Below are positions 1 through 64,000 of a DNA stretch of 64,000 nucleotides, piece by piece (within the stretch, counting starts at the first letter, position 1; every line of letters starts with the position of its first letter). A model generated the notes under the pieces. The model saw only the letters and a list, made by a program, of their open reading frames with translations, did not search any database and was not told where the DNA came from. This DNA is from an uncultured delta proteobacterium. GTDB taxonomy: Bacteria; Desulfobacterota; Binatia; UBA9968. The position numbers and the translations under genes were made by a program. The stretch is taken from assembly GCA_963727625.1 (NCBI GenBank), contig CAVSHR010000005.1, positions 160,001 through 224,000 of the forward strand, in the 5' to 3' direction.

Positions 1-907
1 ACAGCGGTACAGTAAAAATATCACCCTCTTGCCATTCCAATACTTGCTTGCCGATGCTCGTGCGGCCGGAACCGCGGAAGGCATGGTAGATCACGTTGCT
101 GGTATGCCGATGGGCTTGGGTCTTCTCGCGCGGCCGGAGCAGCTGGATTTCGCAACCCATCGTGCGTAGCGTCGGCCCGCCGTGGCCGGGATGAATATAG
201 CGCAGCAGCACGCCGTCATAGGGATCGCATTCTAGCACCGCCATCTTTTGCAAAGTCTCGTAGGTCTCGGTCCACGGATAGCGGAATGGCAAATCTTTAG
301 CTTCGCTCAGTGCCTCCGGCGGACGGGCAAAGCCATATTTGTAGAGGCTGAAATTCGGGCTCGTCTCCACCGGCTGTTGATCGCGTCCGAAGCCTTGCAC
401 GGCGATCATGTCCAGCGACTTGACCAGCGGGCCGTCATGGCCGTCGAGCCAAACGATGTCCTCGGCCGAAGCGTTTAAGTGATCATGCCAGCACCAGTTC
501 GGCGTCAATACCAAATCTCCCGGCGCCATGCTGAAGCGCTCGCCGTTCACCGTGGTAAAGGCGCCTTGCCCTTTGACCACGAAACGGATCGCCGTGATCG
601 AGTGGCGATGGGCTTTGGCGACTTCGCCGGGCTTCACCAGCTGCACGGATAGATGCACCGTCGTCGAAACGCCGGTGGGGCCGGGTATGCCGGGATTCAT
701 GAGTCTAATGGTGCGCCGCTCGGATTGTTCCAGGCTCACCAGCTCGCGCGCCTGCATCAAACCGTGATAAATCTCCGGCCATCGCCATAGATGGGCTTGC
801 GCCGCAGCTTTGGGCTCGGTGTCATGACCGAACTCGACGATGTTCTCCGCCCAAAAGCCGGCCATATGCTTGGCGCGGAGCTCGCGATTGAGATCGTCGA
901 GATTCAT
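1..907 (-). CDS. Cupin-family dioxygenase, gentisate 1,2-dioxygenase-like (partial, runs off left edge)
   Basis: Manual translation from ATG at 907: MNLDDLNRELRAKHMAGFW...HLWRWPEI...ERRTIRLMNPG...LVKPGEVAKAHRHSITAIRFVVKG...GDLVLTPNWCWHDH; second cupin TQAHRHTSNVIYHAFRG. Confidence 0.85.
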   Translation of the reverse strand, partial: MNLDDLNRELRAKHMAGFWAENIVEFGHDTEPKAAAQAHLWRWPEIYHGLMQARELVSLEQSERRTIRLMNPGIPGPTGVSTTVHLSVQLVKPGEVAKAHRHSITAIRFVVKGQGAFTTVNGERFSMAPGDLVLTPNWCWHDHLNASAEDIVWLDGHDGPLVKSLDMIAVQGFGRDQQPVETSPNFSLYKYGFARPPEALSEAKDLPFRYPWTETYETLQKMAVLECDPYDGVLLRYIHPGHGGPTLRTMGCEIQLLRPREKTQAHRHTSNVIYHAFRGSGRTSIGKQVLEWQEGDIFTVPL

Positions 908-936
908 GGTCAATTCCGAGCAGGTAAACGTCGAGG

Positions 937-1641
937 CTATTGAATCTGTTGCATGTAGAAACCAAGCGCGCCGCGATAGGCGCGGTCGACAGCCATCGAC
1001 TCCCGCGCGCCCTTTAGCACGAGATCGCGATCTTCGGTGGTTTTAACGTAGCGTTCGAACATCTCGGAAATGTTTTCCGAGTGCTCGGTATCGGCGACCA
1101 CGTGGACGTCGAGCGAAATCATTTTTTTCAAATTGATGCCCATCTCGTTCTCAAACTTCTTGCCGACCCGGTAGGACATGCCGCCGCCCTTGACGATCTT
1201 GCCGTTGTTGCGCCGCTCGAGCATGTGCGACGCGGTATACGCGCTCAGCCAGTGGTTAGACATGGCGATATGATGCCAGGCGTGGAAACAGGCCTCCACC
1301 ATCGCCGGCACTTGGGCCTTCTCGAAATCCTCCGGCTTGAGACCGATGACCTCGCCCTGTTTGACCGTCAGAGCGTAGTGATCCATGCCGCAACGGGGAT
1401 CGTTCACCAATTCGTCGCTTTCATGCTCCCAGATAACCCGCTTCACTTCCAAGGGTGCGCCGCCCTGCACATAGCCCCAGCAGTCGCGCCGATTGGCGGT
1501 GTACAACGCATTTTGCACGACGTAAAACCTGCCCCGCTCCAGAGTCAACGGCACACTGAGGAACGTCTTGAACTCAACGCTTTCGAACTGGTCGTTGACC
1601 ATTTGGTCCAGGGTTTTCAGCAGGTCGTCCACGATATTCAT
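937..1641 (-). CDS. Heme-oxygenase-like (PqqC/CADD-type) iron-containing redox enzyme
   Basis: Start MNIVDD after GGAGG RBS; EHESDE...DH, LERRN and HVVADTEH (HxxxDxxH) candidate metal ligands. Confidence 0.75.
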   Translation of the reverse strand: MNIVDDLLKTLDQMVNDQFESVEFKTFLSVPLTLERGRFYVVQNALYTANRRDCWGYVQGGAPLEVKRVIWEHESDELVNDPRCGMDHYALTVKQGEVIGLKPEDFEKAQVPAMVEACFHAWHHIAMSNHWLSAYTASHMLERRNNGKIVKGGGMSYRVGKKFENEMGINLKKMISLDVHVVADTEHSENISEMFERYVKTTEDRDLVLKGARESMAVDRAYRGALGFYMQQIQ

Positions 1642-1685
1642 AAATTCTTTTTGCCTCCGTGTTTCGTTTGACGGCTGGATCGCTC

Positions 1686-2408
1686 TTAGGTCAGCGCCTC
1701 CATCATATCGGCGAGATGGCCCCGGTAGACCCGGTCTATCATCAAACTCTGTTTGGCGCCGCTCAGGATCGACCGGCGCGCCGATTCGGTCCTGGCGTAT
1801 TTGCATGCTACCTGCATCAACAGATGAGCGTGTTCCACGTCCATCACCACATGCTCGGCGTTGTTCACTTGTTTTTTCATCGGGATGCCGAGGTCGCGCT
1901 CGAACATGGCGCCGATACGGGAAGACAAAGAGCCGCCCTGAATCAGCTCGCCGGAGTTGCGCATTTCGAGTATGGCCGAACCGGCCATCGCTTCCAGCCA
2001 AGGTCGTTGCGCTAGACGAATCCATGCGCTAAAGCAAACTTCGCCGCCCTCCAGACGCGCCGTGCGCTCGAAGGCTTCCGCGCTCAGCCCCAACACCTTG
2101 CCCTCTTTGACCGCCAGCGTAATGTGGTCGATTTTGCCTTCCGCCTTCCGGCCCATAAGCTCGTCTTCCTCATGCTGCCAGATGAGCTTTTTGATATCGA
2201 GCGGCGCCGAGCCCTGCACATAGCCCCAGCCGTCGCGCCGGTTTTGCACGTAGTAAGCCATTTGAATGGAGTAATGTTGCGCTCGCTCCTTGGTAAATTT
2301 CATTCCAAGCAAGCGCCGGAACGGCTCAGAGTCATACTGCTCGTTACAGAGTCGAACCAGCTCTTGCCACATGGACTCTACGCTATCGGCTGCTTTGTTC
2401 ACTGACAT
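1686..2408 (-). CDS. Heme-oxygenase-like (PqqC/CADD-type) iron-containing redox enzyme, paralog of 937-1641
   Basis: NRRDGWGYVQGSAPL, QHEEDE...DH, LEMRN, HVVMDVEH; colinear with neighbour. Confidence 0.75.
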   Translation of the reverse strand: MSVNKAADSVESMWQELVRLCNEQYDSEPFRRLLGMKFTKERAQHYSIQMAYYVQNRRDGWGYVQGSAPLDIKKLIWQHEEDELMGRKAEGKIDHITLAVKEGKVLGLSAEAFERTARLEGGEVCFSAWIRLAQRPWLEAMAGSAILEMRNSGELIQGGSLSSRIGAMFERDLGIPMKKQVNNAEHVVMDVEHAHLLMQVACKYARTESARRSILSGAKQSLMIDRVYRGHLADMMEALT

Positions 2409-2616
2409 CTCTCCCCAAGTAATAGATTTTCCGGTTGCATCGCTCGCGCTGTTTGCATCATCCGACGCCAAAACGGCACGACGCATTTTCACTTACCGGC
2501 ACTCATCCCTTTTGGTTTTTAACACATGCGAGTTTCCGCTGTCCAACCAAGGAAGGCAGTCGGCAATAGCAACCAAGCTGAGGATCACTTTAGAGACTAT
2601 GCGATTCGTCGTCACT

Positions 2617-4086
2617 TCACACCCCGAAAGCCAAGCTCTTGATCACCACCGGGACAAAACCCTCACCCGGCACCACTTCGCCGACATCGATAAAGTCGAG
2701 TTCGCTCAGCCCAACCTCGTCGATACATGGCATATTCCAGTTCACCGATAACATGCCGCCGACCACTTGACCTATGTTCTGGACGAATACTAGAGCCACC
2801 GGCCGATCTTCCGCGGCTAATTCCGCCAACGCGTGATCGATACCCCGGGCCATCTCTTGCACCGCGCCGTAACCGGAGAATGGCGGCGTCGAAAACGCCA
2901 GCACGAAAGCCGTGCCGCGCACTTCGGAATCGCGCGCGGCGAGCATTTTCATGACCGCTGCGGCGGTGTTCTCTGCAACCGGCGCCTGCCAATCGACTTC
3001 GGCGACAAACACCCGCAGGTTGCGCACCGGCAGCTCCAGGCTCGCCGGGACGAAAATCGTTTCGCCGCTCAATTGCACGGTGTACTGCGACGCGCCGATC
3101 ACTGTGGCGCGGATGCCTTCCCCGGCTTCGAGAATGTTGAAACTCCTCTCTTCCGCCTGAGTTCGCAGCGCCCGCCCGAGATAAGGACCCAAATCGCCGA
3201 AGACTGCCGCTTCACGGCCATAGATATATTCACTCACGCCGCCGGAAAAAAGAATCCCATCGATGGCGGGAAGCTCACCCAGCGGCGCCGTGACGTAAAA
3301 ATCATCCCAAGGCTCGGCGCCGGCCGCCAACGCTTCGAATAGCGCCCGGGCCATGCGGCGCGCCAGCCGATCGCGCAAATCGCCGCTGACTTTGGCGCCC
3401 ATGTCGAGCGCTTGGCCGAGATCTTGGAGAAAGCGCCGTCCCCCCTTTTCCAATCGGACGATCGTCTCGTCGCCGTCGTGGGCAACCAGCCGCGCGCCGA
3501 TATTGACCGCTGTAGTCGCGCGGATCTTGCCTTTATCGATCACGCTGACCTTCGTCGTGCCGCCGCCGACGTCGATATTGAGCAACGCGAGGCCTTGCTC
3601 GCGGCTCTGCTGCACGGCGCCGGAGCCGTGCGCCGCCATGATCGTTTCCAACCTCGGGCCGGCGGTGGCGCAGACGAAGCGGCCGCTTTCATCGGAAAAC
3701 AGCTCGGCGATTTTTTGCGCATTGTCGCGCCGCGCCGCCTCGCCGGTGATGATCACCGCGCCGGTGTCGATATTATCGCGTGTGAGTCCGGCCTGCTGAA
3801 AAGTAGCGTCGACCAGCTCCTTCAGCGGGCCAGCTTCGATGCTCCAATCGCCGCTAAACGGCGTCAGCAATATCGGCGAGCGCGCAATCACATCACGCTC
3901 GAGCACGATCGGCTTTCGCTGCAGCACCGAGGGATAGCCGATCAACAACCGGGAAAACATCAAATGGGAAGTCGAAGAGCCGATATCGATACCGACGCTG
4001 GTCAGATGGGTGTGCGGCCCCGCGGCGCCTTCGTGGTCATGGCCATGGTCGCCGTGGCCGGGATGTTCGTGCGTGGTAATCGCCAT
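2617..4086 (-). CDS. eutA: EutA-family (ethanolamine ammonia-lyase reactivating factor-like) ASKHA ATPase
   Basis: SVGIDIGSSTSHLMFS, DTGAVIITGEA, FVCATAGPRLE, NIDVGGGTTK, IRATVIGASQYTVQLSG, C-terminal VPVVIKSL; His-rich N-terminus. Confidence 0.85.
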   Translation of the reverse strand: MAITTHEHPGHGDHGHDHEGAAGPHTHLTSVGIDIGSSTSHLMFSRLLIGYPSVLQRKPIVLERDVIARSPILLTPFSGDWSIEAGPLKELVDATFQQAGLTRDNIDTGAVIITGEAARRDNAQKIAELFSDESGRFVCATAGPRLETIMAAHGSGAVQQSREQGLALLNIDVGGGTTKVSVIDKGKIRATTAVNIGARLVAHDGDETIVRLEKGGRRFLQDLGQALDMGAKVSGDLRDRLARRMARALFEALAAGAEPWDDFYVTAPLGELPAIDGILFSGGVSEYIYGREAAVFGDLGPYLGRALRTQAEERSFNILEAGEGIRATVIGASQYTVQLSGETIFVPASLELPVRNLRVFVAEVDWQAPVAENTAAAVMKMLAARDSEVRGTAFVLAFSTPPFSGYGAVQEMARGIDHALAELAAEDRPVALVFVQNIGQVVGGMLSVNWNMPCIDEVGLSELDFIDVGEVVPGEGFVPVVIKSLAFGV

Positions 4087-4099
4087 CTTAGTCTCGGCT

Positions 4100-5056
4100 C
4101 TAGGTCCGAGCGGGTTCGTCGATAGGCACGAACAGATCGGCGATGGTCATTTTTTTCGCCAGCAGCCCCTGCTCGTCGGCATAGCGGATCAAGGCGTAAA
4201 GCGCCTTTTCATTGCCTTTGATGCCGAACTTCCACGGATCAGCGCCCAGCACCGCTTGCTGCTCTTCCCAGAGCTGGCGGTTCCACGCGAAGTTCGAATA
4301 GGTGGCGTCGGCGTCATCGCGCAGGGCCAAATTTTTCGCTGCGAGGCAGGCGTCGAACATCTCCTGGGCGGCGCCGGCATATTTTTCCAAGTAGGACGAA
4401 TGAAACGTAATCGCGTGGCTGGTCGGAAAAACTCCGGTGCGCCTATAATAGTCCTGCTCCACGGCCTTCGAGTCGGCGAGTAGCCGGCGCCAGCCCTTCT
4501 CCTCGGGAAAATCCGGCACGATGATCGCATCGAACTCGCCTTTGAGCATGCGCGCCGCCAGCGACCCTTGCCCCGCCACGACGTCGAGTCGAATGCCCGC
4601 CGGCAAGGACAATTCCACCTTGTTGGGACGCGGCATGACCCAGTGGATGTCCTGCGGCTTGACGCCGTATTCTTCGCTCAGCACACCGCGCGCCCACAAA
4701 CCGCAGGTGTTGAGCCAGCTCGGGATACCGACCTTTTTGCCTTTGAGGTCGGCGGGCGCTTTGAGCAGTGAAGTTTCCGGCACAAATATATAAGATTGGC
4801 GAAACTTGCGGTTGGGAAACACCGGGATCGCCATGAAAGGCCTGCCACGGCTCTTGAGCGCGCAGTAGTTGGCCAGAGAAAATTCTCCGGTATCGTATTT
4901 CCCTTCGAGAAACTGCTCATGGCCATAGCCATCGTCTTCGAAAGGCACCGCCTTGAGCTCGAAGTTTTTCATCTTGACGCGGCCGTCGCATAAAGGGCGC
5001 GCGCGCAGGTGGTAGCCCGCGGCCAATGACAACACCGGTTTTTGACTGTCGCTCAT
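4100..5056 (-). CDS. 4,5-dihydroxyphthalate decarboxylase-like protein (periplasmic-binding-protein fold)
   Basis: EFSLANY...AIPVFPNRKFRQSYIFV, DLKGKKVG, WARGVLSEEYGV, YYRRTGVFPTSH, DPWKFGIKGN. Confidence 0.75.
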   Translation of the reverse strand: MSDSQKPVLSLAAGYHLRARPLCDGRVKMKNFELKAVPFEDDGYGHEQFLEGKYDTGEFSLANYCALKSRGRPFMAIPVFPNRKFRQSYIFVPETSLLKAPADLKGKKVGIPSWLNTCGLWARGVLSEEYGVKPQDIHWVMPRPNKVELSLPAGIRLDVVAGQGSLAARMLKGEFDAIIVPDFPEEKGWRRLLADSKAVEQDYYRRTGVFPTSHAITFHSSYLEKYAGAAQEMFDACLAAKNLALRDDADATYSNFAWNRQLWEEQQAVLGADPWKFGIKGNEKALYALIRYADEQGLLAKKMTIADLFVPIDEPART

Positions 5057-5988
5057 CGCAAACTCCTAAGGATGGAATAGTCGACCGCGTCGTTGAACGC
5101 CACGCTTTTTTGGTTTTCGCTGCGCGCGTAGGGGCCCTCGAGGGCCTTTTTCAATCGCGCTTCGGGCATGATCATGTCGTCGAGCATCACTTCACGAATT
5201 TCGTTATAGGCGTTCTCGGCGATCCGGTCGCTCACTTTGAAGCTTTGACGGATATAATCGACGCTGCCGGCACGGTCCTGCTTGATCCGTCGAAACGATT
5301 CGAGCAGCGCCTTGAGGCTTTTGCGCACGCGCTCCGGATGATTGCGCAGCCGCGCCTGGCTCGTCACCATGCCGTTGAACGGCGACTCGACCACGTCGCC
5401 GGTCTTGGCCAGGACTTTGAAACCTTGAAGCGCCATCTCGCCGGTAAACGGCGGGCTCAACACCGAGGCATCGAGCGAGCCCTGCTGCAGGCCGATCATG
5501 CTGACGATCGTGCTGCCGGTTTGGATAAAGGTTACTTTCTTAATGTCGACACCGTTCTGCGTCAGCATCCATACGGCTGAGTTGTGGCTTTCGGAGCCGA
5601 TCCGCGACACTCCGACTTTTTTCCCCTCTAAATCCTTCGGGCGCTTGACGGCGGTACCGCCCACCAAAGAAAACAGCGGCGCGCGGTAAAGCACTGCCAG
5701 AACCTTAAGCGGCGCTCCCTTGCGCACCGCGTCAATGGCGGTACCGACACCGGACATGAAATCGAGCTCGCCCGAGACCACGCCGGCGACCTGCAGGTTG
5801 CTGCGCATTTGAATGATCTCGGCGCCCAATCCTTCTCTGCCGAAGAAACCATTATCCTTGGCAAAGAAGTAAGGCATCAAGACAACGTTGCGCACGGACA
5901 CCGCGATCCGCACCCGGTCCTGCGCCGGCGCGGAAGCCGCGGACAACAGCACGATGACGGCAAGGGCGGATGGTCGGAGCGATTTCAT
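5053..5988 (-). CDS. ABC-type substrate-binding protein, SsuA/NMT1 family
   Basis: Signal peptide; AKDNGFFGREGL, DLEGKKVGVSRIGS, LSPP, C-terminal VDYSILRSL. Confidence 0.85.
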   Translation of the reverse strand: MKSLRPSALAVIVLLSAASAPAQDRVRIAVSVRNVVLMPYFFAKDNGFFGREGLGAEIIQMRSNLQVAGVVSGELDFMSGVGTAIDAVRKGAPLKVLAVLYRAPLFSLVGGTAVKRPKDLEGKKVGVSRIGSESHNSAVWMLTQNGVDIKKVTFIQTGSTIVSMIGLQQGSLDASVLSPPFTGEMALQGFKVLAKTGDVVESPFNGMVTSQARLRNHPERVRKSLKALLESFRRIKQDRAGSVDYIRQSFKVSDRIAENAYNEIREVMLDDMIMPEARLKKALEGPYARSENQKSVAFNDAVDYSILRSLR

Positions 5989-5991
5989 AAA

Positions 5992-6936
5992 TCACTTAAG
6001 GCCGCGCAGCAAGGAGAAGTCGAACATATCGGCGGCTTTCAATCGCTTGGGAAGCTCCCCCCGCACGTAAGAATCGTCCAGATATTTTTGAATCTTCTCA
6101 CCGCTGAGCATCAATGAATCCACCATCACGCCATCGATCTCGTCGTAGGATGCCGAGGCGTTCGCCGCGCTCACCTTGAAGTTCTTCCCGATGTAAGAAA
6201 CCACCGCCGGTTTGTCGCGCCGGATCAGCGCCGTAACTTCCCGCATGGAGCGCAGCATGTTGCGCACCTGCTCGGGTTGGCGCTCGACTTTCTGGCGATT
6301 GGCCACCAGGCCGAGCCATGGCACTTCGGCGAGGGAGCGGCTCCGGCCCAGGATCTTGTATCCCTTTTCAGCCATGATTCCCGTAAAGGGCGGGCTAAGC
6401 ACCGCCGCGTTGACCGAGCCCTGTTGGATCGCGGTCAAGCTCACCGTCGTGCTGCCGGTTTGAATAAAAGTCACCTTCTTCGGATCGCCGCCGCCGTGCT
6501 CGATCATCCGCGAGCCATATCGATAGCTCTCCGAGCCGATCCGCGATACTGCGACTTTCTTGCCTTCCAGTTCCTTCACGCTCGCAACCCCCGCCGGGCT
6601 CACTAGAGCAAAAAGCGGCGCGCTGTACAGTACCGCCAGCGCTTTCAACGGCATGCCGTTGGCGAACGCGGCGCCCGCCGGCCCCACCGATGGCGTGTAA
6701 TCGATCTCCCCGGAAGCCAAGCCGGCAAGCTGCAAGTCGCTGCGCATCTGGATGATCTCGACGTTGAGTCCGTGCTTTTCAAAGATTTTCCTATCTTTGG
6801 CGTAATAGAAAGGCAGGAACACCACGTTGCGCACGGAAAGACCCAGGCGCACCCGCTCCTGCGCCGACACCGGCGCCAGTGAATACGATCCGATCAAAAC
6901 GGTAACCAATAGTGCAAGTTTTAGTCTAAGATTCAT
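5992..6936 (-). CDS. ABC-type substrate-binding protein, SsuA/NMT1 family (tandem paralog)
   Basis: Shares SVRNVV, IIQMRS, KKVTFIQTGST and LSPPFTG with 5053-5988. Confidence 0.85.
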   Translation of the reverse strand: MNLRLKLALLVTVLIGSYSLAPVSAQERVRLGLSVRNVVFLPFYYAKDRKIFEKHGLNVEIIQMRSDLQLAGLASGEIDYTPSVGPAGAAFANGMPLKALAVLYSAPLFALVSPAGVASVKELEGKKVAVSRIGSESYRYGSRMIEHGGGDPKKVTFIQTGSTTVSLTAIQQGSVNAAVLSPPFTGIMAEKGYKILGRSRSLAEVPWLGLVANRQKVERQPEQVRNMLRSMREVTALIRRDKPAVVSYIGKNFKVSAANASASYDEIDGVMVDSLMLSGEKIQKYLDDSYVRGELPKRLKAADMFDFSLLRGLK

Positions 6937-6966
6937 CTCGCAATTAACCCTCCCGATAAAGTAAAC

Positions 6967-7371
6967 TCAATTTAAGCAGTCCTCGCGTTGACCTCGGCAC
7001 TGAGCACAATGCTCGATGATTTCATATTTCGATCGGTCGGCGTAATGGTACGGTCCGACATGGCCCACCGCTTCGGCGCCGATCGCCTTGGCGTGCTTGC
7101 CTAGATCGATGGCGGTAAATGGATCGACGGAACCGATATGCACGACTACAGGCACACGATGCTTGACCCGCTGGATGATGATTTCCGCCACCTTCTTTCG
7201 TTCCTCCGGCGTCATCGCCGGCCCCTGGCCATAGGAACCCAAAACGAAAAACGCCTGCACGCCACACGCGATATACCAGTCGGTCAGCTCGCCCATGAGT
7301 TTTTCATCGACGCGCCCATCGTCGAGAAACACCGTCGGACTGGGCAAGACGATGCCCCTAACCTGTTCCAT
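6967..7371 (-). pseudogene. Truncated dihydrodipicolinate synthase/aldolase-family gene
   Basis: MEQVRGIVLPSPTVFLDDGRVD...FVLGSYGQG...VPVVVHIG...PYHY; ends after ~134 aa, before the Schiff-base Lys region of a ~300 aa family member. Confidence 0.7.
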
Positions 7372-7538
7372 CCCAGTACAACCTCCTGCTAAAGACGGCG
7401 CTCCGATCCGCGCTGTCAATCTTTCACCGCAGAGGACGCGAAGATTCGACTCGCCAGCATTGCCCAAGCCTCGCGCTAACTTCGTTTACTTTTCTATTCA
7501 GATAGCACTGCCCCAGTCAACCGCACATCGAACCCTTG

Positions 7539-8315
7539 TCAGGTCCGCTGCGCTTCCTCCAGCGCCGCGCGCAGCATCACGCCGTGCAAATCCACCGAGG
7601 TCATGGCACAATAATCAAGCCCGTAAGTAGGCCGCTCGTCGGCCATGCCGGTTTCCAACAGCCGCTGCAGCGCCATGCGATTGAAGCTCGCGTGCCCCAT
7701 CACGCCTTCTTCATGTTCGGCCAAATCAGCCTCGACATGGGTGGCGAAGTATGTCGCTTGGTCGCGGTCGAAACCGTAATGCGTGGTCAGCGCCTTGTAG
7801 CAGGCCGCCGACCAGTGGCCGATTTGCTCCTCGGTCGTCACCGCGGCATACCATTCCGCCGCCGTGCCTTCATAAACGATGGCGCGCATGAAATCGATCT
7901 TGCCGCGAAACTCCGAAAGCATCGACGTTGTAAAGACTTCCTCTTCGGTCAAACCGAAGGCTTGGGCGGTTTGCAGCATGACGAGAAAATGGCCCGGCGG
8001 CTTGGGATGAATGAACTCATCGGCGATCTTCTCGCCGATCGGCCCCATCAGATCGCGATTAACTTTAAAAAAGGTGATGTTGCGGTGATAGGTGCAGGCG
8101 GTGAGCGTGTTGATTTCGATGGTGTAAGCACCCCAGTTGCGGAAAAACAGTCGGAGGACCTTTTGCGGCAGCGTTCCCGCCATCAGTTGCTGCATAAAAG
8201 GCATCTGATTTACCTTACTTTCCCAACGCGCGCCCACCCGCGCGTAAAGCCCGTCAACGATCGCCTTCGCTTCGGCAGCCGAATATTTTTTGCCTAATTG
8301 GATTTTAAACGACAT
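7539..8315 (-). CDS. TenA/PqqC-like heme-oxygenase-fold protein
   Basis: PFMQQLMAGTL, IADEFIHPKPPGH, TEEQ, YFATHVEAD...H. Confidence 0.7.
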   Translation of the reverse strand: MSFKIQLGKKYSAAEAKAIVDGLYARVGARWESKVNQMPFMQQLMAGTLPQKVLRLFFRNWGAYTIEINTLTACTYHRNITFFKVNRDLMGPIGEKIADEFIHPKPPGHFLVMLQTAQAFGLTEEEVFTTSMLSEFRGKIDFMRAIVYEGTAAEWYAAVTTEEQIGHWSAACYKALTTHYGFDRDQATYFATHVEADLAEHEEGVMGHASFNRMALQRLLETGMADERPTYGLDYCAMTSVDLHGVMLRAALEEAQRT

Positions 8316-8336
8316 GGCCTTCCCTCGCATTCGTTT

Positions 8337-8570
8337 TCAGCAAAATTTCAATCTGATCTTCAGTTCCTTTCGCACTTCGCGCAAAAACGTGAAATTCCCC
8401 ACCTCGTCCGCTGTTTCCTTTCTCTCCGTCAGTATGTCCCATTGCTGATCGGTGATCTCGCCGTTCTCGCTGAGCGAGATGACCAGCAGATCGTAAGAGC
8501 CCTCCGCCACATCCGCCGCCTGGTTTAAAATAACGGATCATCCGCGGCACCACGTCCATCAAAAACGTCG
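8337..8570 (-). pseudogene. C-terminal remnant of an SsuA/NMT1-type binding-protein gene
   Basis: Alternative frame reads QAADVAEGSYDLLVISLSENGEITDQQWDILTERKETADEVGNFTFLREVRKELKIR, resembling the C-termini of neighbouring binding proteins; no intact 5' part. Confidence 0.45.
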
Positions 8571-8588
8571 ACCTGGGCACGCGGCGGA

Positions 8589-9698
8589 TTAAGCGGCGAA
8601 TCGCTCCGGCGAAAAGGGCGGTGATGTTTGACTGTGCCCGCCGATGAGCAGCTCCGCGGCCAGAGAACCCACTGCGGCACTGGTCGTCATCCCATGCCCG
8701 CCCAAACCGGCGGCCCAGAAGAAATTCTTGACACTGCCATCCCAGCCAATGACGAATCGCCCGTCCGGCGTCAACGTACGCATGCCGGCCCAGCATCGAT
8801 TGATGCTTACGCCGGCCAATCCCGGCATGAATCTCTCTATTTTTTCCGCTAACAATTCCTTGACGCTGTCATCGATCGGCGGATCACCCGGAACCAACTC
8901 GGTTTGATCGCAAGCACAGAGCAGCAACCCCTCTCCTTCCGGACGGAAGTAAAGATCGTGAGTGACATCCCAAACAAAGGGCCAACTGACATCGACCCAT
9001 TCCAGCGGCGGCGAGACAAAAAGGTGGCGCCGGCATGGCCGCAACGGCAGCTCCTGCACGCCCGCCAGTCCTGCAATGACGTTGGCCCATGCGCCGCTGG
9101 CGTTGACCAGGCTCTTCGCCTTTATCCTGTCGCCCGTGGTTGCGATTTCGAATTCCCCGTCGCGCGATTGAATCGAGCGCACTGCCGCATTGTATCGCAC
9201 GCGCGCGCCGCGGATCACCGCGCCCTTGAGATAACCGGACAGCAGCGCGTGGATATCGACGATGCCGTCGCTGGCGCACCAGATCGCTCCCTCGAATTCA
9301 GCTTGCTGCAGCGCCGGCACTTGGCGTTTGGCTTCCTCCGGAGTCCACGAAACGACGTCGATGCCCACGCGGCGGCCCGCTTCTGCGTCGTGCTCAAGCT
9401 TGCTCCACCCCGAGCCGCTGCCGAGCAGCAGAGACCCGTTTTGTTTGATTTGCAACGGTTCGGTCCAGTCCCCCGGCGGATGTCGTAAAAATGCCGCACC
9501 GTCGCGCGTCAGCTTCGCCAGGTCGGCGTCGGGAACGCATTGCCGCATCATCGCCGCGTTGCGCCCGGAAGAGTGAAAGCCCGGGATGCTCTCCTGCTCC
9601 AAAATCAGAATGCTCGCAACGCCGCGCCGGCTCAGATGGTAAGCGGTCGCGGCGCCGGCAAAGCCGGCGCCGATAATGACAAACTCGTAAGCGTCCAT
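8589..9698 (-). CDS. FAD-dependent oxidoreductase (DadA/glycine oxidase/sarcosine oxidase family)
   Basis: IIGAGFAG Rossmann motif, SSGRNAAM, VNASGAWA, WAGMRTLTPDGRFVIG, GLGGHGMTTS. Confidence 0.9.
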   Translation of the reverse strand: MDAYEFVIIGAGFAGAATAYHLSRRGVASILILEQESIPGFHSSGRNAAMMRQCVPDADLAKLTRDGAAFLRHPPGDWTEPLQIKQNGSLLLGSGSGWSKLEHDAEAGRRVGIDVVSWTPEEAKRQVPALQQAEFEGAIWCASDGIVDIHALLSGYLKGAVIRGARVRYNAAVRSIQSRDGEFEIATTGDRIKAKSLVNASGAWANVIAGLAGVQELPLRPCRRHLFVSPPLEWVDVSWPFVWDVTHDLYFRPEGEGLLLCACDQTELVPGDPPIDDSVKELLAEKIERFMPGLAGVSINRCWAGMRTLTPDGRFVIGWDGSVKNFFWAAGLGGHGMTTSAAVGSLAAELLIGGHSQTSPPFSPERFAA

Positions 9699-9851
9699 CG
9701 CGTGTTACCCTGCTCTGTCTTTTACTATACGAAGTCGCCGCCAATTCCAAAGGCTCGGGTTCGCGCTCCGGCCATCGACCGATGAGGCCGGTTGCCGCGG
9801 ATCGTTTTTGGGGTTTGAATCAACACCAAACTGCGCTATAGTCCAGTTCAA

Positions 9852-11678
9852 ATGCGAATCCATCGTTACACCGAGTGGGATGGCACGCAAGAAATTCAAT
9901 TCCCCACGACCGACGACCTCCTCAATCACCTCTCCGATCATTTGCTCGAAGAAGAAGGCGTGCGCCGCGCCTTGCGCGATCTGATGCGCCGCGGTTTTAG
10001 CTCGGAAGACGGCCAGCGTTCGGTCAAAGGCATGCGCGATTTCCTGCGCCAGGCCGACGAGAAGCGGCGCGAGCTGCTCAACCAATATTCCCCGGATTCT
10101 TTCAAGCTCACGCCCGAAGAGCAGCAAGCGTTTAGCGAAAAACTCGGCAAGCTCGCCGAGAAGATGGAAGCCTACAACGAGCAGATGCGCAACTTCATGG
10201 AGCGCATGTCCGGCAAGTTCGCCGACCGCATGGACGAGATGAACCAGAAAATGCAGGAGGCATACCAGCGGTATCAAGAATTGCAGCAACGCCTGCAAAA
10301 TCAGATCAACGAACGCGGCATGCCGCAGGGCCAACCGAATACGGGCGGGCAGAATCCCCAGTCGCTGATGGACATGCTCGACCGCATGAATCAGTTGTTG
10401 AATGACGAGAATTTTCTCAACAACTTGCCGAGCATGATGGACAACGCCATCAACAACCTCGAAAGCATGTTGGAAAACATGGCCAACATGACCGAGGAAC
10501 AGTTGCAGCAGCTGAGCGACACGATGAGCCAGATGCAGCAGTTGGAACAGCTGATGAATCAGTATCCGTTTCAAGGCTCGCAGCGAATGGGCATGGGAGA
10601 AGCGGGACAAATCTTGGGCCAACTGCGCGGGCTCGAACGCTTTCTGCGTTGGGGCCAGCGCGGCATGGGCGACCCCTCCGAGCTCAATCTCGAAGAGCTG
10701 CGCGAGCTCCTCGGCGAAGAAGCCTACGAAAACCTCAAATACTTAAAAAACGTCGAGCAGACCCTCGAAGACGAAGGCTATATCATGCGCACCAGCCACG
10801 GTCTTCGTCTGACACCGAAGGGCATGAGAAAAATCGGCGACAAAGCTCTGCGCGAAATTTTTCAGATGCTCAACAAAGGTCGGTGGGGCAACCACGCGAC
10901 CTCATTGCGCGGCTCGCAAGGCGACCTCATGGAGGAAACCAAGCAGTACGAGTATGGCGATCCGCTCAACGTCAACATCGGCGAGACCCTGTTGAATGCC
11001 CTCGAACGGCGCAAGAAGGGCGAGCCGCTGCGCATCTCGCCGGAAGATTTTTCCGTGCACCGGGTTGAGTACTCGACCGTCAGCGAAACCGCGCTGCTGA
11101 TCGACGTGAGCTACTCGATGCTGATGAACGATGCCCTGCACGCGGGGAAAAAAGTGGCGCTTGCCCTGCACCGGTTGATCCAAACCAAGTACCCCCAGGA
11201 CACGCTCCACCTGGTCGCTTTTCGCTCCAACGCCAAGCGGATCCAGGCCGAGGACCTGCCCTCGATCGTCTCGCTCACCTATTTCATGGAGCACGGCACC
11301 GATATCAAAGAAGCGCTGCGTTATGCGCGCCAGTTGCTCGGCTCCAATCGCAGCGCCAATCGCCAGATCATTCTCATCACCGACGGCGAACCGACGGCGG
11401 CGACGCTCGATCGCGGCGGCAGGCTGCATAGCGGCTGGGGTTCGGCGCTGCTGCACAGCCGGATCGTTCACGAAACGCTCAAGGAAGTGAAGCGCTGCAC
11501 ACAGAGCGGCATCAAGATCAACACTTTCATGCTCGGCGCGGATTTTTACCGGCAGGGTTTTATCGATCAGTTGTCGCGCCTCAATACCGGCCGGGTTTTT
11601 TACACCACGCCGGATCAAATGGGCAATTACATCGTCGTCGACTATCTCAACAACAAGCGCAAGCGCATCGGCCGCTAG
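9852..11678 (+). CDS. VWA domain-containing protein with N-terminal coiled coil (Rv0959-like)
   Basis: RYTEWDGTQ start, LRLTPKGMRKIGDKALREIF, MIDAS DVSYSM, IILITDGEPT, GRVFY. Confidence 0.85.
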   Translation: MRIHRYTEWDGTQEIQFPTTDDLLNHLSDHLLEEEGVRRALRDLMRRGFSSEDGQRSVKGMRDFLRQADEKRRELLNQYSPDSFKLTPEEQQAFSEKLGKLAEKMEAYNEQMRNFMERMSGKFADRMDEMNQKMQEAYQRYQELQQRLQNQINERGMPQGQPNTGGQNPQSLMDMLDRMNQLLNDENFLNNLPSMMDNAINNLESMLENMANMTEEQLQQLSDTMSQMQQLEQLMNQYPFQGSQRMGMGEAGQILGQLRGLERFLRWGQRGMGDPSELNLEELRELLGEEAYENLKYLKNVEQTLEDEGYIMRTSHGLRLTPKGMRKIGDKALREIFQMLNKGRWGNHATSLRGSQGDLMEETKQYEYGDPLNVNIGETLLNALERRKKGEPLRISPEDFSVHRVEYSTVSETALLIDVSYSMLMNDALHAGKKVALALHRLIQTKYPQDTLHLVAFRSNAKRIQAEDLPSIVSLTYFMEHGTDIKEALRYARQLLGSNRSANRQIILITDGEPTAATLDRGGRLHSGWGSALLHSRIVHETLKEVKRCTQSGIKINTFMLGADFYRQGFIDQLSRLNTGRVFYTTPDQMGNYIVVDYLNNKRKRIGR

Positions 11679-11707
11679 TCCACCACAGCTCCCCTCACCG
11701 CATTTTC

Positions 11708-11800
11708 AATTTTAGATTTTGGATTGTCGGACAGGAGGCAGGCAACTTTAACTCAATGTGTTATCCTCAAACCAAAATCGGCAATCCAAAATCCAAAATT
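11708..11800. repeat. Imperfect inverted repeat built from 7-nt ATTTTGG units between convergent genes
   Basis: attttagattttggattgtcgg ... tcggcaatccaaaatccaaaat. Confidence 0.65.
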
Positions 11801-11810
11801 TAGCAAGTCG

Positions 11811-12995
11811 TCAATCTCCCTCGGTGATTAAAGCCAACACGCCGGTATAGGCGAACAAGTGATTTGCCCGGCCTAACGGCGCAAGCTCATAGCCGCCGAA
11901 CATGCCGATGAGCGGGAAATCGCCCAAGGCGCGGCGGATGTAGGCGGAATCGATGCCGGGGATGCCGTAAAGCGAATTGCCGCGAGCGCAGCAGTTGAAA
12001 TAAAAACCGCACGCGGGTTTTTTGCCGCCCAACGCCGCGGCTTGGCGACCGAGCATTTGCCCCAAGTCCTCGCGCGCCCGCTGGGCGTCGCGCATGGCGA
12101 AAATCATCGCTTCGCCCTCGCTCACTTGATCGGCGACTCCGAGTATGCCTTTTTCGCCGTCCAAGCCGATAATGTTGCGGACCAAATATTTCCCGGCGGC
12201 CACGCTGTTTTCCTGCCGGTTTGCCGGCAGCCCAACGAACAGAACCATCAATGCGCGCCGAATATCTTCCGCCAGCGGTCCTTTGAGCAAGCGGGCAAAA
12301 ATCTCGAGCGCCGGCCGGCCGTCGATCTCGTGGATCAAATTACCCTCGGCCTTGGTGATTGCCATCGGTTCGGAAATCGGCTGGCAGCCCTGTGTTATGT
12401 CGATATGCAAATCGAAGCCACCGGAAAGATACGCCCCGGCGATGGCATTGCTCGCAACCTTGTCGCCGCACAACTGAAAGGTCGCGCCCGCCGCGCCGTT
12501 CTCAGCAGCGCCGGCGCCGACCACCGGATGGAATCCGGCCTTGCTCGCCATCGTTTGCAGCAGTGGTTGTGGATTGCCGTTATAGGAATCGGGCAGCAAA
12601 ATCATCAGCGAGTTTTCATCTTGGGTCTTGGCGAGAAAGTCGCCGAAGCTCGCGCCCAGGTTGGCTTCGTTGCCCCGCAACGGCTCGAAGATAAATGGAC
12701 GGCCGACAATCTCGTCCGAAGCGATGACCAGCACCGCCACTCCGGCGCTGCCTTCCATTTCGTTTTCACCCGTGAGAACGCCGGCGCCGCTGGCGCCAAC
12801 CACGCAATCGGTCCCCACCCTACGAGTCAGGGTTGCCGCCAGCTCGTGCGACTGCGCGGCATGATCCGCAGTGAAGAAAATCATCGCCAAGTCGGCGCGG
12901 GTAATCCCAGCCTGCGCCAACGCCTGGGCGACCGCTTCCTCGACCGCGGGCCCGGTCGCGTGCTTTTGAGAATGTCCGACTCCGGCGCGAATCAT
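11811..12995 (-). CDS. FIST domain protein (NosP-like sensor)
   Basis: VVGASGAGVL, ITQGCQPIS, IHEIDGRPAL, YLVRNIIG, YFNCCARG, GMFGGYELAP, FAYTGV. Confidence 0.85.
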   Translation of the reverse strand: MIRAGVGHSQKHATGPAVEEAVAQALAQAGITRADLAMIFFTADHAAQSHELAATLTRRVGTDCVVGASGAGVLTGENEMEGSAGVAVLVIASDEIVGRPFIFEPLRGNEANLGASFGDFLAKTQDENSLMILLPDSYNGNPQPLLQTMASKAGFHPVVGAGAAENGAAGATFQLCGDKVASNAIAGAYLSGGFDLHIDITQGCQPISEPMAITKAEGNLIHEIDGRPALEIFARLLKGPLAEDIRRALMVLFVGLPANRQENSVAAGKYLVRNIIGLDGEKGILGVADQVSEGEAMIFAMRDAQRAREDLGQMLGRQAAALGGKKPACGFYFNCCARGNSLYGIPGIDSAYIRRALGDFPLIGMFGGYELAPLGRANHLFAYTGVLALITEGD

Positions 12996-13131
12996 GATCC
13001 TAGGAATATAGGAAACTACCGATCGACCGGTCAAGCGCGGCAATTGAAGGATTTCGTATTTGAAAATCCCCGCGCATGGGACTAGTATCCAGGGATCTGT
13101 CAATCCATTTCGGTCAGATCCATTTACGACT

Positions 13132-13899
13132 ATGAAAATTATTCAAATTCCATTGCTGCGCGATAATTACGCCTATCTCCTGGTTTGCGAAAAAACCAAG
13201 ACGGCTGCAATCATTGACCCTTCCGAAGCCGACCCGGTGGCGGCGCGGATCGACCAGGAAGGAGTCACCCTCAGTGCCATTCTCAACACACACCATCACC
13301 GCGACCATACCGGCGGCAACGAGGGAATTTTAACGCGCCACAAAACCGAGGTGTACGGCCATAAAAGCGACGACGGTCGGATTTTCGGATTAACCCATGG
13401 TGTTGACGAGGGCAGCGAAGTCCAAGTCGGAGAGCTCACCGGAAAAGTTTTGTTTATCCCCGGCCACACCACCGGTCACGTCGCTTACCTGTTCGATAAC
13501 AATCTGTTTTGCGGCGACACTCTCTTTACCGCTGGCTGCGGCCGGCTTTTCGAAGGCACGCCGGAGCAAATGCACGCATCGCTCAAGAAACTTATGGCGC
13601 TTCCGGACAACACCAAAGTCTACTGCGGCCATGAATATACTGAGAGCAACCTGCGCTTCGCCATGTCGCTGGAGCCCAGGAACCCAAAGTTGGCGTCGCG
13701 CTTCGAGCGCGTGCAGGGTCTCCGGTCGCGCGGCGCGCCGACGGTGCCCTCAACTCTGGAGGAAGAAAAGCAAACCAATCCGTTCCTGCGCTGGGACAGC
13801 AAAGAGATTCAAGCCAGTCTAAAATCGGCCAACCCCCAGATGCGGCTCGATCCGGTTTCAGTTTTCGCCGCGGTTAGAAAAATGAAGGACTCTTTCTAG
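13132..13899 (+). CDS. gloB: Hydroxyacylglutathione hydrolase (glyoxalase II)
   Basis: DNYAYL, THHHRDHTGGN, PGHTTGH, FCGDTLFTAGCGRLFEG, YCGHEYT, TNPFLR. Confidence 0.95.
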   Translation: MKIIQIPLLRDNYAYLLVCEKTKTAAIIDPSEADPVAARIDQEGVTLSAILNTHHHRDHTGGNEGILTRHKTEVYGHKSDDGRIFGLTHGVDEGSEVQVGELTGKVLFIPGHTTGHVAYLFDNNLFCGDTLFTAGCGRLFEGTPEQMHASLKKLMALPDNTKVYCGHEYTESNLRFAMSLEPRNPKLASRFERVQGLRSRGAPTVPSTLEEEKQTNPFLRWDSKEIQASLKSANPQMRLDPVSVFAAVRKMKDSF

Positions 13900-14124
13900 T
13901 CCGAAGGCCGCATCGGACCCATTGCGACGCCGAAGGCTACGGCGGTTACCCCCTACCTTTCTGTTTGTTGTCCGCGGTTGTGCTTTTCTCCCGCGTGGCT
14001 CATTTTACTTGATCGCGGTGCGCATCGACGGTATTTTTGGTAAACGAATGGACCAGCACCGACGCCCCCGTCGAAAATGCACCAGCGACATAAACAAAAC
14101 ATCCGCGTCGCGCGGGAGTAATCA

Positions 14125-14601
14125 ATGAACCTTAACGAACGAACCTATCTCTGGTACGTCTCGATACTGCGCGTCTACGTCGGCTACTATCTACTCATGC
14201 AGGGTATCCGAAAATTTCAGAGGAACTTTCCCAAAGGTGATTGGATCGGCCGGCAGATCGGCGATATTGCCACGCTGGATCTTTACCCCTGGTATAAATC
14301 ATTCCTTCACGATTACGTCGTGCCGCGTCAAGAACTTTTCGGCTATCTCGTCATGATTGGCGAGCTCGCCGTCGGCGCCTGCTTGCTGCTCGGTCTGTTC
14401 ACCCGCTTCAGCGCATTGATCGGCCTGTTCATGCTGGTTAATTACTGGCTCGGCCCGGGCACGGCGCGGGGCGGCGCATTGTTGGCGCAGCAGCAAACTT
14501 TTATCGTGGCGTTGGCTATTTTCGTTTTGTCGAATCCTGGCCGCACGCTCGGACTCGACGGGCTCTTGTTCAGCGCCGGCAAAGGCAGGGGGGCGAAATG
14601 A
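14125..14601 (+). CDS. DoxX-family membrane protein
   Basis: LRVYVG, GELAVGACLLLGLFTR, GRTLGLDG; four hydrophobic segments. Confidence 0.8.
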   Translation: MNLNERTYLWYVSILRVYVGYYLLMQGIRKFQRNFPKGDWIGRQIGDIATLDLYPWYKSFLHDYVVPRQELFGYLVMIGELAVGACLLLGLFTRFSALIGLFMLVNYWLGPGTARGGALLAQQQTFIVALAIFVLSNPGRTLGLDGLLFSAGKGRGAK

Positions 14602-15707
14602 AAATTCCTGGAGCGGCGACGCCGGAGGGCACGGAGCGCTACCGCCGGCGTTTCGCCGGAAAAATTCCGCCGGAGCATTTCCGCAAATCGCAAAGCCTGT
14701 GGATGTCGTCGATCGGTATCGGCACCTACTTGGGCAATCACGACGACGCCACCGATCGGCAATACCAGCAAGCGCTCGTCCGCGCGGTGGGTTCGGGCTG
14801 CAACGTCATCGACGCGGCGATCAATTATCGTTGCCAGAGAAGCGAGCGCGCCATCGGCACGGCGTTAAAAGAGCTCGCCACCCAGGGCTACGGACGCGAG
14901 GAGCTGATCATCGCGACTAAGGGGGGCTTCCTGCCCTTCGACGGCGAGCCGCCGCAGGATCCGCGGCGTTACTTCGAGGAGAGTTTCGTCAAGACCGGGC
15001 TTGCGACTCCCGCGGAAATTGTCGGCGGATATCACTGCATGACTCCGCGCTATCTGGCCCATCAGCTCGATTGCAGTTTGCGTAACCTCGATCTCGAATG
15101 TGCCGATATTTATTACCTGCACAACCCGGAAAGCCAGCTCGGCAAGATCGAAAGGGCGGAGTTCGACAGTCGGCTGCTTCAGGCTTTTGAGACCTTGGAG
15201 CAAGCGGTTGCGGCCGGCAAGATCCGCATGTACGGCACCGCGACCTGGAACGGCTATCGCAACGAGCCGACGGCCAAGGATTATTTATCGCTCAGCCAAA
15301 CCGTCGCGGTGGCCGAACGAGCCGGCGGCAAAGATCACCAATTCAAATTCATCCAGCTGCCGCTCAACCTGGGCATGAGCGAAGCGTTGTCGAGTGTCAA
15401 CCAGCCGGTGGGCGATAAAAATTTAACTCTGCTCGAAGCCGCCCAGGCTCTGGGCATCACGGTCGTGTGCAGCGCGTCGGTGCTCCAAGGACAGTTGACC
15501 CACGACCTGCCGCCGATGATTCGCGAAACCTTTCAAGGCTTGGATACCGACGGTCAGCGCGCCCTGCAATTCGTGCGCTCCACGCCGGGCGTGACCACCG
15601 CCCTGGTGGGCATGAAGCAGCTCGACCATGTCGAGGAAAATCTAAAAACTGCCCGCGTCGCGCCCGCGTCCTGGGAGCAATATTCGAAGCTCTTCGAAGG
15701 CGCGTGA
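14598..15707 (+). CDS. Aldo/keto reductase
   Basis: SSIGIGTYLG, NVIDAAINYR, IATKGG, DIYYLHNP, ALVGM. Confidence 0.9.
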   Translation: MKIPGAATPEGTERYRRRFAGKIPPEHFRKSQSLWMSSIGIGTYLGNHDDATDRQYQQALVRAVGSGCNVIDAAINYRCQRSERAIGTALKELATQGYGREELIIATKGGFLPFDGEPPQDPRRYFEESFVKTGLATPAEIVGGYHCMTPRYLAHQLDCSLRNLDLECADIYYLHNPESQLGKIERAEFDSRLLQAFETLEQAVAAGKIRMYGTATWNGYRNEPTAKDYLSLSQTVAVAERAGGKDHQFKFIQLPLNLGMSEALSSVNQPVGDKNLTLLEAAQALGITVVCSASVLQGQLTHDLPPMIRETFQGLDTDGQRALQFVRSTPGVTTALVGMKQLDHVEENLKTARVAPASWEQYSKLFEGA

Positions 15708-15772
15708 GCAGGCCCATCGGCGCATGCGCAGAGATAGGTCCCCGCCCTTAACAGCGACCCGGGACGCGAAGG

Positions 15773-16717
15773 TTAATTTCCCGTCAGATGATCGAACAAG
15801 CCGAATAGATCGTTTAGCTTGTTGAGAACCGGTTGCGGCAACGGCGGTTTCAAAATTGCCGCAATGTTTTCTTTGAGGTGCTCGGGATTGCCGGTACCGG
15901 TTAAAACGACATCGACCCCCGGCTCGTGCCGGCAGAACCGATAGGCCGCTTCGGGCAGCGTGGCTGCGCCGCTTTCCTCGAGAAGAAACCCGAGAGGGTC
16001 GTCACGATCGAGGGCTTTTTTGCCGATCTTGCCTGCGGCAACCAATTCACCCACCAACGCCTTGAGGCGCTCCGGCTGGCTCAGGGCCCGACGCACCGCG
16101 AACATGTTGAGCACACCGACTTTTTTCTCTTTAGTGAGCGGCAAAACCGACTTGCGGGCGGAAGGATTTAGCAGGCTGAACCCGACCATGACCACGTCCC
16201 ACAAATTTTCCTGAAGCCCGCTCTGTAAAACGCTATGCGCCGGATCGACAACGAAACCTTCGGTGACGCCGATAAAACGAATCTTTCCTTGCTCTTTGAG
16301 CCGGCGCATCACCGGCATCAGCCGGTCTCTGGCGAACTGATGATTTTCGGGCTCGACGCCATGTAAATGGTAGATATCGATGTAATCGGTGCCGATCAGC
16401 TTTAAGCTTTGCTCCAAGCCTTTGACGATTTCGCCCTCAGGATCCGCATGATCCGGCGCCGGAAGGGCTTTTTTTGTCGAAATGACCAATTGATCCCTCT
16501 GCATGCCTACGATCGCCTTGCCGACAATCGGCTCGGTGCCGTAGGTCTGCGCGGTGTCGAGAAAGTTGACACCGAGATCCAGCGCCTGCTTGACGATAGC
16601 GATCGCATGGTTCGCCGATTGTGGATCGTTGCGCATGCCCAGCCGGCTCGGCCCGCCGCAGCCAAGCCCCGCGACGCTGACTTTCAATCCGGTTCGTCCG
16701 AGAGTCGTGTATTCCAT
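15773..16717 (-). CDS. Aldo/keto reductase
   Basis: MEYTTLGRTGLKVS, NFLDTAQTYG, DYIDIYHLH, GKIRFIG. Confidence 0.9.
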   Translation of the reverse strand: MEYTTLGRTGLKVSVAGLGCGGPSRLGMRNDPQSANHAIAIVKQALDLGVNFLDTAQTYGTEPIVGKAIVGMQRDQLVISTKKALPAPDHADPEGEIVKGLEQSLKLIGTDYIDIYHLHGVEPENHQFARDRLMPVMRRLKEQGKIRFIGVTEGFVVDPAHSVLQSGLQENLWDVVMVGFSLLNPSARKSVLPLTKEKKVGVLNMFAVRRALSQPERLKALVGELVAAGKIGKKALDRDDPLGFLLEESGAATLPEAAYRFCRHEPGVDVVLTGTGNPEHLKENIAAILKPPLPQPVLNKLNDLFGLFDHLTGN

Positions 16718-16728
16718 TCTTATTTAAA

Positions 16729-16806
16729 GGTTCAATTCGTTCCAAAAGTTCAAGTCGTTCAAACCGTTCCGAATCCCAGTCCGACGCCTTGAACGGCTTG
16801 AACGAT
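16729..16806. repeat. Intergenic ~9-nt-periodic GTTC/GAAC repeat with inverted arms
   Basis: gttcaattc gttccaaaa gttcaagtc gttcaaacc gttcc ... ttgaacggcttgaacgat. Confidence 0.6.
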
Positions 16807-16811
16807 AAGTC

Positions 16812-17267
16812 TTACTTCCACTCCACCCGCACTCCCAGCACTTCGCCGGTAGCGCGAATCACCCCGCCGGCGCTCAGCGTGCAGCTCACCCAGGCCTTGC
16901 GTCCCTCGATTCTCATAATCCGTCCGCGCAGCTCGATCAGCTCTTTGATTGGCGTCGGCTTAAGATAGGACACGTTCATGTTTGCGGTTACGTAACCGAT
17001 GCGCGGCGGGCTGCCGATGGGGCGGCGCTCGGCGCGATAAGCTTGAGCGATGGCGAGATTGAGACTATGGCAGTCGATCAGCGACGCGATGATGCCGCCG
17101 TTCAAATTTTCCCGAGTGCCTCCGCAATGGTGCGGTTGCGCTTTCCAGGCCGCAATCGCTTCGTCGCCGTCCCAGTAGCTTTTGAGGCGCAAACCCCTCT
17201 CATTGTCCGCGCCACAGCCATGGCAATGACGCACGGCGCCCTGGTCCTGAAACGCGATTTCTGTCAT
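16812..17267 (-). CDS. PaaI-family hotdog thioesterase
   Basis: CHGCGADNERGL, NGGIIASLIDCH, VTANMNVSYLKPTP. Confidence 0.85.
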   Translation of the reverse strand: MTEIAFQDQGAVRHCHGCGADNERGLRLKSYWDGDEAIAAWKAQPHHCGGTRENLNGGIIASLIDCHSLNLAIAQAYRAERRPIGSPPRIGYVTANMNVSYLKPTPIKELIELRGRIMRIEGRKAWVSCTLSAGGVIRATGEVLGVRVEWK

Positions 17268-17274
17268 TGACCGG

Positions 17275-17673
17275 CTATTTTGCCTTATCAAACTTCAGCG
17301 ATACGGAATTGATGCAATAGCGCAAGTTGGTCGGTTGCGGCCCGTCTTCGAAAACATGGCCCAGATGGGCGTCGCACTTTCTACACACAACTTCGGTGCG
17401 CCGCATGAAAAAACTGTTGTCGTCCTCGGCGGCGACGTTCTCCTCAGCGACCGGCGCCCAGAAGCTCGGCCAGCCGGTGCCGGAATCGAACTTGGTATCC
17501 GAACTGAAGAGCTCGTTGCCGCAGCAAGCGCAGCGGTACATGCCCTTTTCGTGATGGTCCCAATATTGGCCGGTGAATGCCCGCTCCGTGCTTTTCTTCC
17601 GGCAAACATCAAACTGCTCGTCGGTTAGCTCTTTTTGCCACTCGGCGTCGGATTTCTTGATTTTTTCCACCAT
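17275..17673 (-). CDS. msrB: Peptide methionine-R-sulfoxide reductase
   Basis: TERAF, CACC, KFDSGTGWPSF, CRKCDAHLGHVFEDGP, RYCINS. Confidence 0.95.
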   Translation of the reverse strand: MVEKIKKSDAEWQKELTDEQFDVCRKKSTERAFTGQYWDHHEKGMYRCACCGNELFSSDTKFDSGTGWPSFWAPVAEENVAAEDDNSFFMRRTEVVCRKCDAHLGHVFEDGPQPTNLRYCINSVSLKFDKAK

Positions 17674-17715
17674 CGCGCTCCCAGTAAGTTTTTGTTTTCG
17701 CGCCCGCCTGCACCG

Positions 17716-18207
17716 TCAGCGCTGCATGTTGATAAATTGCAGCGGAATCGGCATCTGGCTGGAGCGCAGCATCTGAATCACTTCCTGCAGATCGTCGATC
17801 TTTTTGCCCGTGACACGTACTTGATTGTCCTGAATCGCCGCTTGGACCTTTAGCTTGTGGCTTTTAATCATCTTGACAATGCTCCGCGCCGTGTCCGAGT
17901 CGACACCTTCCTTGATCGCAATCTCGCGCCGCAGCATTCCCTGCGCTGACGGCTCGCTGGTTTTGGGATCGAGAAACCTGCGGTCCACCTTGCGCTTGAC
18001 CAAGTTCTCGACCAGCGCGTCCTGCACGGCGCGCAGCTTCATATCGTCTTCGGTGGTGACCTGAATCTTCTTTTCCTTCTTATCGAGTGTGATTTCCGTT
18101 TTCGAATTACGGAAGTCGTAGCGGGTTAGAATTGCCTTTTTGGTGATGTTGACCGCATTGTCGACCTCTTGGAAGTCGATCCGGCTGACGATATCGAACG
18201 ATGGCAT
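17716..18207 (-). CDS. yajQ: YajQ-family nucleotide (c-di-GMP)-binding protein
   Basis: MPSFDIVS, RYDF, KVQAAIQDNQVRVTGKKIDDLQ. Confidence 0.95.
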   Translation of the reverse strand: MPSFDIVSRIDFQEVDNAVNITKKAILTRYDFRNSKTEITLDKKEKKIQVTTEDDMKLRAVQDALVENLVKRKVDRRFLDPKTSEPSAQGMLRREIAIKEGVDSDTARSIVKMIKSHKLKVQAAIQDNQVRVTGKKIDDLQEVIQMLRSSQMPIPLQFINMQR

Positions 18208-18246
18208 GGCTTCGGCGCTCCTCGGTTAGATGTCGGCACTGAAAAG

Positions 18247-18753
18247 TTAATTGCGCTTTTTCCGTTTGACCTGCGGTCGCTCTTGGGCCGACGGCTCGGC
18301 CGTTTTACGCCCGTTTTTCTTGACGCCCGCCAGGACGAAATCGAGAATATCGCTGCGAGTAATGATACCGACTAGATTTTTATTCTTGATCACCGGCAAT
18401 GAACCAATGCGATGGCGCCGCAGCAAGGCCACGGCGGTGAGCAACGGAGTTTCCGGACGCACGACAAAAACATCGTGGGTCATCACCTCTTCCACCGTGA
18501 CCCGGTCGGCGAACCGGTCAATTTCGTCGGTGCGGTTAATCATCAAACTCGTCGGATAGGCATCGCGGATGTCGCGGTCGGTGACCAGACCGACTAGTTC
18601 GTCGTTGTCCAGCACCGGCAACTGGTTGACCCGATGTTTCGCCATCAACTGCCGGGCGATCGCGATGCTGTCGAAAGTCTCCACCGCAAGCACCTCTTGG
18701 GACATCCAATCCGATACGGGAATTGTGCTGTTATTGCTTTTCTTGTGCGCCAT
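18247..18753 (-). CDS. CBS domain protein (AcuB-like)
   Basis: Two CBS repeats: LPVLDNDELVGLVTDRD, LPVIKNKNLVGIITRSD. Confidence 0.85.
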   Translation of the reverse strand: MAHKKSNNSTIPVSDWMSQEVLAVETFDSIAIARQLMAKHRVNQLPVLDNDELVGLVTDRDIRDAYPTSLMINRTDEIDRFADRVTVEEVMTHDVFVVRPETPLLTAVALLRRHRIGSLPVIKNKNLVGIITRSDILDFVLAGVKKNGRKTAEPSAQERPQVKRKKRN

Positions 18754-19688
18754 TACTTTTGCTCCACCGTATAGCCTCTCGCCTGCAACATCGCAACGAC
18801 TCCTTCTTTGCCCACCAGATGCGCCGCCCCAACCACCACCATGGCGCCGCTTTCTTGTTCAAGCAATTTTTCTAGCTCCGCCAACCAGCTCCGATTGCGC
18901 CCGACAATGATTTTTTGCTGTAGCTCGGGATACTCGATCATGCCCGCGAGCAGCAGTTCCGCCATGCGGTCGCCGTCGCCTTTGAGCCAAGCTTGGACGA
19001 TGTCATCGATGTTCTTGTCAAGCCGATCGAGCTCACCGACCGTTTCGCGCAACATCAACTCTTGTTCGGCTTTCGACAATTGATCGAATAACCCGAGCTG
19101 GAACTCAAGGGTCTCCAGGCCGCTGGTCGGCTTGCCGGCGTCTTTGGCGCGCGCCGCGAGATAACGGTCGACGCCGAATTTAGGCTCAAAGCCCATACGC
19201 TGCAAGTTGATGGCGAGCATCGTCAAGGCGACAAACCATGGTTTCATGGGATTGAGAATCCGCATATCCAGACCCAGCTCGGCGGCGCGCTGGGTCGCCA
19301 GCCGGTAGGTCTCTTCGCTGACGTTTTGCGGCAGACTGGTTCCATCGCGATAGACTGCCTTGTCGAGAGCGATTTTTTGCGCCGCCGCGCCTGCCGCGTT
19401 ATTGAGGTCGACTTCCAGGACCAGCTTCTTGCTGCCAGCGAAAGCGTCAAGGATGGTTTGATTGAGCGGATAATTGTCTTGACGCAGATAATGAATCGAT
19501 CCCAAAAGAAAAATACTATTTTCCGCGTTACTGACTTTCCAGAGAAGGCTTTTTTCTTGCGCTTCGGCTGAACGCCACGCTGCGCTCCAGCTCACCAGCG
19601 CGACGAGTACTAAGAAGAGCATGGCGACAGGCCTGGCCCGGCGCTTGGCGCTAAAACTTGGATTTCTCCTATTGGCAGCGTCACCCAT
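18753..19688 (-). CDS. TraB/GumN family protein
   Basis: LLWKVS...FLLGSIH, GVDRYL, GLETLEFQL, RNRSW, VVVGAAHLVG; start uncertain (19688 or 19622). Confidence 0.85.
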   Translation of the reverse strand: MGDAANRRNPSFSAKRRARPVAMLFLVLVALVSWSAAWRSAEAQEKSLLWKVSNAENSIFLLGSIHYLRQDNYPLNQTILDAFAGSKKLVLEVDLNNAAGAAAQKIALDKAVYRDGTSLPQNVSEETYRLATQRAAELGLDMRILNPMKPWFVALTMLAINLQRMGFEPKFGVDRYLAARAKDAGKPTSGLETLEFQLGLFDQLSKAEQELMLRETVGELDRLDKNIDDIVQAWLKGDGDRMAELLLAGMIEYPELQQKIIVGRNRSWLAELEKLLEQESGAMVVVGAAHLVGKEGVVAMLQARGYTVEQK

Positions 19689-19875
19689 GGTCAAGAGTTT
19701 CCAAAGCGCCGGCGAAGGCCACGACGCTTGAAAAGCCATCTGAGAATTTACCTTTTCCTGAACGGGTTGGCTAGACTGGAGAGGCGAGTCCGCGAACCGG
19801 GCCGCCTTCCCAGAATAACGAAGCTCTACACGGTTACAGTGGCGCAAAAAACCGTAATCAAGTTGTGGAGATGCG

Positions 19876-20199
19876 CTACCACTCGAGGCGAATGCAAACT
19901 TCTTCGCCTCTTTCCTCGGCCGGTAAAACCGTCAGCGGCGCCGCGCCTTTGGGGAGTGTGCACTCTCCTGACGCAAGATCATAGCAATAGCTGTGGTTAT
20001 TACAGCGAATCGATGTGCCGTTGAGCAGCTGGCCGGCGGCCTTTAGATCCGCTTCTTCATGCGGGCAGTGTCTCGAAAACGCGTAATATTTTCCCTCGAC
20101 GAACGCCAAGAGAACTTGGCGTCCGCCGAGATCGACCTCTTTCATCGCACCGGGCGACATTTCACCCGCGCGGGCAACCGGCACGTAGCTGATTCCCAT
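19876..20199 (-). CDS. Rieske [2Fe-2S] ferredoxin
   Basis: CPH...CNNH motif, 107 aa. Confidence 0.85.
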   Translation of the reverse strand: MGISYVPVARAGEMSPGAMKEVDLGGRQVLLAFVEGKYYAFSRHCPHEEADLKAAGQLLNGTSIRCNNHSYCYDLASGECTLPKGAAPLTVLPAEERGEEVCIRLEW

Positions 20200-20203
20200 G
20201 ATA

Positions 20204-21901
20204 TTACGCTGCCGCTTTCTGTTGACGGTAAAGGGGACCGCGAATCACCTGGCCCGGCAGATCCCCCGTCATCCGTCCCTGGTCATTGATCACTATGCCG
20301 TTAACGATCGTATAGTGCATACCGACCGCGCGCTGGACCATTCGCTTGGTATTGGCCGGGAAATCGTTGGCCCACTCCGGCTCCTCAGCATTAACCGTCT
20401 TGGGATCGAAGATCGCCATATCCGCGGCATAGCCGGAACGCAACAGACCGCGGCCCTGCAGGCCGAAGATCGAAGCCGGGTGAAAAGTTAGCTTATGAAC
20501 CGCCTGCTCGAGTGTCATCACCTGGCGCTCGCGCACCCACAGCCCGAGCAGGATTGTGCCGTAACCGAAATCGGCGCCGAACAGCACATGGGCACCCGCG
20601 TCCGACGTGCCGATGAGAACATAGGGGCTGCGCAAAATCTCGCCCATGGCGTTCCAATCGCCGCCGTTGTTGGCGTTCCAGAAAATCGTCTCGAAATTCT
20701 CCTCGAGGGCGAGATCGAGAAACGCGTCGAGCGGGTCCTGATTTCGCATTGCGGCCAACTCGGCGATGGTCTTGCCATTGTACTTTTGATTTTCCGGCTT
20801 GACGGTCTTCTCGACTTTGGGGATGTCCCAGCGTTTGTGAAAATTGGTCGGGCGCGGATCGGCCAGATCGGCGCGCAATTTCTGCCGTGTCTGAGGATCG
20901 GCAAAAGCCTGCCTACGCACTTCCATCGGCAAAAACATTAGATTCTTCCAGACCGGAAACTCGTCGAAAATTTGGCAATCTCTTAAAGTAAAATGGCGCA
21001 CGAGAGGCACGGTATGAGACAATCCGTAGGCTTGGTACCCGGCCTTAAAAATCGGCTCCACCGCGTTTAACTGTTCGCGCCAGAGGTTGGGCTCAGACCA
21101 GCGATGCTGCAAGCTTTGCCAAAGGATTGGCCGCTGCGTGCGCTTGGCCAGGTCGTGGTACCACTTGAAGTGCTCGATCTTGTTGCGGCCTAGTATGGTT
21201 TCGATCACGCCGGCATTACGCTCGGCCAAAACGTCGCAAAGCGCAAAAAATTCATCATCATCCGCCAGGCGGCTGGCGACCGGCTTGCCGTCCTCGCGCA
21301 TATGGCGGTCGTTGCGGTTGGTCGACATTCCCAACGCGCCGCCTTCCATGGCATCCAGCACCAGACCGCGCATTTTCTGCACTTCCGTTCCGGTCGCGCT
21401 GCGCTCCACGGCTTCTTCGCCCATGGCGTGGTGACGCACCGCAATGTGGCCGACCAGACCGCCGACGTTGATCCCGACTTTGCCTTCGAAATTGTCGAGA
21501 TATTCTCCGTAGCTCTGCCAATTCCATTTGACGCCTTGTTCCAGCGCGACGCGGGGCATGGCTTCCACTCGCACAAAGCTCTTGACGATCGCGTCTTCGA
21601 TACCCGATCTGCGCGGCGCCAACGACAGACCGCAGTTGCCCATCACCACGGATGTAATGCCATGCTGCGGCTCACAGGTGCCGTAGGGGTCCCAGAGCAT
21701 CTGCGCGTCCAAATGCGTGTGATGATCGACGAACCCTGGCGCCACCGCCAAGCCGGCTGCATCGATGGTCCGCGCCGCGCCGTCTTTGAGCCGGCCGATC
21801 TCGGCGATTTTTCCATCTTTGACTCCGACGTCAGCGACGTAAGAAGGCAGTCCAGAACCGTCCACCACCCGTCCGCCGCGAACGATAAGATCATAGGCCA
21901 T
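20204..21901 (-). CDS. Amidohydrolase, N-acyl-D-amino-acid deacylase family
   Basis: DLIVRGGRVVDGSG, APGFVDHHTHLD, GITSVVMGNCG, SDAGAH, GYAADMAIFDP. Confidence 0.9.
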   Translation of the reverse strand: MAYDLIVRGGRVVDGSGLPSYVADVGVKDGKIAEIGRLKDGAARTIDAAGLAVAPGFVDHHTHLDAQMLWDPYGTCEPQHGITSVVMGNCGLSLAPRRSGIEDAIVKSFVRVEAMPRVALEQGVKWNWQSYGEYLDNFEGKVGINVGGLVGHIAVRHHAMGEEAVERSATGTEVQKMRGLVLDAMEGGALGMSTNRNDRHMREDGKPVASRLADDDEFFALCDVLAERNAGVIETILGRNKIEHFKWYHDLAKRTQRPILWQSLQHRWSEPNLWREQLNAVEPIFKAGYQAYGLSHTVPLVRHFTLRDCQIFDEFPVWKNLMFLPMEVRRQAFADPQTRQKLRADLADPRPTNFHKRWDIPKVEKTVKPENQKYNGKTIAELAAMRNQDPLDAFLDLALEENFETIFWNANNGGDWNAMGEILRSPYVLIGTSDAGAHVLFGADFGYGTILLGLWVRERQVMTLEQAVHKLTFHPASIFGLQGRGLLRSGYAADMAIFDPKTVNAEEPEWANDFPANTKRMVQRAVGMHYTIVNGIVINDQGRMTGDLPGQVIRGPLYRQQKAAA

Positions 21902-22056
21902 TGGCAACCTCCTTAATCCTGCTTTAAACCGTGGAAATTAGATTGATGATGAATAAGTCGATGGTACGATACGCCGAGACATGCCCGGCTGTCAAATATT
22001 GCGGTTTCAATTGCCTCTAAGATCGCCACTCCAGATGGGTAACGGGTGTGGCAAAT

Positions 22057-22322
22057 TACTTGGAAAGCTCCGCCATGCAGTTGGCGTGCCTTTCCAAATT
22101 ATCCCCATCGAATTATCCAACGCATACGGCCCTGAAGGTGCCGCCATCGAGACAGCCAACATTGAAGCGGGAAGCGAGCACGGTGGAATAGCGGAATACA
22201 CTCTCGCCGCCGATTGAACAGTTGCAGTAGACAGCGTCGACCTCGCCGGTCGCTATGACTGCGAAGCGCACCCGCCCGCAGTGACAGCCGCCGAGGTGTC
22301 GAAACAAAGAGCCGTCGAGCAA
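22057..22322 (-). pseudogene. GFA/CENP-V family pseudogene with internal deletion
   Basis: GGCHCGRVRF...YCNCSI...ASRF joined directly to NVGCLD (central FCxxCG segment missing), then TAA before FDGDNLE. Confidence 0.65.
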
Positions 22323-22330
22323 ACCGAACC

Positions 22331-23350
22331 TTAGTCAGACGCTTCCATTTGCTTGGTGTAGCTGCCCGATCTTGCCGCGCTATTACACTTGGCGCGGTGA
22401 TAGAAGATTTTTTGTGCAGCCGGGACATTAGCCGCTTCGCCTTTCCATGCTTTGAGCGCCGGATCCTGGAGCGCCCGCGCGTAGGAAAACGCAACTTCCC
22501 AGGGATGCGGCCCCATTTTATTCATCGCGTTCAGATGCTCGGTTGCGCTCACCGCACTTTGCCCGCCGGACAAGAAAGCGATGCCGGGCACCGCGGCCGG
22601 CACCGCCCGCTTCAAGCAGCGAATCGTCCGTTCGGCGACTTCGGCAATACCAGCTTGGCGCGGATTATCTTTTCCCGATACCACCATGCTCGGCTTGAGC
22701 ACCATGCCTTCCAAATGGACGCGCTGCTGCATCAGGCGCGAGAATGTAACCAGCAGGGTTTTTCCCGTGACTTCTTCGCAGCGTTCGATGGAGTGATTGC
22801 CGTCGAGCAGCACTTCGGGTTCGACAATCGGCACGATGCCGGCTTCTTGGCAGAGCGCCGCGTAGCGCGCCAAAGCATGGGCGTTTTCATCGAGACAGTT
22901 ATAAGTGGGAGTGCCCTCGCCGATGCTGATCACGGCGCGCCATTTGGCGAACTTGGCGCCGAGCTCTCCGTATTCTTTTAGCCGACCGCGCAGCCCGTCC
23001 AACCCTTCTGTTACCACCTCGCCGGGATATTCCGGAATCGCCACGGGTCCCTTGTCGACCTTGATGCCGGGCATAATGCCCTTTTTGACCAGAAGCTGCG
23101 GGAAAGGAGTGCCGTCGTTTGCCGCCGTGCGGATCGTTTCGTCGAAAAGGATCACCCCGCTGATCGCTTCTTCGACTCCCTTGGTCGAGAAAAGCATGTC
23201 ACGGTAGGCCCGCCGGTTGGTTTCGTTGGATTCGACCTTGATACTGTCGAAGCGCCGTTTGATCGTACCCATGCTTTCGTCGGCGGCGAGGATGCCCTTA
23301 CCTTTGATCACCATCGCTTGGGCTATCGTTTCCAGTTCTTGTTTTGACAT
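22331..23350 (-). CDS. Class I fructose-bisphosphate aldolase
   Basis: GKGILAADES, ISGVILFDET, GIKVDKG, FAKWR, PIVEPEV, LKPSMV, FLSGGQS, FSYARALQ. Confidence 0.95.
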   Translation of the reverse strand: MSKQELETIAQAMVIKGKGILAADESMGTIKRRFDSIKVESNETNRRAYRDMLFSTKGVEEAISGVILFDETIRTAANDGTPFPQLLVKKGIMPGIKVDKGPVAIPEYPGEVVTEGLDGLRGRLKEYGELGAKFAKWRAVISIGEGTPTYNCLDENAHALARYAALCQEAGIVPIVEPEVLLDGNHSIERCEEVTGKTLLVTFSRLMQQRVHLEGMVLKPSMVVSGKDNPRQAGIAEVAERTIRCLKRAVPAAVPGIAFLSGGQSAVSATEHLNAMNKMGPHPWEVAFSYARALQDPALKAWKGEAANVPAAQKIFYHRAKCNSAARSGSYTKQMEASD

Positions 23351-23472
23351 GGTATTCACTCCTCCTACTCGGTTCTGGTACCCAATTCATCTTACATTCT
23401 GCCTAACCCTAAGCAAGCCTCAGCCGCGCCGCGGTTGTCTCAAAGTGGACACTTTGATATTTTATCTCTGCA

Positions 23473-23811
23473 ATGCTTGATTTATTGTTTCATTGGTTCA
23501 TCAGCGCTGGAAGCTTGCTGATCGTAACGTTTCTTTTCCCCGGCATCGAAGTTCACGGCTTGGGGACCGCGCTGATCGCACCCATCGTCATCGGCTTCAT
23601 CAACGCCACCATCGGCCTCGTGCTAAAAATTTTCACCTTGCCGCTCACCATACTCACGCTCGGCATCTTCTGGCTGGTCATCAACGCGCTGATGCTCCAG
23701 CTCGCCGCAGCCATCGTTCCCGGCTTTTTTGTCGGCGGATTTGCCTCGGCTTTTTTCGGCGCCATTGTGCTCAGCCTAGTCAACATGCTGCTGCGCTCGT
23801 TGGTTGACTAA
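23473..23811 (+). CDS. YvlD/DUF360 ('phage holin 4_2') family membrane protein
   Basis: LTILTLGIFWLVINALML, VPGFFVGGFASAFFGAIVLSLVN. Confidence 0.85.
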   Translation: MLDLLFHWFISAGSLLIVTFLFPGIEVHGLGTALIAPIVIGFINATIGLVLKIFTLPLTILTLGIFWLVINALMLQLAAAIVPGFFVGGFASAFFGAIVLSLVNMLLRSLVD

Positions 23812-23820
23812 ACTCGCCGC

Positions 23821-24705
23821 TTATTTGGCCGGCAATCCAGTCGCTTCGGACCAATAACTGGAATCATAGAATCTTTCCGGCGGATCAAAGGGCGGTTTAT
23901 AGACGCCCAACTCCTTGCGCAGTTCGATCACCGTCTTCAACGCTGCCGGATTAATTTTCGCCTTCGGCACCACCTTGCGACAGGCATCTTCAGCGGCTTT
24001 ACGGCTTAACTTTTCTTTGTCCATCATCAACGCGATGGTTTCTTCATGGTTTTCCGGCATCAACAGCCAATCTGTGGATGCCGCCCAGGCGCGGATGAAA
24101 CGGACGGCGATCTCGCGATGATTGAATAACCAAGAGCGCAACGTCCAACCGCAGGTCAGCGGCCAGCCCGGCACGTAGTTTTCAGAATTTGCCAGCAACA
24201 CGCCGCCCGCTGCCAGCGCTTTATCCGAGGCCGGCGGTGTGAGCATCGCAGCGGCCACGCGCCGCTGCAAGAACGCCTCAAGACGCACCGGCGAGCTGCC
24301 GATGATCTCGATGTTGTACTCGGTGTCATCCATGCCGTGGGTGCGCAGAATTTTTTTCCGGATGAGATCGAGATTGGAATCCCCGGGATCGCCGGCCAAT
24401 AATTTGCCGCGCAGTTTTTCGATCGAATCCACGCCAGGCTGCCCGATGAGATAAGCGCTCAAGCCCTCTTCGGCCTGCATGAAAAGCATGTAGTCGACAC
24501 CGTCGGTGGTGGTCCGGGCGATCATCGTGTCCGCGCTGCTCAAAGTAAAATCCCATCGCCCCTCCGCCATGCCGCGGTTGTGATCAGGCGCGTAGGTAGT
24601 CTTGTGAAACCGCACTTCAAGATTTTCCTTAGCGAAAAAGCCCTTATATTCCGCCACCACGTGGGGCGTACGGCGCAGATAGCCGGTAACACTCAGTACG
24701 TCCAT
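23821..24705 (-). CDS. SsuA/NMT1-type substrate-binding-fold protein (no clear signal peptide)
   Basis: KGFFAKENL, LTPP, RFIRAW, RFYDSSY. Confidence 0.75.
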   Translation of the reverse strand: MDVLSVTGYLRRTPHVVAEYKGFFAKENLEVRFHKTTYAPDHNRGMAEGRWDFTLSSADTMIARTTTDGVDYMLFMQAEEGLSAYLIGQPGVDSIEKLRGKLLAGDPGDSNLDLIRKKILRTHGMDDTEYNIEIIGSSPVRLEAFLQRRVAAAMLTPPASDKALAAGGVLLANSENYVPGWPLTCGWTLRSWLFNHREIAVRFIRAWAASTDWLLMPENHEETIALMMDKEKLSRKAAEDACRKVVPKAKINPAALKTVIELRKELGVYKPPFDPPERFYDSSYWSEATGLPAK

Positions 24706-24838
24706 AAAAGCCTCCTGGTGCTATCCTTCTATCTATCTTCTCGCGCCGCCGTCCTCAAGCCCAAAAAGATTGGCTTCATGGCATAATCGAGTTAAGTATA
24801 AACCCTAAGTTATCACCGAAAATTCCGAGGAATTGACC

Positions 24839-25540
24839 ATGAGTCTCAAAGACAAGGTTGCGCTCATCACCGGCGGCAGCAGAGGTATCGGCAAAGCGAT
24901 TGCCATGGCCTACGCGCGCCAGGGGGCCAGGCTGGCGCTGTGCGCGCGCACGGCGGCCGAGCTCGAACACACCGTGACCGAGTTGCGCGGCTACGACGTC
25001 GAAGCAGCGGGTTGGAGCTGCGACGTTTCGCTCGAAGCACAAGTTAAGCAACTGGTCGACAACGTGCAAAAAAAATTCGACCGCATTGACGTTCTGGTCA
25101 ACAATGCCGGCGTCATGACCCGCCCCGTGCCGATCACTGAATTGGAGATAAAAAAATGGGATTATACGGTAGCCGTCAACTTGCGCGGGCCGTTTTTAGT
25201 GACGCAGTCCGTGCTGCCGATCATGATCAAACAAAATAACGGCTCGATCATCAACGTTTCATCGATGATCGGCCGCGGTGCTTACGCCAATTTCATCGCC
25301 TACGCGACGTCCAAATGGGGCCTGGAAGGTTTCACTCAAACGCTCGCCTCTGAAGTCCGCTCTGACAATATCCGTGTCAATTCGGTAGACCCGGGCTACG
25401 TGGCCACCAAACTCACCGGCTATCACGGCAGCAAACCGGAATCGGTGACGGATGTTTTCGTTTATCTTGCCTCCGAAGAATCCACGGGAGTAACCGGGAA
25501 AATGCTCAGCTCCTCTGGATGGAAATCGCAGATCAGATAA
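24839..25540 (+). CDS. Short-chain dehydrogenase/reductase
   Basis: TGGSRGIG, NNAG, YATSK. Confidence 0.9.
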   Translation: MSLKDKVALITGGSRGIGKAIAMAYARQGARLALCARTAAELEHTVTELRGYDVEAAGWSCDVSLEAQVKQLVDNVQKKFDRIDVLVNNAGVMTRPVPITELEIKKWDYTVAVNLRGPFLVTQSVLPIMIKQNNGSIINVSSMIGRGAYANFIAYATSKWGLEGFTQTLASEVRSDNIRVNSVDPGYVATKLTGYHGSKPESVTDVFVYLASEESTGVTGKMLSSSGWKSQIR

Positions 25541-25637
25541 ATTCGACTCATGGGCTGTGCCTTATTTACCCGGGAGGCTCGCAAGATGGTTTACCCGATG
25601 TTGCTAACTCCAGATTGAGCAGCCTCCGACTGAGCCG

Positions 25638-25874
25638 TCATTGCAGCCCGAGCAGCTCCATAATCTTGAGCTGATCGAATCCGACCACCGATTTGCCGTC
25701 GGCAATCATTACCGGCGTGCTCTGAAAACCAAGATCGAGCAGTTCTTTTAGCGCTGCTTTATCGGCACGGACATTTTTCTCGACAAACTGAACGCCCTTT
25801 TGAGATAGAAACTCCACCTCTTTATGGCATGGCCCTCAGCCCGGTTGGGTGTAGACAATGACGGAATTTGCCAT
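25638..25874 (-). CDS. Glutaredoxin/NrdH-like protein with in-frame UGA (probable selenocysteine, UxxC)
   Basis: AAGGAG RBS then MANSVIVYTQPG-TGA-GPCHKEVEFLSQKGVQFVEKNVRADKAALKELLDLGFQSTPVMIADGKSVVGFDQLKIMELLGLQ; TGA at 25836-25838 sits at the first Cys of CxxC. Confidence 0.85.
25803..25835 (-). promoter_or_regulatory. Candidate bacterial SECIS hairpin
   Basis: GAGGTGG-AGTTT-CTATCTC stem-loop; loop starts ~22 nt after UGA with G in its first two positions. Confidence 0.5.
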
Positions 25875-26012
25875 GGTTGGTCTCCTTAAAAAAGATCATT
25901 CCAAAGCCTTTTATAACATTAACGGGAACATTCCGGTACTGCATTTCTTACCGGTCTTCACGAGGACTATCATCGCGCCACCAACAGCTGGGACAAGTTG
26001 AAACTTAAGGGC

Positions 26013-26174
26013 ATGGCGCGAGCGAGCGACCTTAATATCGAGGATCTTGCGGCCGCGCTCCGAGAGCAGAAACCGGGCGATGAGGTCGAGATCATCGTAC
26101 TACGGGTCGGCAATCCTGTCGCTTTGAAGGCAAAGTTGCGCGCGCGGCTGAATCTCTACATCGGCCATACCTAA
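26013..26174 (+). pseudogene. PDZ-domain C-terminal fragment
   Basis: NIEDLAAALREQKPGDEVEIIVLRVGNPVALKAKL; N-terminal part of the domain absent. Confidence 0.55.
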
Positions 26175-26312
26175 TAACCGCAATAGCCGCCTCCGAGGCG
26201 ACTTCCTGGAAATTTACTGGCCCTTTCGCTAAATTGAGAAATAGTGCTCGCAGGTAATACAGTGTTATGATAAGATGCCGAAAGTGGTGAAGGTTAAGGA
26301 GGTTAGCCGTCG

Positions 26313-26921
26313 ATGATCAAGCTTTACACGTTTCCGCCCTCGACCAACTCGCGCAAGGTGCGGATCGCTCTATTGGAGAAAGGATTGGAGTTCGAACGGA
26401 TTAACGTTGATCTTTCCAAAAGAGAACAAAAGAACCCTGAATATCTAAAAATTCATCCTTTCGGTCAGCTCCCCGCTCTGGATGACGAAGGTTTCATTGT
26501 CTACGATTCCACGGTCATCAACGAATATCTCGAAGACGAATATCCTTACCCGCCGCTTATGCCGAGCGATTCAGAGGGCCGAGCTCGGGCGCGTTTGTTG
26601 GAGGATTTTCGCGACACCCATTTCAATCCCTATTGCGTGCAAATTATGTACGAAGCGCGCAAGCCGGAGGGCGAGCGCGATGCCCAGCGTATCGATAACG
26701 CCAAGACCCAGATATCGGCGTGCTTCGACAGAATCGAGAGGGAGCTTCAAGGCAAAGAATATCTGGTCGGGTCCTTCAGCCTCGCCGATATTGCCTTCAT
26801 GGCAAACCTCGATCTCTTGGAACGTCTCAGTATCCCGGTGGACGCGAACAAGCATAAACACACCACGGCCTGGATCGCCCGGCTTAAAGCCAGACCAAGT
26901 TACGCCGCTTCTGCAAGCTAG
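26313..26921 (+). CDS. Glutathione S-transferase family protein
   Basis: SRKVRIALLEKGL, HPFGQLPAL, DSTVINEYLE, FSLADIA. Confidence 0.9.
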   Translation: MIKLYTFPPSTNSRKVRIALLEKGLEFERINVDLSKREQKNPEYLKIHPFGQLPALDDEGFIVYDSTVINEYLEDEYPYPPLMPSDSEGRARARLLEDFRDTHFNPYCVQIMYEARKPEGERDAQRIDNAKTQISACFDRIERELQGKEYLVGSFSLADIAFMANLDLLERLSIPVDANKHKHTTAWIARLKARPSYAASAS

Positions 26922-26930
26922 CTAGGCCGG

Positions 26931-27632
26931 ATGCCCTGGAGTCTCGGCATTGCCTGGCTGGTCCACCTTTATACTGCCCTCGGCGCCGTTGTCGCCTTCA
27001 TCACGGTTCTCTCGCTCGAAAAAGGAAATTTTCGCCAAGCGTTATTTTTGATGGCCTTGGCCGTCGTGATCGACGCCTCGGATGGCACGCTCGCGCGCGC
27101 CGCTCGGGTTAAGGAGTTAATCCCTTGGTTCGACGGCGATCTTCTCGATGAGCTCGTCGACTATTTCAACTATGTCATCGTTCCCTGTTTGTTTTTGCTT
27201 CGCGCTGACCTGCTGCCGCCGCACGATGCATGGTGGCTGGCGCCGTTGCCGCTGCTCGCCAGCGCCTACGGGTTTTGTCAAAAAAACGCCAAGACCGCCG
27301 ACTATTTTTTTCTCGGTTTTCCTTCCTACTGGAACATCCTGGTTTTCTATCTTTACACCTTAAAGACGCCGCTCTGGGTGAATGCTTTTCTTGTCATCGG
27401 ACTATCCGCATTGGTGTTCGTGCCGATCAAGTATATTTATCCGAGCCGGAGCCCGCGCTTTCGCAAGCCGACCAATCTTTTGGGCGCGCTTTGGGCGTTG
27501 GCGATTTTTTATGTCATCTACAGCTCGCCGGAATCGCCCGGGCCGCTGGTGTTTGCGACGCTGCTATTTCCAGTCTACTATACGGCGCTATCCCTCTGGC
27601 TAGAAATTCTCCGTATGACGGAAACATCTTAG
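26931..27632 (+). CDS. pcs: Phosphatidylcholine synthase-like CDP-alcohol phosphatidyltransferase
   Basis: AWLVHLYTALG, IDASDGTLAR, FDGDLLDELVDYFNYVIVP, KTADYFFLGFPSYWN, FVPIKYIYP. Confidence 0.75.
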   Translation: MPWSLGIAWLVHLYTALGAVVAFITVLSLEKGNFRQALFLMALAVVIDASDGTLARAARVKELIPWFDGDLLDELVDYFNYVIVPCLFLLRADLLPPHDAWWLAPLPLLASAYGFCQKNAKTADYFFLGFPSYWNILVFYLYTLKTPLWVNAFLVIGLSALVFVPIKYIYPSRSPRFRKPTNLLGALWALAIFYVIYSSPESPGPLVFATLLFPVYYTALSLWLEILRMTETS

Positions 27633-27643
27633 CGAGGCTGACC

Positions 27644-29086
27644 ATGTCAAAGTTCCTGCACAACCGCACCTTGCCCGCCGTCTATATTCCCCTGATCATT
27701 TGCCTGATTTTCGCTTTTCCGGCCGCACCGGCATTCGGTCAGTCCGGCTCTGGCGGGGCAATCCCTAAATACGTCTTTTTGTTTCTTTCCGACGGCGGCG
27801 GCATGGCCCATTTGGAAATCGCCCGTCGCTATCGCCAGTTCATCCAAAACGAAGGTTACGTCATCGTCGATAAGATCATTAAAGAAGGCAGCATTGGCGT
27901 GATGACCACTCATGCCGCGGACGCGCTTTCCACCGACTCTGCCGCGGCAGCTACTTCGCTAGCGGGCGGCTGCAAGGCCAACGTCGGCGCACTCGGCATA
28001 TGCGCCGACGGGACCATCGCGGTCAGCGCCATGGAACTGGCGCGCCGGCGCGGCATGCGCCTCGCGCTGGTCACCAACTCGACCCTTTACGACGCCAGTC
28101 CCGCGGCCTTCGTTTGTCACGTGCCCAACCGCCGCGACTACGCGGCCATTGTCGATCGCTATCTCGAATTGGAACCGGACGTTCTGATGGGCGGCGGCAA
28201 GGATCAGTTTCTCCCGAAAAGCCGGCCCGGCAGCCATCGCAAGGACGAAACCGATGTGATGGCCGCGTTTGAAAGCAAGGGGTATCGTTTGGCTCAAAAC
28301 AAGTCCGAGCTCGAAAAGATCTCCCCGGGCAAAGTTTTGGGATTGTTCGCCATGCGCGATATGAGCCTGGAGCTCGATCGCGACAAGTACGTCGAGCCCT
28401 CGGTTTACGATATGACGCGGGCGACGATTCGCCTTTTGCGCGAACGAAATCGGCGCGGCTTCTTCGCCTTCATCGAATCGGAAAGTATCGACACCGCGAG
28501 CCACCTCTCCGACATCGCGTCGGTGGTTCACGAGTACCGGGAGTTCGACCGCGCCGTTGGCCTTGCTTATGATTTTTACCGCAAATATCCGCGCGAGACC
28601 TTGATTCTCGTGACTTCCGACCATGAGACCGGCGGCCTTGGATTTACACTCGCATTGAAAAATCTCGACAACACCAAAAGCGGCAACCAAATAGCTGCGA
28701 CCGATGACGATTTAAAAAAAATTCAATCGATAGATATTTCGTTGCAGAAGGCATCGCGAATCCTCGGGCGCAATCCGACACCGGCGGCGGTCGACAAACT
28801 GATGAAGGAGCACTTCCCAGGATTTACCCTCGCCGCGGAGTTCAAAGACGCGATCGTCGAGCGGCGGCCGATTTCCCGCACGCTTTTTATCGATCTCACC
28901 GCCCAGGCCCTTGGCGCCATGGTTGCGAACAATACCCAGGCTTATTGGCAAACCTCGACGCACACCAACCAGCCGGTGCTAGTGGCCGCCCTCGGCGTCG
29001 GCGCCGAGCTTTTTAGAGGCTATTACGACAACGCGGAATTCGGTAAAAAACTCAAAGCGCTGATGGAAGGGAAAGAAGCAGACTGA
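27644..29086 (+). CDS. Alkaline phosphatase (PhoA family)
   Basis: FLFLSDGGG, TDSAAAAT active-site Ser, IDTASH, TSDHETGG, YDNAE. Confidence 0.9.
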   Translation: MSKFLHNRTLPAVYIPLIICLIFAFPAAPAFGQSGSGGAIPKYVFLFLSDGGGMAHLEIARRYRQFIQNEGYVIVDKIIKEGSIGVMTTHAADALSTDSAAAATSLAGGCKANVGALGICADGTIAVSAMELARRRGMRLALVTNSTLYDASPAAFVCHVPNRRDYAAIVDRYLELEPDVLMGGGKDQFLPKSRPGSHRKDETDVMAAFESKGYRLAQNKSELEKISPGKVLGLFAMRDMSLELDRDKYVEPSVYDMTRATIRLLRERNRRGFFAFIESESIDTASHLSDIASVVHEYREFDRAVGLAYDFYRKYPRETLILVTSDHETGGLGFTLALKNLDNTKSGNQIAATDDDLKKIQSIDISLQKASRILGRNPTPAAVDKLMKEHFPGFTLAAEFKDAIVERRPISRTLFIDLTAQALGAMVANNTQAYWQTSTHTNQPVLVAALGVGAELFRGYYDNAEFGKKLKALMEGKEAD

Positions 29087-29144
29087 GAATTAGCGAGACC
29101 CATGTTGGTTATCCGAAATAATGTGGCAAAACAACCCGTCCCGT

Positions 29145-29185
29145 TCTGGAGGATGCTACAGTCGCAAACCGTAGCATCCTCCAGA
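29145..29185. terminator. 15-bp perfect hairpin between convergent genes, closing the cytochrome cluster
   Basis: tctggaggatgctac-N11-gtagcatcctccaga. Confidence 0.75.
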
Positions 29186-29200
29186 GTTCTCGCCAAAAAA

Positions 29201-29530
29201 TTATTTTGCCAAGGAACGCACGTAACTTAAAGCTTGTTTCTGTTCTTCTTTGCTAAGTTTAGCTGCAGGCATTTTCCCTGAGCCCTGGGCGATAACCTTC
29301 AAAAGCTCCCCGTCCGGCTTCTTGGCGATATCCTTCGAGGCAATATTCAAGCCCTTTCCCCCGAGAATTTTTGCCATAGCCGGGTTGCCTTTACCGTCTG
29401 CGCCGTGACAACCGATGCACGATTTTTCGTAGAGGGCCTTTCCCGCGTTAGTGTCCGCCCCGACCGCTGTGGAAACCCAACCGCCGACGATCCAGAGAGC
29501 AATGATAAGGGGCAGTATCTTGGTTTTCAT
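29201..29530 (-). CDS. Periplasmic monoheme cytochrome c
   Basis: Signal peptide, CIGCH, distal GKMP Met. Confidence 0.9.
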   Translation of the reverse strand: MKTKILPLIIALWIVGGWVSTAVGADTNAGKALYEKSCIGCHGADGKGNPAMAKILGGKGLNIASKDIAKKPDGELLKVIAQGSGKMPAAKLSKEEQKQALSYVRSLAK

Positions 29531-29631
29531 ATCTCGCTATTAATCCTTTCTGTTTTTAATATTATTAATACCTTACGAGTGTCGATATCGACCAGCACGT
29601 AATATTTTTCAAATCCTAGTGGGCGGCAAAA

Positions 29632-29976
29632 TTATTTCGCCAGAGACCTCGCATAAGCCAAAACATCCTTTTGTTCTTGCTGGCTTAAGCCCTTGCCTGA
29701 AGCAGGCATTTTACCCGCTCCTTGGGCGATGACCTTGAGAAGCTCTTGGTCTTTTTTGGCCTTGGTATCTTTCCCGACGATGTTCAGTCCCTTCTCACCC
29801 AGCGCCTTGATCATGGCCGGATTCCCTTTACCGTCTGCGCCATGGCAGGACACACAAAGCTTATCATAGGTCGCTTTGCCCGGCTTGGCATCGGCCGACC
29901 ATGCGCAAGGACTGTTCCACGCTGTCATTAGAACTATACCCGCCAAAATACCCAACCCTCTACTGAATTGCGTCAT
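29632..29976 (-). CDS. Periplasmic monoheme cytochrome c (tandem paralog)
   Basis: CVSCHGADGKGNPAM, GKMP; near-colinear with 29201-29530. Confidence 0.9.
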   Translation of the reverse strand: MTQFSRGLGILAGIVLMTAWNSPCAWSADAKPGKATYDKLCVSCHGADGKGNPAMIKALGEKGLNIVGKDTKAKKDQELLKVIAQGAGKMPASGKGLSQQEQKDVLAYARSLAK

Positions 29977-30059
29977 TTATTCGCCTCCTTCCGAACGGTT
30001 TTTTCTTAAAAACGCTAATCTCCAACCCATTAGACGATCACACGGCCATTTTCTTTCAA

Positions 30060-31859
30060 TCATGACGCCTTCGCAGCCTGACGAAACAAGTGGCAATCGC
30101 GGCACATCCCCTCAGAGTAATGGTTCGACTTATCGGGATGGCAGCTGTAGCAAACCTCTCTTTTGTTCACCGCCCACTGATGCGGAAGGTGACACAGCGT
30201 GCAGTCGGTTTGGGCGTGAGTCGGTTTTAGATGAAGTTCCGCGCGATTGGGATGGCACGCGATACAGGGCGTAATTGGCTTGACCTCTTGTTCCTTCAGA
30301 TGGCATGTAGCACAGGGCAGCGCTGCCATGGGAGCTCCCGCCGGATGTGTATGGCAAGTCGTGCAATCCGGCGACAGCCCTCTGCCGCGCCAGTGGCATT
30401 GATTACAGGAGAGTTGCGCGTGTTTTCCCAACAACGGCCAGGGGTGTTTGAACGTTTCGGCCGCTGCGACCTCGGTGGGTTTTGGCAGCGCGCTTTCTTG
30501 GCCGATGATTGTATGGCAGAGCTGACAATCTTTACGCAGCACCTTGCCCTCCCGGCTGACATGGTTGCCCTCGTGGCAGCGAAAGCAACCCGGGTAGAGC
30601 GTGTGTCCAATGTTGTCGGGATGGGTGCGCCAATCGACTTTCATTTCAGGAAAAATATTGGTCTGGTAAATCTTCTGCACTTCCCCAATCGCCTTCTTGA
30701 TGGCATCGCGCCGCTCTTGATAAACTTTTGGATACTGCTTCAAGTAGAAAGTATCAAGCGATGTCGCGATGCCTTCTCTGGCCGCCTCTTTGCTCGCGTA
30801 GCTTTGGCTCAAAACGCGCACTGCCTCTCTCTTGATGTAGGGCAAGGTCGAATCGATGAGACTGGTGAAAAGCGCCAAATCCACAGCGCCGTCCGGGTCG
30901 CGAAAAATATGGCTCGGGCGGTTGTGGCAATCGATGCAATCCATCCTGCGGATATCGAGCTTCTTAAGCTCCTCGGCGGTAAGTGAAACCGTGCGATCGA
31001 AGTATTCGGTGACTCTCCCTTGCTTGTCCTTGATTCTGACCCAGGGAATTTTTTGCCGCTGCGGATCGCTGGCTCCGTACCACACTTCGTTGCCGATGTT
31101 CATGTGCCAGTGGATGCCCGCAGTGATGCCCGTGGTCGGACTGCCGCCGCCGGTGCGAAGCAAGCTTCTGATTTGACGCACGCTGTTTTTCTCGTCGTGG
31201 CCAAACCGAGTAATGATCTTTAACTGGGCGCCAAAAAATTTTTCCGGCCAATGGCACTGTTCGCAAGTTTCTTGCGCCGGGCGCAGACTATGCACGGGAG
31301 TGGGGATTGGTCGGGGAAATTTGTGAAACAAGACCGAATAGATCTGATAGACTCCAGACAGCTTCGACCGCACGTACCAGCCCGCTCCCGATCCGACATG
31401 ACATTCGGCGCAGGTCACTCGGGCGTGCGGCGAATCTTGATAAGCGGTGTACTCGGGCTCCATCACGGAGTGACAAAGTTCTCCGCAAAAGGTCACCGAC
31501 TCGGTAAAATGATAGGCTTGATAGCTGACCGTGGAGATCAACCCCATCAGGAAAATGGACGAAACCACGACGAACAAAAAAATCCCGCGAGTTTTGCCAT
31601 TGTTCAAATCGATAACCGCGTAGCGGGGGAGATCTCCGAATCTGACGCGGCGTCGCCGCTCCAAATAAACACCCGCCGGAACAAGGATCACTCCCGCAAG
31701 CAAGAGCACAGGATAAATCATGTAGGTAAAGATGCCGAGGTAGGGATTGGATCTTCCGCTGATCGCCTCGATCAGAAACAAGAACAGAATAGAGACACCG
31801 CTCAGAATGACTAAGCCGGCGCCCACCAGGCTCAACGGGTGACGGAGTAAGTTACGCAT
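30060..31859 (-). CDS. NapC/NirT-family (ImcH-like) membrane multiheme cytochrome c with C-terminal heme extension, 13 heme motifs
   Basis: Three N-terminal TM helices, FCGELCH (CX3CH) plus 12 CxxCH; SPHARVTCAECHVG..WYVRSKLSG, GIHWHM. Confidence 0.8.
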   Translation of the reverse strand: MRNLLRHPLSLVGAGLVILSGVSILFLFLIEAISGRSNPYLGIFTYMIYPVLLLAGVILVPAGVYLERRRRVRFGDLPRYAVIDLNNGKTRGIFLFVVVSSIFLMGLISTVSYQAYHFTESVTFCGELCHSVMEPEYTAYQDSPHARVTCAECHVGSGAGWYVRSKLSGVYQIYSVLFHKFPRPIPTPVHSLRPAQETCEQCHWPEKFFGAQLKIITRFGHDEKNSVRQIRSLLRTGGGSPTTGITAGIHWHMNIGNEVWYGASDPQRQKIPWVRIKDKQGRVTEYFDRTVSLTAEELKKLDIRRMDCIDCHNRPSHIFRDPDGAVDLALFTSLIDSTLPYIKREAVRVLSQSYASKEAAREGIATSLDTFYLKQYPKVYQERRDAIKKAIGEVQKIYQTNIFPEMKVDWRTHPDNIGHTLYPGCFRCHEGNHVSREGKVLRKDCQLCHTIIGQESALPKPTEVAAAETFKHPWPLLGKHAQLSCNQCHWRGRGLSPDCTTCHTHPAGAPMAALPCATCHLKEQEVKPITPCIACHPNRAELHLKPTHAQTDCTLCHLPHQWAVNKREVCYSCHPDKSNHYSEGMCRDCHLFRQAAKAS

Positions 31860-31921
31860 GTTCTAGATTTACGAGCTTTATATTCCTCAAAGACTTAGAT
31901 CCATTTTAAGCAAAAACTGTG

Positions 31922-33886
31922 TCAATTTTCCTCTGTCGTGCGCTCGGGACGCGATTTGTTTTCCGCGTCGCTCCCCGCGGTGTCCGCTTCAGCCATTCGT
32001 TCGCGGGCACGGGTGGCGGGCGTACGGCCATGCCACCAACTGGCATCCATGGGGTAGACCTCCGGGTCAAAAATGACCCAATAAAAATGCCAGACTAAAA
32101 TAGCCAGAGTGGCGAGCACCGCTTCGTAAAAGTGAATGGCGGTCGCGACATCGCTGATCCATTTTGGCAAAAAACTCAGGGCAAAATTCTCAAACCAAAG
32201 GAGAAGGCCGGTCGCGGTCATTAAGAGCATGCCCCACATCAGAGCCCAGTATTCGAGCTTTTCGATATAGCTAAATTTTCCGAACCGCGGCCTAACGCGA
32301 TCTAAACCCAGATTGTAACGTTGCAGGCGAAAAAAATCACCAAAGTCTTTTCGCCGGAACTTTAACCCGCGCAGCTTCGCCCGCACAGACGGACTGATCA
32401 CCAATTGACCAAGATGCCAGAGCAGTGAGCCAATAAGCACCACCGCGGCAATTCGGTGAAGCATGCCGCGCAGCCCGAGCTGCGCTTCCCACGCGAGCAG
32501 CGGAGCCGCCCACCATCCCTCGGGGTATTTCAGTGCAAACCCCGTATAAACCAGCATGAAGAAGCTCACCATGACCAAGCCATGCTGCCAGCGCAGGTCC
32601 TTGCTCATCCTTTCCGGGACATTCACTGGGCCTTCAATAGGTAAGCGTTCGGTTCGTGCTTTACGCAAAAAATCGATTGAATTATGGAGAACCATAAAGC
32701 CGATAGTGACGAAAATAACCCAGAGGTAGATCAGTCGGATCCAATACACGGCCGGCGAACTGACGGCTGAGGCCACAACATGAACCGGCCCTAATGAAAA
32801 TCGTGTTCCAGCTCCTGGATGACACTGCCCGCAAGTCTTGGGAAGATTGGCTTTGTTCACATGAGAGCGTGGATCGGTGGAAGGAAGAATATCGTGCACA
32901 CCGTGGCAGCTCGAGCAGTTAGCAGCCGTCACCTGGCCTGTGCGCAGCGCCAGGCCGTGAAAGCTCTCCTCAAAAGCCGGCACCTTATCCAGCGGCAGTC
33001 CGTATTTCTCACTCAAGCGGGCGCTGCCATGGCACCGCCCGCAGGTCTCACCGGAAACGTTCGCCGCAGAGACCGGTGAGTCCGGTTCATTTCGCTTGAG
33101 GATGCGATGTTCACCATGGCAATCGGTGCACACCGGCGCGTCGCGCACGCCGCGCGCCACTGCTTCACCGTGGATGCTTTTGCTATAAGTGGCGAAAATC
33201 TCGGAATGGCATTTCCCGCAGGTTTCGGGAACTCTGCTGCGCCAAATCTGCGACGCTGGATCGCCGGCGGGAAGTATGGCGTGCGCCCCGTGACAATCCG
33301 TGCAGACTGCGCCGGACTTGTCGGCCGCGACAGCGCGCGCGTGCACGCTCTGCAAATACGCCTCGACGGGCCGGACCAGCGGAATGTGGAATTTCTTTGT
33401 CAACTCCACGTTGGCGTGACAAACTGCGCAAGTCTTGGCGATGTTTTTGGGATGCACGGGGGAGCTCGGCTCGGAGCGGGAGACGAGCTTGTGGATATCG
33501 CCGTGACAGCTCGTGCATGTTGGCGGCTCTTTAAAACCCTGGTTGCGCGCCTTCGCGTGAATGCTTTCCCTATACGCCTTCACGCTCGCAGCATGGCAGC
33601 TATCGCATTGTACCGGCTTCAGTTCGGACTTGTGCGGCACCTGCGAAATATCGCGGTGGCAAGTCGTACACTCAAAGGCCCCATGAATGGATCGGTCGAA
33701 GGTCTCCTGATTGACTTGAAGCGAAATATTTTTGCCGTCGCGGCTCTTTTGCAAACCCGGCACGCTGTGGCAGCCGAGACAAACCTCCTTTGTCACCGGC
33801 TGCGCCCATAACAACGGGACGTATAGGAGGGAGATCAGGAAAACCAAAAAACAAAGACAGAGGCGATCTTTGGTTTCACCGACCAT
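31922..33886 (-). CDS. CbcL-like fusion: 11-heme cytochrome c domain plus FdnI-type cytochrome b domain
   Basis: 11 CxxCH, then WQH..LVYTGF, LHRIAA, KFSYIEKLEYWALMWG, IHFYEAVLATLAILVWHFY. Confidence 0.85.
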   Translation of the reverse strand: MVGETKDRLCLCFLVFLISLLYVPLLWAQPVTKEVCLGCHSVPGLQKSRDGKNISLQVNQETFDRSIHGAFECTTCHRDISQVPHKSELKPVQCDSCHAASVKAYRESIHAKARNQGFKEPPTCTSCHGDIHKLVSRSEPSSPVHPKNIAKTCAVCHANVELTKKFHIPLVRPVEAYLQSVHARAVAADKSGAVCTDCHGAHAILPAGDPASQIWRSRVPETCGKCHSEIFATYSKSIHGEAVARGVRDAPVCTDCHGEHRILKRNEPDSPVSAANVSGETCGRCHGSARLSEKYGLPLDKVPAFEESFHGLALRTGQVTAANCSSCHGVHDILPSTDPRSHVNKANLPKTCGQCHPGAGTRFSLGPVHVVASAVSSPAVYWIRLIYLWVIFVTIGFMVLHNSIDFLRKARTERLPIEGPVNVPERMSKDLRWQHGLVMVSFFMLVYTGFALKYPEGWWAAPLLAWEAQLGLRGMLHRIAAVVLIGSLLWHLGQLVISPSVRAKLRGLKFRRKDFGDFFRLQRYNLGLDRVRPRFGKFSYIEKLEYWALMWGMLLMTATGLLLWFENFALSFLPKWISDVATAIHFYEAVLATLAILVWHFYWVIFDPEVYPMDASWWHGRTPATRARERMAEADTAGSDAENKSRPERTTEEN

Positions 33887-33986
33887 TAGAAAAAGTACTC
33901 AATTAAACGTTGCCGCGGTCTTCCCGGTCGTACCGCCGGCTTGAGGCCTATGCCGCGGATCCACGACCCGGTTTACGTCGTTGGGA

Positions 33987-35087
33987 TCATTTCGTAGCGC
34001 TCATAGTGTAACCAAGATAGGTCAAAACGATCGAGTAAACAATCAGCAACAAGCCGAACGCCGTGGCTAAACGGCCTGCTGACTTGCCGATTAGCGCGCC
34101 GCGCTCAAGAAAAGGCATGCCGACGAGTATGAGACCGATCACTCCAAAGCCGACGACGCCGAGCAGGTCGCCCTCGATTCCGAGAATATGACCCGGCAGC
34201 AGCTTTAGAGTCTGAAACATCGCCATGAAATACCACTCGGGTTTGATGCCGATGGGCGCGGGCTGAAAGGGATCCGCCTTCTTGCCCAACTCGGCCGGAT
34301 AATAGGCGGCCAGAGCCGCGAGCAATCCAAGGACGCAGAGCCAACCGACTAGATCGCGTAAGAAAAAATTCGGGAAAAACGGCATAGTTTTTTTCTCGCC
34401 GCCATTTCGATCAACGCTCGCCGGCCGGCTCATGCCGTGCTTTTGCACCATAAAAAGATGTAGTCCGAGGACGACCGTAACGATCGCCGGCAAGATCGCC
34501 ACGTGGATGCCATAGAAGCGCGTCAGCGTCGCGCCGGTGACATCATTGCCGCCGCGCAGCAACCGGCGCAGAAATGGGCCTACCAGAGGCAAAACCCCGG
34601 GGATTTCGGTGCCGACGCGGGTGGCGAAATAGGCCAGCTCATTCCAGGGCAATAGATATCCGGTAAATCCAAACCCGAGACTGAGACCGAGGAGTCCACC
34701 GCCCGAAAGCCAGGTTAATTCGCGCGGACGCCTGTAGGCATGGAGCAGCAAAGCGCTGAACAGATGAATAAACATGGCCAAGATCATCAGGTTGGCCGAC
34801 CACGAGTGAATCGATCTGACCAGCCAACCGAATTGGACTTCGGTCATGATAAACTGAATGGATTCGAAAGCCTCGCCCGCGCTGGGTCGATAGTAGAGCA
34901 AAAGAAGAATACCCGTGGTGACCTGGATCATAAACAGAAACAACGTCATGCCGCCGAAGTAATACCAAAAAGTGTGACGATGCAGCGGCACCTGTTTTTT
35001 TTTGGCGAGTTTGGCAAAATCGCTAATCCCGATCCGTTCATCGAGCCAGAGCCAGAATTTTCCGTGCTTTACACCGGGAGCGTCCAT
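33987..35087 (-). CDS. petB: Cytochrome b of a Rieske/cytochrome b complex (b6 plus subunit IV fused)
   Basis: [36 protein letters not shown]. Confidence 0.9.
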
Positions 35088-35094
35088 TGCGCGC

Positions 35095-35556
35095 TTATAC
35101 CCTCCTGCTCACGATGATCTGATCGCCGCGCACGTTCACCGTGTACTCGTCCAGAGGTTTTGGCGGAGGTCCCTCGACATTCTTTCCGCTCAAGTCGAAA
35201 TGGCCATTATGGCAGGCGCACCAAATCTGGCTGAGGTCCGGACGATATTGCACGATACAGGCGAGGTGAGTACAGACCGCGGTAAACGCCTTGAGCTCAT
35301 CGTTGGGGGTCCTGATCAAGATTGCCGGTTGGCTGCCAAAGCGGAAGATCTGCCCGCTGTTGGCCTTTATTTCTTGTGGCTTGAGCGAGAGCGTCACCGA
35401 ATGCGCGGTCGATTCTGCAACTTGGGGCGGAATCAAATAACGGCTCAGAGGATAAGTCACCGCAACAAAAAATGCTCCGGCTGTGGTACCCAGGAACCAG
35501 TTGAGAAACCTTCTCCGCCCGTTATCAACCGTCGCCGATATTTCCGAGTGCTCCAT
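35095..35556 (-). CDS. Rieske iron-sulfur subunit
   Basis: Tat [26 protein letters not shown]. Confidence 0.9.
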
Positions 35557-36842
35557 TATTGGTGATTCCCATTTGACCTGTTTGGTTTACTTTCCATTTG
35601 ACGGATCTTGAAGATCAAGCCGACAACTAGCCCCAAGATGATGATCGCCGAGACCGCCAAACCTTTGCGCCGGTAGCCCAATTCATCGAGCGCCTTCAGA
35701 CCTTTCCGGTAGACGGAATCGCTGATTTTGAGCCCGGGCTGGACTTCTTTATTGAAAATCGCCAGGTCGAACCCGTGAATCGCGGCGCGCGATTTGATCA
35801 GCGCGGTCTTGGCATCGTTGAGTTCGAATAGCGGCTGGCTCACTTCCATGCCTGCATGTTCTGCCTGGTTAAGTACCGCGAGCGACCTTTGGTAACTGAG
35901 ATTCAATCGCTCAATGGACGCGAACATGCGCGCCGCCAGCAACCCGCCCGTGGAAGTCGGCGAATGACAAGCCCCACAGATCGACTTGTCGCCGGTGCCC
36001 AACATTGCATCGCTGGTCTTAAGAATGGCGTGGTTGCTGTGACAGGTCGCGCAGCCGGGAGTACCCATTTGCACGAAAATTTTACTGTGCGGGCTTTTAT
36101 TGAACAATTCAAAATTAATTACGTGACACTGGCCGCAAACGTTCACCACCGAAGATATGCCCGGGGGTGCCGCACCGTGATTGCCATGACAGTCATTGCA
36201 GGTTGGCGCCGAAAGGTCCCCTTTGCTCGTCATGATGTTCCAGTGAACGCTTTTTTTATACTGCTCGACCTGGTCGGTGGGGATCTTGTAGGGCGCCATG
36301 TACTCTTTGTTGGCATGACATGATCCGCAAGTGTCAGCAACCCGCAGCGGATAGACGGATGAACGAGAATCATTGGGCGGCCTGATCGAATGCGGGATGT
36401 GGCAACTGGCACAGGTCGCCACTTTCTGATCTTTATGTTCTCTGAGCCTCCTGCCGTGAACCGACGTGTAGTATTCGGCGACCTGATCCACACGAAGGGA
36501 CGGATTGTATTTTTTCATGAAATTTGGGTCGGAATGGCATCGTCCACACACTTCGATGACCTGTGTCCGCGTCGGTTTTCCGATATAGCCCTTTTTCCGG
36601 TCCATCGCTTCCATACCGCCAACCGTGCCATCGCCGCCGTGACAGGCGACACAGCCGAAGCCTTTCGCCGCATGGATGTCTGTTTTATAAAGCTCGGCGG
36701 GCTTGGTCAGACGGTCCACGCCCATCGCCAAGTGGCAAACCGCGCAGCTCTCGGACTGCGGCTGGGCATCGACCCATTCCGGCCATGCCCAAACTAAGAG
36801 AAGCACAAAAGCGGGGACACCCAGACGAGAGAAAATTTTCAT
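35556..36842 (-). CDS. Nonaheme cytochrome c with C-terminal membrane anchor
   Basis: Signal peptide, 9 CxxCH, helical stalk, C-terminal TM GLAVSAIIILGLVVGLIF. Confidence 0.85.
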   Translation of the reverse strand: MKIFSRLGVPAFVLLLVWAWPEWVDAQPQSESCAVCHLAMGVDRLTKPAELYKTDIHAAKGFGCVACHGGDGTVGGMEAMDRKKGYIGKPTRTQVIEVCGRCHSDPNFMKKYNPSLRVDQVAEYYTSVHGRRLREHKDQKVATCASCHIPHSIRPPNDSRSSVYPLRVADTCGSCHANKEYMAPYKIPTDQVEQYKKSVHWNIMTSKGDLSAPTCNDCHGNHGAAPPGISSVVNVCGQCHVINFELFNKSPHSKIFVQMGTPGCATCHSNHAILKTSDAMLGTGDKSICGACHSPTSTGGLLAARMFASIERLNLSYQRSLAVLNQAEHAGMEVSQPLFELNDAKTALIKSRAAIHGFDLAIFNKEVQPGLKISDSVYRKGLKALDELGYRRKGLAVSAIIILGLVVGLIFKIRQMESKPNRSNGNHQ

Positions 36843-38038
36843 CGATGGCGCCGGCTAAGCGTTTGGAGAAAACTTACGACCTGCGCCATTTCATCGCCTT
36901 TAAGGATGGGCCAGGACAGAGTTTCGTCACGCATTTTTTGCTCCATGGCGGCGCCATGGTTCCACATCGCCGCAACCACGTTCGCCGGCTCGTTTAAACC
37001 TCGGCTCTTTGCAAAATCCGGTGCTACTCGTCCGCCTTTTCCGCTGATGGAATGACACTCGAGACAACCTTTGGCTTTGACGAGTTGTTCACCGCGGTGC
37101 GGGTCTCCCGGTGCGGCGAAGTAGTCCACCGAGTACAAATAACCAACGATAGCCGCCAATTCGTCCGCTTGCAGCGGCGGAACGGTCACGGCGCGCCGCC
37201 GCATCTCACGCATCATAACCGGGCCCTTGTTCCACATCGCCGCGGCAAATTCGAAGAGACTGGGATAAATCTTCTTCCCGGCAAGCGCGGGTGCCACCGG
37301 CCCACCGCCTCCGTTGACCCCGTGGCAATTGACACAACCCCGAGACGCGAACAGTCGCTCTCCGTCCTCGACGCGCCCTGGCAGCACCTGTGTCGGCTCA
37401 TCGCCCCTCCGCCGAGACACCGATTTGACGTAAGCGATCAAATTTCTGAGTTCACTGCCGCTAAAATGCGGTCGCTTGACGCCGCGTGCTTGCATGGCCT
37501 CGGCCATCGCCGGACCATGATTCCACATGGTGGCAGCGAAAAAAATCGGCCCAAACTGGACGACCGAATCAAGGCTAGGTCCGAACACGCCGCCCACCCT
37601 CTCGATTTGATGACAAACTACGCATTGCTTGTCGAAGAATATTTTCTTTCCGGCCTTTGCATCGCCAACCGGTTCAAAATAATTAACCGTGTCGAGAAAT
37701 GCAATCAAATCGCCGGTCTCGCGCGGACTCAATTGCGGCGGCGGTTTTTTTAGTTTGCGCATTTGCGCCGCCATTTGTGGGATATGGTTCCACATCGCGC
37801 TCGCCAGATCATAAAAAGTGCGCCCTTTGGCGACGCGCCCGAGGTCGGCGGCGACCTTGCCCCCGACGCCGTTCACCGCATGACACCCGGAACAGCCCTT
37901 GGCGCCGAAGACCCGAGAGCCGGCAAGCGGATCCTGGGTAGAGCCTGCGAAGGGTTGCCCCTGAGCCGGTGCCGAAAAAAAACATACACTGATGAGTCCC
38001 AGGGCCAGGATCGCCATTCTTTTTTCAATTGGCTTCAT
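36839..38038 (-). CDS. Tetraheme cytochrome c of four class-I domains (MWNH repeat)
   Basis: CSGCH, CVVCH, CVNCH, CLECH, each followed by MWN(H/K)xPxM-like motif. Confidence 0.85.
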   Translation of the reverse strand: MKPIEKRMAILALGLISVCFFSAPAQGQPFAGSTQDPLAGSRVFGAKGCSGCHAVNGVGGKVAADLGRVAKGRTFYDLASAMWNHIPQMAAQMRKLKKPPPQLSPRETGDLIAFLDTVNYFEPVGDAKAGKKIFFDKQCVVCHQIERVGGVFGPSLDSVVQFGPIFFAATMWNHGPAMAEAMQARGVKRPHFSGSELRNLIAYVKSVSRRRGDEPTQVLPGRVEDGERLFASRGCVNCHGVNGGGGPVAPALAGKKIYPSLFEFAAAMWNKGPVMMREMRRRAVTVPPLQADELAAIVGYLYSVDYFAAPGDPHRGEQLVKAKGCLECHSISGKGGRVAPDFAKSRGLNEPANVVAAMWNHGAAMEQKMRDETLSWPILKGDEMAQVVSFLQTLSRRHR

Positions 38039-38178
38039 GGCTCTTTCCCCTTTCCTCGGCGAGCGCCGCGCCGCCCGGCGCGGCAAATTTCGGCGCCGCG
38101 ATCTCTCGCTCGATTCCAGCAAGATACTTTTTCACGCCAAAGGACTTCCTTTGTTCGCGTGGTAGGGGTCCAGCGCGC

Positions 38179-39375
38179 TTATTTCCCCGCGCGCAACGAA
38201 ATAATATACGCCATCAGGTCGGCCATCTCTCCGCCTCTGAAGACCGGCCATTCGACGAACTGCTTGAGCATTTCTTCTTCCATCGTGCTCGCGTGATTCC
38301 ACATCTCGGTGACCACTTCCAGTTGGGTCTTTTGTTTATCACTCTTTGTGAAATCCGGGCCCCGTGGCGTGCCCTTGTCCGGCGATCCATGGCAATTACC
38401 GCAACGCTTCTCTTGAAACACGATGCGCCCGCGGGCGGCAACGCCGGGCGGATCGATAAACTGCAGGAAGTAAAGATAACCGATGATGTCCGACATTTCC
38501 TCGGTCGTGAGCGACGGCGCCGCGATGCCGCGCCGCTCCATGTCGGCCCACATCTTCGGCCCATGGTTCCACATGGCGCCGGCGATCGTCATGAGGCTAC
38601 CTTTAATGAGCCTGGTGCGAAGATTCGCGCGTTTTTGCTCCCCTTGTGAACTGACCGAATGACACTCAACGCACCGTTTTTCCGCAAACAACTTTTCCCC
38701 GCGCCGCGGGCTTCCCGGTGGTGTGTAGATGCGCTCCAGACCGCCGCTAGTGCTGCGAATGTAGGCCAGCAAATCGGCGATGTCGTTCTTCTCAAAAACC
38801 GGCCGGGAAACCCGCAGCGCTTCCATGGTCCGGGCCATGGCCTTGCCGTGATTCCAAAGGCCCGCCGTCAAAAAAATCGGCGACGCAAAACGGCCGTACT
38901 TATCGAGGCTCGGGCCGTACTGACCTCCCCTGCCTCCCAAGGAATGACATTGCTGGCAACCCTTATCACGAAAAATTCGAGCGCCGTTGGCTACGTCGCC
39001 CGGAGGGTCCAATGACCCGATGTAATATAAAAACGAGAGCAGACTCGCCATTTCCGGCGCTTTGAACACGGGGCGTGCAGCGTGCCGCGCTTCAATCACA
39101 CGGGCCATTCCTGGCGAGTGATTCCACATCACACCGGCAATATCGAGCAACGAACGTTTCAAGATGCCTTGACCAAGTTCGGGACCGCCGACACCGCCGA
39201 CACCGTTGATCGCGTGGCAACGTAAACAACCCTTATCGGTAAACAGTTGACTCCCCTCAAGCGGATTCCCCGGCAAAATCGCTGATCCCGTGTCGGCCGC
39301 CTCGACCAGCGCACGCGGTTCGCGCACCGATACGAACAACACTGTCAAGGCGATGAAGAAAAGACTAATCTTCAC
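38179..39375 (-). CDS. Tetraheme cytochrome c (MWNH repeat), paralog
   Basis: CLRCH, CQQCH, CVECH, CGNCH with (M/L)WNH...M motifs. Confidence 0.85.
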   Translation of the reverse strand: MKISLFFIALTVLFVSVREPRALVEAADTGSAILPGNPLEGSQLFTDKGCLRCHAINGVGGVGGPELGQGILKRSLLDIAGVMWNHSPGMARVIEARHAARPVFKAPEMASLLSFLYYIGSLDPPGDVANGARIFRDKGCQQCHSLGGRGGQYGPSLDKYGRFASPIFLTAGLWNHGKAMARTMEALRVSRPVFEKNDIADLLAYIRSTSGGLERIYTPPGSPRRGEKLFAEKRCVECHSVSSQGEQKRANLRTRLIKGSLMTIAGAMWNHGPKMWADMERRGIAAPSLTTEEMSDIIGYLYFLQFIDPPGVAARGRIVFQEKRCGNCHGSPDKGTPRGPDFTKSDKQKTQLEVVTEMWNHASTMEEEMLKQFVEWPVFRGGEMADLMAYIISLRAGK

Positions 39376-39622
39376 GCTTCCTCCCGTGCAATGCCACTCC
39401 CCAAAAAACGTAAAATACCACGCCGATAAACACGAGAAAAATCGGTATCGCTACGATCGATATTCCCACAGACGCTTGAATGAAATCGTCCAGGCGCCAA
39501 GAAGCGACGATCAGATGAATGATCCAGACAATGATTCCGCCGACGAGCAGGAAAGCGCCCCCCAACCAGATCCATTGCAACGTTCTAATCAGCCGTTCTG
39601 ACACTGCAGGCGGACGTTCCAT
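39365..39622 (-). CDS. Small two-TM membrane protein, probable complex subunit
   Basis: AAGGAG RBS; two hydrophobic segments; coupled between the NrfD gene and the tetraheme gene. Confidence 0.7.
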   Translation of the reverse strand: MERPPAVSERLIRTLQWIWLGGAFLLVGGIIVWIIHLIVASWRLDDFIQASVGISIVAIPIFLVFIGVVFYVFWGVALHGRKRED

Positions 39623-39642
39623 GGTGCTCCTTGGCAAGCCTT

Positions 39643-40986
39643 TCAGGTTCTTTCCTCGACCTCGCCGGGAAGGTAGCTTAGAATTCTTTCCTCGACCTCG
39701 CTCACGCTCTTTTCGCGCCCTTCGCGAATTTCCCAGATCGATATGATCGGAAAAAACTTGGTGAATAAAAGATAAAAAAGCGCGAATAGACCGAAACTGC
39801 CGGCAGTTTCGCCCCACTCCACCCATGTGGGCCAATAGACTCCCTCCGGAAAAGGCAGCCTAGGAAAAGATAGTGTGGGAATCACGATGATAAAGCGCTC
39901 AAGCCACATCCCAACGATGATCGCCAGCGAAGCGATCAGAACTTTGCCCACGGTGTGCTGCTTCAAGCTTACCAGGCAGATAAGCGGAACCACCAAATTG
40001 CACAACACCATCGTCCAGAAAAACGGCCAGAAAGGTCCGCTGAACTTGGCCCAAAAAACTTTCAGCTCCTCCGGTTCCGCGCCGTAATAGCCGGTGAGAT
40101 ATTCAGCGAAGGTGAAATAAAACCACAGCAGCGCCATGATCAGCAAAAGCTGTCCCAGGTAGCGGAAGTGGATAGGTTTGAGATAATATTGCAATCCGTA
40201 AGCCTTGCGAAATATAATCATCGTCACGATCAGGCCGGCAATGCCGGAGAAAATCGCGCCGACAACGAAGTAGGGCCCGAAAATGGTCGAGTGCCACGCC
40301 GGCTGCAGCGTCATCGAGAAAACGAACGACACCACCGAGTGAACCGAGATGGCGATGGGAATGACTAAGACCGCCATAACGGCGATGGCGCGGTTGAGAA
40401 CTCGATGCTGCTGCTCAGTCCCAGTCCAGCCCAGTGCCAAGACGCTGTAGAGCAACTTCCGCTTGCCGAGGCGATCGCGCAGAATGGCGATGTCGGGAAT
40501 CATCGGCAGGTAAAGATACGTCAGACTCGCGGTGAGATACGCGCTGATGCTGGTGGCGTCCCACAAGAGCGGCGACTGATAACGGCCGTGGCGCAAGACA
40601 TTCATGATGCGATCGGGCCGGCCCAAGTCGACCAGGATTTGGGCGGCGCCGATGAAGATCACCATGCAAGTGATCACTTCCGCCATGCGCGTGATCGGGC
40701 GACGCCATTCCGCTTTCGACAAGCGCAGAATCGCGGATATAAGCGTGCCGGCGTGACTGATGCCGATGAAAAAGACGAAATTGGTTACATAAAAACCCCA
40801 GCTGACCGGCTGGGCCATGCCGGTGACACCCAACCCCTGCGTAAATTGTACCGCGTAGGCGATCGCGCCCCACAAAATCAAAGCGCTCAAGCAAGCCACG
40901 GCCCAGTAGAACCCGCGCCCGGTGTACTCGATCGGCGCGAACAAGATATCTTCGTGCGCATCGCGGATCTCAGCCACCGCCTTCAC
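39643..40986 (-). CDS. NrfD/ActC/QrcD-family quinone-interacting membrane subunit
   Basis: WGFYVTNFVFFIGISHAGTLISAILRL, RPITRMAE, DLGRP, SPLLWD, PYFVVGAIFSG, GMWLERF. Confidence 0.9.
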   Translation of the reverse strand: MKAVAEIRDAHEDILFAPIEYTGRGFYWAVACLSALILWGAIAYAVQFTQGLGVTGMAQPVSWGFYVTNFVFFIGISHAGTLISAILRLSKAEWRRPITRMAEVITCMVIFIGAAQILVDLGRPDRIMNVLRHGRYQSPLLWDATSISAYLTASLTYLYLPMIPDIAILRDRLGKRKLLYSVLALGWTGTEQQHRVLNRAIAVMAVLVIPIAISVHSVVSFVFSMTLQPAWHSTIFGPYFVVGAIFSGIAGLIVTMIIFRKAYGLQYYLKPIHFRYLGQLLLIMALLWFYFTFAEYLTGYYGAEPEELKVFWAKFSGPFWPFFWTMVLCNLVVPLICLVSLKQHTVGKVLIASLAIIVGMWLERFIIVIPTLSFPRLPFPEGVYWPTWVEWGETAGSFGLFALFYLLFTKFFPIISIWEIREGREKSVSEVEERILSYLPGEVEERT

Positions 40987-41653
40987 CCTCCGTCAGATAA
41001 ATCACCTTGGGCTTGGTGCCCAACTCTTCTTGAAGTTTAAACGCCCGCGGGCTGCGCGCCAGTTGCGCGACCTCGCTCGCGGGATCGGCCAGGTCGCCGA
41101 AGACAATTGCCTTGGCAGGACACGCTTCCGCGCAGGCAGGGACGTACTCGGTTGGATCGAATTCCCGTTTTTCGGCCAGCGCCCGCTCGCGCGCCTTTTG
41201 CAAGCGGTGGTGGCAGAACGTGCACTTCTCGACGACGCCTTTCGGGCGCACGGAAACATCCGGATTTTGTCCGGGCGCTTCCTTTTGGTAGCTATACCAA
41301 TTGAAATACTTGGCGTTGTATGGACAGGCGGCCATGCAAAATCGGCAGCCGATACAACGGGCGTAAATCTGCGCGACGATGCCCTCGGGATTTCGGTAGG
41401 TGGCATAAACCGGACAGACCTTCGTGCAAGGAGGATCGTCGCACTGGAGACAGGGCCGTGGAATGAATCGCATCTTTTCGCCCTGGTGCTCATCATCGGT
41501 TTCCGTCAGCACTTGCATCCAGCTGATCACCCGGCCGCGCTTTGACTCGTCGGCACCGACCGCGGGAACGTTGTTCTCGGCCTTGCAGGCGATCACGCAG
41601 GCCTGGCATCCGGTGCAACGATCAAGATCAATCACCATACCCCACAGTGCCAC
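40970..41653 (-). CDS. 4Fe-4S dicluster subunit (NrfC/QrcC/ActB2-like)
   Basis: WGMVIDLDRCTGCQACVIAC, CLQCDDPPCTKVCP, CIGCRFCMAACPY, KCTFC..PACAEACP. Confidence 0.92.
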   Translation of the reverse strand: MALWGMVIDLDRCTGCQACVIACKAENNVPAVGADESKRGRVISWMQVLTETDDEHQGEKMRFIPRPCLQCDDPPCTKVCPVYATYRNPEGIVAQIYARCIGCRFCMAACPYNAKYFNWYSYQKEAPGQNPDVSVRPKGVVEKCTFCHHRLQKARERALAEKREFDPTEYVPACAEACPAKAIVFGDLADPASEVAQLARSPRAFKLQEELGTKPKVIYLTEGEGGG

Positions 41654-44068
41654 TTACGCCCTCCTCAATTTTACTTGCGTGTTGTTGAGCACGCCGAAGC
41701 CCCTTAAAATATCGGTCTCGTTCTCGATTAAATCGTTAGGGTTTGGCCCTTCGCCGCCGAACAATGGAATATGGACAATATCTGGAACAGTGCCGGAGTA
41801 TAATTTGGCGCGCAGTTTTATTCGGCCCTTTGCCGATTCGACCCACACCCAATCGTTCTGTTTGACACCTAGTGCCGCGGCCGTTTGGGGATGGATCTCC
41901 ACCCAACCTTCCCAGGAAGCCCGGAGGTGCACGGCTGGCTGTTCCAGCAGCCAAGGTTGGTTCTTGCCGCCGCCCATGGGCCGGCTCATCAGCCGGTAAG
42001 TATTGAGTCGAAGCGGAAACGACTCCGTTTTCTTGGCGCTCCGAATCGCCACCGCCGGCAGGTAAACTAAGTCCTCCGATTTGTCGGCGCCAAATTTCGC
42101 GAGCAGAGATTTGCGCGCATCTTGCGTCGGTGCGCGCTTGTCGAGCCATTGCTTGAGTCGCATGGAGTAAAATTCGAATTTCCCTGACGGTGTTTGCAGC
42201 AAAGCACCGCGACTCACCGGCAGGTTGCTCGGATCCCACCACGCTCCCCGCTGCAGCAAGGCATTCCAGAAAGCATTGTAGTCCTGGAATTCGGGCAGCC
42301 AGTAGCCCTGCCGCTCCAGGATCTTGCGGAGCGCTTCCTGGGAATTGACGGAAACGACGTAGCCTCGGCCGGCCTTGAAGAGCCCTTCCGCGCCTGCGTG
42401 GAGCAGTTCTTCAAAATTTTTCCACGGGAAATTTTTCGCCACCGTACCGCCGAGGGACTGCGCCAGCTGCAGGATCACGTCGGCGGTATTGCGCGACTGG
42501 TGCAGCGGCTTAGACGCAGGACGCGCGACGCTGAAACAAGTAAAGCCCGCCAGATGGTTGACCTGATCGTCTTGCCACCGCTCAAGGTAAGTCTGGTCGG
42601 GCAAAATAAGGTCCGCCATGGCGCTCGATTCGTCAAGGAAAGGTGTGAAGCTGACGATGAAAGGGATCTTCTTAAACGCCGCGGCGAATGCTTCCTTTGC
42701 CGGATGATTGGCGAGCGGGTTGGTGGCGAACAAGAATAAAGCGTTGACCGGGTAGGGCTTTCCACTCAAGATCCGTTGCGGCAAAAGCTGCGGCGCATCG
42801 TCAACCATAAAATAGTTTTTCTCGCCGGCGCCGTCGACCCGCGTCTGCGCCGCGCCTTGCCGCGCCGCCGCGTCGAGATCGAGCGCCGGTAACGGCATCA
42901 ACGGAAGTTCGCCTTGAGACCGTAATCCGCCTGTGACGCCGATGTTTCCGGCCAGGGCATTCAAGCTATGAATCGCCATGCGGGTGTAGATGTCATCGGA
43001 GCCGTAAGCCGGGCCGCGCTCGCCGATAACGATGGCGGGTTTGTTGGTCGCGAGACCGCGCGCAATTTCCAAGATGCTTTTCACCGGCACGCCGGTGGCA
43101 GCGGAGACCGTGAACAGGCCGTAATCCCTCAAGACGAGATTTTTAAAACCGAGATGCTGCTGTCCCTTGGGGTCGACCCAGTCTTCGAAGCCGAAAGTGG
43201 ATCGCTCGACGAATTTTTCGTCATAAAGCCCTTCGCGGATCAAGGCATTGGCGATGCCGAGGGCCAAGATTCCATCGGTTCCGGGGATGATGGGAATCCA
43301 CCGATCGGCCTTGATTGCCGTCGGCGAACGGCGCGGGTCGACCTGAACGAGCAAACCTCGTGGCCGATCGCCACTGCGGCGCAAGCGCGCGAACGCCTGT
43401 GATGCATGAACCGGCCCGACCCATGATTCCAGCAAGCTCGCGCCAAAGGAGAGGATGAACTGGGACTCCGCTAAATCGTAGGCGAGCGGCGTCGTCACTC
43501 CTTGCATGAGTTGATGCGCCAGCGCCGGCTTTTCCGGCGCAAAACAACGCAAGCGAATATAATTGGGCGTGCCGTAGGCTCGCGCGAATCGGTTCCACAA
43601 CTGATCGCGGTAACCGCGGTACTGCCCACCGAGGATCGCCACCGTGTGTGACAGTGCTTTCGCTCTGAGATCGGTCATACGCGCCGTGACCATGGACAAG
43701 GCCTCGTCCCAGCCAATGGAGCGGAATCGGCCCCGCTCACCGGCACGAACCAGCGGACCCTTGATACGATTGGGGTCGTAAAGAAGTTCCAGCCCGCCGA
43801 ACGCTTTAGGACAGACCGAACCGCGATTGATCGGATGAAACGGGTTTCCCGAGATTCCGCCAACTTCCCCGTCGAGCGTGCGCGCCAGCAAGCCGCAGCC
43901 ACCCGGGCACTGCTGGCAGATCGTCGGAACCACAACCTCCTCCGGCCTCGCCCACCGCTGCACGTCACCGGCGACCTGATCGACGGCAGAGAGCCGGTTT
44001 TGCATCAGAGCCGCCGCGCCCGCAGCACCGGTCAGGGTTTGAATGAATCGTCGTCGAGTAAAACGCAT
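41654..44068 (-). CDS. Molybdopterin oxidoreductase-family subunit (QrcB/ActB1/PsrA-like), Tat-exported
   Basis: TRRRF, CQQCPGGCG...CPK, GTPNYIRLRC, VDPRRSPTAIKADRW, ADLILP..YLE, VEIHP. Confidence 0.85.
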   Translation of the reverse strand: MRFTRRRFIQTLTGAAGAAALMQNRLSAVDQVAGDVQRWARPEEVVVPTICQQCPGGCGLLARTLDGEVGGISGNPFHPINRGSVCPKAFGGLELLYDPNRIKGPLVRAGERGRFRSIGWDEALSMVTARMTDLRAKALSHTVAILGGQYRGYRDQLWNRFARAYGTPNYIRLRCFAPEKPALAHQLMQGVTTPLAYDLAESQFILSFGASLLESWVGPVHASQAFARLRRSGDRPRGLLVQVDPRRSPTAIKADRWIPIIPGTDGILALGIANALIREGLYDEKFVERSTFGFEDWVDPKGQQHLGFKNLVLRDYGLFTVSAATGVPVKSILEIARGLATNKPAIVIGERGPAYGSDDIYTRMAIHSLNALAGNIGVTGGLRSQGELPLMPLPALDLDAAARQGAAQTRVDGAGEKNYFMVDDAPQLLPQRILSGKPYPVNALFLFATNPLANHPAKEAFAAAFKKIPFIVSFTPFLDESSAMADLILPDQTYLERWQDDQVNHLAGFTCFSVARPASKPLHQSRNTADVILQLAQSLGGTVAKNFPWKNFEELLHAGAEGLFKAGRGYVVSVNSQEALRKILERQGYWLPEFQDYNAFWNALLQRGAWWDPSNLPVSRGALLQTPSGKFEFYSMRLKQWLDKRAPTQDARKSLLAKFGADKSEDLVYLPAVAIRSAKKTESFPLRLNTYRLMSRPMGGGKNQPWLLEQPAVHLRASWEGWVEIHPQTAAALGVKQNDWVWVESAKGRIKLRAKLYSGTVPDIVHIPLFGGEGPNPNDLIENETDILRGFGVLNNTQVKLRRA

Positions 44069-44076
44069 CGCACGCC

Positions 44077-44649
44077 TCACCTATGGCAAGTGACACAATC
44101 GTTAACTAAGCGCTGTCGCGAAACGGCGCTCGGATGCAAAGCACCGACCTTGGCACTGGCAAATGATTTAGTCTGCGTATGACAATCTATGCAATCCGCC
44201 ATTTTGAGACTTTTAAGCGGACGGGGCGGAGGACGATCGAGGGTTTCCATGGGGCCGTGGCATGATTGGCAAGCGAGCTTGGCGACCGATACATGGACTC
44301 GATGCGAGAAAAATACATGCGAGGGTAAGCGCCATACCCGTCGCCAAGGGATTTCTTGTCCCTTTTCACCAAAGGCCTTGAGCTTACGAATCTCCGGGCT
44401 TTTGGAATCCCCGCCGGCGTGGCAGGCAAGACATAACGCCGTGGGCGGCCGCCCGGCGACAAGATCCTTTTCGGCGCGCTGATGGCAACCCGTGCATGGA
44501 ATTTTTTGCGCGATATGTGTTTTATGGGGAAACTCGATGGGCTGCTTAACGGCTGGCGCGCCCCAATCGGCTCCGTAACCGAAGGCCAACGCGACCAAGA
44601 CAATTCCAAGGATTATGATTACTCGTTTCACCCGCAATCGTGCAGCCAT
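44077..44649 (-). CDS. Pentaheme cytochrome c (ActA/QrcA-like)
   Basis: N-terminal TM, QPIEFPHKTH, 5 CxxCH, IPWRRVWRLPSHVFFSH. Confidence 0.9.
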   Translation of the reverse strand: MAARLRVKRVIIILGIVLVALAFGYGADWGAPAVKQPIEFPHKTHIAQKIPCTGCHQRAEKDLVAGRPPTALCLACHAGGDSKSPEIRKLKAFGEKGQEIPWRRVWRLPSHVFFSHRVHVSVAKLACQSCHGPMETLDRPPPRPLKSLKMADCIDCHTQTKSFASAKVGALHPSAVSRQRLVNDCVTCHR

Positions 44650-44700
44650 TAACCCGCTACTACGCTCCTTGATCACACCGGCGATTTTAGAATCGATTAC

Positions 44701-44716
44701 CGCAAGCTGTGTGCCA
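44701..44716 (-). promoter_or_regulatory. Sigma54 (-24/-12) promoter upstream of the pentaheme gene
   Basis: TGGCAC-ACAGC-TTGCG, full consensus, ~52 nt before ATG. Confidence 0.7.
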
Positions 44717-44871
44717 GGAGTCTTAGCTGGGAGATTCGTCACGAAACGGCGATTATTTCCTGGAGATAAGAAATAATCTTAAAAACAGTCGCAGGTTTTG
44801 GAACCGCAAAAGAAAAAAACCGGTGCTAGTGAGGGCTTAAGAGAGAATCGCCGATATTGCGTCTGAGAGAA

Positions 44872-44910
44872 ACCCGCATCTCTCCGGCGAACCGCTGGAC
44901 AGATGCGGGT
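44872..44910 (-). terminator. Hairpin after mtrA-mtrB-cytochrome c unit
   Basis: acccgcatct-ctccggcg-aac-cgctggac-agatgcgggt. Confidence 0.6.
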
Positions 44911-44925
44911 AAAGAAACTCGCAGG

Positions 44926-45303
44926 TTATTTAGCCGGCTTGTAAGGAGGATTGGCGATGCTACGAATATAGGCGACGACGTCCCAGATCTCTTGGTCGGT
45001 CAGCTTCTTTTTCGACGCCGGCATGAACGGCGCTTTTTTCATCGCCGCGCCGCCGTTTTTGATGATGTCAAACAAATACTTGTCGCTCAGCGCGTTCATC
45101 ACTTTGCCGTTAGTGTGATCCTGCGGTTTGGGATTCAAAGCGGCGGCGGCCGGTCCGTCGCCCTTGCCGGTAGCACCGTGACAGCCGACACAATTGGCAT
45201 CGTATTTGACTTTCCCGGCTTTAGCGTCGCCCTTCGTCTGAGCGAACGCCATACCTGAAAAAAGTGATACCACAAGCAAAGCCCAGGAAATTTTCCGGCT
45301 CAT
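44926..45303 (-). CDS. Periplasmic monoheme cytochrome c (MtoD-like position)
   Basis: Signal peptide, CVGCHGATGKGDGP, FMP. Confidence 0.9.
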   Translation of the reverse strand: MSRKISWALLVVSLFSGMAFAQTKGDAKAGKVKYDANCVGCHGATGKGDGPAAAALNPKPQDHTNGKVMNALSDKYLFDIIKNGGAAMKKAPFMPASKKKLTDQEIWDVVAYIRSIANPPYKPAK

Positions 45304-45418
45304 TACCTAAGTCTCCCTTTTTGACCGTTTAGACGAATGCACTGCAGTTTTATTCGAACTCCCCCCATACTGGATTTAACCATCAAGATTCAACTACTCG
45401 CCAGTACCTAGACAGTAA

Positions 45419-47569
45419 CTAGAACTTGAACTTCAGCCCGATCATACCGACATGAGCCGTGTACGACCCTTTGAACTGATCACCGAGATAGATCGAGCGC
45501 AGTTGGCCTGAGTTCGTATCGAGATCTCCCATCCAGAGCTTCATGATGTCGACTCCGTAGTCTTTACTGTCAAAGCGATTGAAGTAATAGCCGACTTGCA
45601 GGGCAACATTTTTGTGTATCTGATATTCGAGCCGGGCAAGCAACTCATGCCAGGAGTTGCTGTTATTGGGCCAGTTCGGGTCCTCGTTCGTGTTGTGGTT
45701 GGTGATTTGGCTCACGCCCCGTGAGAATCCATACTGGATCCGAAATCCCAGAACGTTTTTGATGAGATCCACATCGCTGCCCAGGCTAAATGTATTGACG
45801 ACATCTTTGCCACGGCTGTGACTGGGGTCGTCATCATACTTCTGGTTCCAGCTAGACCAGTCGAAATTGTAATCGGCGAAGAACTTAAGCCATTCTAGCG
45901 GAGCATAAACAGCACCTATAGAGGGGGAGTAGTTCTGATCGTTGTGTAGGCGGCGGTCGACTTCAGGATAGTTATTGCTGAGGTAATCAAATCCAGCGTG
46001 GAAGCCGAGAGTCTCCCAGGGGCTGACGTCGGCGAACAGGCTGACTTTGTCCTGATTGCGTTTCGTCAGAAAGAACATCTGGCTACGGTTCTCGCCGTGG
46101 TAGCCCGGAGCGAAGCGCCAGGAATGTTGGTAGGATGCCCTGAGCAACAACCAGGAGAGCGGCCTGATGTCAACCGTCGGCTTGATCTTGAATTCGTCCT
46201 GGTTCAGGGGCTCGGTAAAGCCTCCATCCGCAATGTCGTTTATGGACCTGTGGGTTTTCTCCCAACTAAAATCAAACTTTCCCGTAAGCCACCGAGTGAA
46301 ACTATAGCCCGCTCCGACACCGGCACTATTCTTCGAGTACCGATAAGGATAGGCCATCATCCAATCGTTAGCGCCGGAAGCGCCCTGATCATTGCGCACC
46401 GTTCCATTGGTCGAGACCGGTTTGGTGCGGTTATCCAAGTCATAGAAGCGATAGTAGGCCTTCAGGTTCAAACGGTCGACGAATTTGTTGACAAAGGTAA
46501 GGTTGACCATCGTTGGCCGGACATCCCCCTCCAGGCTATTCCGGCTCAACATCGGCTGCGGTATGGCGCTGTTAATCGTGAAAGGTAAAAAGGAATCATC
46601 CTGAAGCCTCCAGCCGTATGAAACCGTGCCCAAAAAGTGGGTCTTCAGGGGAAGCTTGGCCGTTCCGGTCAGGGTAAAAGTATGGGCCTGGTTGCTGGGA
46701 TAAAGATCGACGCGCCCACGGCAAGGCCCTGCGCCGGTGGTGTAGTCAATGACCGCGGCGTCGGTGCATCCGGGCCCCGTGGCCGCCGGATTGTCAAAAA
46801 TAAGCGTGCTAATGTTGTTGTGGAAAACCGAACCGTTGTACTTAAGCCCCAGCGACCAGCCTTTGCCGGCATACTCTCCGCCAAGCTCGATATTGTGGGT
46901 CCGGTAGTCGATCGGTTCGGCAAGCTCGGTAATGCCGCTGGAGCTGCCTGTCCCAATTGGAAATGCGATCGCTCTTTTACCGTCCGTGTTTTGCTGCCAG
47001 TATTTGCCGGTGAAGCTCCATCCTGAGTTGGGTGTGTAGCGGACCGAGATCTTGCCGATCTTATTAAGCATCTTCAGGTCAATGTCTCTTGTGGTACTGG
47101 GGTCGTTGATCCAGTTTGAGAATGTCGTTGCGTCATCCGCAGTGGGTCTGCTACGCAACGTGTAGGTACCGCCCCTCATCCGAAAGGGAGTACGGGCGTT
47201 GTCGATATTAAAGACATGCGGGATCTGGTCCCACTCGAGCTCGACATTGAAGAGCCCATACCGACCGAAGCGCAAACTATAGTTCTGATCGTCGCGGCCC
47301 ACTGAGCCGGCGTCAAATTTGAAAAAGAAGTCCTGCTTCTTACTGCCGATCATCAACTCGAGTTGGGGCACGACAACGCTTTCTGGGATATCCCGGTATC
47401 CCTGGAACCTCGACTGATCGCCTTGAAACGCCCTTGGCAGCCCATCCACCTCCGCCGAACCACTGAGCGTGTAATTGCCGATGTCGATTTCCGCCCGGGC
47501 AGCAGAGGCCGAGACCAAAACGAGCGCAAGGCTTAAACTTACAATCAAGAAACTAGCTCTCCGTTCCAT
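45419..47569 (-). CDS. mtrB: MtrB/PioB-family decaheme-associated outer-membrane beta-barrel
   Basis: 716 aa, signal peptide, LAEPIDY, PSNQAH, Q.D.FLPFTIN, terminal Phe; directly after the decaheme gene. Confidence 0.9.
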   Translation of the reverse strand: MERRASFLIVSLSLALVLVSASAARAEIDIGNYTLSGSAEVDGLPRAFQGDQSRFQGYRDIPESVVVPQLELMIGSKKQDFFFKFDAGSVGRDDQNYSLRFGRYGLFNVELEWDQIPHVFNIDNARTPFRMRGGTYTLRSRPTADDATTFSNWINDPSTTRDIDLKMLNKIGKISVRYTPNSGWSFTGKYWQQNTDGKRAIAFPIGTGSSSGITELAEPIDYRTHNIELGGEYAGKGWSLGLKYNGSVFHNNISTLIFDNPAATGPGCTDAAVIDYTTGAGPCRGRVDLYPSNQAHTFTLTGTAKLPLKTHFLGTVSYGWRLQDDSFLPFTINSAIPQPMLSRNSLEGDVRPTMVNLTFVNKFVDRLNLKAYYRFYDLDNRTKPVSTNGTVRNDQGASGANDWMMAYPYRYSKNSAGVGAGYSFTRWLTGKFDFSWEKTHRSINDIADGGFTEPLNQDEFKIKPTVDIRPLSWLLLRASYQHSWRFAPGYHGENRSQMFFLTKRNQDKVSLFADVSPWETLGFHAGFDYLSNNYPEVDRRLHNDQNYSPSIGAVYAPLEWLKFFADYNFDWSSWNQKYDDDPSHSRGKDVVNTFSLGSDVDLIKNVLGFRIQYGFSRGVSQITNHNTNEDPNWPNNSNSWHELLARLEYQIHKNVALQVGYYFNRFDSKDYGVDIMKLWMGDLDTNSGQLRSIYLGDQFKGSYTAHVGMIGLKFKF

Positions 47570-47580
47570 CTCAGACCTCC

Positions 47581-48519
47581 TTATCTCTGAAAGAACATTC
47601 CAGCCGGATGATTCGAGCCATGGATTTGGCTGTGACAGTTGGCGCAGCTCCGGTTGAAAAAGCCACGCTGGGTTTTCAGATCATTGGTTCTATGACCCGA
47701 GTGGCACTGGGTACAAAGCCTCGGCATGCGCACCTTGAGCAAACGGTCATTGACGCTGCCGTGCGGTTCGTGGCAATTGGTGCAATTATCAGAAACCGGC
47801 GGATGCTCAAAAAGAAATGGCCCGCGCCGCTCGGCGTGGCAGGTGTAACAGTTCTCGTTGACACTCGCCTGTATGAGCTGAGAAGGGTTCGGCGTTCCGT
47901 GCGGGTTATGGCAATCCGTACAGGTAATCTTTCCTTCCCTCATGGGCATGTGGGAAGAACGCATCAGCTGCGCTTTTCTCTGGAGATGACATTGGCCGCA
48001 AACCTCGGCTTCGGCCCGCTTGTTGTAGAATGGAGTCTTTTCTCCGACCTTGGCAAGCTGGTAGCGATCGGTGGTTTTTTCCATAATGGTGTGGCAATTG
48101 ACGCAGGCTATTCCCCGGCTCGCGTGCGGGCTTGCCTCCCAGTAGGTTTGGATACCGCGCTGGTGACAACCAAGACATGCTTCATTTTGGACTTTCGCCG
48201 ACTCCCCCGAGTCCTTGCGGAATGTGATCAGTCCGCCGACTCCTTTGCCGCCACCGGCCGCGACGTGGTTGCTTCCAGGACCGTGGCAGCTCTCGCACGC
48301 TTGTTTTTCCATCGCGTTACGCGGATTGTGCAGAAAAATCTTGCCCATGACGGTCTGCGAGAATTTTTCCACCTGCGCCCCGTGGCACGCTTGGCAAACT
48401 TCGCTGCCCATATAAGTAGCCGGGGCAGGCTTGGCCGCATCGGCCGAGGCCGACCACGCGAGTCGTGCGGACCCAACTAAAGATAATATAAAAATCGTGG
48501 CAATCACGGACCGCTTCAT
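47581..48519 (-). CDS. mtrA: DmsE/MtrA/PioA-family decaheme cytochrome c
   Basis: 10 CxxCH; CESCHGPGSNH, SSHMP, CHNPHG, ERRGPFLFEHPPV, CHSQIHGSNHP. Confidence 0.93.
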   Translation of the reverse strand: MKRSVIATIFILSLVGSARLAWSASADAAKPAPATYMGSEVCQACHGAQVEKFSQTVMGKIFLHNPRNAMEKQACESCHGPGSNHVAAGGGKGVGGLITFRKDSGESAKVQNEACLGCHQRGIQTYWEASPHASRGIACVNCHTIMEKTTDRYQLAKVGEKTPFYNKRAEAEVCGQCHLQRKAQLMRSSHMPMREGKITCTDCHNPHGTPNPSQLIQASVNENCYTCHAERRGPFLFEHPPVSDNCTNCHEPHGSVNDRLLKVRMPRLCTQCHSGHRTNDLKTQRGFFNRSCANCHSQIHGSNHPAGMFFQR

Positions 48520-48607
48520 GAATCCTCCGTGGCGAATTTGGCAACAAGCGTTAAACAGATGATATGCCATAGGCTTATAGCACTGAGGAAATATCCAAGT
48601 CTATGGG

Positions 48608-48901
48608 TCAACTGGCCCAATTTTCGTCACTGTCTTGCAAATTCTGACGCCACAGCTCCAACGGACAGCTCACCTGTTTTCGCACCGGACAGCCATCGAG
48701 AGTTAGAGCGTAGATCGCCGCCTCGATGCGATTGCGCAAGCGCAGTTTCCGCAGAATATTTTCCACGTGGCGCTTCACGGTGGCCGGACTGATACGCAGG
48801 TCCGAGGCGATTTCGCGATTGGTTTTGGACCGCGAGATCAACCGCAGCACGCGTCCTTCGGCCGCGGTCAGGCCCTCTACCGTGCATTTAGAAACATTCA
48901 C
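48608..48901 (-). CDS. Stand-alone LuxR-type HTH regulator
   Basis: LTAAEGRVLRLI..SKTNREIASDLRISPATVKRHVENILRKL.LRNR. Confidence 0.85.
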   Translation of the reverse strand: MNVSKCTVEGLTAAEGRVLRLISRSKTNREIASDLRISPATVKRHVENILRKLRLRNRIEAAIYALTLDGCPVRKQVSCPLELWRQNLQDSDENWAS

Positions 48902-49007
48902 AATTGGATTCCCTTACCTTTCCCGGACGATGATCCAGAGCCGCCAAACACGCCGCTCGCGGAGGGCCGAACACGAGCGGTGATCAGAAATATCGATGGA
49001 GCGAATG

Positions 49008-49023
49008 AGCAATGGTTATGCCA
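49008..49023 (-). promoter_or_regulatory. Sigma54 promoter upstream of luxR/mtrA
   Basis: TGGCAT-AACCA-TTGCT (GG-N10-GC). Confidence 0.65.
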
Positions 49024-49166
49024 TAAACTTCATTTTGTTTTACGGTAACTTCCGCGACTCCCGGGAAAATTCTTTTGCATCTCTGCGAGTCCGTTGCAAA
49101 ACCAGTCGCAAAGTTAAGAAATTTTTCTTGAAAATCGCCGCCGACCGGCGGCAATTTTCTGGAGGT

Positions 49167-50294
49167 TTACCCGGCGACAGATACGCCGAACAACCAACCG
49201 ACGCAATAGGTGATCGCGGAAACGATCAGGCCGATGCCGAGCATGCGCGCGCCGCTGCGGATCGGACCGCGCGCGGTAAAGATCGACAGCACGGCGCCGA
49301 CACTGAACAAAGCGCAAAAACTCATCAAAGCACTAGCGATCCAAGCTTTGGTCCCGACGGTAATTAAATAGGGCGCCAGCGGCACGAAGGCGCCGACCAC
49401 GAAAGCGAAAAAGGAACTCGTGGCCGCGGTCCAGGGCGAACCGAGTCCCGCGGGATCGAGCCCAAGCTCCTCGCGCGCCAGCGTGTCGATCGCGGTCTTG
49501 GGATTTTGAATGATCCGGTGCGCCAACCACGACGCTTCCTGTTCGGGAATGCCCTTTGCTTGGTAAATTAAAGAGAGTTCCTCCTCCTCCTCCTTGGGCG
49601 ACATCTCCAACTCTTCTTTCTCGATCGCGATCTGTTGTTCGAACACCTCGCGCTGGGCGCGCACCGAAACATACTCGCCCGCGGCCATCGAAAACGAGCC
49701 GGCGAGCAATCCGGCAACGCCCGCGAGAATGATATATTCCGGTCTCGCCTCGGCGCCGGCAAAACCCATGACGAGGCTGAAATTAGATAAAAGCCCGTCG
49801 TTGACGCCGAACACTGCGGCGCGCAGCCCACCGCCGCCCGTCGAGACATGCCAGCGCTCGGTTTCCGCGATGTTATCCGCGCCCGATCCTTTTCCTTCCA
49901 TCGCCAGCAGCGTGCGGCTATGAGCCCGCTCCTCCGCCGGCAAGCCTTCGGCCTCGGGCTGGCGCATGTAACCCGCTTCGTCGCGGGCCTCCAGGCTGCT
50001 AATGATGGGAACTACCCGGTGGGTGCCGAAGCGCCGCGCCATCCAACCGAGCATGCGCACCCGAGCGGAGGGTTTGTGCGCCGGCACCGCGCCGCCGCCC
50101 GATTGAATCAGCTTGGCCCAGCGCTGCGCATGCCGCTCCTCGTTCTGCGCCAGCTTCTCGAAGATCTCCGCGCGCTTGTGATCTTTTTCCGCCGCGGCCA
50201 TGGCGCGATAAAGCGCAATACCGTCCTGTTCGACGACATAATTCGCCCGATAGCGCTCAATGTCCGCTGCCGTGATCGATGGTGGTTTTGCCAT
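49167..50294 (-). CDS. Ferritin/rubrerythrin-like domain fused to VIT1/CCC1 transporter
   Basis: EQDG..LY..EERH, E..EERAH; LRAAVFGVNDGLLS, SMAAGEYVS, AREELG. Confidence 0.88.
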   Translation of the reverse strand: MAKPPSITAADIERYRANYVVEQDGIALYRAMAAAEKDHKRAEIFEKLAQNEERHAQRWAKLIQSGGGAVPAHKPSARVRMLGWMARRFGTHRVVPIISSLEARDEAGYMRQPEAEGLPAEERAHSRTLLAMEGKGSGADNIAETERWHVSTGGGGLRAAVFGVNDGLLSNFSLVMGFAGAEARPEYIILAGVAGLLAGSFSMAAGEYVSVRAQREVFEQQIAIEKEELEMSPKEEEEELSLIYQAKGIPEQEASWLAHRIIQNPKTAIDTLAREELGLDPAGLGSPWTAATSSFFAFVVGAFVPLAPYLITVGTKAWIASALMSFCALFSVGAVLSIFTARGPIRSGARMLGIGLIVSAITYCVGWLFGVSVAG

Positions 50295-50672
50295 TTTGAG
50301 AATCGCTGCAAAGGTACCGCGAATTCCGCCATGTACTGCTTGCCACAGCCCTCGCCCGCAAGTCAAATTGCGATCCACTGCACTGGACCCTGTTGTTACA
50401 ACGGAAATTTCGCGGACGCTCGCGCCTGGAGATGACCGCGCACGGCTTCTGCAATGCGCCGACGGACAGCATCTCGAATCGTGAACAACTTACTGCGAAC
50501 AGACGCAGGGGATCGCACGGCGGTGATAAGTAACATCCATTGACCCGAGGCTTTTCCTGTGCGCAGAATAGCATGCTACGGAGGAAAGCCGAGCAGCGAA
50601 TCTCGATTTAGCGGCAGATCTCCACCGAGGAGATCATTGATCCGCTGACGGCCGGAAGAGCGAGGACAAGCC

Positions 50673-52274
50673 ATGTACAATGCCCATTTTGGATTCCGCG
50701 AAGCGCCATTCGGCGTGACACCCGACCCGCAGTTTTACTATTCCAACGCGGTTTATCAGGAGGCCTGGGCGACTCTCCGTTACGGTATCGAGGCCCGCAA
50801 GGGATTCATTTTAATTACCGGTGAAGCGGGTACGGGAAAAACGACTCTGCTCAGAAAAGCCATGCACGCTTTCGGCTCCAACATCAAGGCAGCTTACTTA
50901 CCGAACACGCTGGTCGATTACACCGACTTGCTTCGTTTGATGTTGACCGATCTCGGCTTGCCGGTTTCCACAGATAATCGGTCGATGATGATCGAGCGCT
51001 TGACTGAGTATTTGATCGAACAGTTTGAGGCGGGAAATATCGTCGCTCTGCTGATCGACGAGGCACAAAATCTGCGCCCTGAGACCCTGGAAGAACTGAG
51101 GCTTCTCGGCAATCTGGAAACCGACAAAGACAAACTCCTGCAAATTGTTTTGGTCGGGCAACCCGAGCTTGAGCAAAAGTTGGATCGACCGGAACTCCTT
51201 CAGCTGAAACAGCGTCTGGTGCTGCGCTGCCGGCTCAAACCGGTTGCGCGCGACGAGGTAGGCGCCTACATGGATTCGCGGCTGCAGACCATCGGCCATA
51301 GGAGCGAGGAGCTGTTTGACCCTGGTGCCGTCGAAAAGATCGCCTCATACTCGGCTGGAATCCCCCGCCTCATCAACATCATCTGCGACAATGCTCTTTT
51401 GGCCGCTTTTGCACTTTCCAAACTCAAAATCACTGCCGCAATCATTGACGAAGTTGCCGAGGATCTACGCCTTGGCCAATCACGAATTCAACAAGACGTT
51501 CGAGCGCAGCCGCCCACAAGTCCGTTTGAAGGGAAAAATACGTTGGAATTCCCAGCGGCCCCGGAGGGAAAACGCATCACAAAAGAGCAGCCGCTCTTCA
51601 GCGATTCCGGCGATCGTCCCATGGCTATGCAAAAAGATTCCATGCCGTCCCCTCGGGATACCCACAACCGGTTCAGGCCGATGATTAGCATGGCGGCGGC
51701 TATCGCCCTGGTGACCGGCTTCGGCATTCTCCTCTATTCTCACGAATGGGGATATCCCATTTCCGGCTCCTCAAGCGATATTGCAGCGGCCGTCGACGGG
51801 GGACGCAAAGAAATGACTCAGGTCGAGTCGGCCGCGTCTGCGCTCGAAGCGAAAACTTCAGCCACAACTCCCCAAGCAACCTTACCCGCCCCTCGGATTG
51901 AGGCAGTAAATGTTTCCACTGGGCAAGCTGTTTCTGATCAAATGGAAAAGCCAATCACTGCCTCGGCTGCTGAAGAGCCTGGACAACAGGTCTCAACCGC
52001 GGTCATCGTCGCCGAAGTCCAAAAAGCAGCGGAGCCGGCGCGCGGCGACAACGAGAAAAAATCCACAAACAGCGCAAACTTTCTTGTCGTAGCACGATCT
52101 TTCGTTCGGGCCAAACCAACCGCTGGCGCGGCAATCGTCGCCACTCTGGAGCCGGGCACACGCATCACCGTCGCGGGCCGGACGGGACAATACTATCGGA
52201 TCCGCTCGCTGGGAACCGAGACGATCCGTGGCTACGTCCACAAGGAAGATGCCTTTTTTGAGCGAAAGAGTTAG
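50673..52274 (+). CDS. ExeA/GspA-family AAA ATPase with TM and C-terminal SH3-like domain
   Basis: MYNAHFGFREAPF..TPDP, GEAGTGKTT, IDEAQ, LVGQPEL, GIPRLINIICDNAL; VRAKP..GYVH. Confidence 0.88.
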   Translation: MYNAHFGFREAPFGVTPDPQFYYSNAVYQEAWATLRYGIEARKGFILITGEAGTGKTTLLRKAMHAFGSNIKAAYLPNTLVDYTDLLRLMLTDLGLPVSTDNRSMMIERLTEYLIEQFEAGNIVALLIDEAQNLRPETLEELRLLGNLETDKDKLLQIVLVGQPELEQKLDRPELLQLKQRLVLRCRLKPVARDEVGAYMDSRLQTIGHRSEELFDPGAVEKIASYSAGIPRLINIICDNALLAAFALSKLKITAAIIDEVAEDLRLGQSRIQQDVRAQPPTSPFEGKNTLEFPAAPEGKRITKEQPLFSDSGDRPMAMQKDSMPSPRDTHNRFRPMISMAAAIALVTGFGILLYSHEWGYPISGSSSDIAAAVDGGRKEMTQVESAASALEAKTSATTPQATLPAPRIEAVNVSTGQAVSDQMEKPITASAAEEPGQQVSTAVIVAEVQKAAEPARGDNEKKSTNSANFLVVARSFVRAKPTAGAAIVATLEPGTRITVAGRTGQYYRIRSLGTETIRGYVHKEDAFFERKS

Positions 52275-52340
52275 CGATGGCGAAGGGACTGCTCCAATAC
52301 GACATCGCGAGTGGCATCGATTTTAGCTGCTCGCGGGCAA

Positions 52341-52575
52341 TGCTCGCGGCAGCTTTTCCGGCGATATCGGCGGCCCAAAGATGGGCTCCGTGGACACAGC
52401 TTTGGATTTAGAGTTTCTCGACCTGGTGAATGAGGGCAAAGGCAAAGAGATCTTGATTTGGATCACGCTGCAAGGAGTCCTCGGCAATCTTCGCCCTTCG
52501 TTCACCGACCACATCTGCGGCGAAGATGGGTCCATCGCAGCAACTCTCGGCGCTTGGCAACCGGATGCTCGCTAG
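52341..52575 (+). pseudogene. Fragment of a LigB-type extradiol dioxygenase
   Basis: GSFSGDIGGPKMGSVDTALDLEFL...EILIWI; only a C-terminal piece. Confidence 0.45.
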
Positions 52576-52774
52576 ATAATTTGCCAACGATCGCCGCGCT
52601 GATCCGATACCCTTACCCTCAGACGTGCGCGCTATTGCTCGCCCCGTGCCCTGGTTGGCTCTCGGCCCAAATTTTCCCGTCGAATAGAGAATCGAGAAAC
52701 GTGTCAGATGACATGAAAGAGGGACCAACTCTGAGTAGCATGGGGAACGAATAGAAACCATATACGAAGGAGGT

Positions 52775-53109
52775 GGGGACCGGAAACGATTTGAACCTTC
52801 CCTGGTGAACTGGACCAGCGCCGGAAGAGTGGCGGTGAGCGTGCCAACGCTGGGTGTGTGTCACAGAGATCCATCGCATCACTGCCGATAGATCTCCATC
52901 GTGCGCGGCCACAACAAGAGATGCCGTTGATTTGGCATCAAACAATATGCCGCGATCCGTATGCCGGTGCGGTGATGGGCTTCGGCAAGAATGTTTCCAA
53001 ACGCAGAATAATCGGAGGGCTCCTCGAATAACTCCAACCGACCGACACGTCGGTTCAGTACGCGATAGGCGACTCCACCGGTCGAAAGACGAGGTCGACG
53101 CAGCATCAA
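52775..53109 (-). mobile_element. Degenerate REP-associated tyrosine (RAYT/Y1 HuH) transposase
   Basis: RRPRL..GVAYRVLNRRVGR..LF...AYCLMPNQRHLLLWP, frameshift, then LSAVMRW..THTQRWH..GPVHQGRFKSFPV; HuH motif damaged, 3' end lost. Confidence 0.75.
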
Positions 53110-53333
53110 TTTTAATTGTCGCGTCTATCGCATGGTCGTTCGGTCGCCAAGAAAAAATTCCCGACCCCTTTTCACCTCCCCTTTTCACCTCCGCGTGCTC
53201 GCTGAATCGACAATTTCCCGAGAACGATCGGATAATAGAATAATCCACAGTGCGATCTTAATCCATGAAACTCAATATCGCCGTCTTTCAGCCAGCTACG
53301 TGTCCGAGCGCATTCGGATTTAGATTTTCGAGT

Positions 53334-53453
53334 CCATAGAGGCGATCTCCGTAGGGGAATATCCGAACCATAAACCCAGCGCTTATCGCCGAACTCTTCA
53401 CTAGCGAACGGCGGCAGTTTCTCATCGACCTCGTAGCCGAAGTAAATCTGTCC
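53334..53453 (-). pseudogene. Diverged copy of the 3' end of the amidohydrolase gene (cf. 55113-55231)
   Basis: ccatagaggcgatctccgt...atatccgaaccataaacccagc...gcagtttctcatcgacctcg..gccgaa.taaatctgtcc shared, with substitutions and a 1-nt indel. Confidence 0.75.
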
Positions 53454-53659
53454 ACGCGCCGCATGCGAAATGCCCTATGGCATTTGCTAAGATCGGAAAA
53501 CTATTTTCTGAAAGGAAATTTCCGGTGCTTAGGCAAAGCGCGGTCCGACCCGAGCCGCGCGATAAGCCTATCGCCTGTGTTCAACGGAGCTGAGATGACA
53601 CCATGAATATGCCCCGCCATACCAGCACAGGGAGCCCGGAATGATCCATACCAATTGAG

Positions 53660-54833
53660 AAATCAGGGAGGCGTCGGAAATTTTTCGGTTGATACATGGC
53701 AGCCGCGAGTGTAGCGACCAACACGATCTTTTCCGCCGCCTATTTCCAGGGCTTCGGCGTCCTCATCATCCCGATAGAACGCACCTTCGGCTGGGACCGC
53801 TGGGTTATTTCAGGCGTCGGCTTCATCGGCCTCACCTTCACCAACGGCATTGTCACTTTTTTCTCTGCTTCGTGGTCATTTTCCTGGGAGGATCCGGCGT
53901 CAGCCATGTGGTTACCCGGCCGGTGATCATCTCGCGGTGGTTTCGTCGCAACCGCGGCCTGACCACGGGGCTTGCAGTAACGGGCCCCATCTTTGGCTCG
54001 CCCATCGTCAAACTGAACATGCAGATCGAGGAGGCGTACGGCTGGCGCGTTGTTCTCCTCGGCTACGGCACCCGGGTCTTAGTCGGCGTCACGCTGCTTA
54101 GCAAGCTGGTGCGCGACCGGCCGGAGCCCTACGGTTTGCGGCCAGATGGCGACCTGCCGGAGGAGAGCGCCACAGAACGCGCGACCGGCCCATCGCGCCG
54201 CCGAACCGATACCGGACTGACGCTCCACGCGGTGGTCCGCACCAAGGAGTTCTGGCTATTCACGAGCTACCTGTCGGGTACCTTCGCCATAAACTCCGCG
54301 GTCCAAGTCCCCCATGATTCCCTACTTCCAGCAGGACATCGGACTCAGCGCGGCATGGGCGGCCGTGGTCATGTCCAGGGTCTTCATCCTCAGCGGGATC
54401 GGCCGCATAGGCGGCGGCTATCTGCTCGACAGGATGGACTATCGAATCGTCCTGGCCATCGTCGCCGGGATGATGGGCACCGACCTGTTGTACCTTCAGA
54501 TCATGGCCGTCAAAACGGTCTGGGCCACATTGCCCTTCGCGTTAACGTTCGGCGTCAGCTTCGGCTGCCTGGTTCCCATGCGCGGCGCCGTCGGCAGCAT
54601 CATGTTCGGCACCCGAGCCAGCGGTAGAGTGATAGGGATTCTGCAGGGGGGCCGATTGCAGCGGAGTCATCGCCCCCTTGGTCATGGGCTTGATCTCCGA
54701 CCCCACGGGAACTACTCCGCCGCCATTTGGGGGCCTCATCGTCCTCAGCGCTTTCATGATGCCGCTGTCTCTGGCCATGGCCTCGCCCGCCGAGTTGGCC
54801 AATCGCATTGGGCGGCAGCAGGGAAAAGGATAA
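53660..54833 (+). pseudogene. Frameshifted MFS transporter
   Basis: Pieces in three frames: KFFG*YMAAASVATN..IPIERTFGW; ISRWFRRNRG..YGWR..RDRPEPYGLRPDG; MIPYFQQD..GRIGGGYLLDRM. Confidence 0.8.
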
Positions 54834-54897
54834 GGGTTAATTGTGTTCGTGCTCGTGAATTCACGGTCACGTTGGCCGACAGGATCACGATTTAGCG

Positions 54898-55002
54898 TTG
54901 AGCCATTGGAACGAATGGAACTTCTGGAACCTTTGGAACCTATTTTCGTGGGAACGTTTTGAACTGAGCAAAGCGATTGAACGGCTTGAACGATTTGAAC
55001 GG
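54898..55002. repeat. ~9-nt-periodic GAAC repeat
   Basis: ttggaacgaatggaacttctggaacctttggaacc...ttgaacggcttgaacgatttgaacgg. Confidence 0.65.
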
Positions 55003-55012
55003 AGCGCTTTGT

Positions 55013-56152
55013 TTATGTACCGATCCCGTAAAAGCGCGCTGTATTATCGACGAGCAGCTTTCGCTTGCTCTCTTCGCTGATATCGTCTCGCTTGAGGAAG
55101 AGTTCAACCGCGCCATAGAGGCGATCTCCGTGCGGGATATCCGAACCATAAACCCAGCACTGGTCGCCGAACTCTTCGATGGCGAACGGCAGCAGTTTCT
55201 CATCGACCTCGAAGCCGAAATAAATCTGTCCGCGCTCGATGTATTCTTTGGGCAAAAGCTTACCCTTGTAACCCCGGTGAAAATCGACTCCCGCCCGCGC
55301 CCCGGGAAAGCCGCTATATTCTTCAATTCGCTCCACCAAAGCGGGTACCCAGGAGCAACCGGCTTCGAGAAACGCAATTCGCAAGTTCGGGTAGCGGTCG
55401 GCGATCCCTTTCGAGATCACGCGGTGGAAAGCGAACTGCACGGTCAGCCAAAACGATATTGCCGTCTTGTCATGGTGCGTGTCGTTAACCTGGCCGAGGG
55501 CGCGAAAGCTGTGTCCGGTATGCACCGCTACGGGAAGCCCGGTGTCGTTGGCCGCGGCCCAAATCGGCTCCATGGGCGGGTCGTCGATTCTCACGTCTCC
55601 GGTGACGCCGAGAAGCATCACGGCCACGGCTCCCAACTCCTTGCCTCGCCCGATTTCCCGAACCGATGCCTGCGGATCGACGGGGTCGATCACCGTGACC
55701 CACTTTAGGCGCTCGGGACATTGGCGGGCGAGGTCGGCGACCCAGCTATTGTAGGCGCGCATCATCGCCACGGCCAACTCCCGATCATAGGTGATCGGAT
55801 AGGAGAGAAACATCGTGGGATAGATCACTTGAAGCGCGGTATTCTCCCGGTCCAATTGTTCAAGACGAGTATTGACCGAGCGCATTTCCGCGCTTTCGAC
55901 GGGGTCATGAGGACTGATGCCCGGCGTGACTTTTGCCGCCACACCGTTCTTGCTGAGGGGAAAGCCGGCTTGCTGATAGGGCCCGCTTCTCACCGGAAAA
56001 GAGCGGGTATCGATCATCCAGTAGAGCGGGCCGTCCGGGCCGGTCTCGACAATGCTCGGTCTGCGATTTTTCAATTTAGGATCCCAATATTTGTCTGAGA
56101 ACGTCACTTCGGATTCCGATACATGCCCGTCCGCGTCCCACGCCTTAATCAT
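55013..56152 (-). CDS. Amidohydrolase_2 family protein
   Basis: DADGHVSE, QVIYPT, RAYNSW, PVAVH, AFLEAGCSW, YGSDIPH. Confidence 0.9.
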   Translation of the reverse strand: MIKAWDADGHVSESEVTFSDKYWDPKLKNRRPSIVETGPDGPLYWMIDTRSFPVRSGPYQQAGFPLSKNGVAAKVTPGISPHDPVESAEMRSVNTRLEQLDRENTALQVIYPTMFLSYPITYDRELAVAMMRAYNSWVADLARQCPERLKWVTVIDPVDPQASVREIGRGKELGAVAVMLLGVTGDVRIDDPPMEPIWAAANDTGLPVAVHTGHSFRALGQVNDTHHDKTAISFWLTVQFAFHRVISKGIADRYPNLRIAFLEAGCSWVPALVERIEEYSGFPGARAGVDFHRGYKGKLLPKEYIERGQIYFGFEVDEKLLPFAIEEFGDQCWVYGSDIPHGDRLYGAVELFLKRDDISEESKRKLLVDNTARFYGIGT

Positions 56153-56394
56153 CTGCGCCTCCAAACCGATCTTGTGAATAATTCACAGCAGAAACCTGTC
56201 TATGGCAACCTATACGACGCGCGAGCCTTGCGGCTCAAGATCTTCCCGCCTCATTTCCGGTAACATCCCAGCAAATTTCAACCTTGGATCATCGCCCAAC
56301 ATTTCCGTTCTTTCGCTACTCCTAGCTATTTGACAAGTCAAAGCTCTGGCGGAGAACCTTGCGTGTTGCCGTGCTTTCATTCTACTTTCAAGGC

Positions 56395-57603
56395 ATGATC
56401 ACCTTCGTCGATCTCGAAGGGGCGCGGGAGCGCATCAAGGACCAGATTTATCTATCGCCGTTCGCGCACTCGGATACCATCAGCCGGATGACCGGCAACA
56501 AAGTCTTTTTTAAGCTGGAGAACTTGCAGATCACCGGCTCGTTCAAAGAGCGCGGCGCGCTCAATCGCCTCTTGACGCTCACGCCCGAAGAAGCTCAGTG
56601 CGGCGTGATCGCCGCCAGCGCCGGCAATCACGGCATGGCGGTGGCGTTTCACAGCCGGCGTTTGAGCATCGCCGCGACCATCGTCATGCCGCTGTTTGCG
56701 CCGCTGGTCAAAGTCACCCGCGTGCGCCAGTACGGCGCCCAGAGCGTGCTGCACGGCGGCGATTACGATGCGGCCTATGCCGAGGCCGTAAGATTGAGCC
56801 GGAAAAACGCGCTCACGTTTATCTCGGCGTTCGACGATCCTTGGATCGTCGCCGGCCAAGGAACCGTCGGCCTGGAGATCTATGAGCAAAATTCCGATCT
56901 CGACGCGGTAATCATCCCGGTGGGCGGCGGCGGCCTGATTGCCGGGGTAGCGCTCGCTCTCAAAACGCTCAAACCCAGGATTCGAGTCATCGGCGTGCAA
57001 GCCGAAGCCGTTCCGTCGATGAAAGTGGCACTGGAAAATGGCGCGCCGGCCGAATTGCCGCCTGCCACGACCATCGCCGACGGCATCGCCGTGCGCCGGG
57101 TCGGCGCAACGCCGTTTGAGTTGGTGAAAAACTATGTTGATGAAATCGTCACGGTAGGCGAAGGCGAGATAGCCAATGCCGTGTTGTTACTTTTAGAAAT
57201 CGAAAAAACCGTGGCTGAAGGCGCCGCCGCGGTGCCACTCGCCGCTTTAGTCAACCAGAAAGTGTCTCTGGCCAACAAAAACGTCGGCCTCATCGTCAGT
57301 GGCGGCAATATCGACGTCAATCTGGTGGCGCGCATCATCGAGACCGGCTTGATCCAGGACGGCCGCTTGGGGCGGTTTTCCATCGTCATCTCCGACCGCC
57401 CCGGCAGCCTGGCGCGCTTGACACAGCGCGTCGCCGACCTGGGCGCGAATATTTTACGGATCAGTCAAACCCGCGGCTTTGGCGAGATGGCCATCGGCGA
57501 GACCGAAGTCGAGCTGACTCTCGAAACCACAGGGATGGAACACGTCCAGCGGATCTACGAGACCTTGCTCAAAGACAAGTTCAAAATAAAAAACGAACCC
57601 TAG
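56395..57603 (+). CDS. ilvA: Threonine ammonia-lyase with C-terminal ACT domain
   Basis: [49 protein letters not shown]. Confidence 0.9.
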
Positions 57604-57611
57604 GCGGCTCT

Positions 57612-58037
57612 ATGGCTCTCTTCCCCGTTTCGGCGCAAAAAGAAAAGCAATTGCAGGAGCGCATGCAGGCGTTGGGCATTCGCGAGCAGGACATCGAAGA
57701 GCAATTCGTGCGCTCCTCCGGAGCCGGCGGCCAGAACGTCAACAAAGTTTCGAGCTGCGTCGTCCTTCATCATCGGCCCACGGGAATCCGCGTTAAATGT
57801 CAGAAAGAGCGCTCCCAGGGGCTCAATCGTTTCATCGCGCGCCGGCTTTTGCTGGAGAAAATCGACGCCAAGCTTAGAGGCAGCGCGGCCGAAGCAGAGC
57901 AGCGTGTCGCCAAGATACGCCGCCAAAAGCGTAAACGCTCGCGCCGTGCCAAGCTGCGCCTGCTGGTCGACAAACACCGCCAGAGCGAAAAAAAGTCTTT
58001 GCGGGCCGCCGTGCGGCGCGAGCGTTACGAAGATTGA
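57612..58037 (+). CDS. ArfB/YaeJ-like peptidyl-tRNA hydrolase (release factor-like)
   Basis: [20 protein letters not shown], basic C-terminal tail. Confidence 0.85.
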
Positions 58038-58432
58038 GCCCGGCGACGGCTAAAAATGACTTGCACGATCGTAACCTTCGCGGGCGTCGGCGAAGAGCGA
58101 CGGTTTTTATCTAATTTGCCTCCCCGCGCTGCTTCGTTGCGCAGCAGCCGGAGCGCCTCCGCGCTTTCCGCCGGCGCCAAGCCGAACAAACGGACTTCGC
58201 CGGATGGATATCGGTCCTTAATCTTTCTGCAGGCCGGGCAGCAGACCGGGCGTGTATGAACGGGGCTGCTCAATCCGCCCGGCACCGTCAGCGTCCAACG
58301 ACGCCGATGATAAAAAGCGCCGCAACCCATGCATTAAAGGAGCTCTTTGGGCAAGCGGCGCGGCAGATACATATCCCGCTCCCCATCGACCTTTTTGTAC
58401 GATGTGGCATATTTCTTGGCCGCGGGTCTCAT
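58025..58432 (-). pseudogene. BCAM0308-family pseudogene
   Basis: MRPAAKKYATSYKKVDGERDMYLP..LL-TAA(58334-58336)-CMGCGAFYHRRRW...CPACRKIKDRYPSGEVRL; 3' end diverges. Confidence 0.7.
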
Positions 58433-58782
58433 GTTTTTTTTCGCGCTTTCTTGGTCTCAGGCACTTTGGAAGTTAGTTTATCGACCCAGGCGCCGAGCGG
58501 CCCCCGGCTGATCTTGCGAATGACCGCTTCCAGCTCGCCCTTGTCCATCCAAATACCGCCGCATTCGCGGCAGCGATCCAAAAGATGCCCCTCGAAGGTA
58601 TAGGTCTCGAGCGAGCCGGGACATTTGGGACAGCGTAAGTCGCTGCTGGTTTTATCGACTTTTTTTAACCGCTCACGAAGCTTTTCGAGCACTTCGCGAT
58701 CGCGCTCCGCGAAATAGATATCTTCCTTGGCCCGTTCGACCAGCCTCATGGTATTGCCAAATCGATCTTTTTCCTCAGCCAT
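58429..58782 (-). CDS. zf-TFIIB zinc-ribbon protein
   Basis: EDIYF, CPKC, LDRCRECGGIWMDKGEL. Confidence 0.85.
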   Translation of the reverse strand: MAEEKDRFGNTMRLVERAKEDIYFAERDREVLEKLRERLKKVDKTSSDLRCPKCPGSLETYTFEGHLLDRCRECGGIWMDKGELEAVIRKISRGPLGAWVDKLTSKVPETKKARKKT

Positions 58783-58817
58783 GGCTCATCCCTCCAAAGT
58801 TTTCAGTCAAAGGAAGA

Positions 58818-58833
58818 CGCAGCTTTAATGCCA
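58818..58833 (-). promoter_or_regulatory. Candidate sigma54 promoter
   Basis: TGGCAT-TAAAG-CTGCG (GG-N10-GC), 36 nt before ATG. Confidence 0.5.
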
Positions 58834-59080
58834 AGTCGGCGAACAAACGCCGCGAAATTCTTCCGTGCCGGCGGGCAGGTTAATTTGTAACCAAGGGCTA
58901 TCATCGGAAGCGCTTCGCAAAATCGCGAAGAGGTGGATCTTGTTTTCGCGGTGATTGGAACTTTTTTGTCTCGCTTTCGCCATAGAGGTGATAACCGCGG
59001 TTATTGCGAAGCAGCCATTTTGCATTTACGTTATGGGCTGCCAATCACCGCTTTCAAATGGCGAAAGGAAAAAGCCGGCG

Positions 59081-59488
59081 ATGCGAAATTTGCTATTTTT
59101 TTTAGGCCTTGCAGTGCTGTTAGCGCTGAGCAATCAGGCGAAGGCATGGGCGGGTGAAACCAACAGCGGCAAGCAAATGTATTTACAGTACTGTAGCTCT
59201 TGTCATGGGCGCACGGCGATCGGCGATGGGCCCGTGAGCCGAGACTTGAAGCTTAAGGTTCCGAATCTCACGCTTTTGGCGAAAAAGAATCACGGCATTT
59301 ATCCGCTCGATGACGTAATGGCGACGATCGACGGGCGCCGTTTGGTCAGAGCCCACGGCGATCGAGAAATGCCCGTGTGGGGTGACAGGTTTCTTAGCGC
59401 GCTCGCCGAAAAGAAATACCCCGAGCTCACCACACTCTTGAAGGCAAAAATCATCGCCGAATACGTCGCTACACTGCAAAAAAAATAG
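59081..59488 (+). CDS. Monoheme cytochrome c
   Basis: Signal peptide, CSSCHG, HGDREMPVWG. Confidence 0.88.
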   Translation: MRNLLFFLGLAVLLALSNQAKAWAGETNSGKQMYLQYCSSCHGRTAIGDGPVSRDLKLKVPNLTLLAKKNHGIYPLDDVMATIDGRRLVRAHGDREMPVWGDRFLSALAEKKYPELTTLLKAKIIAEYVATLQKK

Positions 59489-59740
59489 CCGAAAGTCCCG
59501 CGGAATTAGCGGCAATTTCTTCCAAGACAGATTTCCGCCCCATGAACCGCGTGACCTGCGCCATCCTGCCGCGAGATTGAGATCGGTTAGCGTCAGAAAT
59601 TGCAGCGCCGGTTCGGCAGGATAAGCGGCTCTTTATCAGTCATCGCACCACAATGTAACGGCGCCCGCCGTTGAATACCCAGCTTTGGCACCGTTACGCC
59701 GCTAGTGAATGGTCGCGAGGAGCCTCTCTCCTGAGCTATT

Positions 59741-60211
59741 TTAGGCGGCCTTTGCTTTGTTTATATGCCGGCCAGAACGCGGCACCACAAGGACCGGACA
59801 GGGCGCGCGCGCAACCACCTTTTCAGTCACGCTGCCCAAAATTATATGATCGAGACCGGTGCGACCGTGCGTCGACATGACGATCATGTCAACACCTTCT
59901 TCTTTTGCCTTTTCGATGACACTTTGAACCGCCGTTCCGATCTCGACTATTGGCCGCACTTCGACAAGATTGATGCATTCGGCAAAGTTATCGGCAAGAA
60001 AACCATCTAACTTGTTGCGGCAGTGCTGCAACAAGTCGGGGTGGGCCAGCACCTCGCCGCGCTTATCCGCCCATTCACCGCTAAAATCGATCACGTGATA
60101 AACGATCACCTCTGCACTGGTATCGCGCGCGACATCTAAGGCATAGCTAATCCCAAGCTTGGATAGCTCCGAGAAATCGGTCGGCGCCAAAATCTTCTTC
60201 ACCCTCGACAT
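59741..60211 (-). CDS. Universal stress protein
   Basis: KILAPTDFS, DMIVMSTHGRTG..ILGSVTEKVV..APCPVLVV. Confidence 0.92.
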   Translation of the reverse strand: MSRVKKILAPTDFSELSKLGISYALDVARDTSAEVIVYHVIDFSGEWADKRGEVLAHPDLLQHCRNKLDGFLADNFAECINLVEVRPIVEIGTAVQSVIEKAKEEGVDMIVMSTHGRTGLDHIILGSVTEKVVARAPCPVLVVPRSGRHINKAKAA

Positions 60212-60423
60212 AAGAACCTCCTTATGGAATGGCTCAACTGACATTGAGCAGCGCAAGATCCGTGCCTCGCTTCGCGCGCCGATCAAACGGGGGATTTAAC
60301 GTTTTCGCGCCTTTTCTTTCTTATCTTTGAGGAAATCTTCGGCGAAATTCGCGCCTACGCGAATCGAGCATGAGATGATGGGTTTAAGCTTCTGAAATCA
60401 CAGAGGACCCAGAGCCAAAGCCT

Positions 60424-60439
60424 TGGCATAAGCTGTGCT
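60424..60439 (+). promoter_or_regulatory. Candidate sigma54 promoter
   Basis: TGGCAT-AAGCT-GTGCT (GG-N10-GC) upstream of CBS pair. Confidence 0.5.
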
Positions 60440-60526
60440 CATTTGAATCAGTAAGAAATAAATCGGCGCGGAATGACCGGCGAGCTGTCAAAAGAAAGGA
60501 AACAAACCATGGGAGGATATGACTGG

Positions 60527-60943
60527 ATGAAAATCGTCGATGTGATGACGCGGAATCCCGTGATTGTGACACCTAGCGAATCCGTCGGACAGGCCGATGA
60601 GCTGATGACCCAGAATAAAATCCGCCAACTACCAGTGGTGGAAGGCACCGCATTGCTTGGAATCGTCACGGATCGCGATATTCGTTCTTTTCTGAGCGGC
60701 TCGCTGCTTTTGGATCCGGAAGCACGCGAAAAAGCGCTCGGCACGCCAGTGCGGGAATTGATGACCACCGAACCTCTCACTCTCTCCCCCGATGACGAGC
60801 TGCAGGAGGCGGTCGAACTACTCATCGACGAAAAGATCGGCGGGATTCCCGTAATGGATGAAGCGGAAGGACTGGTGGGCATCGTCACTTACGTCGATTT
60901 GCTCAGGTGTTTTCTAAACCGGTTGCGGGAGGAACAACCATGA
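60527..60943 (+). CDS. CBS domain protein
   Basis: IRQLPVV..GIVTDRD; IGGIPV..GIVT. Confidence 0.88.
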   Translation: MKIVDVMTRNPVIVTPSESVGQADELMTQNKIRQLPVVEGTALLGIVTDRDIRSFLSGSLLLDPEAREKALGTPVRELMTTEPLTLSPDDELQEAVELLIDEKIGGIPVMDEAEGLVGIVTYVDLLRCFLNRLREEQP

Positions 60944-61362
60944 AGAACGGCAAACAGGGCATCGTGCGTGAAATCATGATGGGCTCACCGGTATCTCTAG
61001 GACCCGAAGACACCTTGGACTTGGCCAGCAACGTGATTTCACTAGGCCGCATTCGCCATATTCCGGTCATCGAAGCGGGCAGGCTGGTCGGCCTGATCAG
61101 CGAACGCGACTTGATGGGCACGGCCGCCAACCGGATATTCGGCCTTAAACAAAGGAGCAAATCGGCGCTTTTAAAGAGCGTACGGGTTAAGGATATTATG
61201 CGAAAACGCGTGGTCACGGTCGATCCCGATACGCCGATTAAAAACGCCGCACAGCTCATGGCCGACAAGAAGATCGGTTGCGTGCCAGTGGTGGACGATG
61301 GCGCGCTCGTCGGGCTGGTTACGACCACCGATATTTTGCGCTATGTGGAGGGCTTGGGATAA
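60940..61362 (+). CDS. CBS domain protein
   Basis: IRHIPV..GLISERD; IGCVPV..GLVTTTD. Confidence 0.88.
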   Translation: MKNGKQGIVREIMMGSPVSLGPEDTLDLASNVISLGRIRHIPVIEAGRLVGLISERDLMGTAANRIFGLKQRSKSALLKSVRVKDIMRKRVVTVDPDTPIKNAAQLMADKKIGCVPVVDDGALVGLVTTTDILRYVEGLG

Positions 61363-61446
61363 GGCAATGCGGCGCATGCTGAGGCGAGCGGCGCCGGCTT
61401 GAGCTAAAACCAATCATCCCGGTTAAGGAACCAATGAGGAGGACAC

Positions 61447-61713
61447 ATGGGCGGCTTTCTTGGCGCTAAAGAAGTTCTCACCAGGGAACGGGTCAAACAA
61501 ATTTTTCGAGACAAGGAATATGCCTACCTCGAAGAAAAAGTTAACCTCCTCGAGGTCAGGGATGATTCACTCCTGTTAAAGATCTCCTTTCTGCTGGAAT
61601 ACAAGGGTCGGATGATTTCCATCGAGGAAAAGGAACCGATCGTGGTCCCATTCAAGGATTTCAAAGTGGAGGACTGGGGCGACGGGGTCCGAAAGGTCGG
61701 CGATATTACCTAG
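61447..61713 (+). CDS. Hypothetical protein
   Basis: GAGGAGG RBS, 88 aa, no recognised motif. Confidence 0.6.
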   Translation: MGGFLGAKEVLTRERVKQIFRDKEYAYLEEKVNLLEVRDDSLLLKISFLLEYKGRMISIEEKEPIVVPFKDFKVEDWGDGVRKVGDIT

Positions 61714-61789
61714 GCCCGAAACGCCCCGATGTTCGCTCGATTGAGCACCGTAGCCAGTCTCATTTAGCCGCCGAGGGCAACCGCCCACG

Positions 61790-62689
61790 CTAGCGGGCCG
61801 AGACCACCAGCACCGGATCGCCGGAATGTCGAACGACTTTTTCTGTGACGCTGCCCAGCACCCAACGCTTGACCCCGGAGCGCCCGTGCGTGCACATGGC
61901 GATGAGCGAGCGCGGCCGCTCGCGCGCGCAGCGGATAATCTCTTCAGCGCCAACTCCCTCGCGCAAGAGCGAGCTGACCTGTGGCAACCCTTGGGCTTTG
62001 AGCGCCGCAACTTGACCGTCGAGATAACACTGCGCATCGGTGCGGACGTGGTTCGTCAGTTCTTCATAATTCGGCAGATAATTTTCCCGCCCATAATAGG
62101 CTGACGCCGGCAATTCGAAGGCCCGGAGTAACAATACAGCCGCGTTGAACACCTTGGCCATTTCCATGACCGTCGGTAGCACCGACTCTGCCAGTGGCGA
62201 GCCGTCCAGGGGCACGATGATCGAATGCAGGACCGCCTCGGCTCCCTCCTGAGCATCGTCGGCCCGCACCAAGAACAGCGGATTGTCGGCGCCGCGCAAG
62301 ACTTTCTCCGCAACGCTGCCTAACAACCAGCGATTGATTCCCGAACGGCCATGAGTGGCCATGGCGACCAGCGTCGCCGGCTGCGCCGCCGCTTTTTCAA
62401 GAATCACTTCGGCCGGTTTGCCCCGCTGCACCGAAGCGCTGACACTAAACCCGACCAAACCTCGCGCAATCTCATCTAAATATTGTCGGCTGGCGCGCTC
62501 CGCCTCCACGATGAAGCGATCGAGGAAACGGGCCTTGTCGCCGACCAGATGGGCGCTCATCGCCGAAATGTCGATCACTTCAAGAAGCTCGATCGGTAAC
62601 TTCAGCACCCCCGCCAGACTGCGCGTGTAGCACAGCACCTTCTCTGCCGCATCGGATCCGTCCAGGGACACGAGAATTTTGCTAAACAT
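61790..62689 (-). CDS. Tandem-domain universal stress protein
   Basis: Two (S/P)LDGS...THGRSG..W.LGSV.EKV repeats. Confidence 0.92.
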   Translation of the reverse strand: MFSKILVSLDGSDAAEKVLCYTRSLAGVLKLPIELLEVIDISAMSAHLVGDKARFLDRFIVEAERASRQYLDEIARGLVGFSVSASVQRGKPAEVILEKAAAQPATLVAMATHGRSGINRWLLGSVAEKVLRGADNPLFLVRADDAQEGAEAVLHSIIVPLDGSPLAESVLPTVMEMAKVFNAAVLLLRAFELPASAYYGRENYLPNYEELTNHVRTDAQCYLDGQVAALKAQGLPQVSSLLREGVGAEEIIRCARERPRSLIAMCTHGRSGVKRWVLGSVTEKVVRHSGDPVLVVSAR

Positions 62690-62850
62690 CGGTTTCCCCT
62701 TTCCCGAGAGTCACCGCCCAATAGGATGATCACAGCGTCCGGCTATCTGTTACTCTAATTCGCGACCAGCGCGCAACCGGCACCTAGCCGGGCGGCTGCT
62801 ACAGCTTCTTTGTTTTGTGCAACCGATGAAAGTGCGCTGTTTGCTCGGCG

Positions 62851-64000
62851 TTAGGCGGACGCTAGGCGCGCGCGCAGAAATGTTTCGCTATCGTCAATCA
62901 ACTGCTCCAAAGGCGCTTCGGTCCGAAGCTCGATCAGCGAGGACGGCGGCAGTTCATGGATGGGTTCGTACGAGGCTTTCTGCGCGACGTAGACTTCCCA
63001 ACCCGCGTCCGAAATATCGTTTCCTTGCGCTGCTCGTAAAGAGACGCGGTTTTCGGTCGTTACCTCCGACGCCGAACAGTGCACGACGATGAGGGGAATC
63101 TTGTATTTCTTGGCGAGCGCGGCGAATTTACCGCGATGGCCGCGCCGGGCAAAGGTCGCATCGACGATGACGCCCTCGCCCTTGAGGAGTTTATCCTCGG
63201 CCAGGCACGCCATAGCCGCATAGGTTTTTTCCGTCATCGCCGGGCTATAAATGCCTTGACGATATCCGACCGCGTGGCGACCCGGCTGGTGCGCGATTTC
63301 TTTGCGCACGATATCCGAATTGATCACGGTCATGCCCAGGCGTTCGCCCATCGGCCGGGCAAAGGTCGACTTGCCGCTGCCGGTCAAACCGCACACCAGC
63401 AAGAGAAACGGTTTGAACGGCTCCCAGGTCATGCGCTGGGCGTAGCGGAAGTAGCGGGCAGATTCATCGTTCCAGCGGCCTAAGCGGAGCGCGTTCACCT
63501 TGGCCCGCACCATCGCCCGATAACACTGGAAATAAGGCAGCAACGGCATCATCTCGGCGTCCTTGATACGCTTGCGATAGCGCGCGATGAATGGGCCAAG
63601 GAGCGACTCGCCGCCCCGGCTGGCCACATCCATCATTAGAAAGGCAATTTCCGAGGCGAGATCACAACAGCGCAACTTGGCGCTGAACTCGATGCAATCG
63701 AAGATCTGAATCCCTTCCGGCGCAAAGCAGATATGCTCGGCGTGGAGATCGCCGTGAACATCGCGAATCCACCCCTCGGTGACGCGGCGTGCCAACAGGT
63801 CATGATTGTTTTTGAGAAAATCTGCGCCGAATGCATCGATCGTTTCGAGCGCCCGACGGTCCGCATGAGCTGTCAATAACGATGTCATCTCTGCCAGGTT
63901 ATCGCTCCACCGCGCGTGCAGCGCCGCCAGATAGTCGTCCGCGGCGATGCCCCGGTTAGCTTCCGCCGCCGCATGGAAGTCGGCGAGATGGTCCGCCAGT
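62851..64000 (-). CDS. Bifunctional phosphotransferase-like/AAA_33 P-loop protein (Rv2004c-like), 5' end outside window
   Basis: RDVHGDLH, FDCIEF, YRAMVRAKV, CGLTGSGKST, SDIVRK, DATF. Confidence 0.88.
   Translation of the reverse strand, partial: LADHLADFHAAAEANRGIAADDYLAALHARWSDNLAEMTSLLTAHADRRALETIDAFGADFLKNNHDLLARRVTEGWIRDVHGDLHAEHICFAPEGIQIFDCIEFSAKLRCCDLASEIAFLMMDVASRGGESLLGPFIARYRKRIKDAEMMPLLPYFQCYRAMVRAKVNALRLGRWNDESARYFRYAQRMTWEPFKPFLLLVCGLTGSGKSTFARPMGERLGMTVINSDIVRKEIAHQPGRHAVGYRQGIYSPAMTEKTYAAMACLAEDKLLKGEGVIVDATFARRGHRGKFAALAKKYKIPLIVVHCSASEVTTENRVSLRAAQGNDISDAGWEVYVAQKASYEPIHELPPSSLIELRTEAPLEQLIDDSETFLRARLASA

Follow-up and report, generated by a model that had tools for sequence, protein, structure and literature searches.

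An MtrAB cytochrome cluster with four quinone-pool interfaces in a Binatia-type genome is a conserved variant of a known cluster type

Does a 20 kb locus that joins an outer-membrane electron conduit to several inner-membrane quinone complexes represent a new kind of extracellular electron transfer system, as an earlier note on this DNA had proposed? The locus occupies positions 29201-48901 of the window, i.e. the whole stretch of 64,000 nucleotides that was analysed, which derives from an uncultured Binatia-type bacterium (host genome G000, 98.45% complete). We conclude that the locus is genuine and conserved, but that it represents a variation on a cluster type known since 2013 rather than a novel kind of system; one odd part, the molybdoenzyme-like subunit B1, may, judging from its residues, still hold a molybdenum cofactor that its relatives have lost.

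A survey of open reading frames and translations revealed 18 genes, all on the minus strand (Table 1). The co-directionality and gene order noted earlier are thus correct, but the count of 17 has to be raised by one when the luxR gene is included. Canonical CxxCH motifs add up to 58 (10+1+5+4+4+9+11+12+1+1 per protein), and the 59 heme motifs previously given are reached only with one CX3CH. A further CxxCH of the FeS subunit lies inside its FeS cysteine motifs and was left out of the heme-site count; with this motif included, the 17 proteins hold 59 CxxCH, whereas 1000 per-protein shuffles averaged 0.31 and never exceeded 3. Seven of the 13 proteins in the genome with at least three CxxCH are encoded here, with 55 of their 89 motifs. 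The GC content ranges from 52 to 60% without a break, and the intergenic gaps (-17 to 276 bp) are compatible with one to three transcription units, homologues suggesting co-transcription.

Table 1. Features of the locus (window coordinates).
Position	Strand	Feature	Evidence
48608..48901	-	Stand-alone LuxR/GerE helix-turn-helix regulator, 97 aa	PF00196 E 2e-16
47581..48570	-	MtrA/MtoA/DmsE-family decaheme cytochrome, 10 CxxCH, likely start 48519	TIGR03508 257 > 192
45419..47569	-	MtrB/PioB outer-membrane beta-barrel	PF11854; TIGR03509 272 > 240
44926..45303	-	Periplasmic monoheme cytochrome c, MtoD-like position	PF00034; MtoD likeness positional only
44077..44742	-	ActA/QrcA-like membrane-anchored pentaheme cytochrome	5 CxxCH; QrcA model 80 bits < 180
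41654..44080	-	B1, Tat-exported Mo-bisPGD-family-like subunit	PF04879/PF00384/PF01568; below QrcB, PhsA, ArrA cut-offs
40970..41653	-	B2, tetra-cubane FeS subunit, 16 Cys in four motifs	QrcC model 288 bits < 400
39643..40986	-	NrfD-family quinone-binding membrane subunit, ActC-like	PF03916; best PDB match ActC 6f0k_C, E 1e-76
39365..39622	-	85-aa two-helix membrane protein, ActD position	No Pfam match; in 31/31 close loci with room
38179..39375	-	Tetraheme cytochrome 1, four class-I c domains, each CxxCH...WNHxxxM, ActE position	PF00034 x4
36839..38122	-	Tetraheme cytochrome 2, 40% paralogue of tetraheme 1, likely start 38038	
35556..36842	-	Nonaheme cytochrome, C-terminal membrane anchor	9 CxxCH, C-terminal TM
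35095..35556	-	Rieske 2Fe-2S protein	PF00355
33987..35087	-	Unsplit cytochrome b (H94, H108, H195, H210; PEWY; no heme-ci Cys)	PF00033 + PF00032
31922..33886	-	CbcL/MtrH/MtoC-like, 11 hemes fused to FdnI/HydC-type cytochrome b domain	PF01292 E 3.5e-12
30060..31859	-	ImcH-like, 3 N-terminal TM helices, NapC/NirT domain, 12 CxxCH + 1 CX3CH	PF03264
29632..29976	-	Periplasmic monoheme cytochrome c	PF13442/PF00034
29201..29530	-	Periplasmic monoheme cytochrome c, 58% paralogue of 29632..29976 gene	Profile match and paralogue comparison

Profile matches (Pfam/NCBIfam) and motif counts bore out the gene identities, and with them the clustering of an outer-membrane conduit with four quinone-pool interfaces. 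The genes mtrA and mtrB are adjacent (gap 11 bp), and their products have the hallmarks of an MtrAB/MtoAB/PioAB porin-cytochrome conduit. In contrast to Shewanella-type MtrCAB, no surface decaheme MtrC/OmcA was found in this assembly: G000 gave no TIGR03507 match, and a CxxCH survey of the genome's proteins found no second 10-heme protein elsewhere. Orthologues of luxR (58-65% identity) lie upstream of mtrA in five related loci (L010, L015, L019, L021 and L032).

The first interface has Rieske boxes, four His heme ligands, PEWY and an adjoining c-type subunit, as expected of a Rieske/cytochrome b complex. Since box II of the Rieske protein reads CACHNGHF, with neither the Ser nor the Tyr typical of high-potential Rieske proteins, we take it to be of low potential, relying on established Rieske mutagenesis. 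The nonaheme cytochrome is likely the c subunit of this complex; its gene overlaps the Rieske gene by 1 bp, and by-eye comparison finds the same trio in RBG-1 (RBG1_779-781). The next two interfaces were assigned by domain layout. According to the definitions in the survey of Zhong and Shi 2018 (PMC6295460), CbcL/MtrH/MtoC proteins combine an N-terminal 3-23-heme domain with a b-type membrane domain that resembles HydC/FdnI and contains His ligands, and ImcH carries 6-10 hemes in a NapC/NirT-like region and has three TM helices at its N-terminus. The CbcL-like protein fits with 11 CxxCH, PF01292 and membrane-domain His 401/435/477/491/585/600 (its TIGR01583 match stays below cut-off). The ImcH-like protein has TM helices at 12, 42 and 93 plus PF03264, but exceeds the published range with 12-13 hemes, the higher number including the CX3CH (CGELCH, residue 125); all five Binatia-type genomes tested contain orthologues at 73-82%. 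In the same survey cbcL/mtrH/mtoC adjoins mtrAB in several genomes, much as here; the window differs from the cases described there in that ImcH- and CbcL-like genes share one MtrAB locus.

The fourth interface is a core of pentaheme, B1, FeS, NrfD, two-helix and tetraheme proteins. Its earlier label, Qrc/ACIII, has to be made more precise. The NrfD subunit is 35-37% identical to ActC as compared to 18-19% for QrcD-type proteins (L093, L094), and the pentaheme ActA, a B subunit and an ActC-type NrfD that mark ACIII are all present, whereas every QrcABCD NCBIfam cut-off is missed (80 < 180, 285 < 440, 288 < 400, 48 < 570); as it stands, the module passes as neither family. With Desulfovibrio QrcABCD it has in common the split B and the order multiheme A, cofactor-family B, FeS C and NrfD D, as far as described in PMC6303296, but it has extra subunits and belongs to another phylogenetic branch. 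According to that source (Duarte 2018), Act oxidises menaquinol and Qrc reduces menaquinone. With ACIII (ActABCDEF; 6F0K, 6BTM, 6LOD, 8K9E) it shares the pentaheme ActA, Mo-enzyme-like B1, FeS B2 and ActC-like subunit, as well as a small two-helix protein and a c-type cytochrome downstream. Unlike in ACIII, however, the B subunit is split, with FS0 and a Cys at the ligand position retained, the NrfD subunit has Asp for His and Val for Asp at two positions of ActC, and no oxidase genes follow the core. The gene list of the locus contains neither ActF, the second NrfD paralogue, nor a monoheme ActE, which the tetrahemes replace; actABCDE variants without ActF are reported from Nitrospirales (PMC12342949). 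The two-helix protein was considered as an ActD homologue (PF11821) and rejected, as it has no Pfam match and hhalign to the genome's own ActD gave a probability of 0.2%; complex prediction with NrfD was weak. The pentaheme gene immediately precedes B1 in 43/43 loci with room, and a tetraheme gene follows NrfD in 30/31 close and 48/54 distant loci. In domain 3 of tetraheme cytochrome 2, WNK replaces WNH.

B1 deserves closer scrutiny. It has a Tat RR motif and an FS0 motif (C55, C58, C62, C90) with K92, and its C179 lies close to where the Mo ligand is expected. In an alignment C179 matches the Cys of PsrA and falls two residues short of that of ArrA, both of which we take to be Mo ligands. The Cys is present in all 120 close homologues, FS0 plus Lys in 119 of them, and invariant Arg residues ring the Cys; a pure scaffold role would leave the conservation of C179 unexplained. 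B1 might be a genuine enzyme with Mo/W-bisPGD, related to ArrA/ArxA and acting on some anionic substrate, though we regard this as rather improbable. The core would then be an oxidoreductase wired to quinone via the ActC-like NrfD and to the tetrahemes, whichever way electrons pass through MtrAB. A fold search with the predicted model (pLDDT 92) ranked ArrA first (Z 43.0, rmsd 3.0, 723 aligned), ahead of PsrA (Z 33.9) and ActB (Z 27-29, 560-581 aligned), but Z varies with aligned length. The basic triad K92/R696/R700 is complete in 13/15 clade members, 9/14 catalytic-type references and 2/127 Cys-less sequences. On the other hand, the clade matches only 12-19 of 39 columns diagnostic for the catalytic type, against 16-38 for catalytic-type and 3-19 (median 10) for Cys-less sequences, both reference ranges being shaped by the choice of columns. 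The loop His of ArrA is lost and its motif Arg replaced, D483 is common to cofactor-less forms, and the cluster has no TorD-type chaperone gene, the genome's two PF02613 genes belonging to Nar/NXR-like operons. ArrAB and ArxAB2CD provide the closest PDB fold and sequence match and share the Tat signal, FS0 and the Cys near the ligand position, yet B1 scores 242 bits with the ArrA model NF041714 (cut-off 1600), its ligand loop is two residues shorter, GGQY stands in place of RGRY/GRGW, and arsenic genes are lacking from the locus. A quick ML tree placed the B1 clade beside tetraheme-associated B1 and QrcB (SH-aLRT 96); a topology that groups it with ArrA/ArxA was, however, not rejected (p-AU 0.55). 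Finally, the Cys is absent in 42/45 loops of distant complexes with the same layout and in B1 of both L088 and L089, which means that this layout exists without it. Because of these distant forms catalysis by B1 is only possible, with a low probability, and most likely B1 would serve as an FeS-bearing scaffold or wire, like its ACIII and Qrc counterparts.

The claim that the full combination was undescribed did not survive comparison with the literature. The putative iron-respiration cluster of RBG-1 (RBG1_768-781, Zixibacteria; Castelle et al. 2013, PMC3903129) encodes MtrA, MtrB, two monoheme c, FeS, NrfD, petB and petA along with cytochromes of 13, 11, 19 (plus heme b), 6 and 9 hemes; its heme total, from the figures in the paper, is about 70. 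The authors also name a similar cluster in Methylomirabilis oxyfera. We compared it with the window by eye, using the paper's tables and protein file. In these sequences the 11-heme and 19-heme/heme-b cytochromes appear CbcL-like and the 6-heme one ImcH-like, so that both clusters seem to combine such cytochromes with MtrAB; they also share the absence of MtrC, two monoheme c, FeS plus NrfD, and nonaheme plus petB and petA. However, the RBG-1 NrfD module is Hmc-like, without B1, pentaheme or tetrahemes, and its cluster consists of two convergent halves, whereas in the co-directional window locus an ACIII-like core is accompanied by three monohemes and a 12-13-heme ImcH-like protein. For the core itself, MBNT15 bacterium SHF-111 has an ACIII-like 'cluster 4' with ActABCD and a four-heme ActE-like protein, located far from oxidase genes; Begmatov et al. 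2022 (PMC9386147) suggest that it acts in Fe(III) reduction. The paper's account of cluster 4 mentions no MtrAB, Rieske or Mo-ligand Cys. We infer that it equals the core in the window; an MBNT15-family genome (L044) contains the first four genes of this core, with 70% identity for B1.

Synteny searches recovered the exact order in G303, which belongs to a different genus, and an order extended by insertions in G062, so the locus is no assembly chimera, and at least three genomes (including G000) have the full order. To call it all-in-one is nevertheless an overstatement, since related genomes have the modules apart. Of 25 loci with at least 6 kb of upstream DNA, only 10 have MtrAB upstream of the core and the other 15 do not, and in G403 some 75 kb separate the core from an MtrAB-Rieske-CbcL-ImcH block, so that it need not serve MtrAB. 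Rieske/cytochrome b genes follow the core in 11/21 close and 13/16 distant loci with room, in the distant ones mostly in a different gene order. Elsewhere the core adjoins a cytochrome cd1 gene (L037), a TtrA-like gene (L029) or Crp-type regulators (L041). One could therefore argue that core and Rieske/cytochrome b take part in periplasmic respiration, through denitrification or other reductases of the periplasm, that MtrAB, CbcL and ImcH form a separate module, and that the two adjoin in some Binatia only through anaerobic regulation common to c-type cytochrome genes. We consider this quite unlikely, as it is at odds with the full order in several genomes, with MtrA following a distant core in L100, and with RBG-1, where in another phylum MtrAB, an NrfD module, Rieske/cytochrome b and CbcL/ImcH-like genes are joined. 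The split arrangements also weigh against a hub feeding MtrAB.

The direction of flow is a separate issue. Castelle et al. 2013 (PMC3903129) considered Fe(II) oxidation the likelier role of the RBG-1 cluster, which lacks MtrC, and this reading speaks against outward flow. By analogy to Mto/Pio, Fe(II), reduced humics or minerals could be the electron donors of MtrAB; the monohemes would carry the electrons on to oxygen or nitrate reductases whose genes lie elsewhere, while Rieske/cytochrome b or the ACIII-like complex would push some uphill to quinone, allowing mixotrophic Fe(II) oxidation. The missing MtrC, the monoheme gene immediately after mtrB, the host's CtaD-type oxidase beside a canonical ACIII, its two type-II DMSO-reductase-family (Nar/NXR-like) operons and napA directly upstream of an mtrAB block (L092) are all in line with this scenario. 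We still regard it as unlikely. The search for RuBisCO in the host came up empty, which makes reverse electron flow less plausible; the C subunit resembles ActC and not QrcD, and ImcH homologues were found only in Fe(III) reducers in the genomes surveyed in PMC6295460. A point against the outward reading is that searches of the host for the quinone-synthesis proteins MqnA/D, MenB and MqnC gave no match at cut-off.

Taken together, we give about an even chance to the locus being a modular extracellular electron transfer hub of a Binatia-type heterotroph, in which quinol oxidases feed MtrAB outward. MtrA and MtrB scores above curated cut-offs and an NrfD closer to ActC than to QrcD support this proposal. 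As judged from homologues, the four inner-membrane complexes (ImcH-like, CbcL-like, nonaheme-Rieske-cytochrome b and ACIII-like) would draw electrons from the quinol pool and hand them to small periplasmic c-type cytochromes, with the monohemes as shuttles, and on to MtrA inside MtrB. Since no MtrC was found, electrons would leave mainly to acceptors that are soluble or close to the surface, for instance humic quinones, chelated Fe(III) or Mn, and shuttles. Potential-tuned or bidirectional flow, as suggested earlier, is plausible: quinol oxidases with differing proton yields would allow the bacterium to match the potential of its acceptor, as in the case of Geobacter ImcH and CbcL.

The cluster comprises 18 contiguous genes in the order luxR, decaheme, porin, monoheme c, pentaheme, B1 (a subunit resembling the Mo-bisPGD family), FeS, NrfD and an 85-aa 2-TM protein, followed by two tetrahemes, a nonaheme, Rieske, cytochrome b, an 11-heme/cytochrome b fusion, a NapC-type multiheme and two monoheme c proteins. 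The order and identities given in the earlier note hold, with the gene count set at 18 and its 59 heme motifs split into 58 canonical CxxCH and one CX3CH in the NapC-type protein; shuffled cluster proteins yield a mean of 0.31 CxxCH and a maximum of three. MtrA and MtrB score above their NCBIfam cut-offs. Each tetraheme consists of four class-I domains with the pattern CxxCH...WNHxxxM, and in one of these eight domains WNH reads WNK, which might mean a changed or open axial ligand. A PDB search returned no solved relative of the ImcH-like or the CbcL-like protein and only a weak NorC-like match for the first tetraheme, while a protein atlas gave only cytochrome c clusters without names. Scans of the cluster for promoters (11 vs 9.3 +/- 2.6) and terminators (29 vs 25.4 +/- 5.5) stayed at chance level. 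Only four sequencing runs were among the matches listed for the cluster, the best sharing 0.11 of its words, and three of them yielded short contigs. In one metatranscriptome, the contigs shown (151-256 bases) fall on tetraheme 1, NrfD, FeS, B1 and MtrB, but they are no evidence of expression, as the RNA library may contain DNA. Coordinates of the cluster, its flanking genes and related loci are compiled in the table.

Coordinates of the cluster, neighbouring genes and loci in the host genome (G000) and in relatives
Location	Strand	Feature	Observation
window 29201-48901	minus	cluster of 18 genes
window 36839-38122	minus	tetraheme	WNK in heme domain 3
window 41654-44080	minus	B1
window 27230-29086	plus	alkaline phosphatase	also flanks the cluster in relatives G062 and G303
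window 49167-50378	minus	rubrerythrin/ferritin-like and VIT1 fusion	directly upstream of luxR, co-directional; iron-handling membrane protein by domains
window 50673-52274	plus	ExeA-like AAA ATPase with SH3 domain
L092:3227-5857		napA, above cut-off	flanks a cluster relative; VIT1 homologue upstream of the Mtr block in L092
L037:2863-4485		cytochrome cd1, NirS-type	flanks a cluster relative
L029:19149-22412		TtrA-like gene	flanks a cluster relative
L027:858-5269		second Mo-enzyme/FeS/NrfD operon	beside the core
L051:629-5284		second Mo-enzyme/FeS/NrfD operon	beside the core
L178, G000:C4:121590-129156		second ACIII	fused ActB
L176, G000:C5:1027792-1039794		Nar/NXR-like operon	directly downstream of 7-heme cytochrome and cytochrome b gene
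G000:C3:204781-212242		second Nar/NXR-like operon	EB_dh/diheme subunit

A B1 orthologue (73-86% identity) occurs in 6 of 60 related genomes, five of these being among the 30 of the same genus, and the locus is therefore patchy. A scan of GTDB gave 54 loci, representing the best 80 of 188 confirmed stretches and including some duplicates of genomes in the related set, from Binatia, Rokubacteria/Methylomirabilota, MBNT15, Myxococcales and others. Where these best-matching loci extend far enough, a pentaheme sits before B1 in 43/43, the 2-TM gene is present in 31/31 and a tetraheme follows in 30/31, Rieske/cytochrome b lies downstream in 11/21, and mtrA/B lies upstream in 10/25, twice on the opposite strand. 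We refer to the run from pentaheme to tetraheme as the core, which resembles alternative complex III (ACIII). In 80 distant metagenome loci, with NrfD about 60% identical, a tetraheme follows NrfD in 48 of 54 with room, and 13 of 16 have Rieske/cytochrome b genes farther downstream.

G303, from another genus of the same family, carries the window order from mtrA to the imcH-like gene on one contig, followed by monoheme c. G062 has the same order, also on a single contig, but interrupted by split CbcL-like pairs, by a two-component system and by another FeS/NrfD module. As the GC content is also even over the cluster, a chimeric assembly can be ruled out. In G063 and G064 the run extends from the core to the imcH-like gene, with a second ACIII-like operon upstream in place of mtrAB, and in G403 the core is located ca. 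75 kb from a block of mtrAB, tetraheme, nonaheme, Rieske, cytochrome b, CbcL and ImcH. Therefore, the locus is real and is assembled from two or three separable modules. The interpretation offered in the earlier note is partly supported: an outer-membrane conduit does cluster with four putative quinone interfaces, but 'all-in-one' overstates this because the modules come apart in relatives. Several distant contigs (L099, L112, L131, L137, L147 and others) share a separate layout with two NrfD modules and a Rieske complex in one run, i.e. tetraheme-FeS-NrfD, then pentaheme-B1-FeS-NrfD-tetraheme x2-cytochrome b-Rieske-pentaheme. Further genes recur around the core in loci L008-L061. A histidine kinase is encoded in 21 loci, accompanied by a response regulator in 17; an EB_dh heme-b protein occurs in eight loci, a cupredoxin-like protein in seven, a MetA-type outer-membrane barrel in six and diheme c in four, and radical-SAM heme-biosynthesis-like genes recur as well. 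The napA, cytochrome cd1 and TtrA-like genes flanking some relatives may point to a connection with the respiration of nitrate, nitrite or sulfur.

The earlier note knew of no description of the full combination, but a putative iron-respiration cluster of the Zixibacteria genome RBG-1 precedes it. The part of the RBG-1 paper dealing with the cluster describes a set that lacks MtrC and combines MtrA and MtrB with PetAB, two monohemes and several multiheme cytochromes; its Table S1 lists, for RBG1_768-781, MtrA, MtrB, two monohemes, FeS, NrfD, Hmc protein 4, 13-, 11-, 19-(plus heme b), 6- and 9-heme cytochromes, petB and petA, and, according to the legend of its Fig. S9, the nearest homologues of MtrA/MtrB/petA/petB are those of M. 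oxyfera (Castelle et al. 2013, PMC3903129). In the protein file, read by eye and not aligned, RBG1_779-781 look like orthologues of the window nonaheme, cytochrome b and Rieske protein, RBG1_776 and 777 appear CbcL-like and 778 ImcH-like. By this content and by-eye orthology, an MtrAB conduit with four quinone interfaces appears to have been published by 2013, minus the names ImcH and CbcL. Sections of other papers report, for MBNT15, an ACIII-like cluster whose ActE-like protein has four hemes (Begmatov et al. 2022, PMC9386147), and cbcL/mtrH/mtoC adjoining mtrAB, with ImcH restricted to Fe(III) reducers (Zhong and Shi 2018, PMC6295460). The architectures in the accessible part of a 2026 peat preprint (10.64898/2026.05.27.727921) are unlike this cluster, as is the order BCA of the 'Unk' clade in the relevant section of Duval 2008 (PMC2500031), and the accessible parts of PMC3362086, PMC5317091, PMC11264602 and PMC12133095 yielded no cluster match. 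Full-text search found neither the exact gene order in Binatia nor a Mo-ligand Cys in an ACIII-like B1, although Refojo 2010/2012/2013, Yanyushin 2005 and ten Brink 2013 may cover both. Judged by its sequence, the cluster is a variant of an already published, putative cluster type.

Within the core, the best PDB matches of NrfD are ActC (E 1e-76), and NrfD shares 35-37% identity with the two ActC proteins of the genome vs 18-19% with QrcD-type proteins. Since the pentaheme, B1, FeS and NrfD subunits also all fall under the cut-offs of the Qrc models, an identity as Qrc is ruled out. NrfD carries Asp120 and Val222 in place of a His and an Asp of ActC, which we take to be Q-site residues there. 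No ActF gene was found in the cluster, and Pfam and hhalign rule out by sequence that the 2-TM protein is ActD. A predicted complex of NrfD and the 2-TM protein scored 0.39 vs 0.00 for the best control, graded weak by the tool, whose mark is reached by 116/157 solved and 2/215 mismatched pairs (at <=0.60, by 18 solved pairs and both mismatches); the runs agree in at least 76% of contacts, with a partner pLDDT of at least 67.

The B1 model, built from 137 diverse homologues (pLDDT 92, pTM 0.92; pLDDT 45 with 39 close homologues instead), fits best to the arsenate reductase ArrA (Foldseek E 2e-53, Z 43.0, rmsd 3.0 A over 723 residues), compared with Z 33.9 for PsrA and 27-29, over fewer residues, for ActB. 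Its FeS motif FS0 (C55, C58, C62, C90) and K92 are kept. C179 aligns with a Cys of PsrA and lies two residues short of a Cys of ArrA, both presumably Mo ligands; a Cys occupies this position in 120/120 close homologues, and clade members of as little as 43-53% identity retain it. All three residues of the triad K92/R696/R700 are present in 13/15 clade members, 9/14 catalytic-type references and 2/127 Cys-less relatives, kin that are not independent. Taken together, these features make it possible, though on balance unlikely, that B1 still binds Mo/W-bisPGD, irrespective of the direction of electron flow. Against it, the clade scores intermediate in 39 diagnostic columns (12-19 vs 16-38 for catalytic-type and 3-19 for Cys-less proteins), the ArrA loop His is absent, D483 is shared with cofactor-less forms, no chaperone gene was found in the locus, and among the distant metagenome loci, which keep the layout, only 3/45 readable B1 loops have the Cys. 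In the wider family, FS0 without the Cys is the usual state, seen in most of 139 representatives.

A quick ML tree, inferred from 69 selected rows and 762 columns after removal of the ligand loop, places the B1 clade as sister to tetraheme-associated B1 and QrcB (SH-aLRT 96); rows that bear the Cys lie close to the base, and the Cys state changes at least nine times. A topology placing the clade with ArrA and the arsenite oxidase ArxA is not rejected (p-AU 0.55). ActB has been proposed, in the section on its origin, to derive from ArrAB through cofactor loss (Wells et al. 2023, PMC10100899), and the B1 clade would fit an intermediate between ArrA-type and cofactor-less forms. We regard as rather improbable the joint reading in which B1 binds Mo/W-bisPGD and the core is a living intermediate of catalytic ArrA/ArxA-type and cofactor-less ActB/QrcB proteins, a widespread molybdoenzyme with an Arg-lined anion site, wired in Binatia to MtrAB. 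In L027 and L051, the large subunit of the second operon groups with ArrA/ArxA and shows their canonical type of ligand loop (HSSIC); it is read as an uncharacterised molybdoenzyme.

The cluster resides on a 1.1-Mb contig of a 6.6-Mb genome (98% complete), where it holds 55 of 89 multiheme motifs. Its nearest homologues and loci carry names that indicate Candidatus Binatia. A canonical ACIII adjoins a CtaD-type oxidase; the second ACIII has no oxidase adjoining in the stretch viewed, and all four FS0 cysteines (PF04879) are retained in its fused ActB. We know of no solved ActB structure with these cysteines. The genome also has three other cytochrome b loci, with a Rieske-type gene seen next to two of them, as well as two Nar/NXR-like operons of the type-II DMSO-reductase family. 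Routine aerobic respiration is therefore covered outside the cluster, which looks like a dedicated add-on. Searches of this genome found no OmcA/MtrC match, no RuBisCO and no convincing NirS. High-potential Rieske proteins carry a Ser and a Tyr that are missing from the box of this one, an indication that the quinone has a low potential; in this nearly complete genome, rich in quinone-dependent complexes, matches to MqnA/D, MenB and MqnC all remain under cut-off.

Gene content, order and motifs are directly established, and from them we infer every step of electron flow. Quinol would be oxidised by one of four quinol oxidases, the acceptor potential deciding which route is used, and electrons would pass via tetraheme or monoheme carriers to MtrAB and on to soluble or surface-near acceptors. 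ImcH and CbcL of Geobacter work in separate potential windows. We give this outward route an even chance; those relatives of ImcH, CbcL, Rieske/cytochrome b and ActC that have been characterised are mostly quinol-oxidising, as stated in sections of PMC6295460 and PMC6303296. Inward, Mto-type flow seems unlikely. Slightly less probable still is a loose clustering of modules with periplasmic jobs, a reading to be weighed with the separation of core and mtrAB in G403 on one side and the retained order in G303 and G062 on the other.

If B1 holds molybdenum, this would bear on the origin of ACIII/Qrc from ArrA-like enzymes, as proposed in the section of PMC10100899 concerned, and the DMSO-reductase family would gain another enzyme, its substrate not assigned. 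B1 would then be a widespread molybdoenzyme across Binatia, Rokubacteria/Methylomirabilota, MBNT15 and Myxococcota, and in Binatia a dissolved-substrate reaction would be coupled to extracellular electron exchange via MtrAB. Binatia and Rokubacteria are present in many soil and groundwater metagenomes; full-text search for Binatia with extracellular electron transfer returned a single paper. The locus offers a complete, testable route by which Binatia-type cells may swap electrons with humics or metals, and with several quinone interfaces under one regulator it would be a compact system for potential-tuned electron export outside Geobacter.
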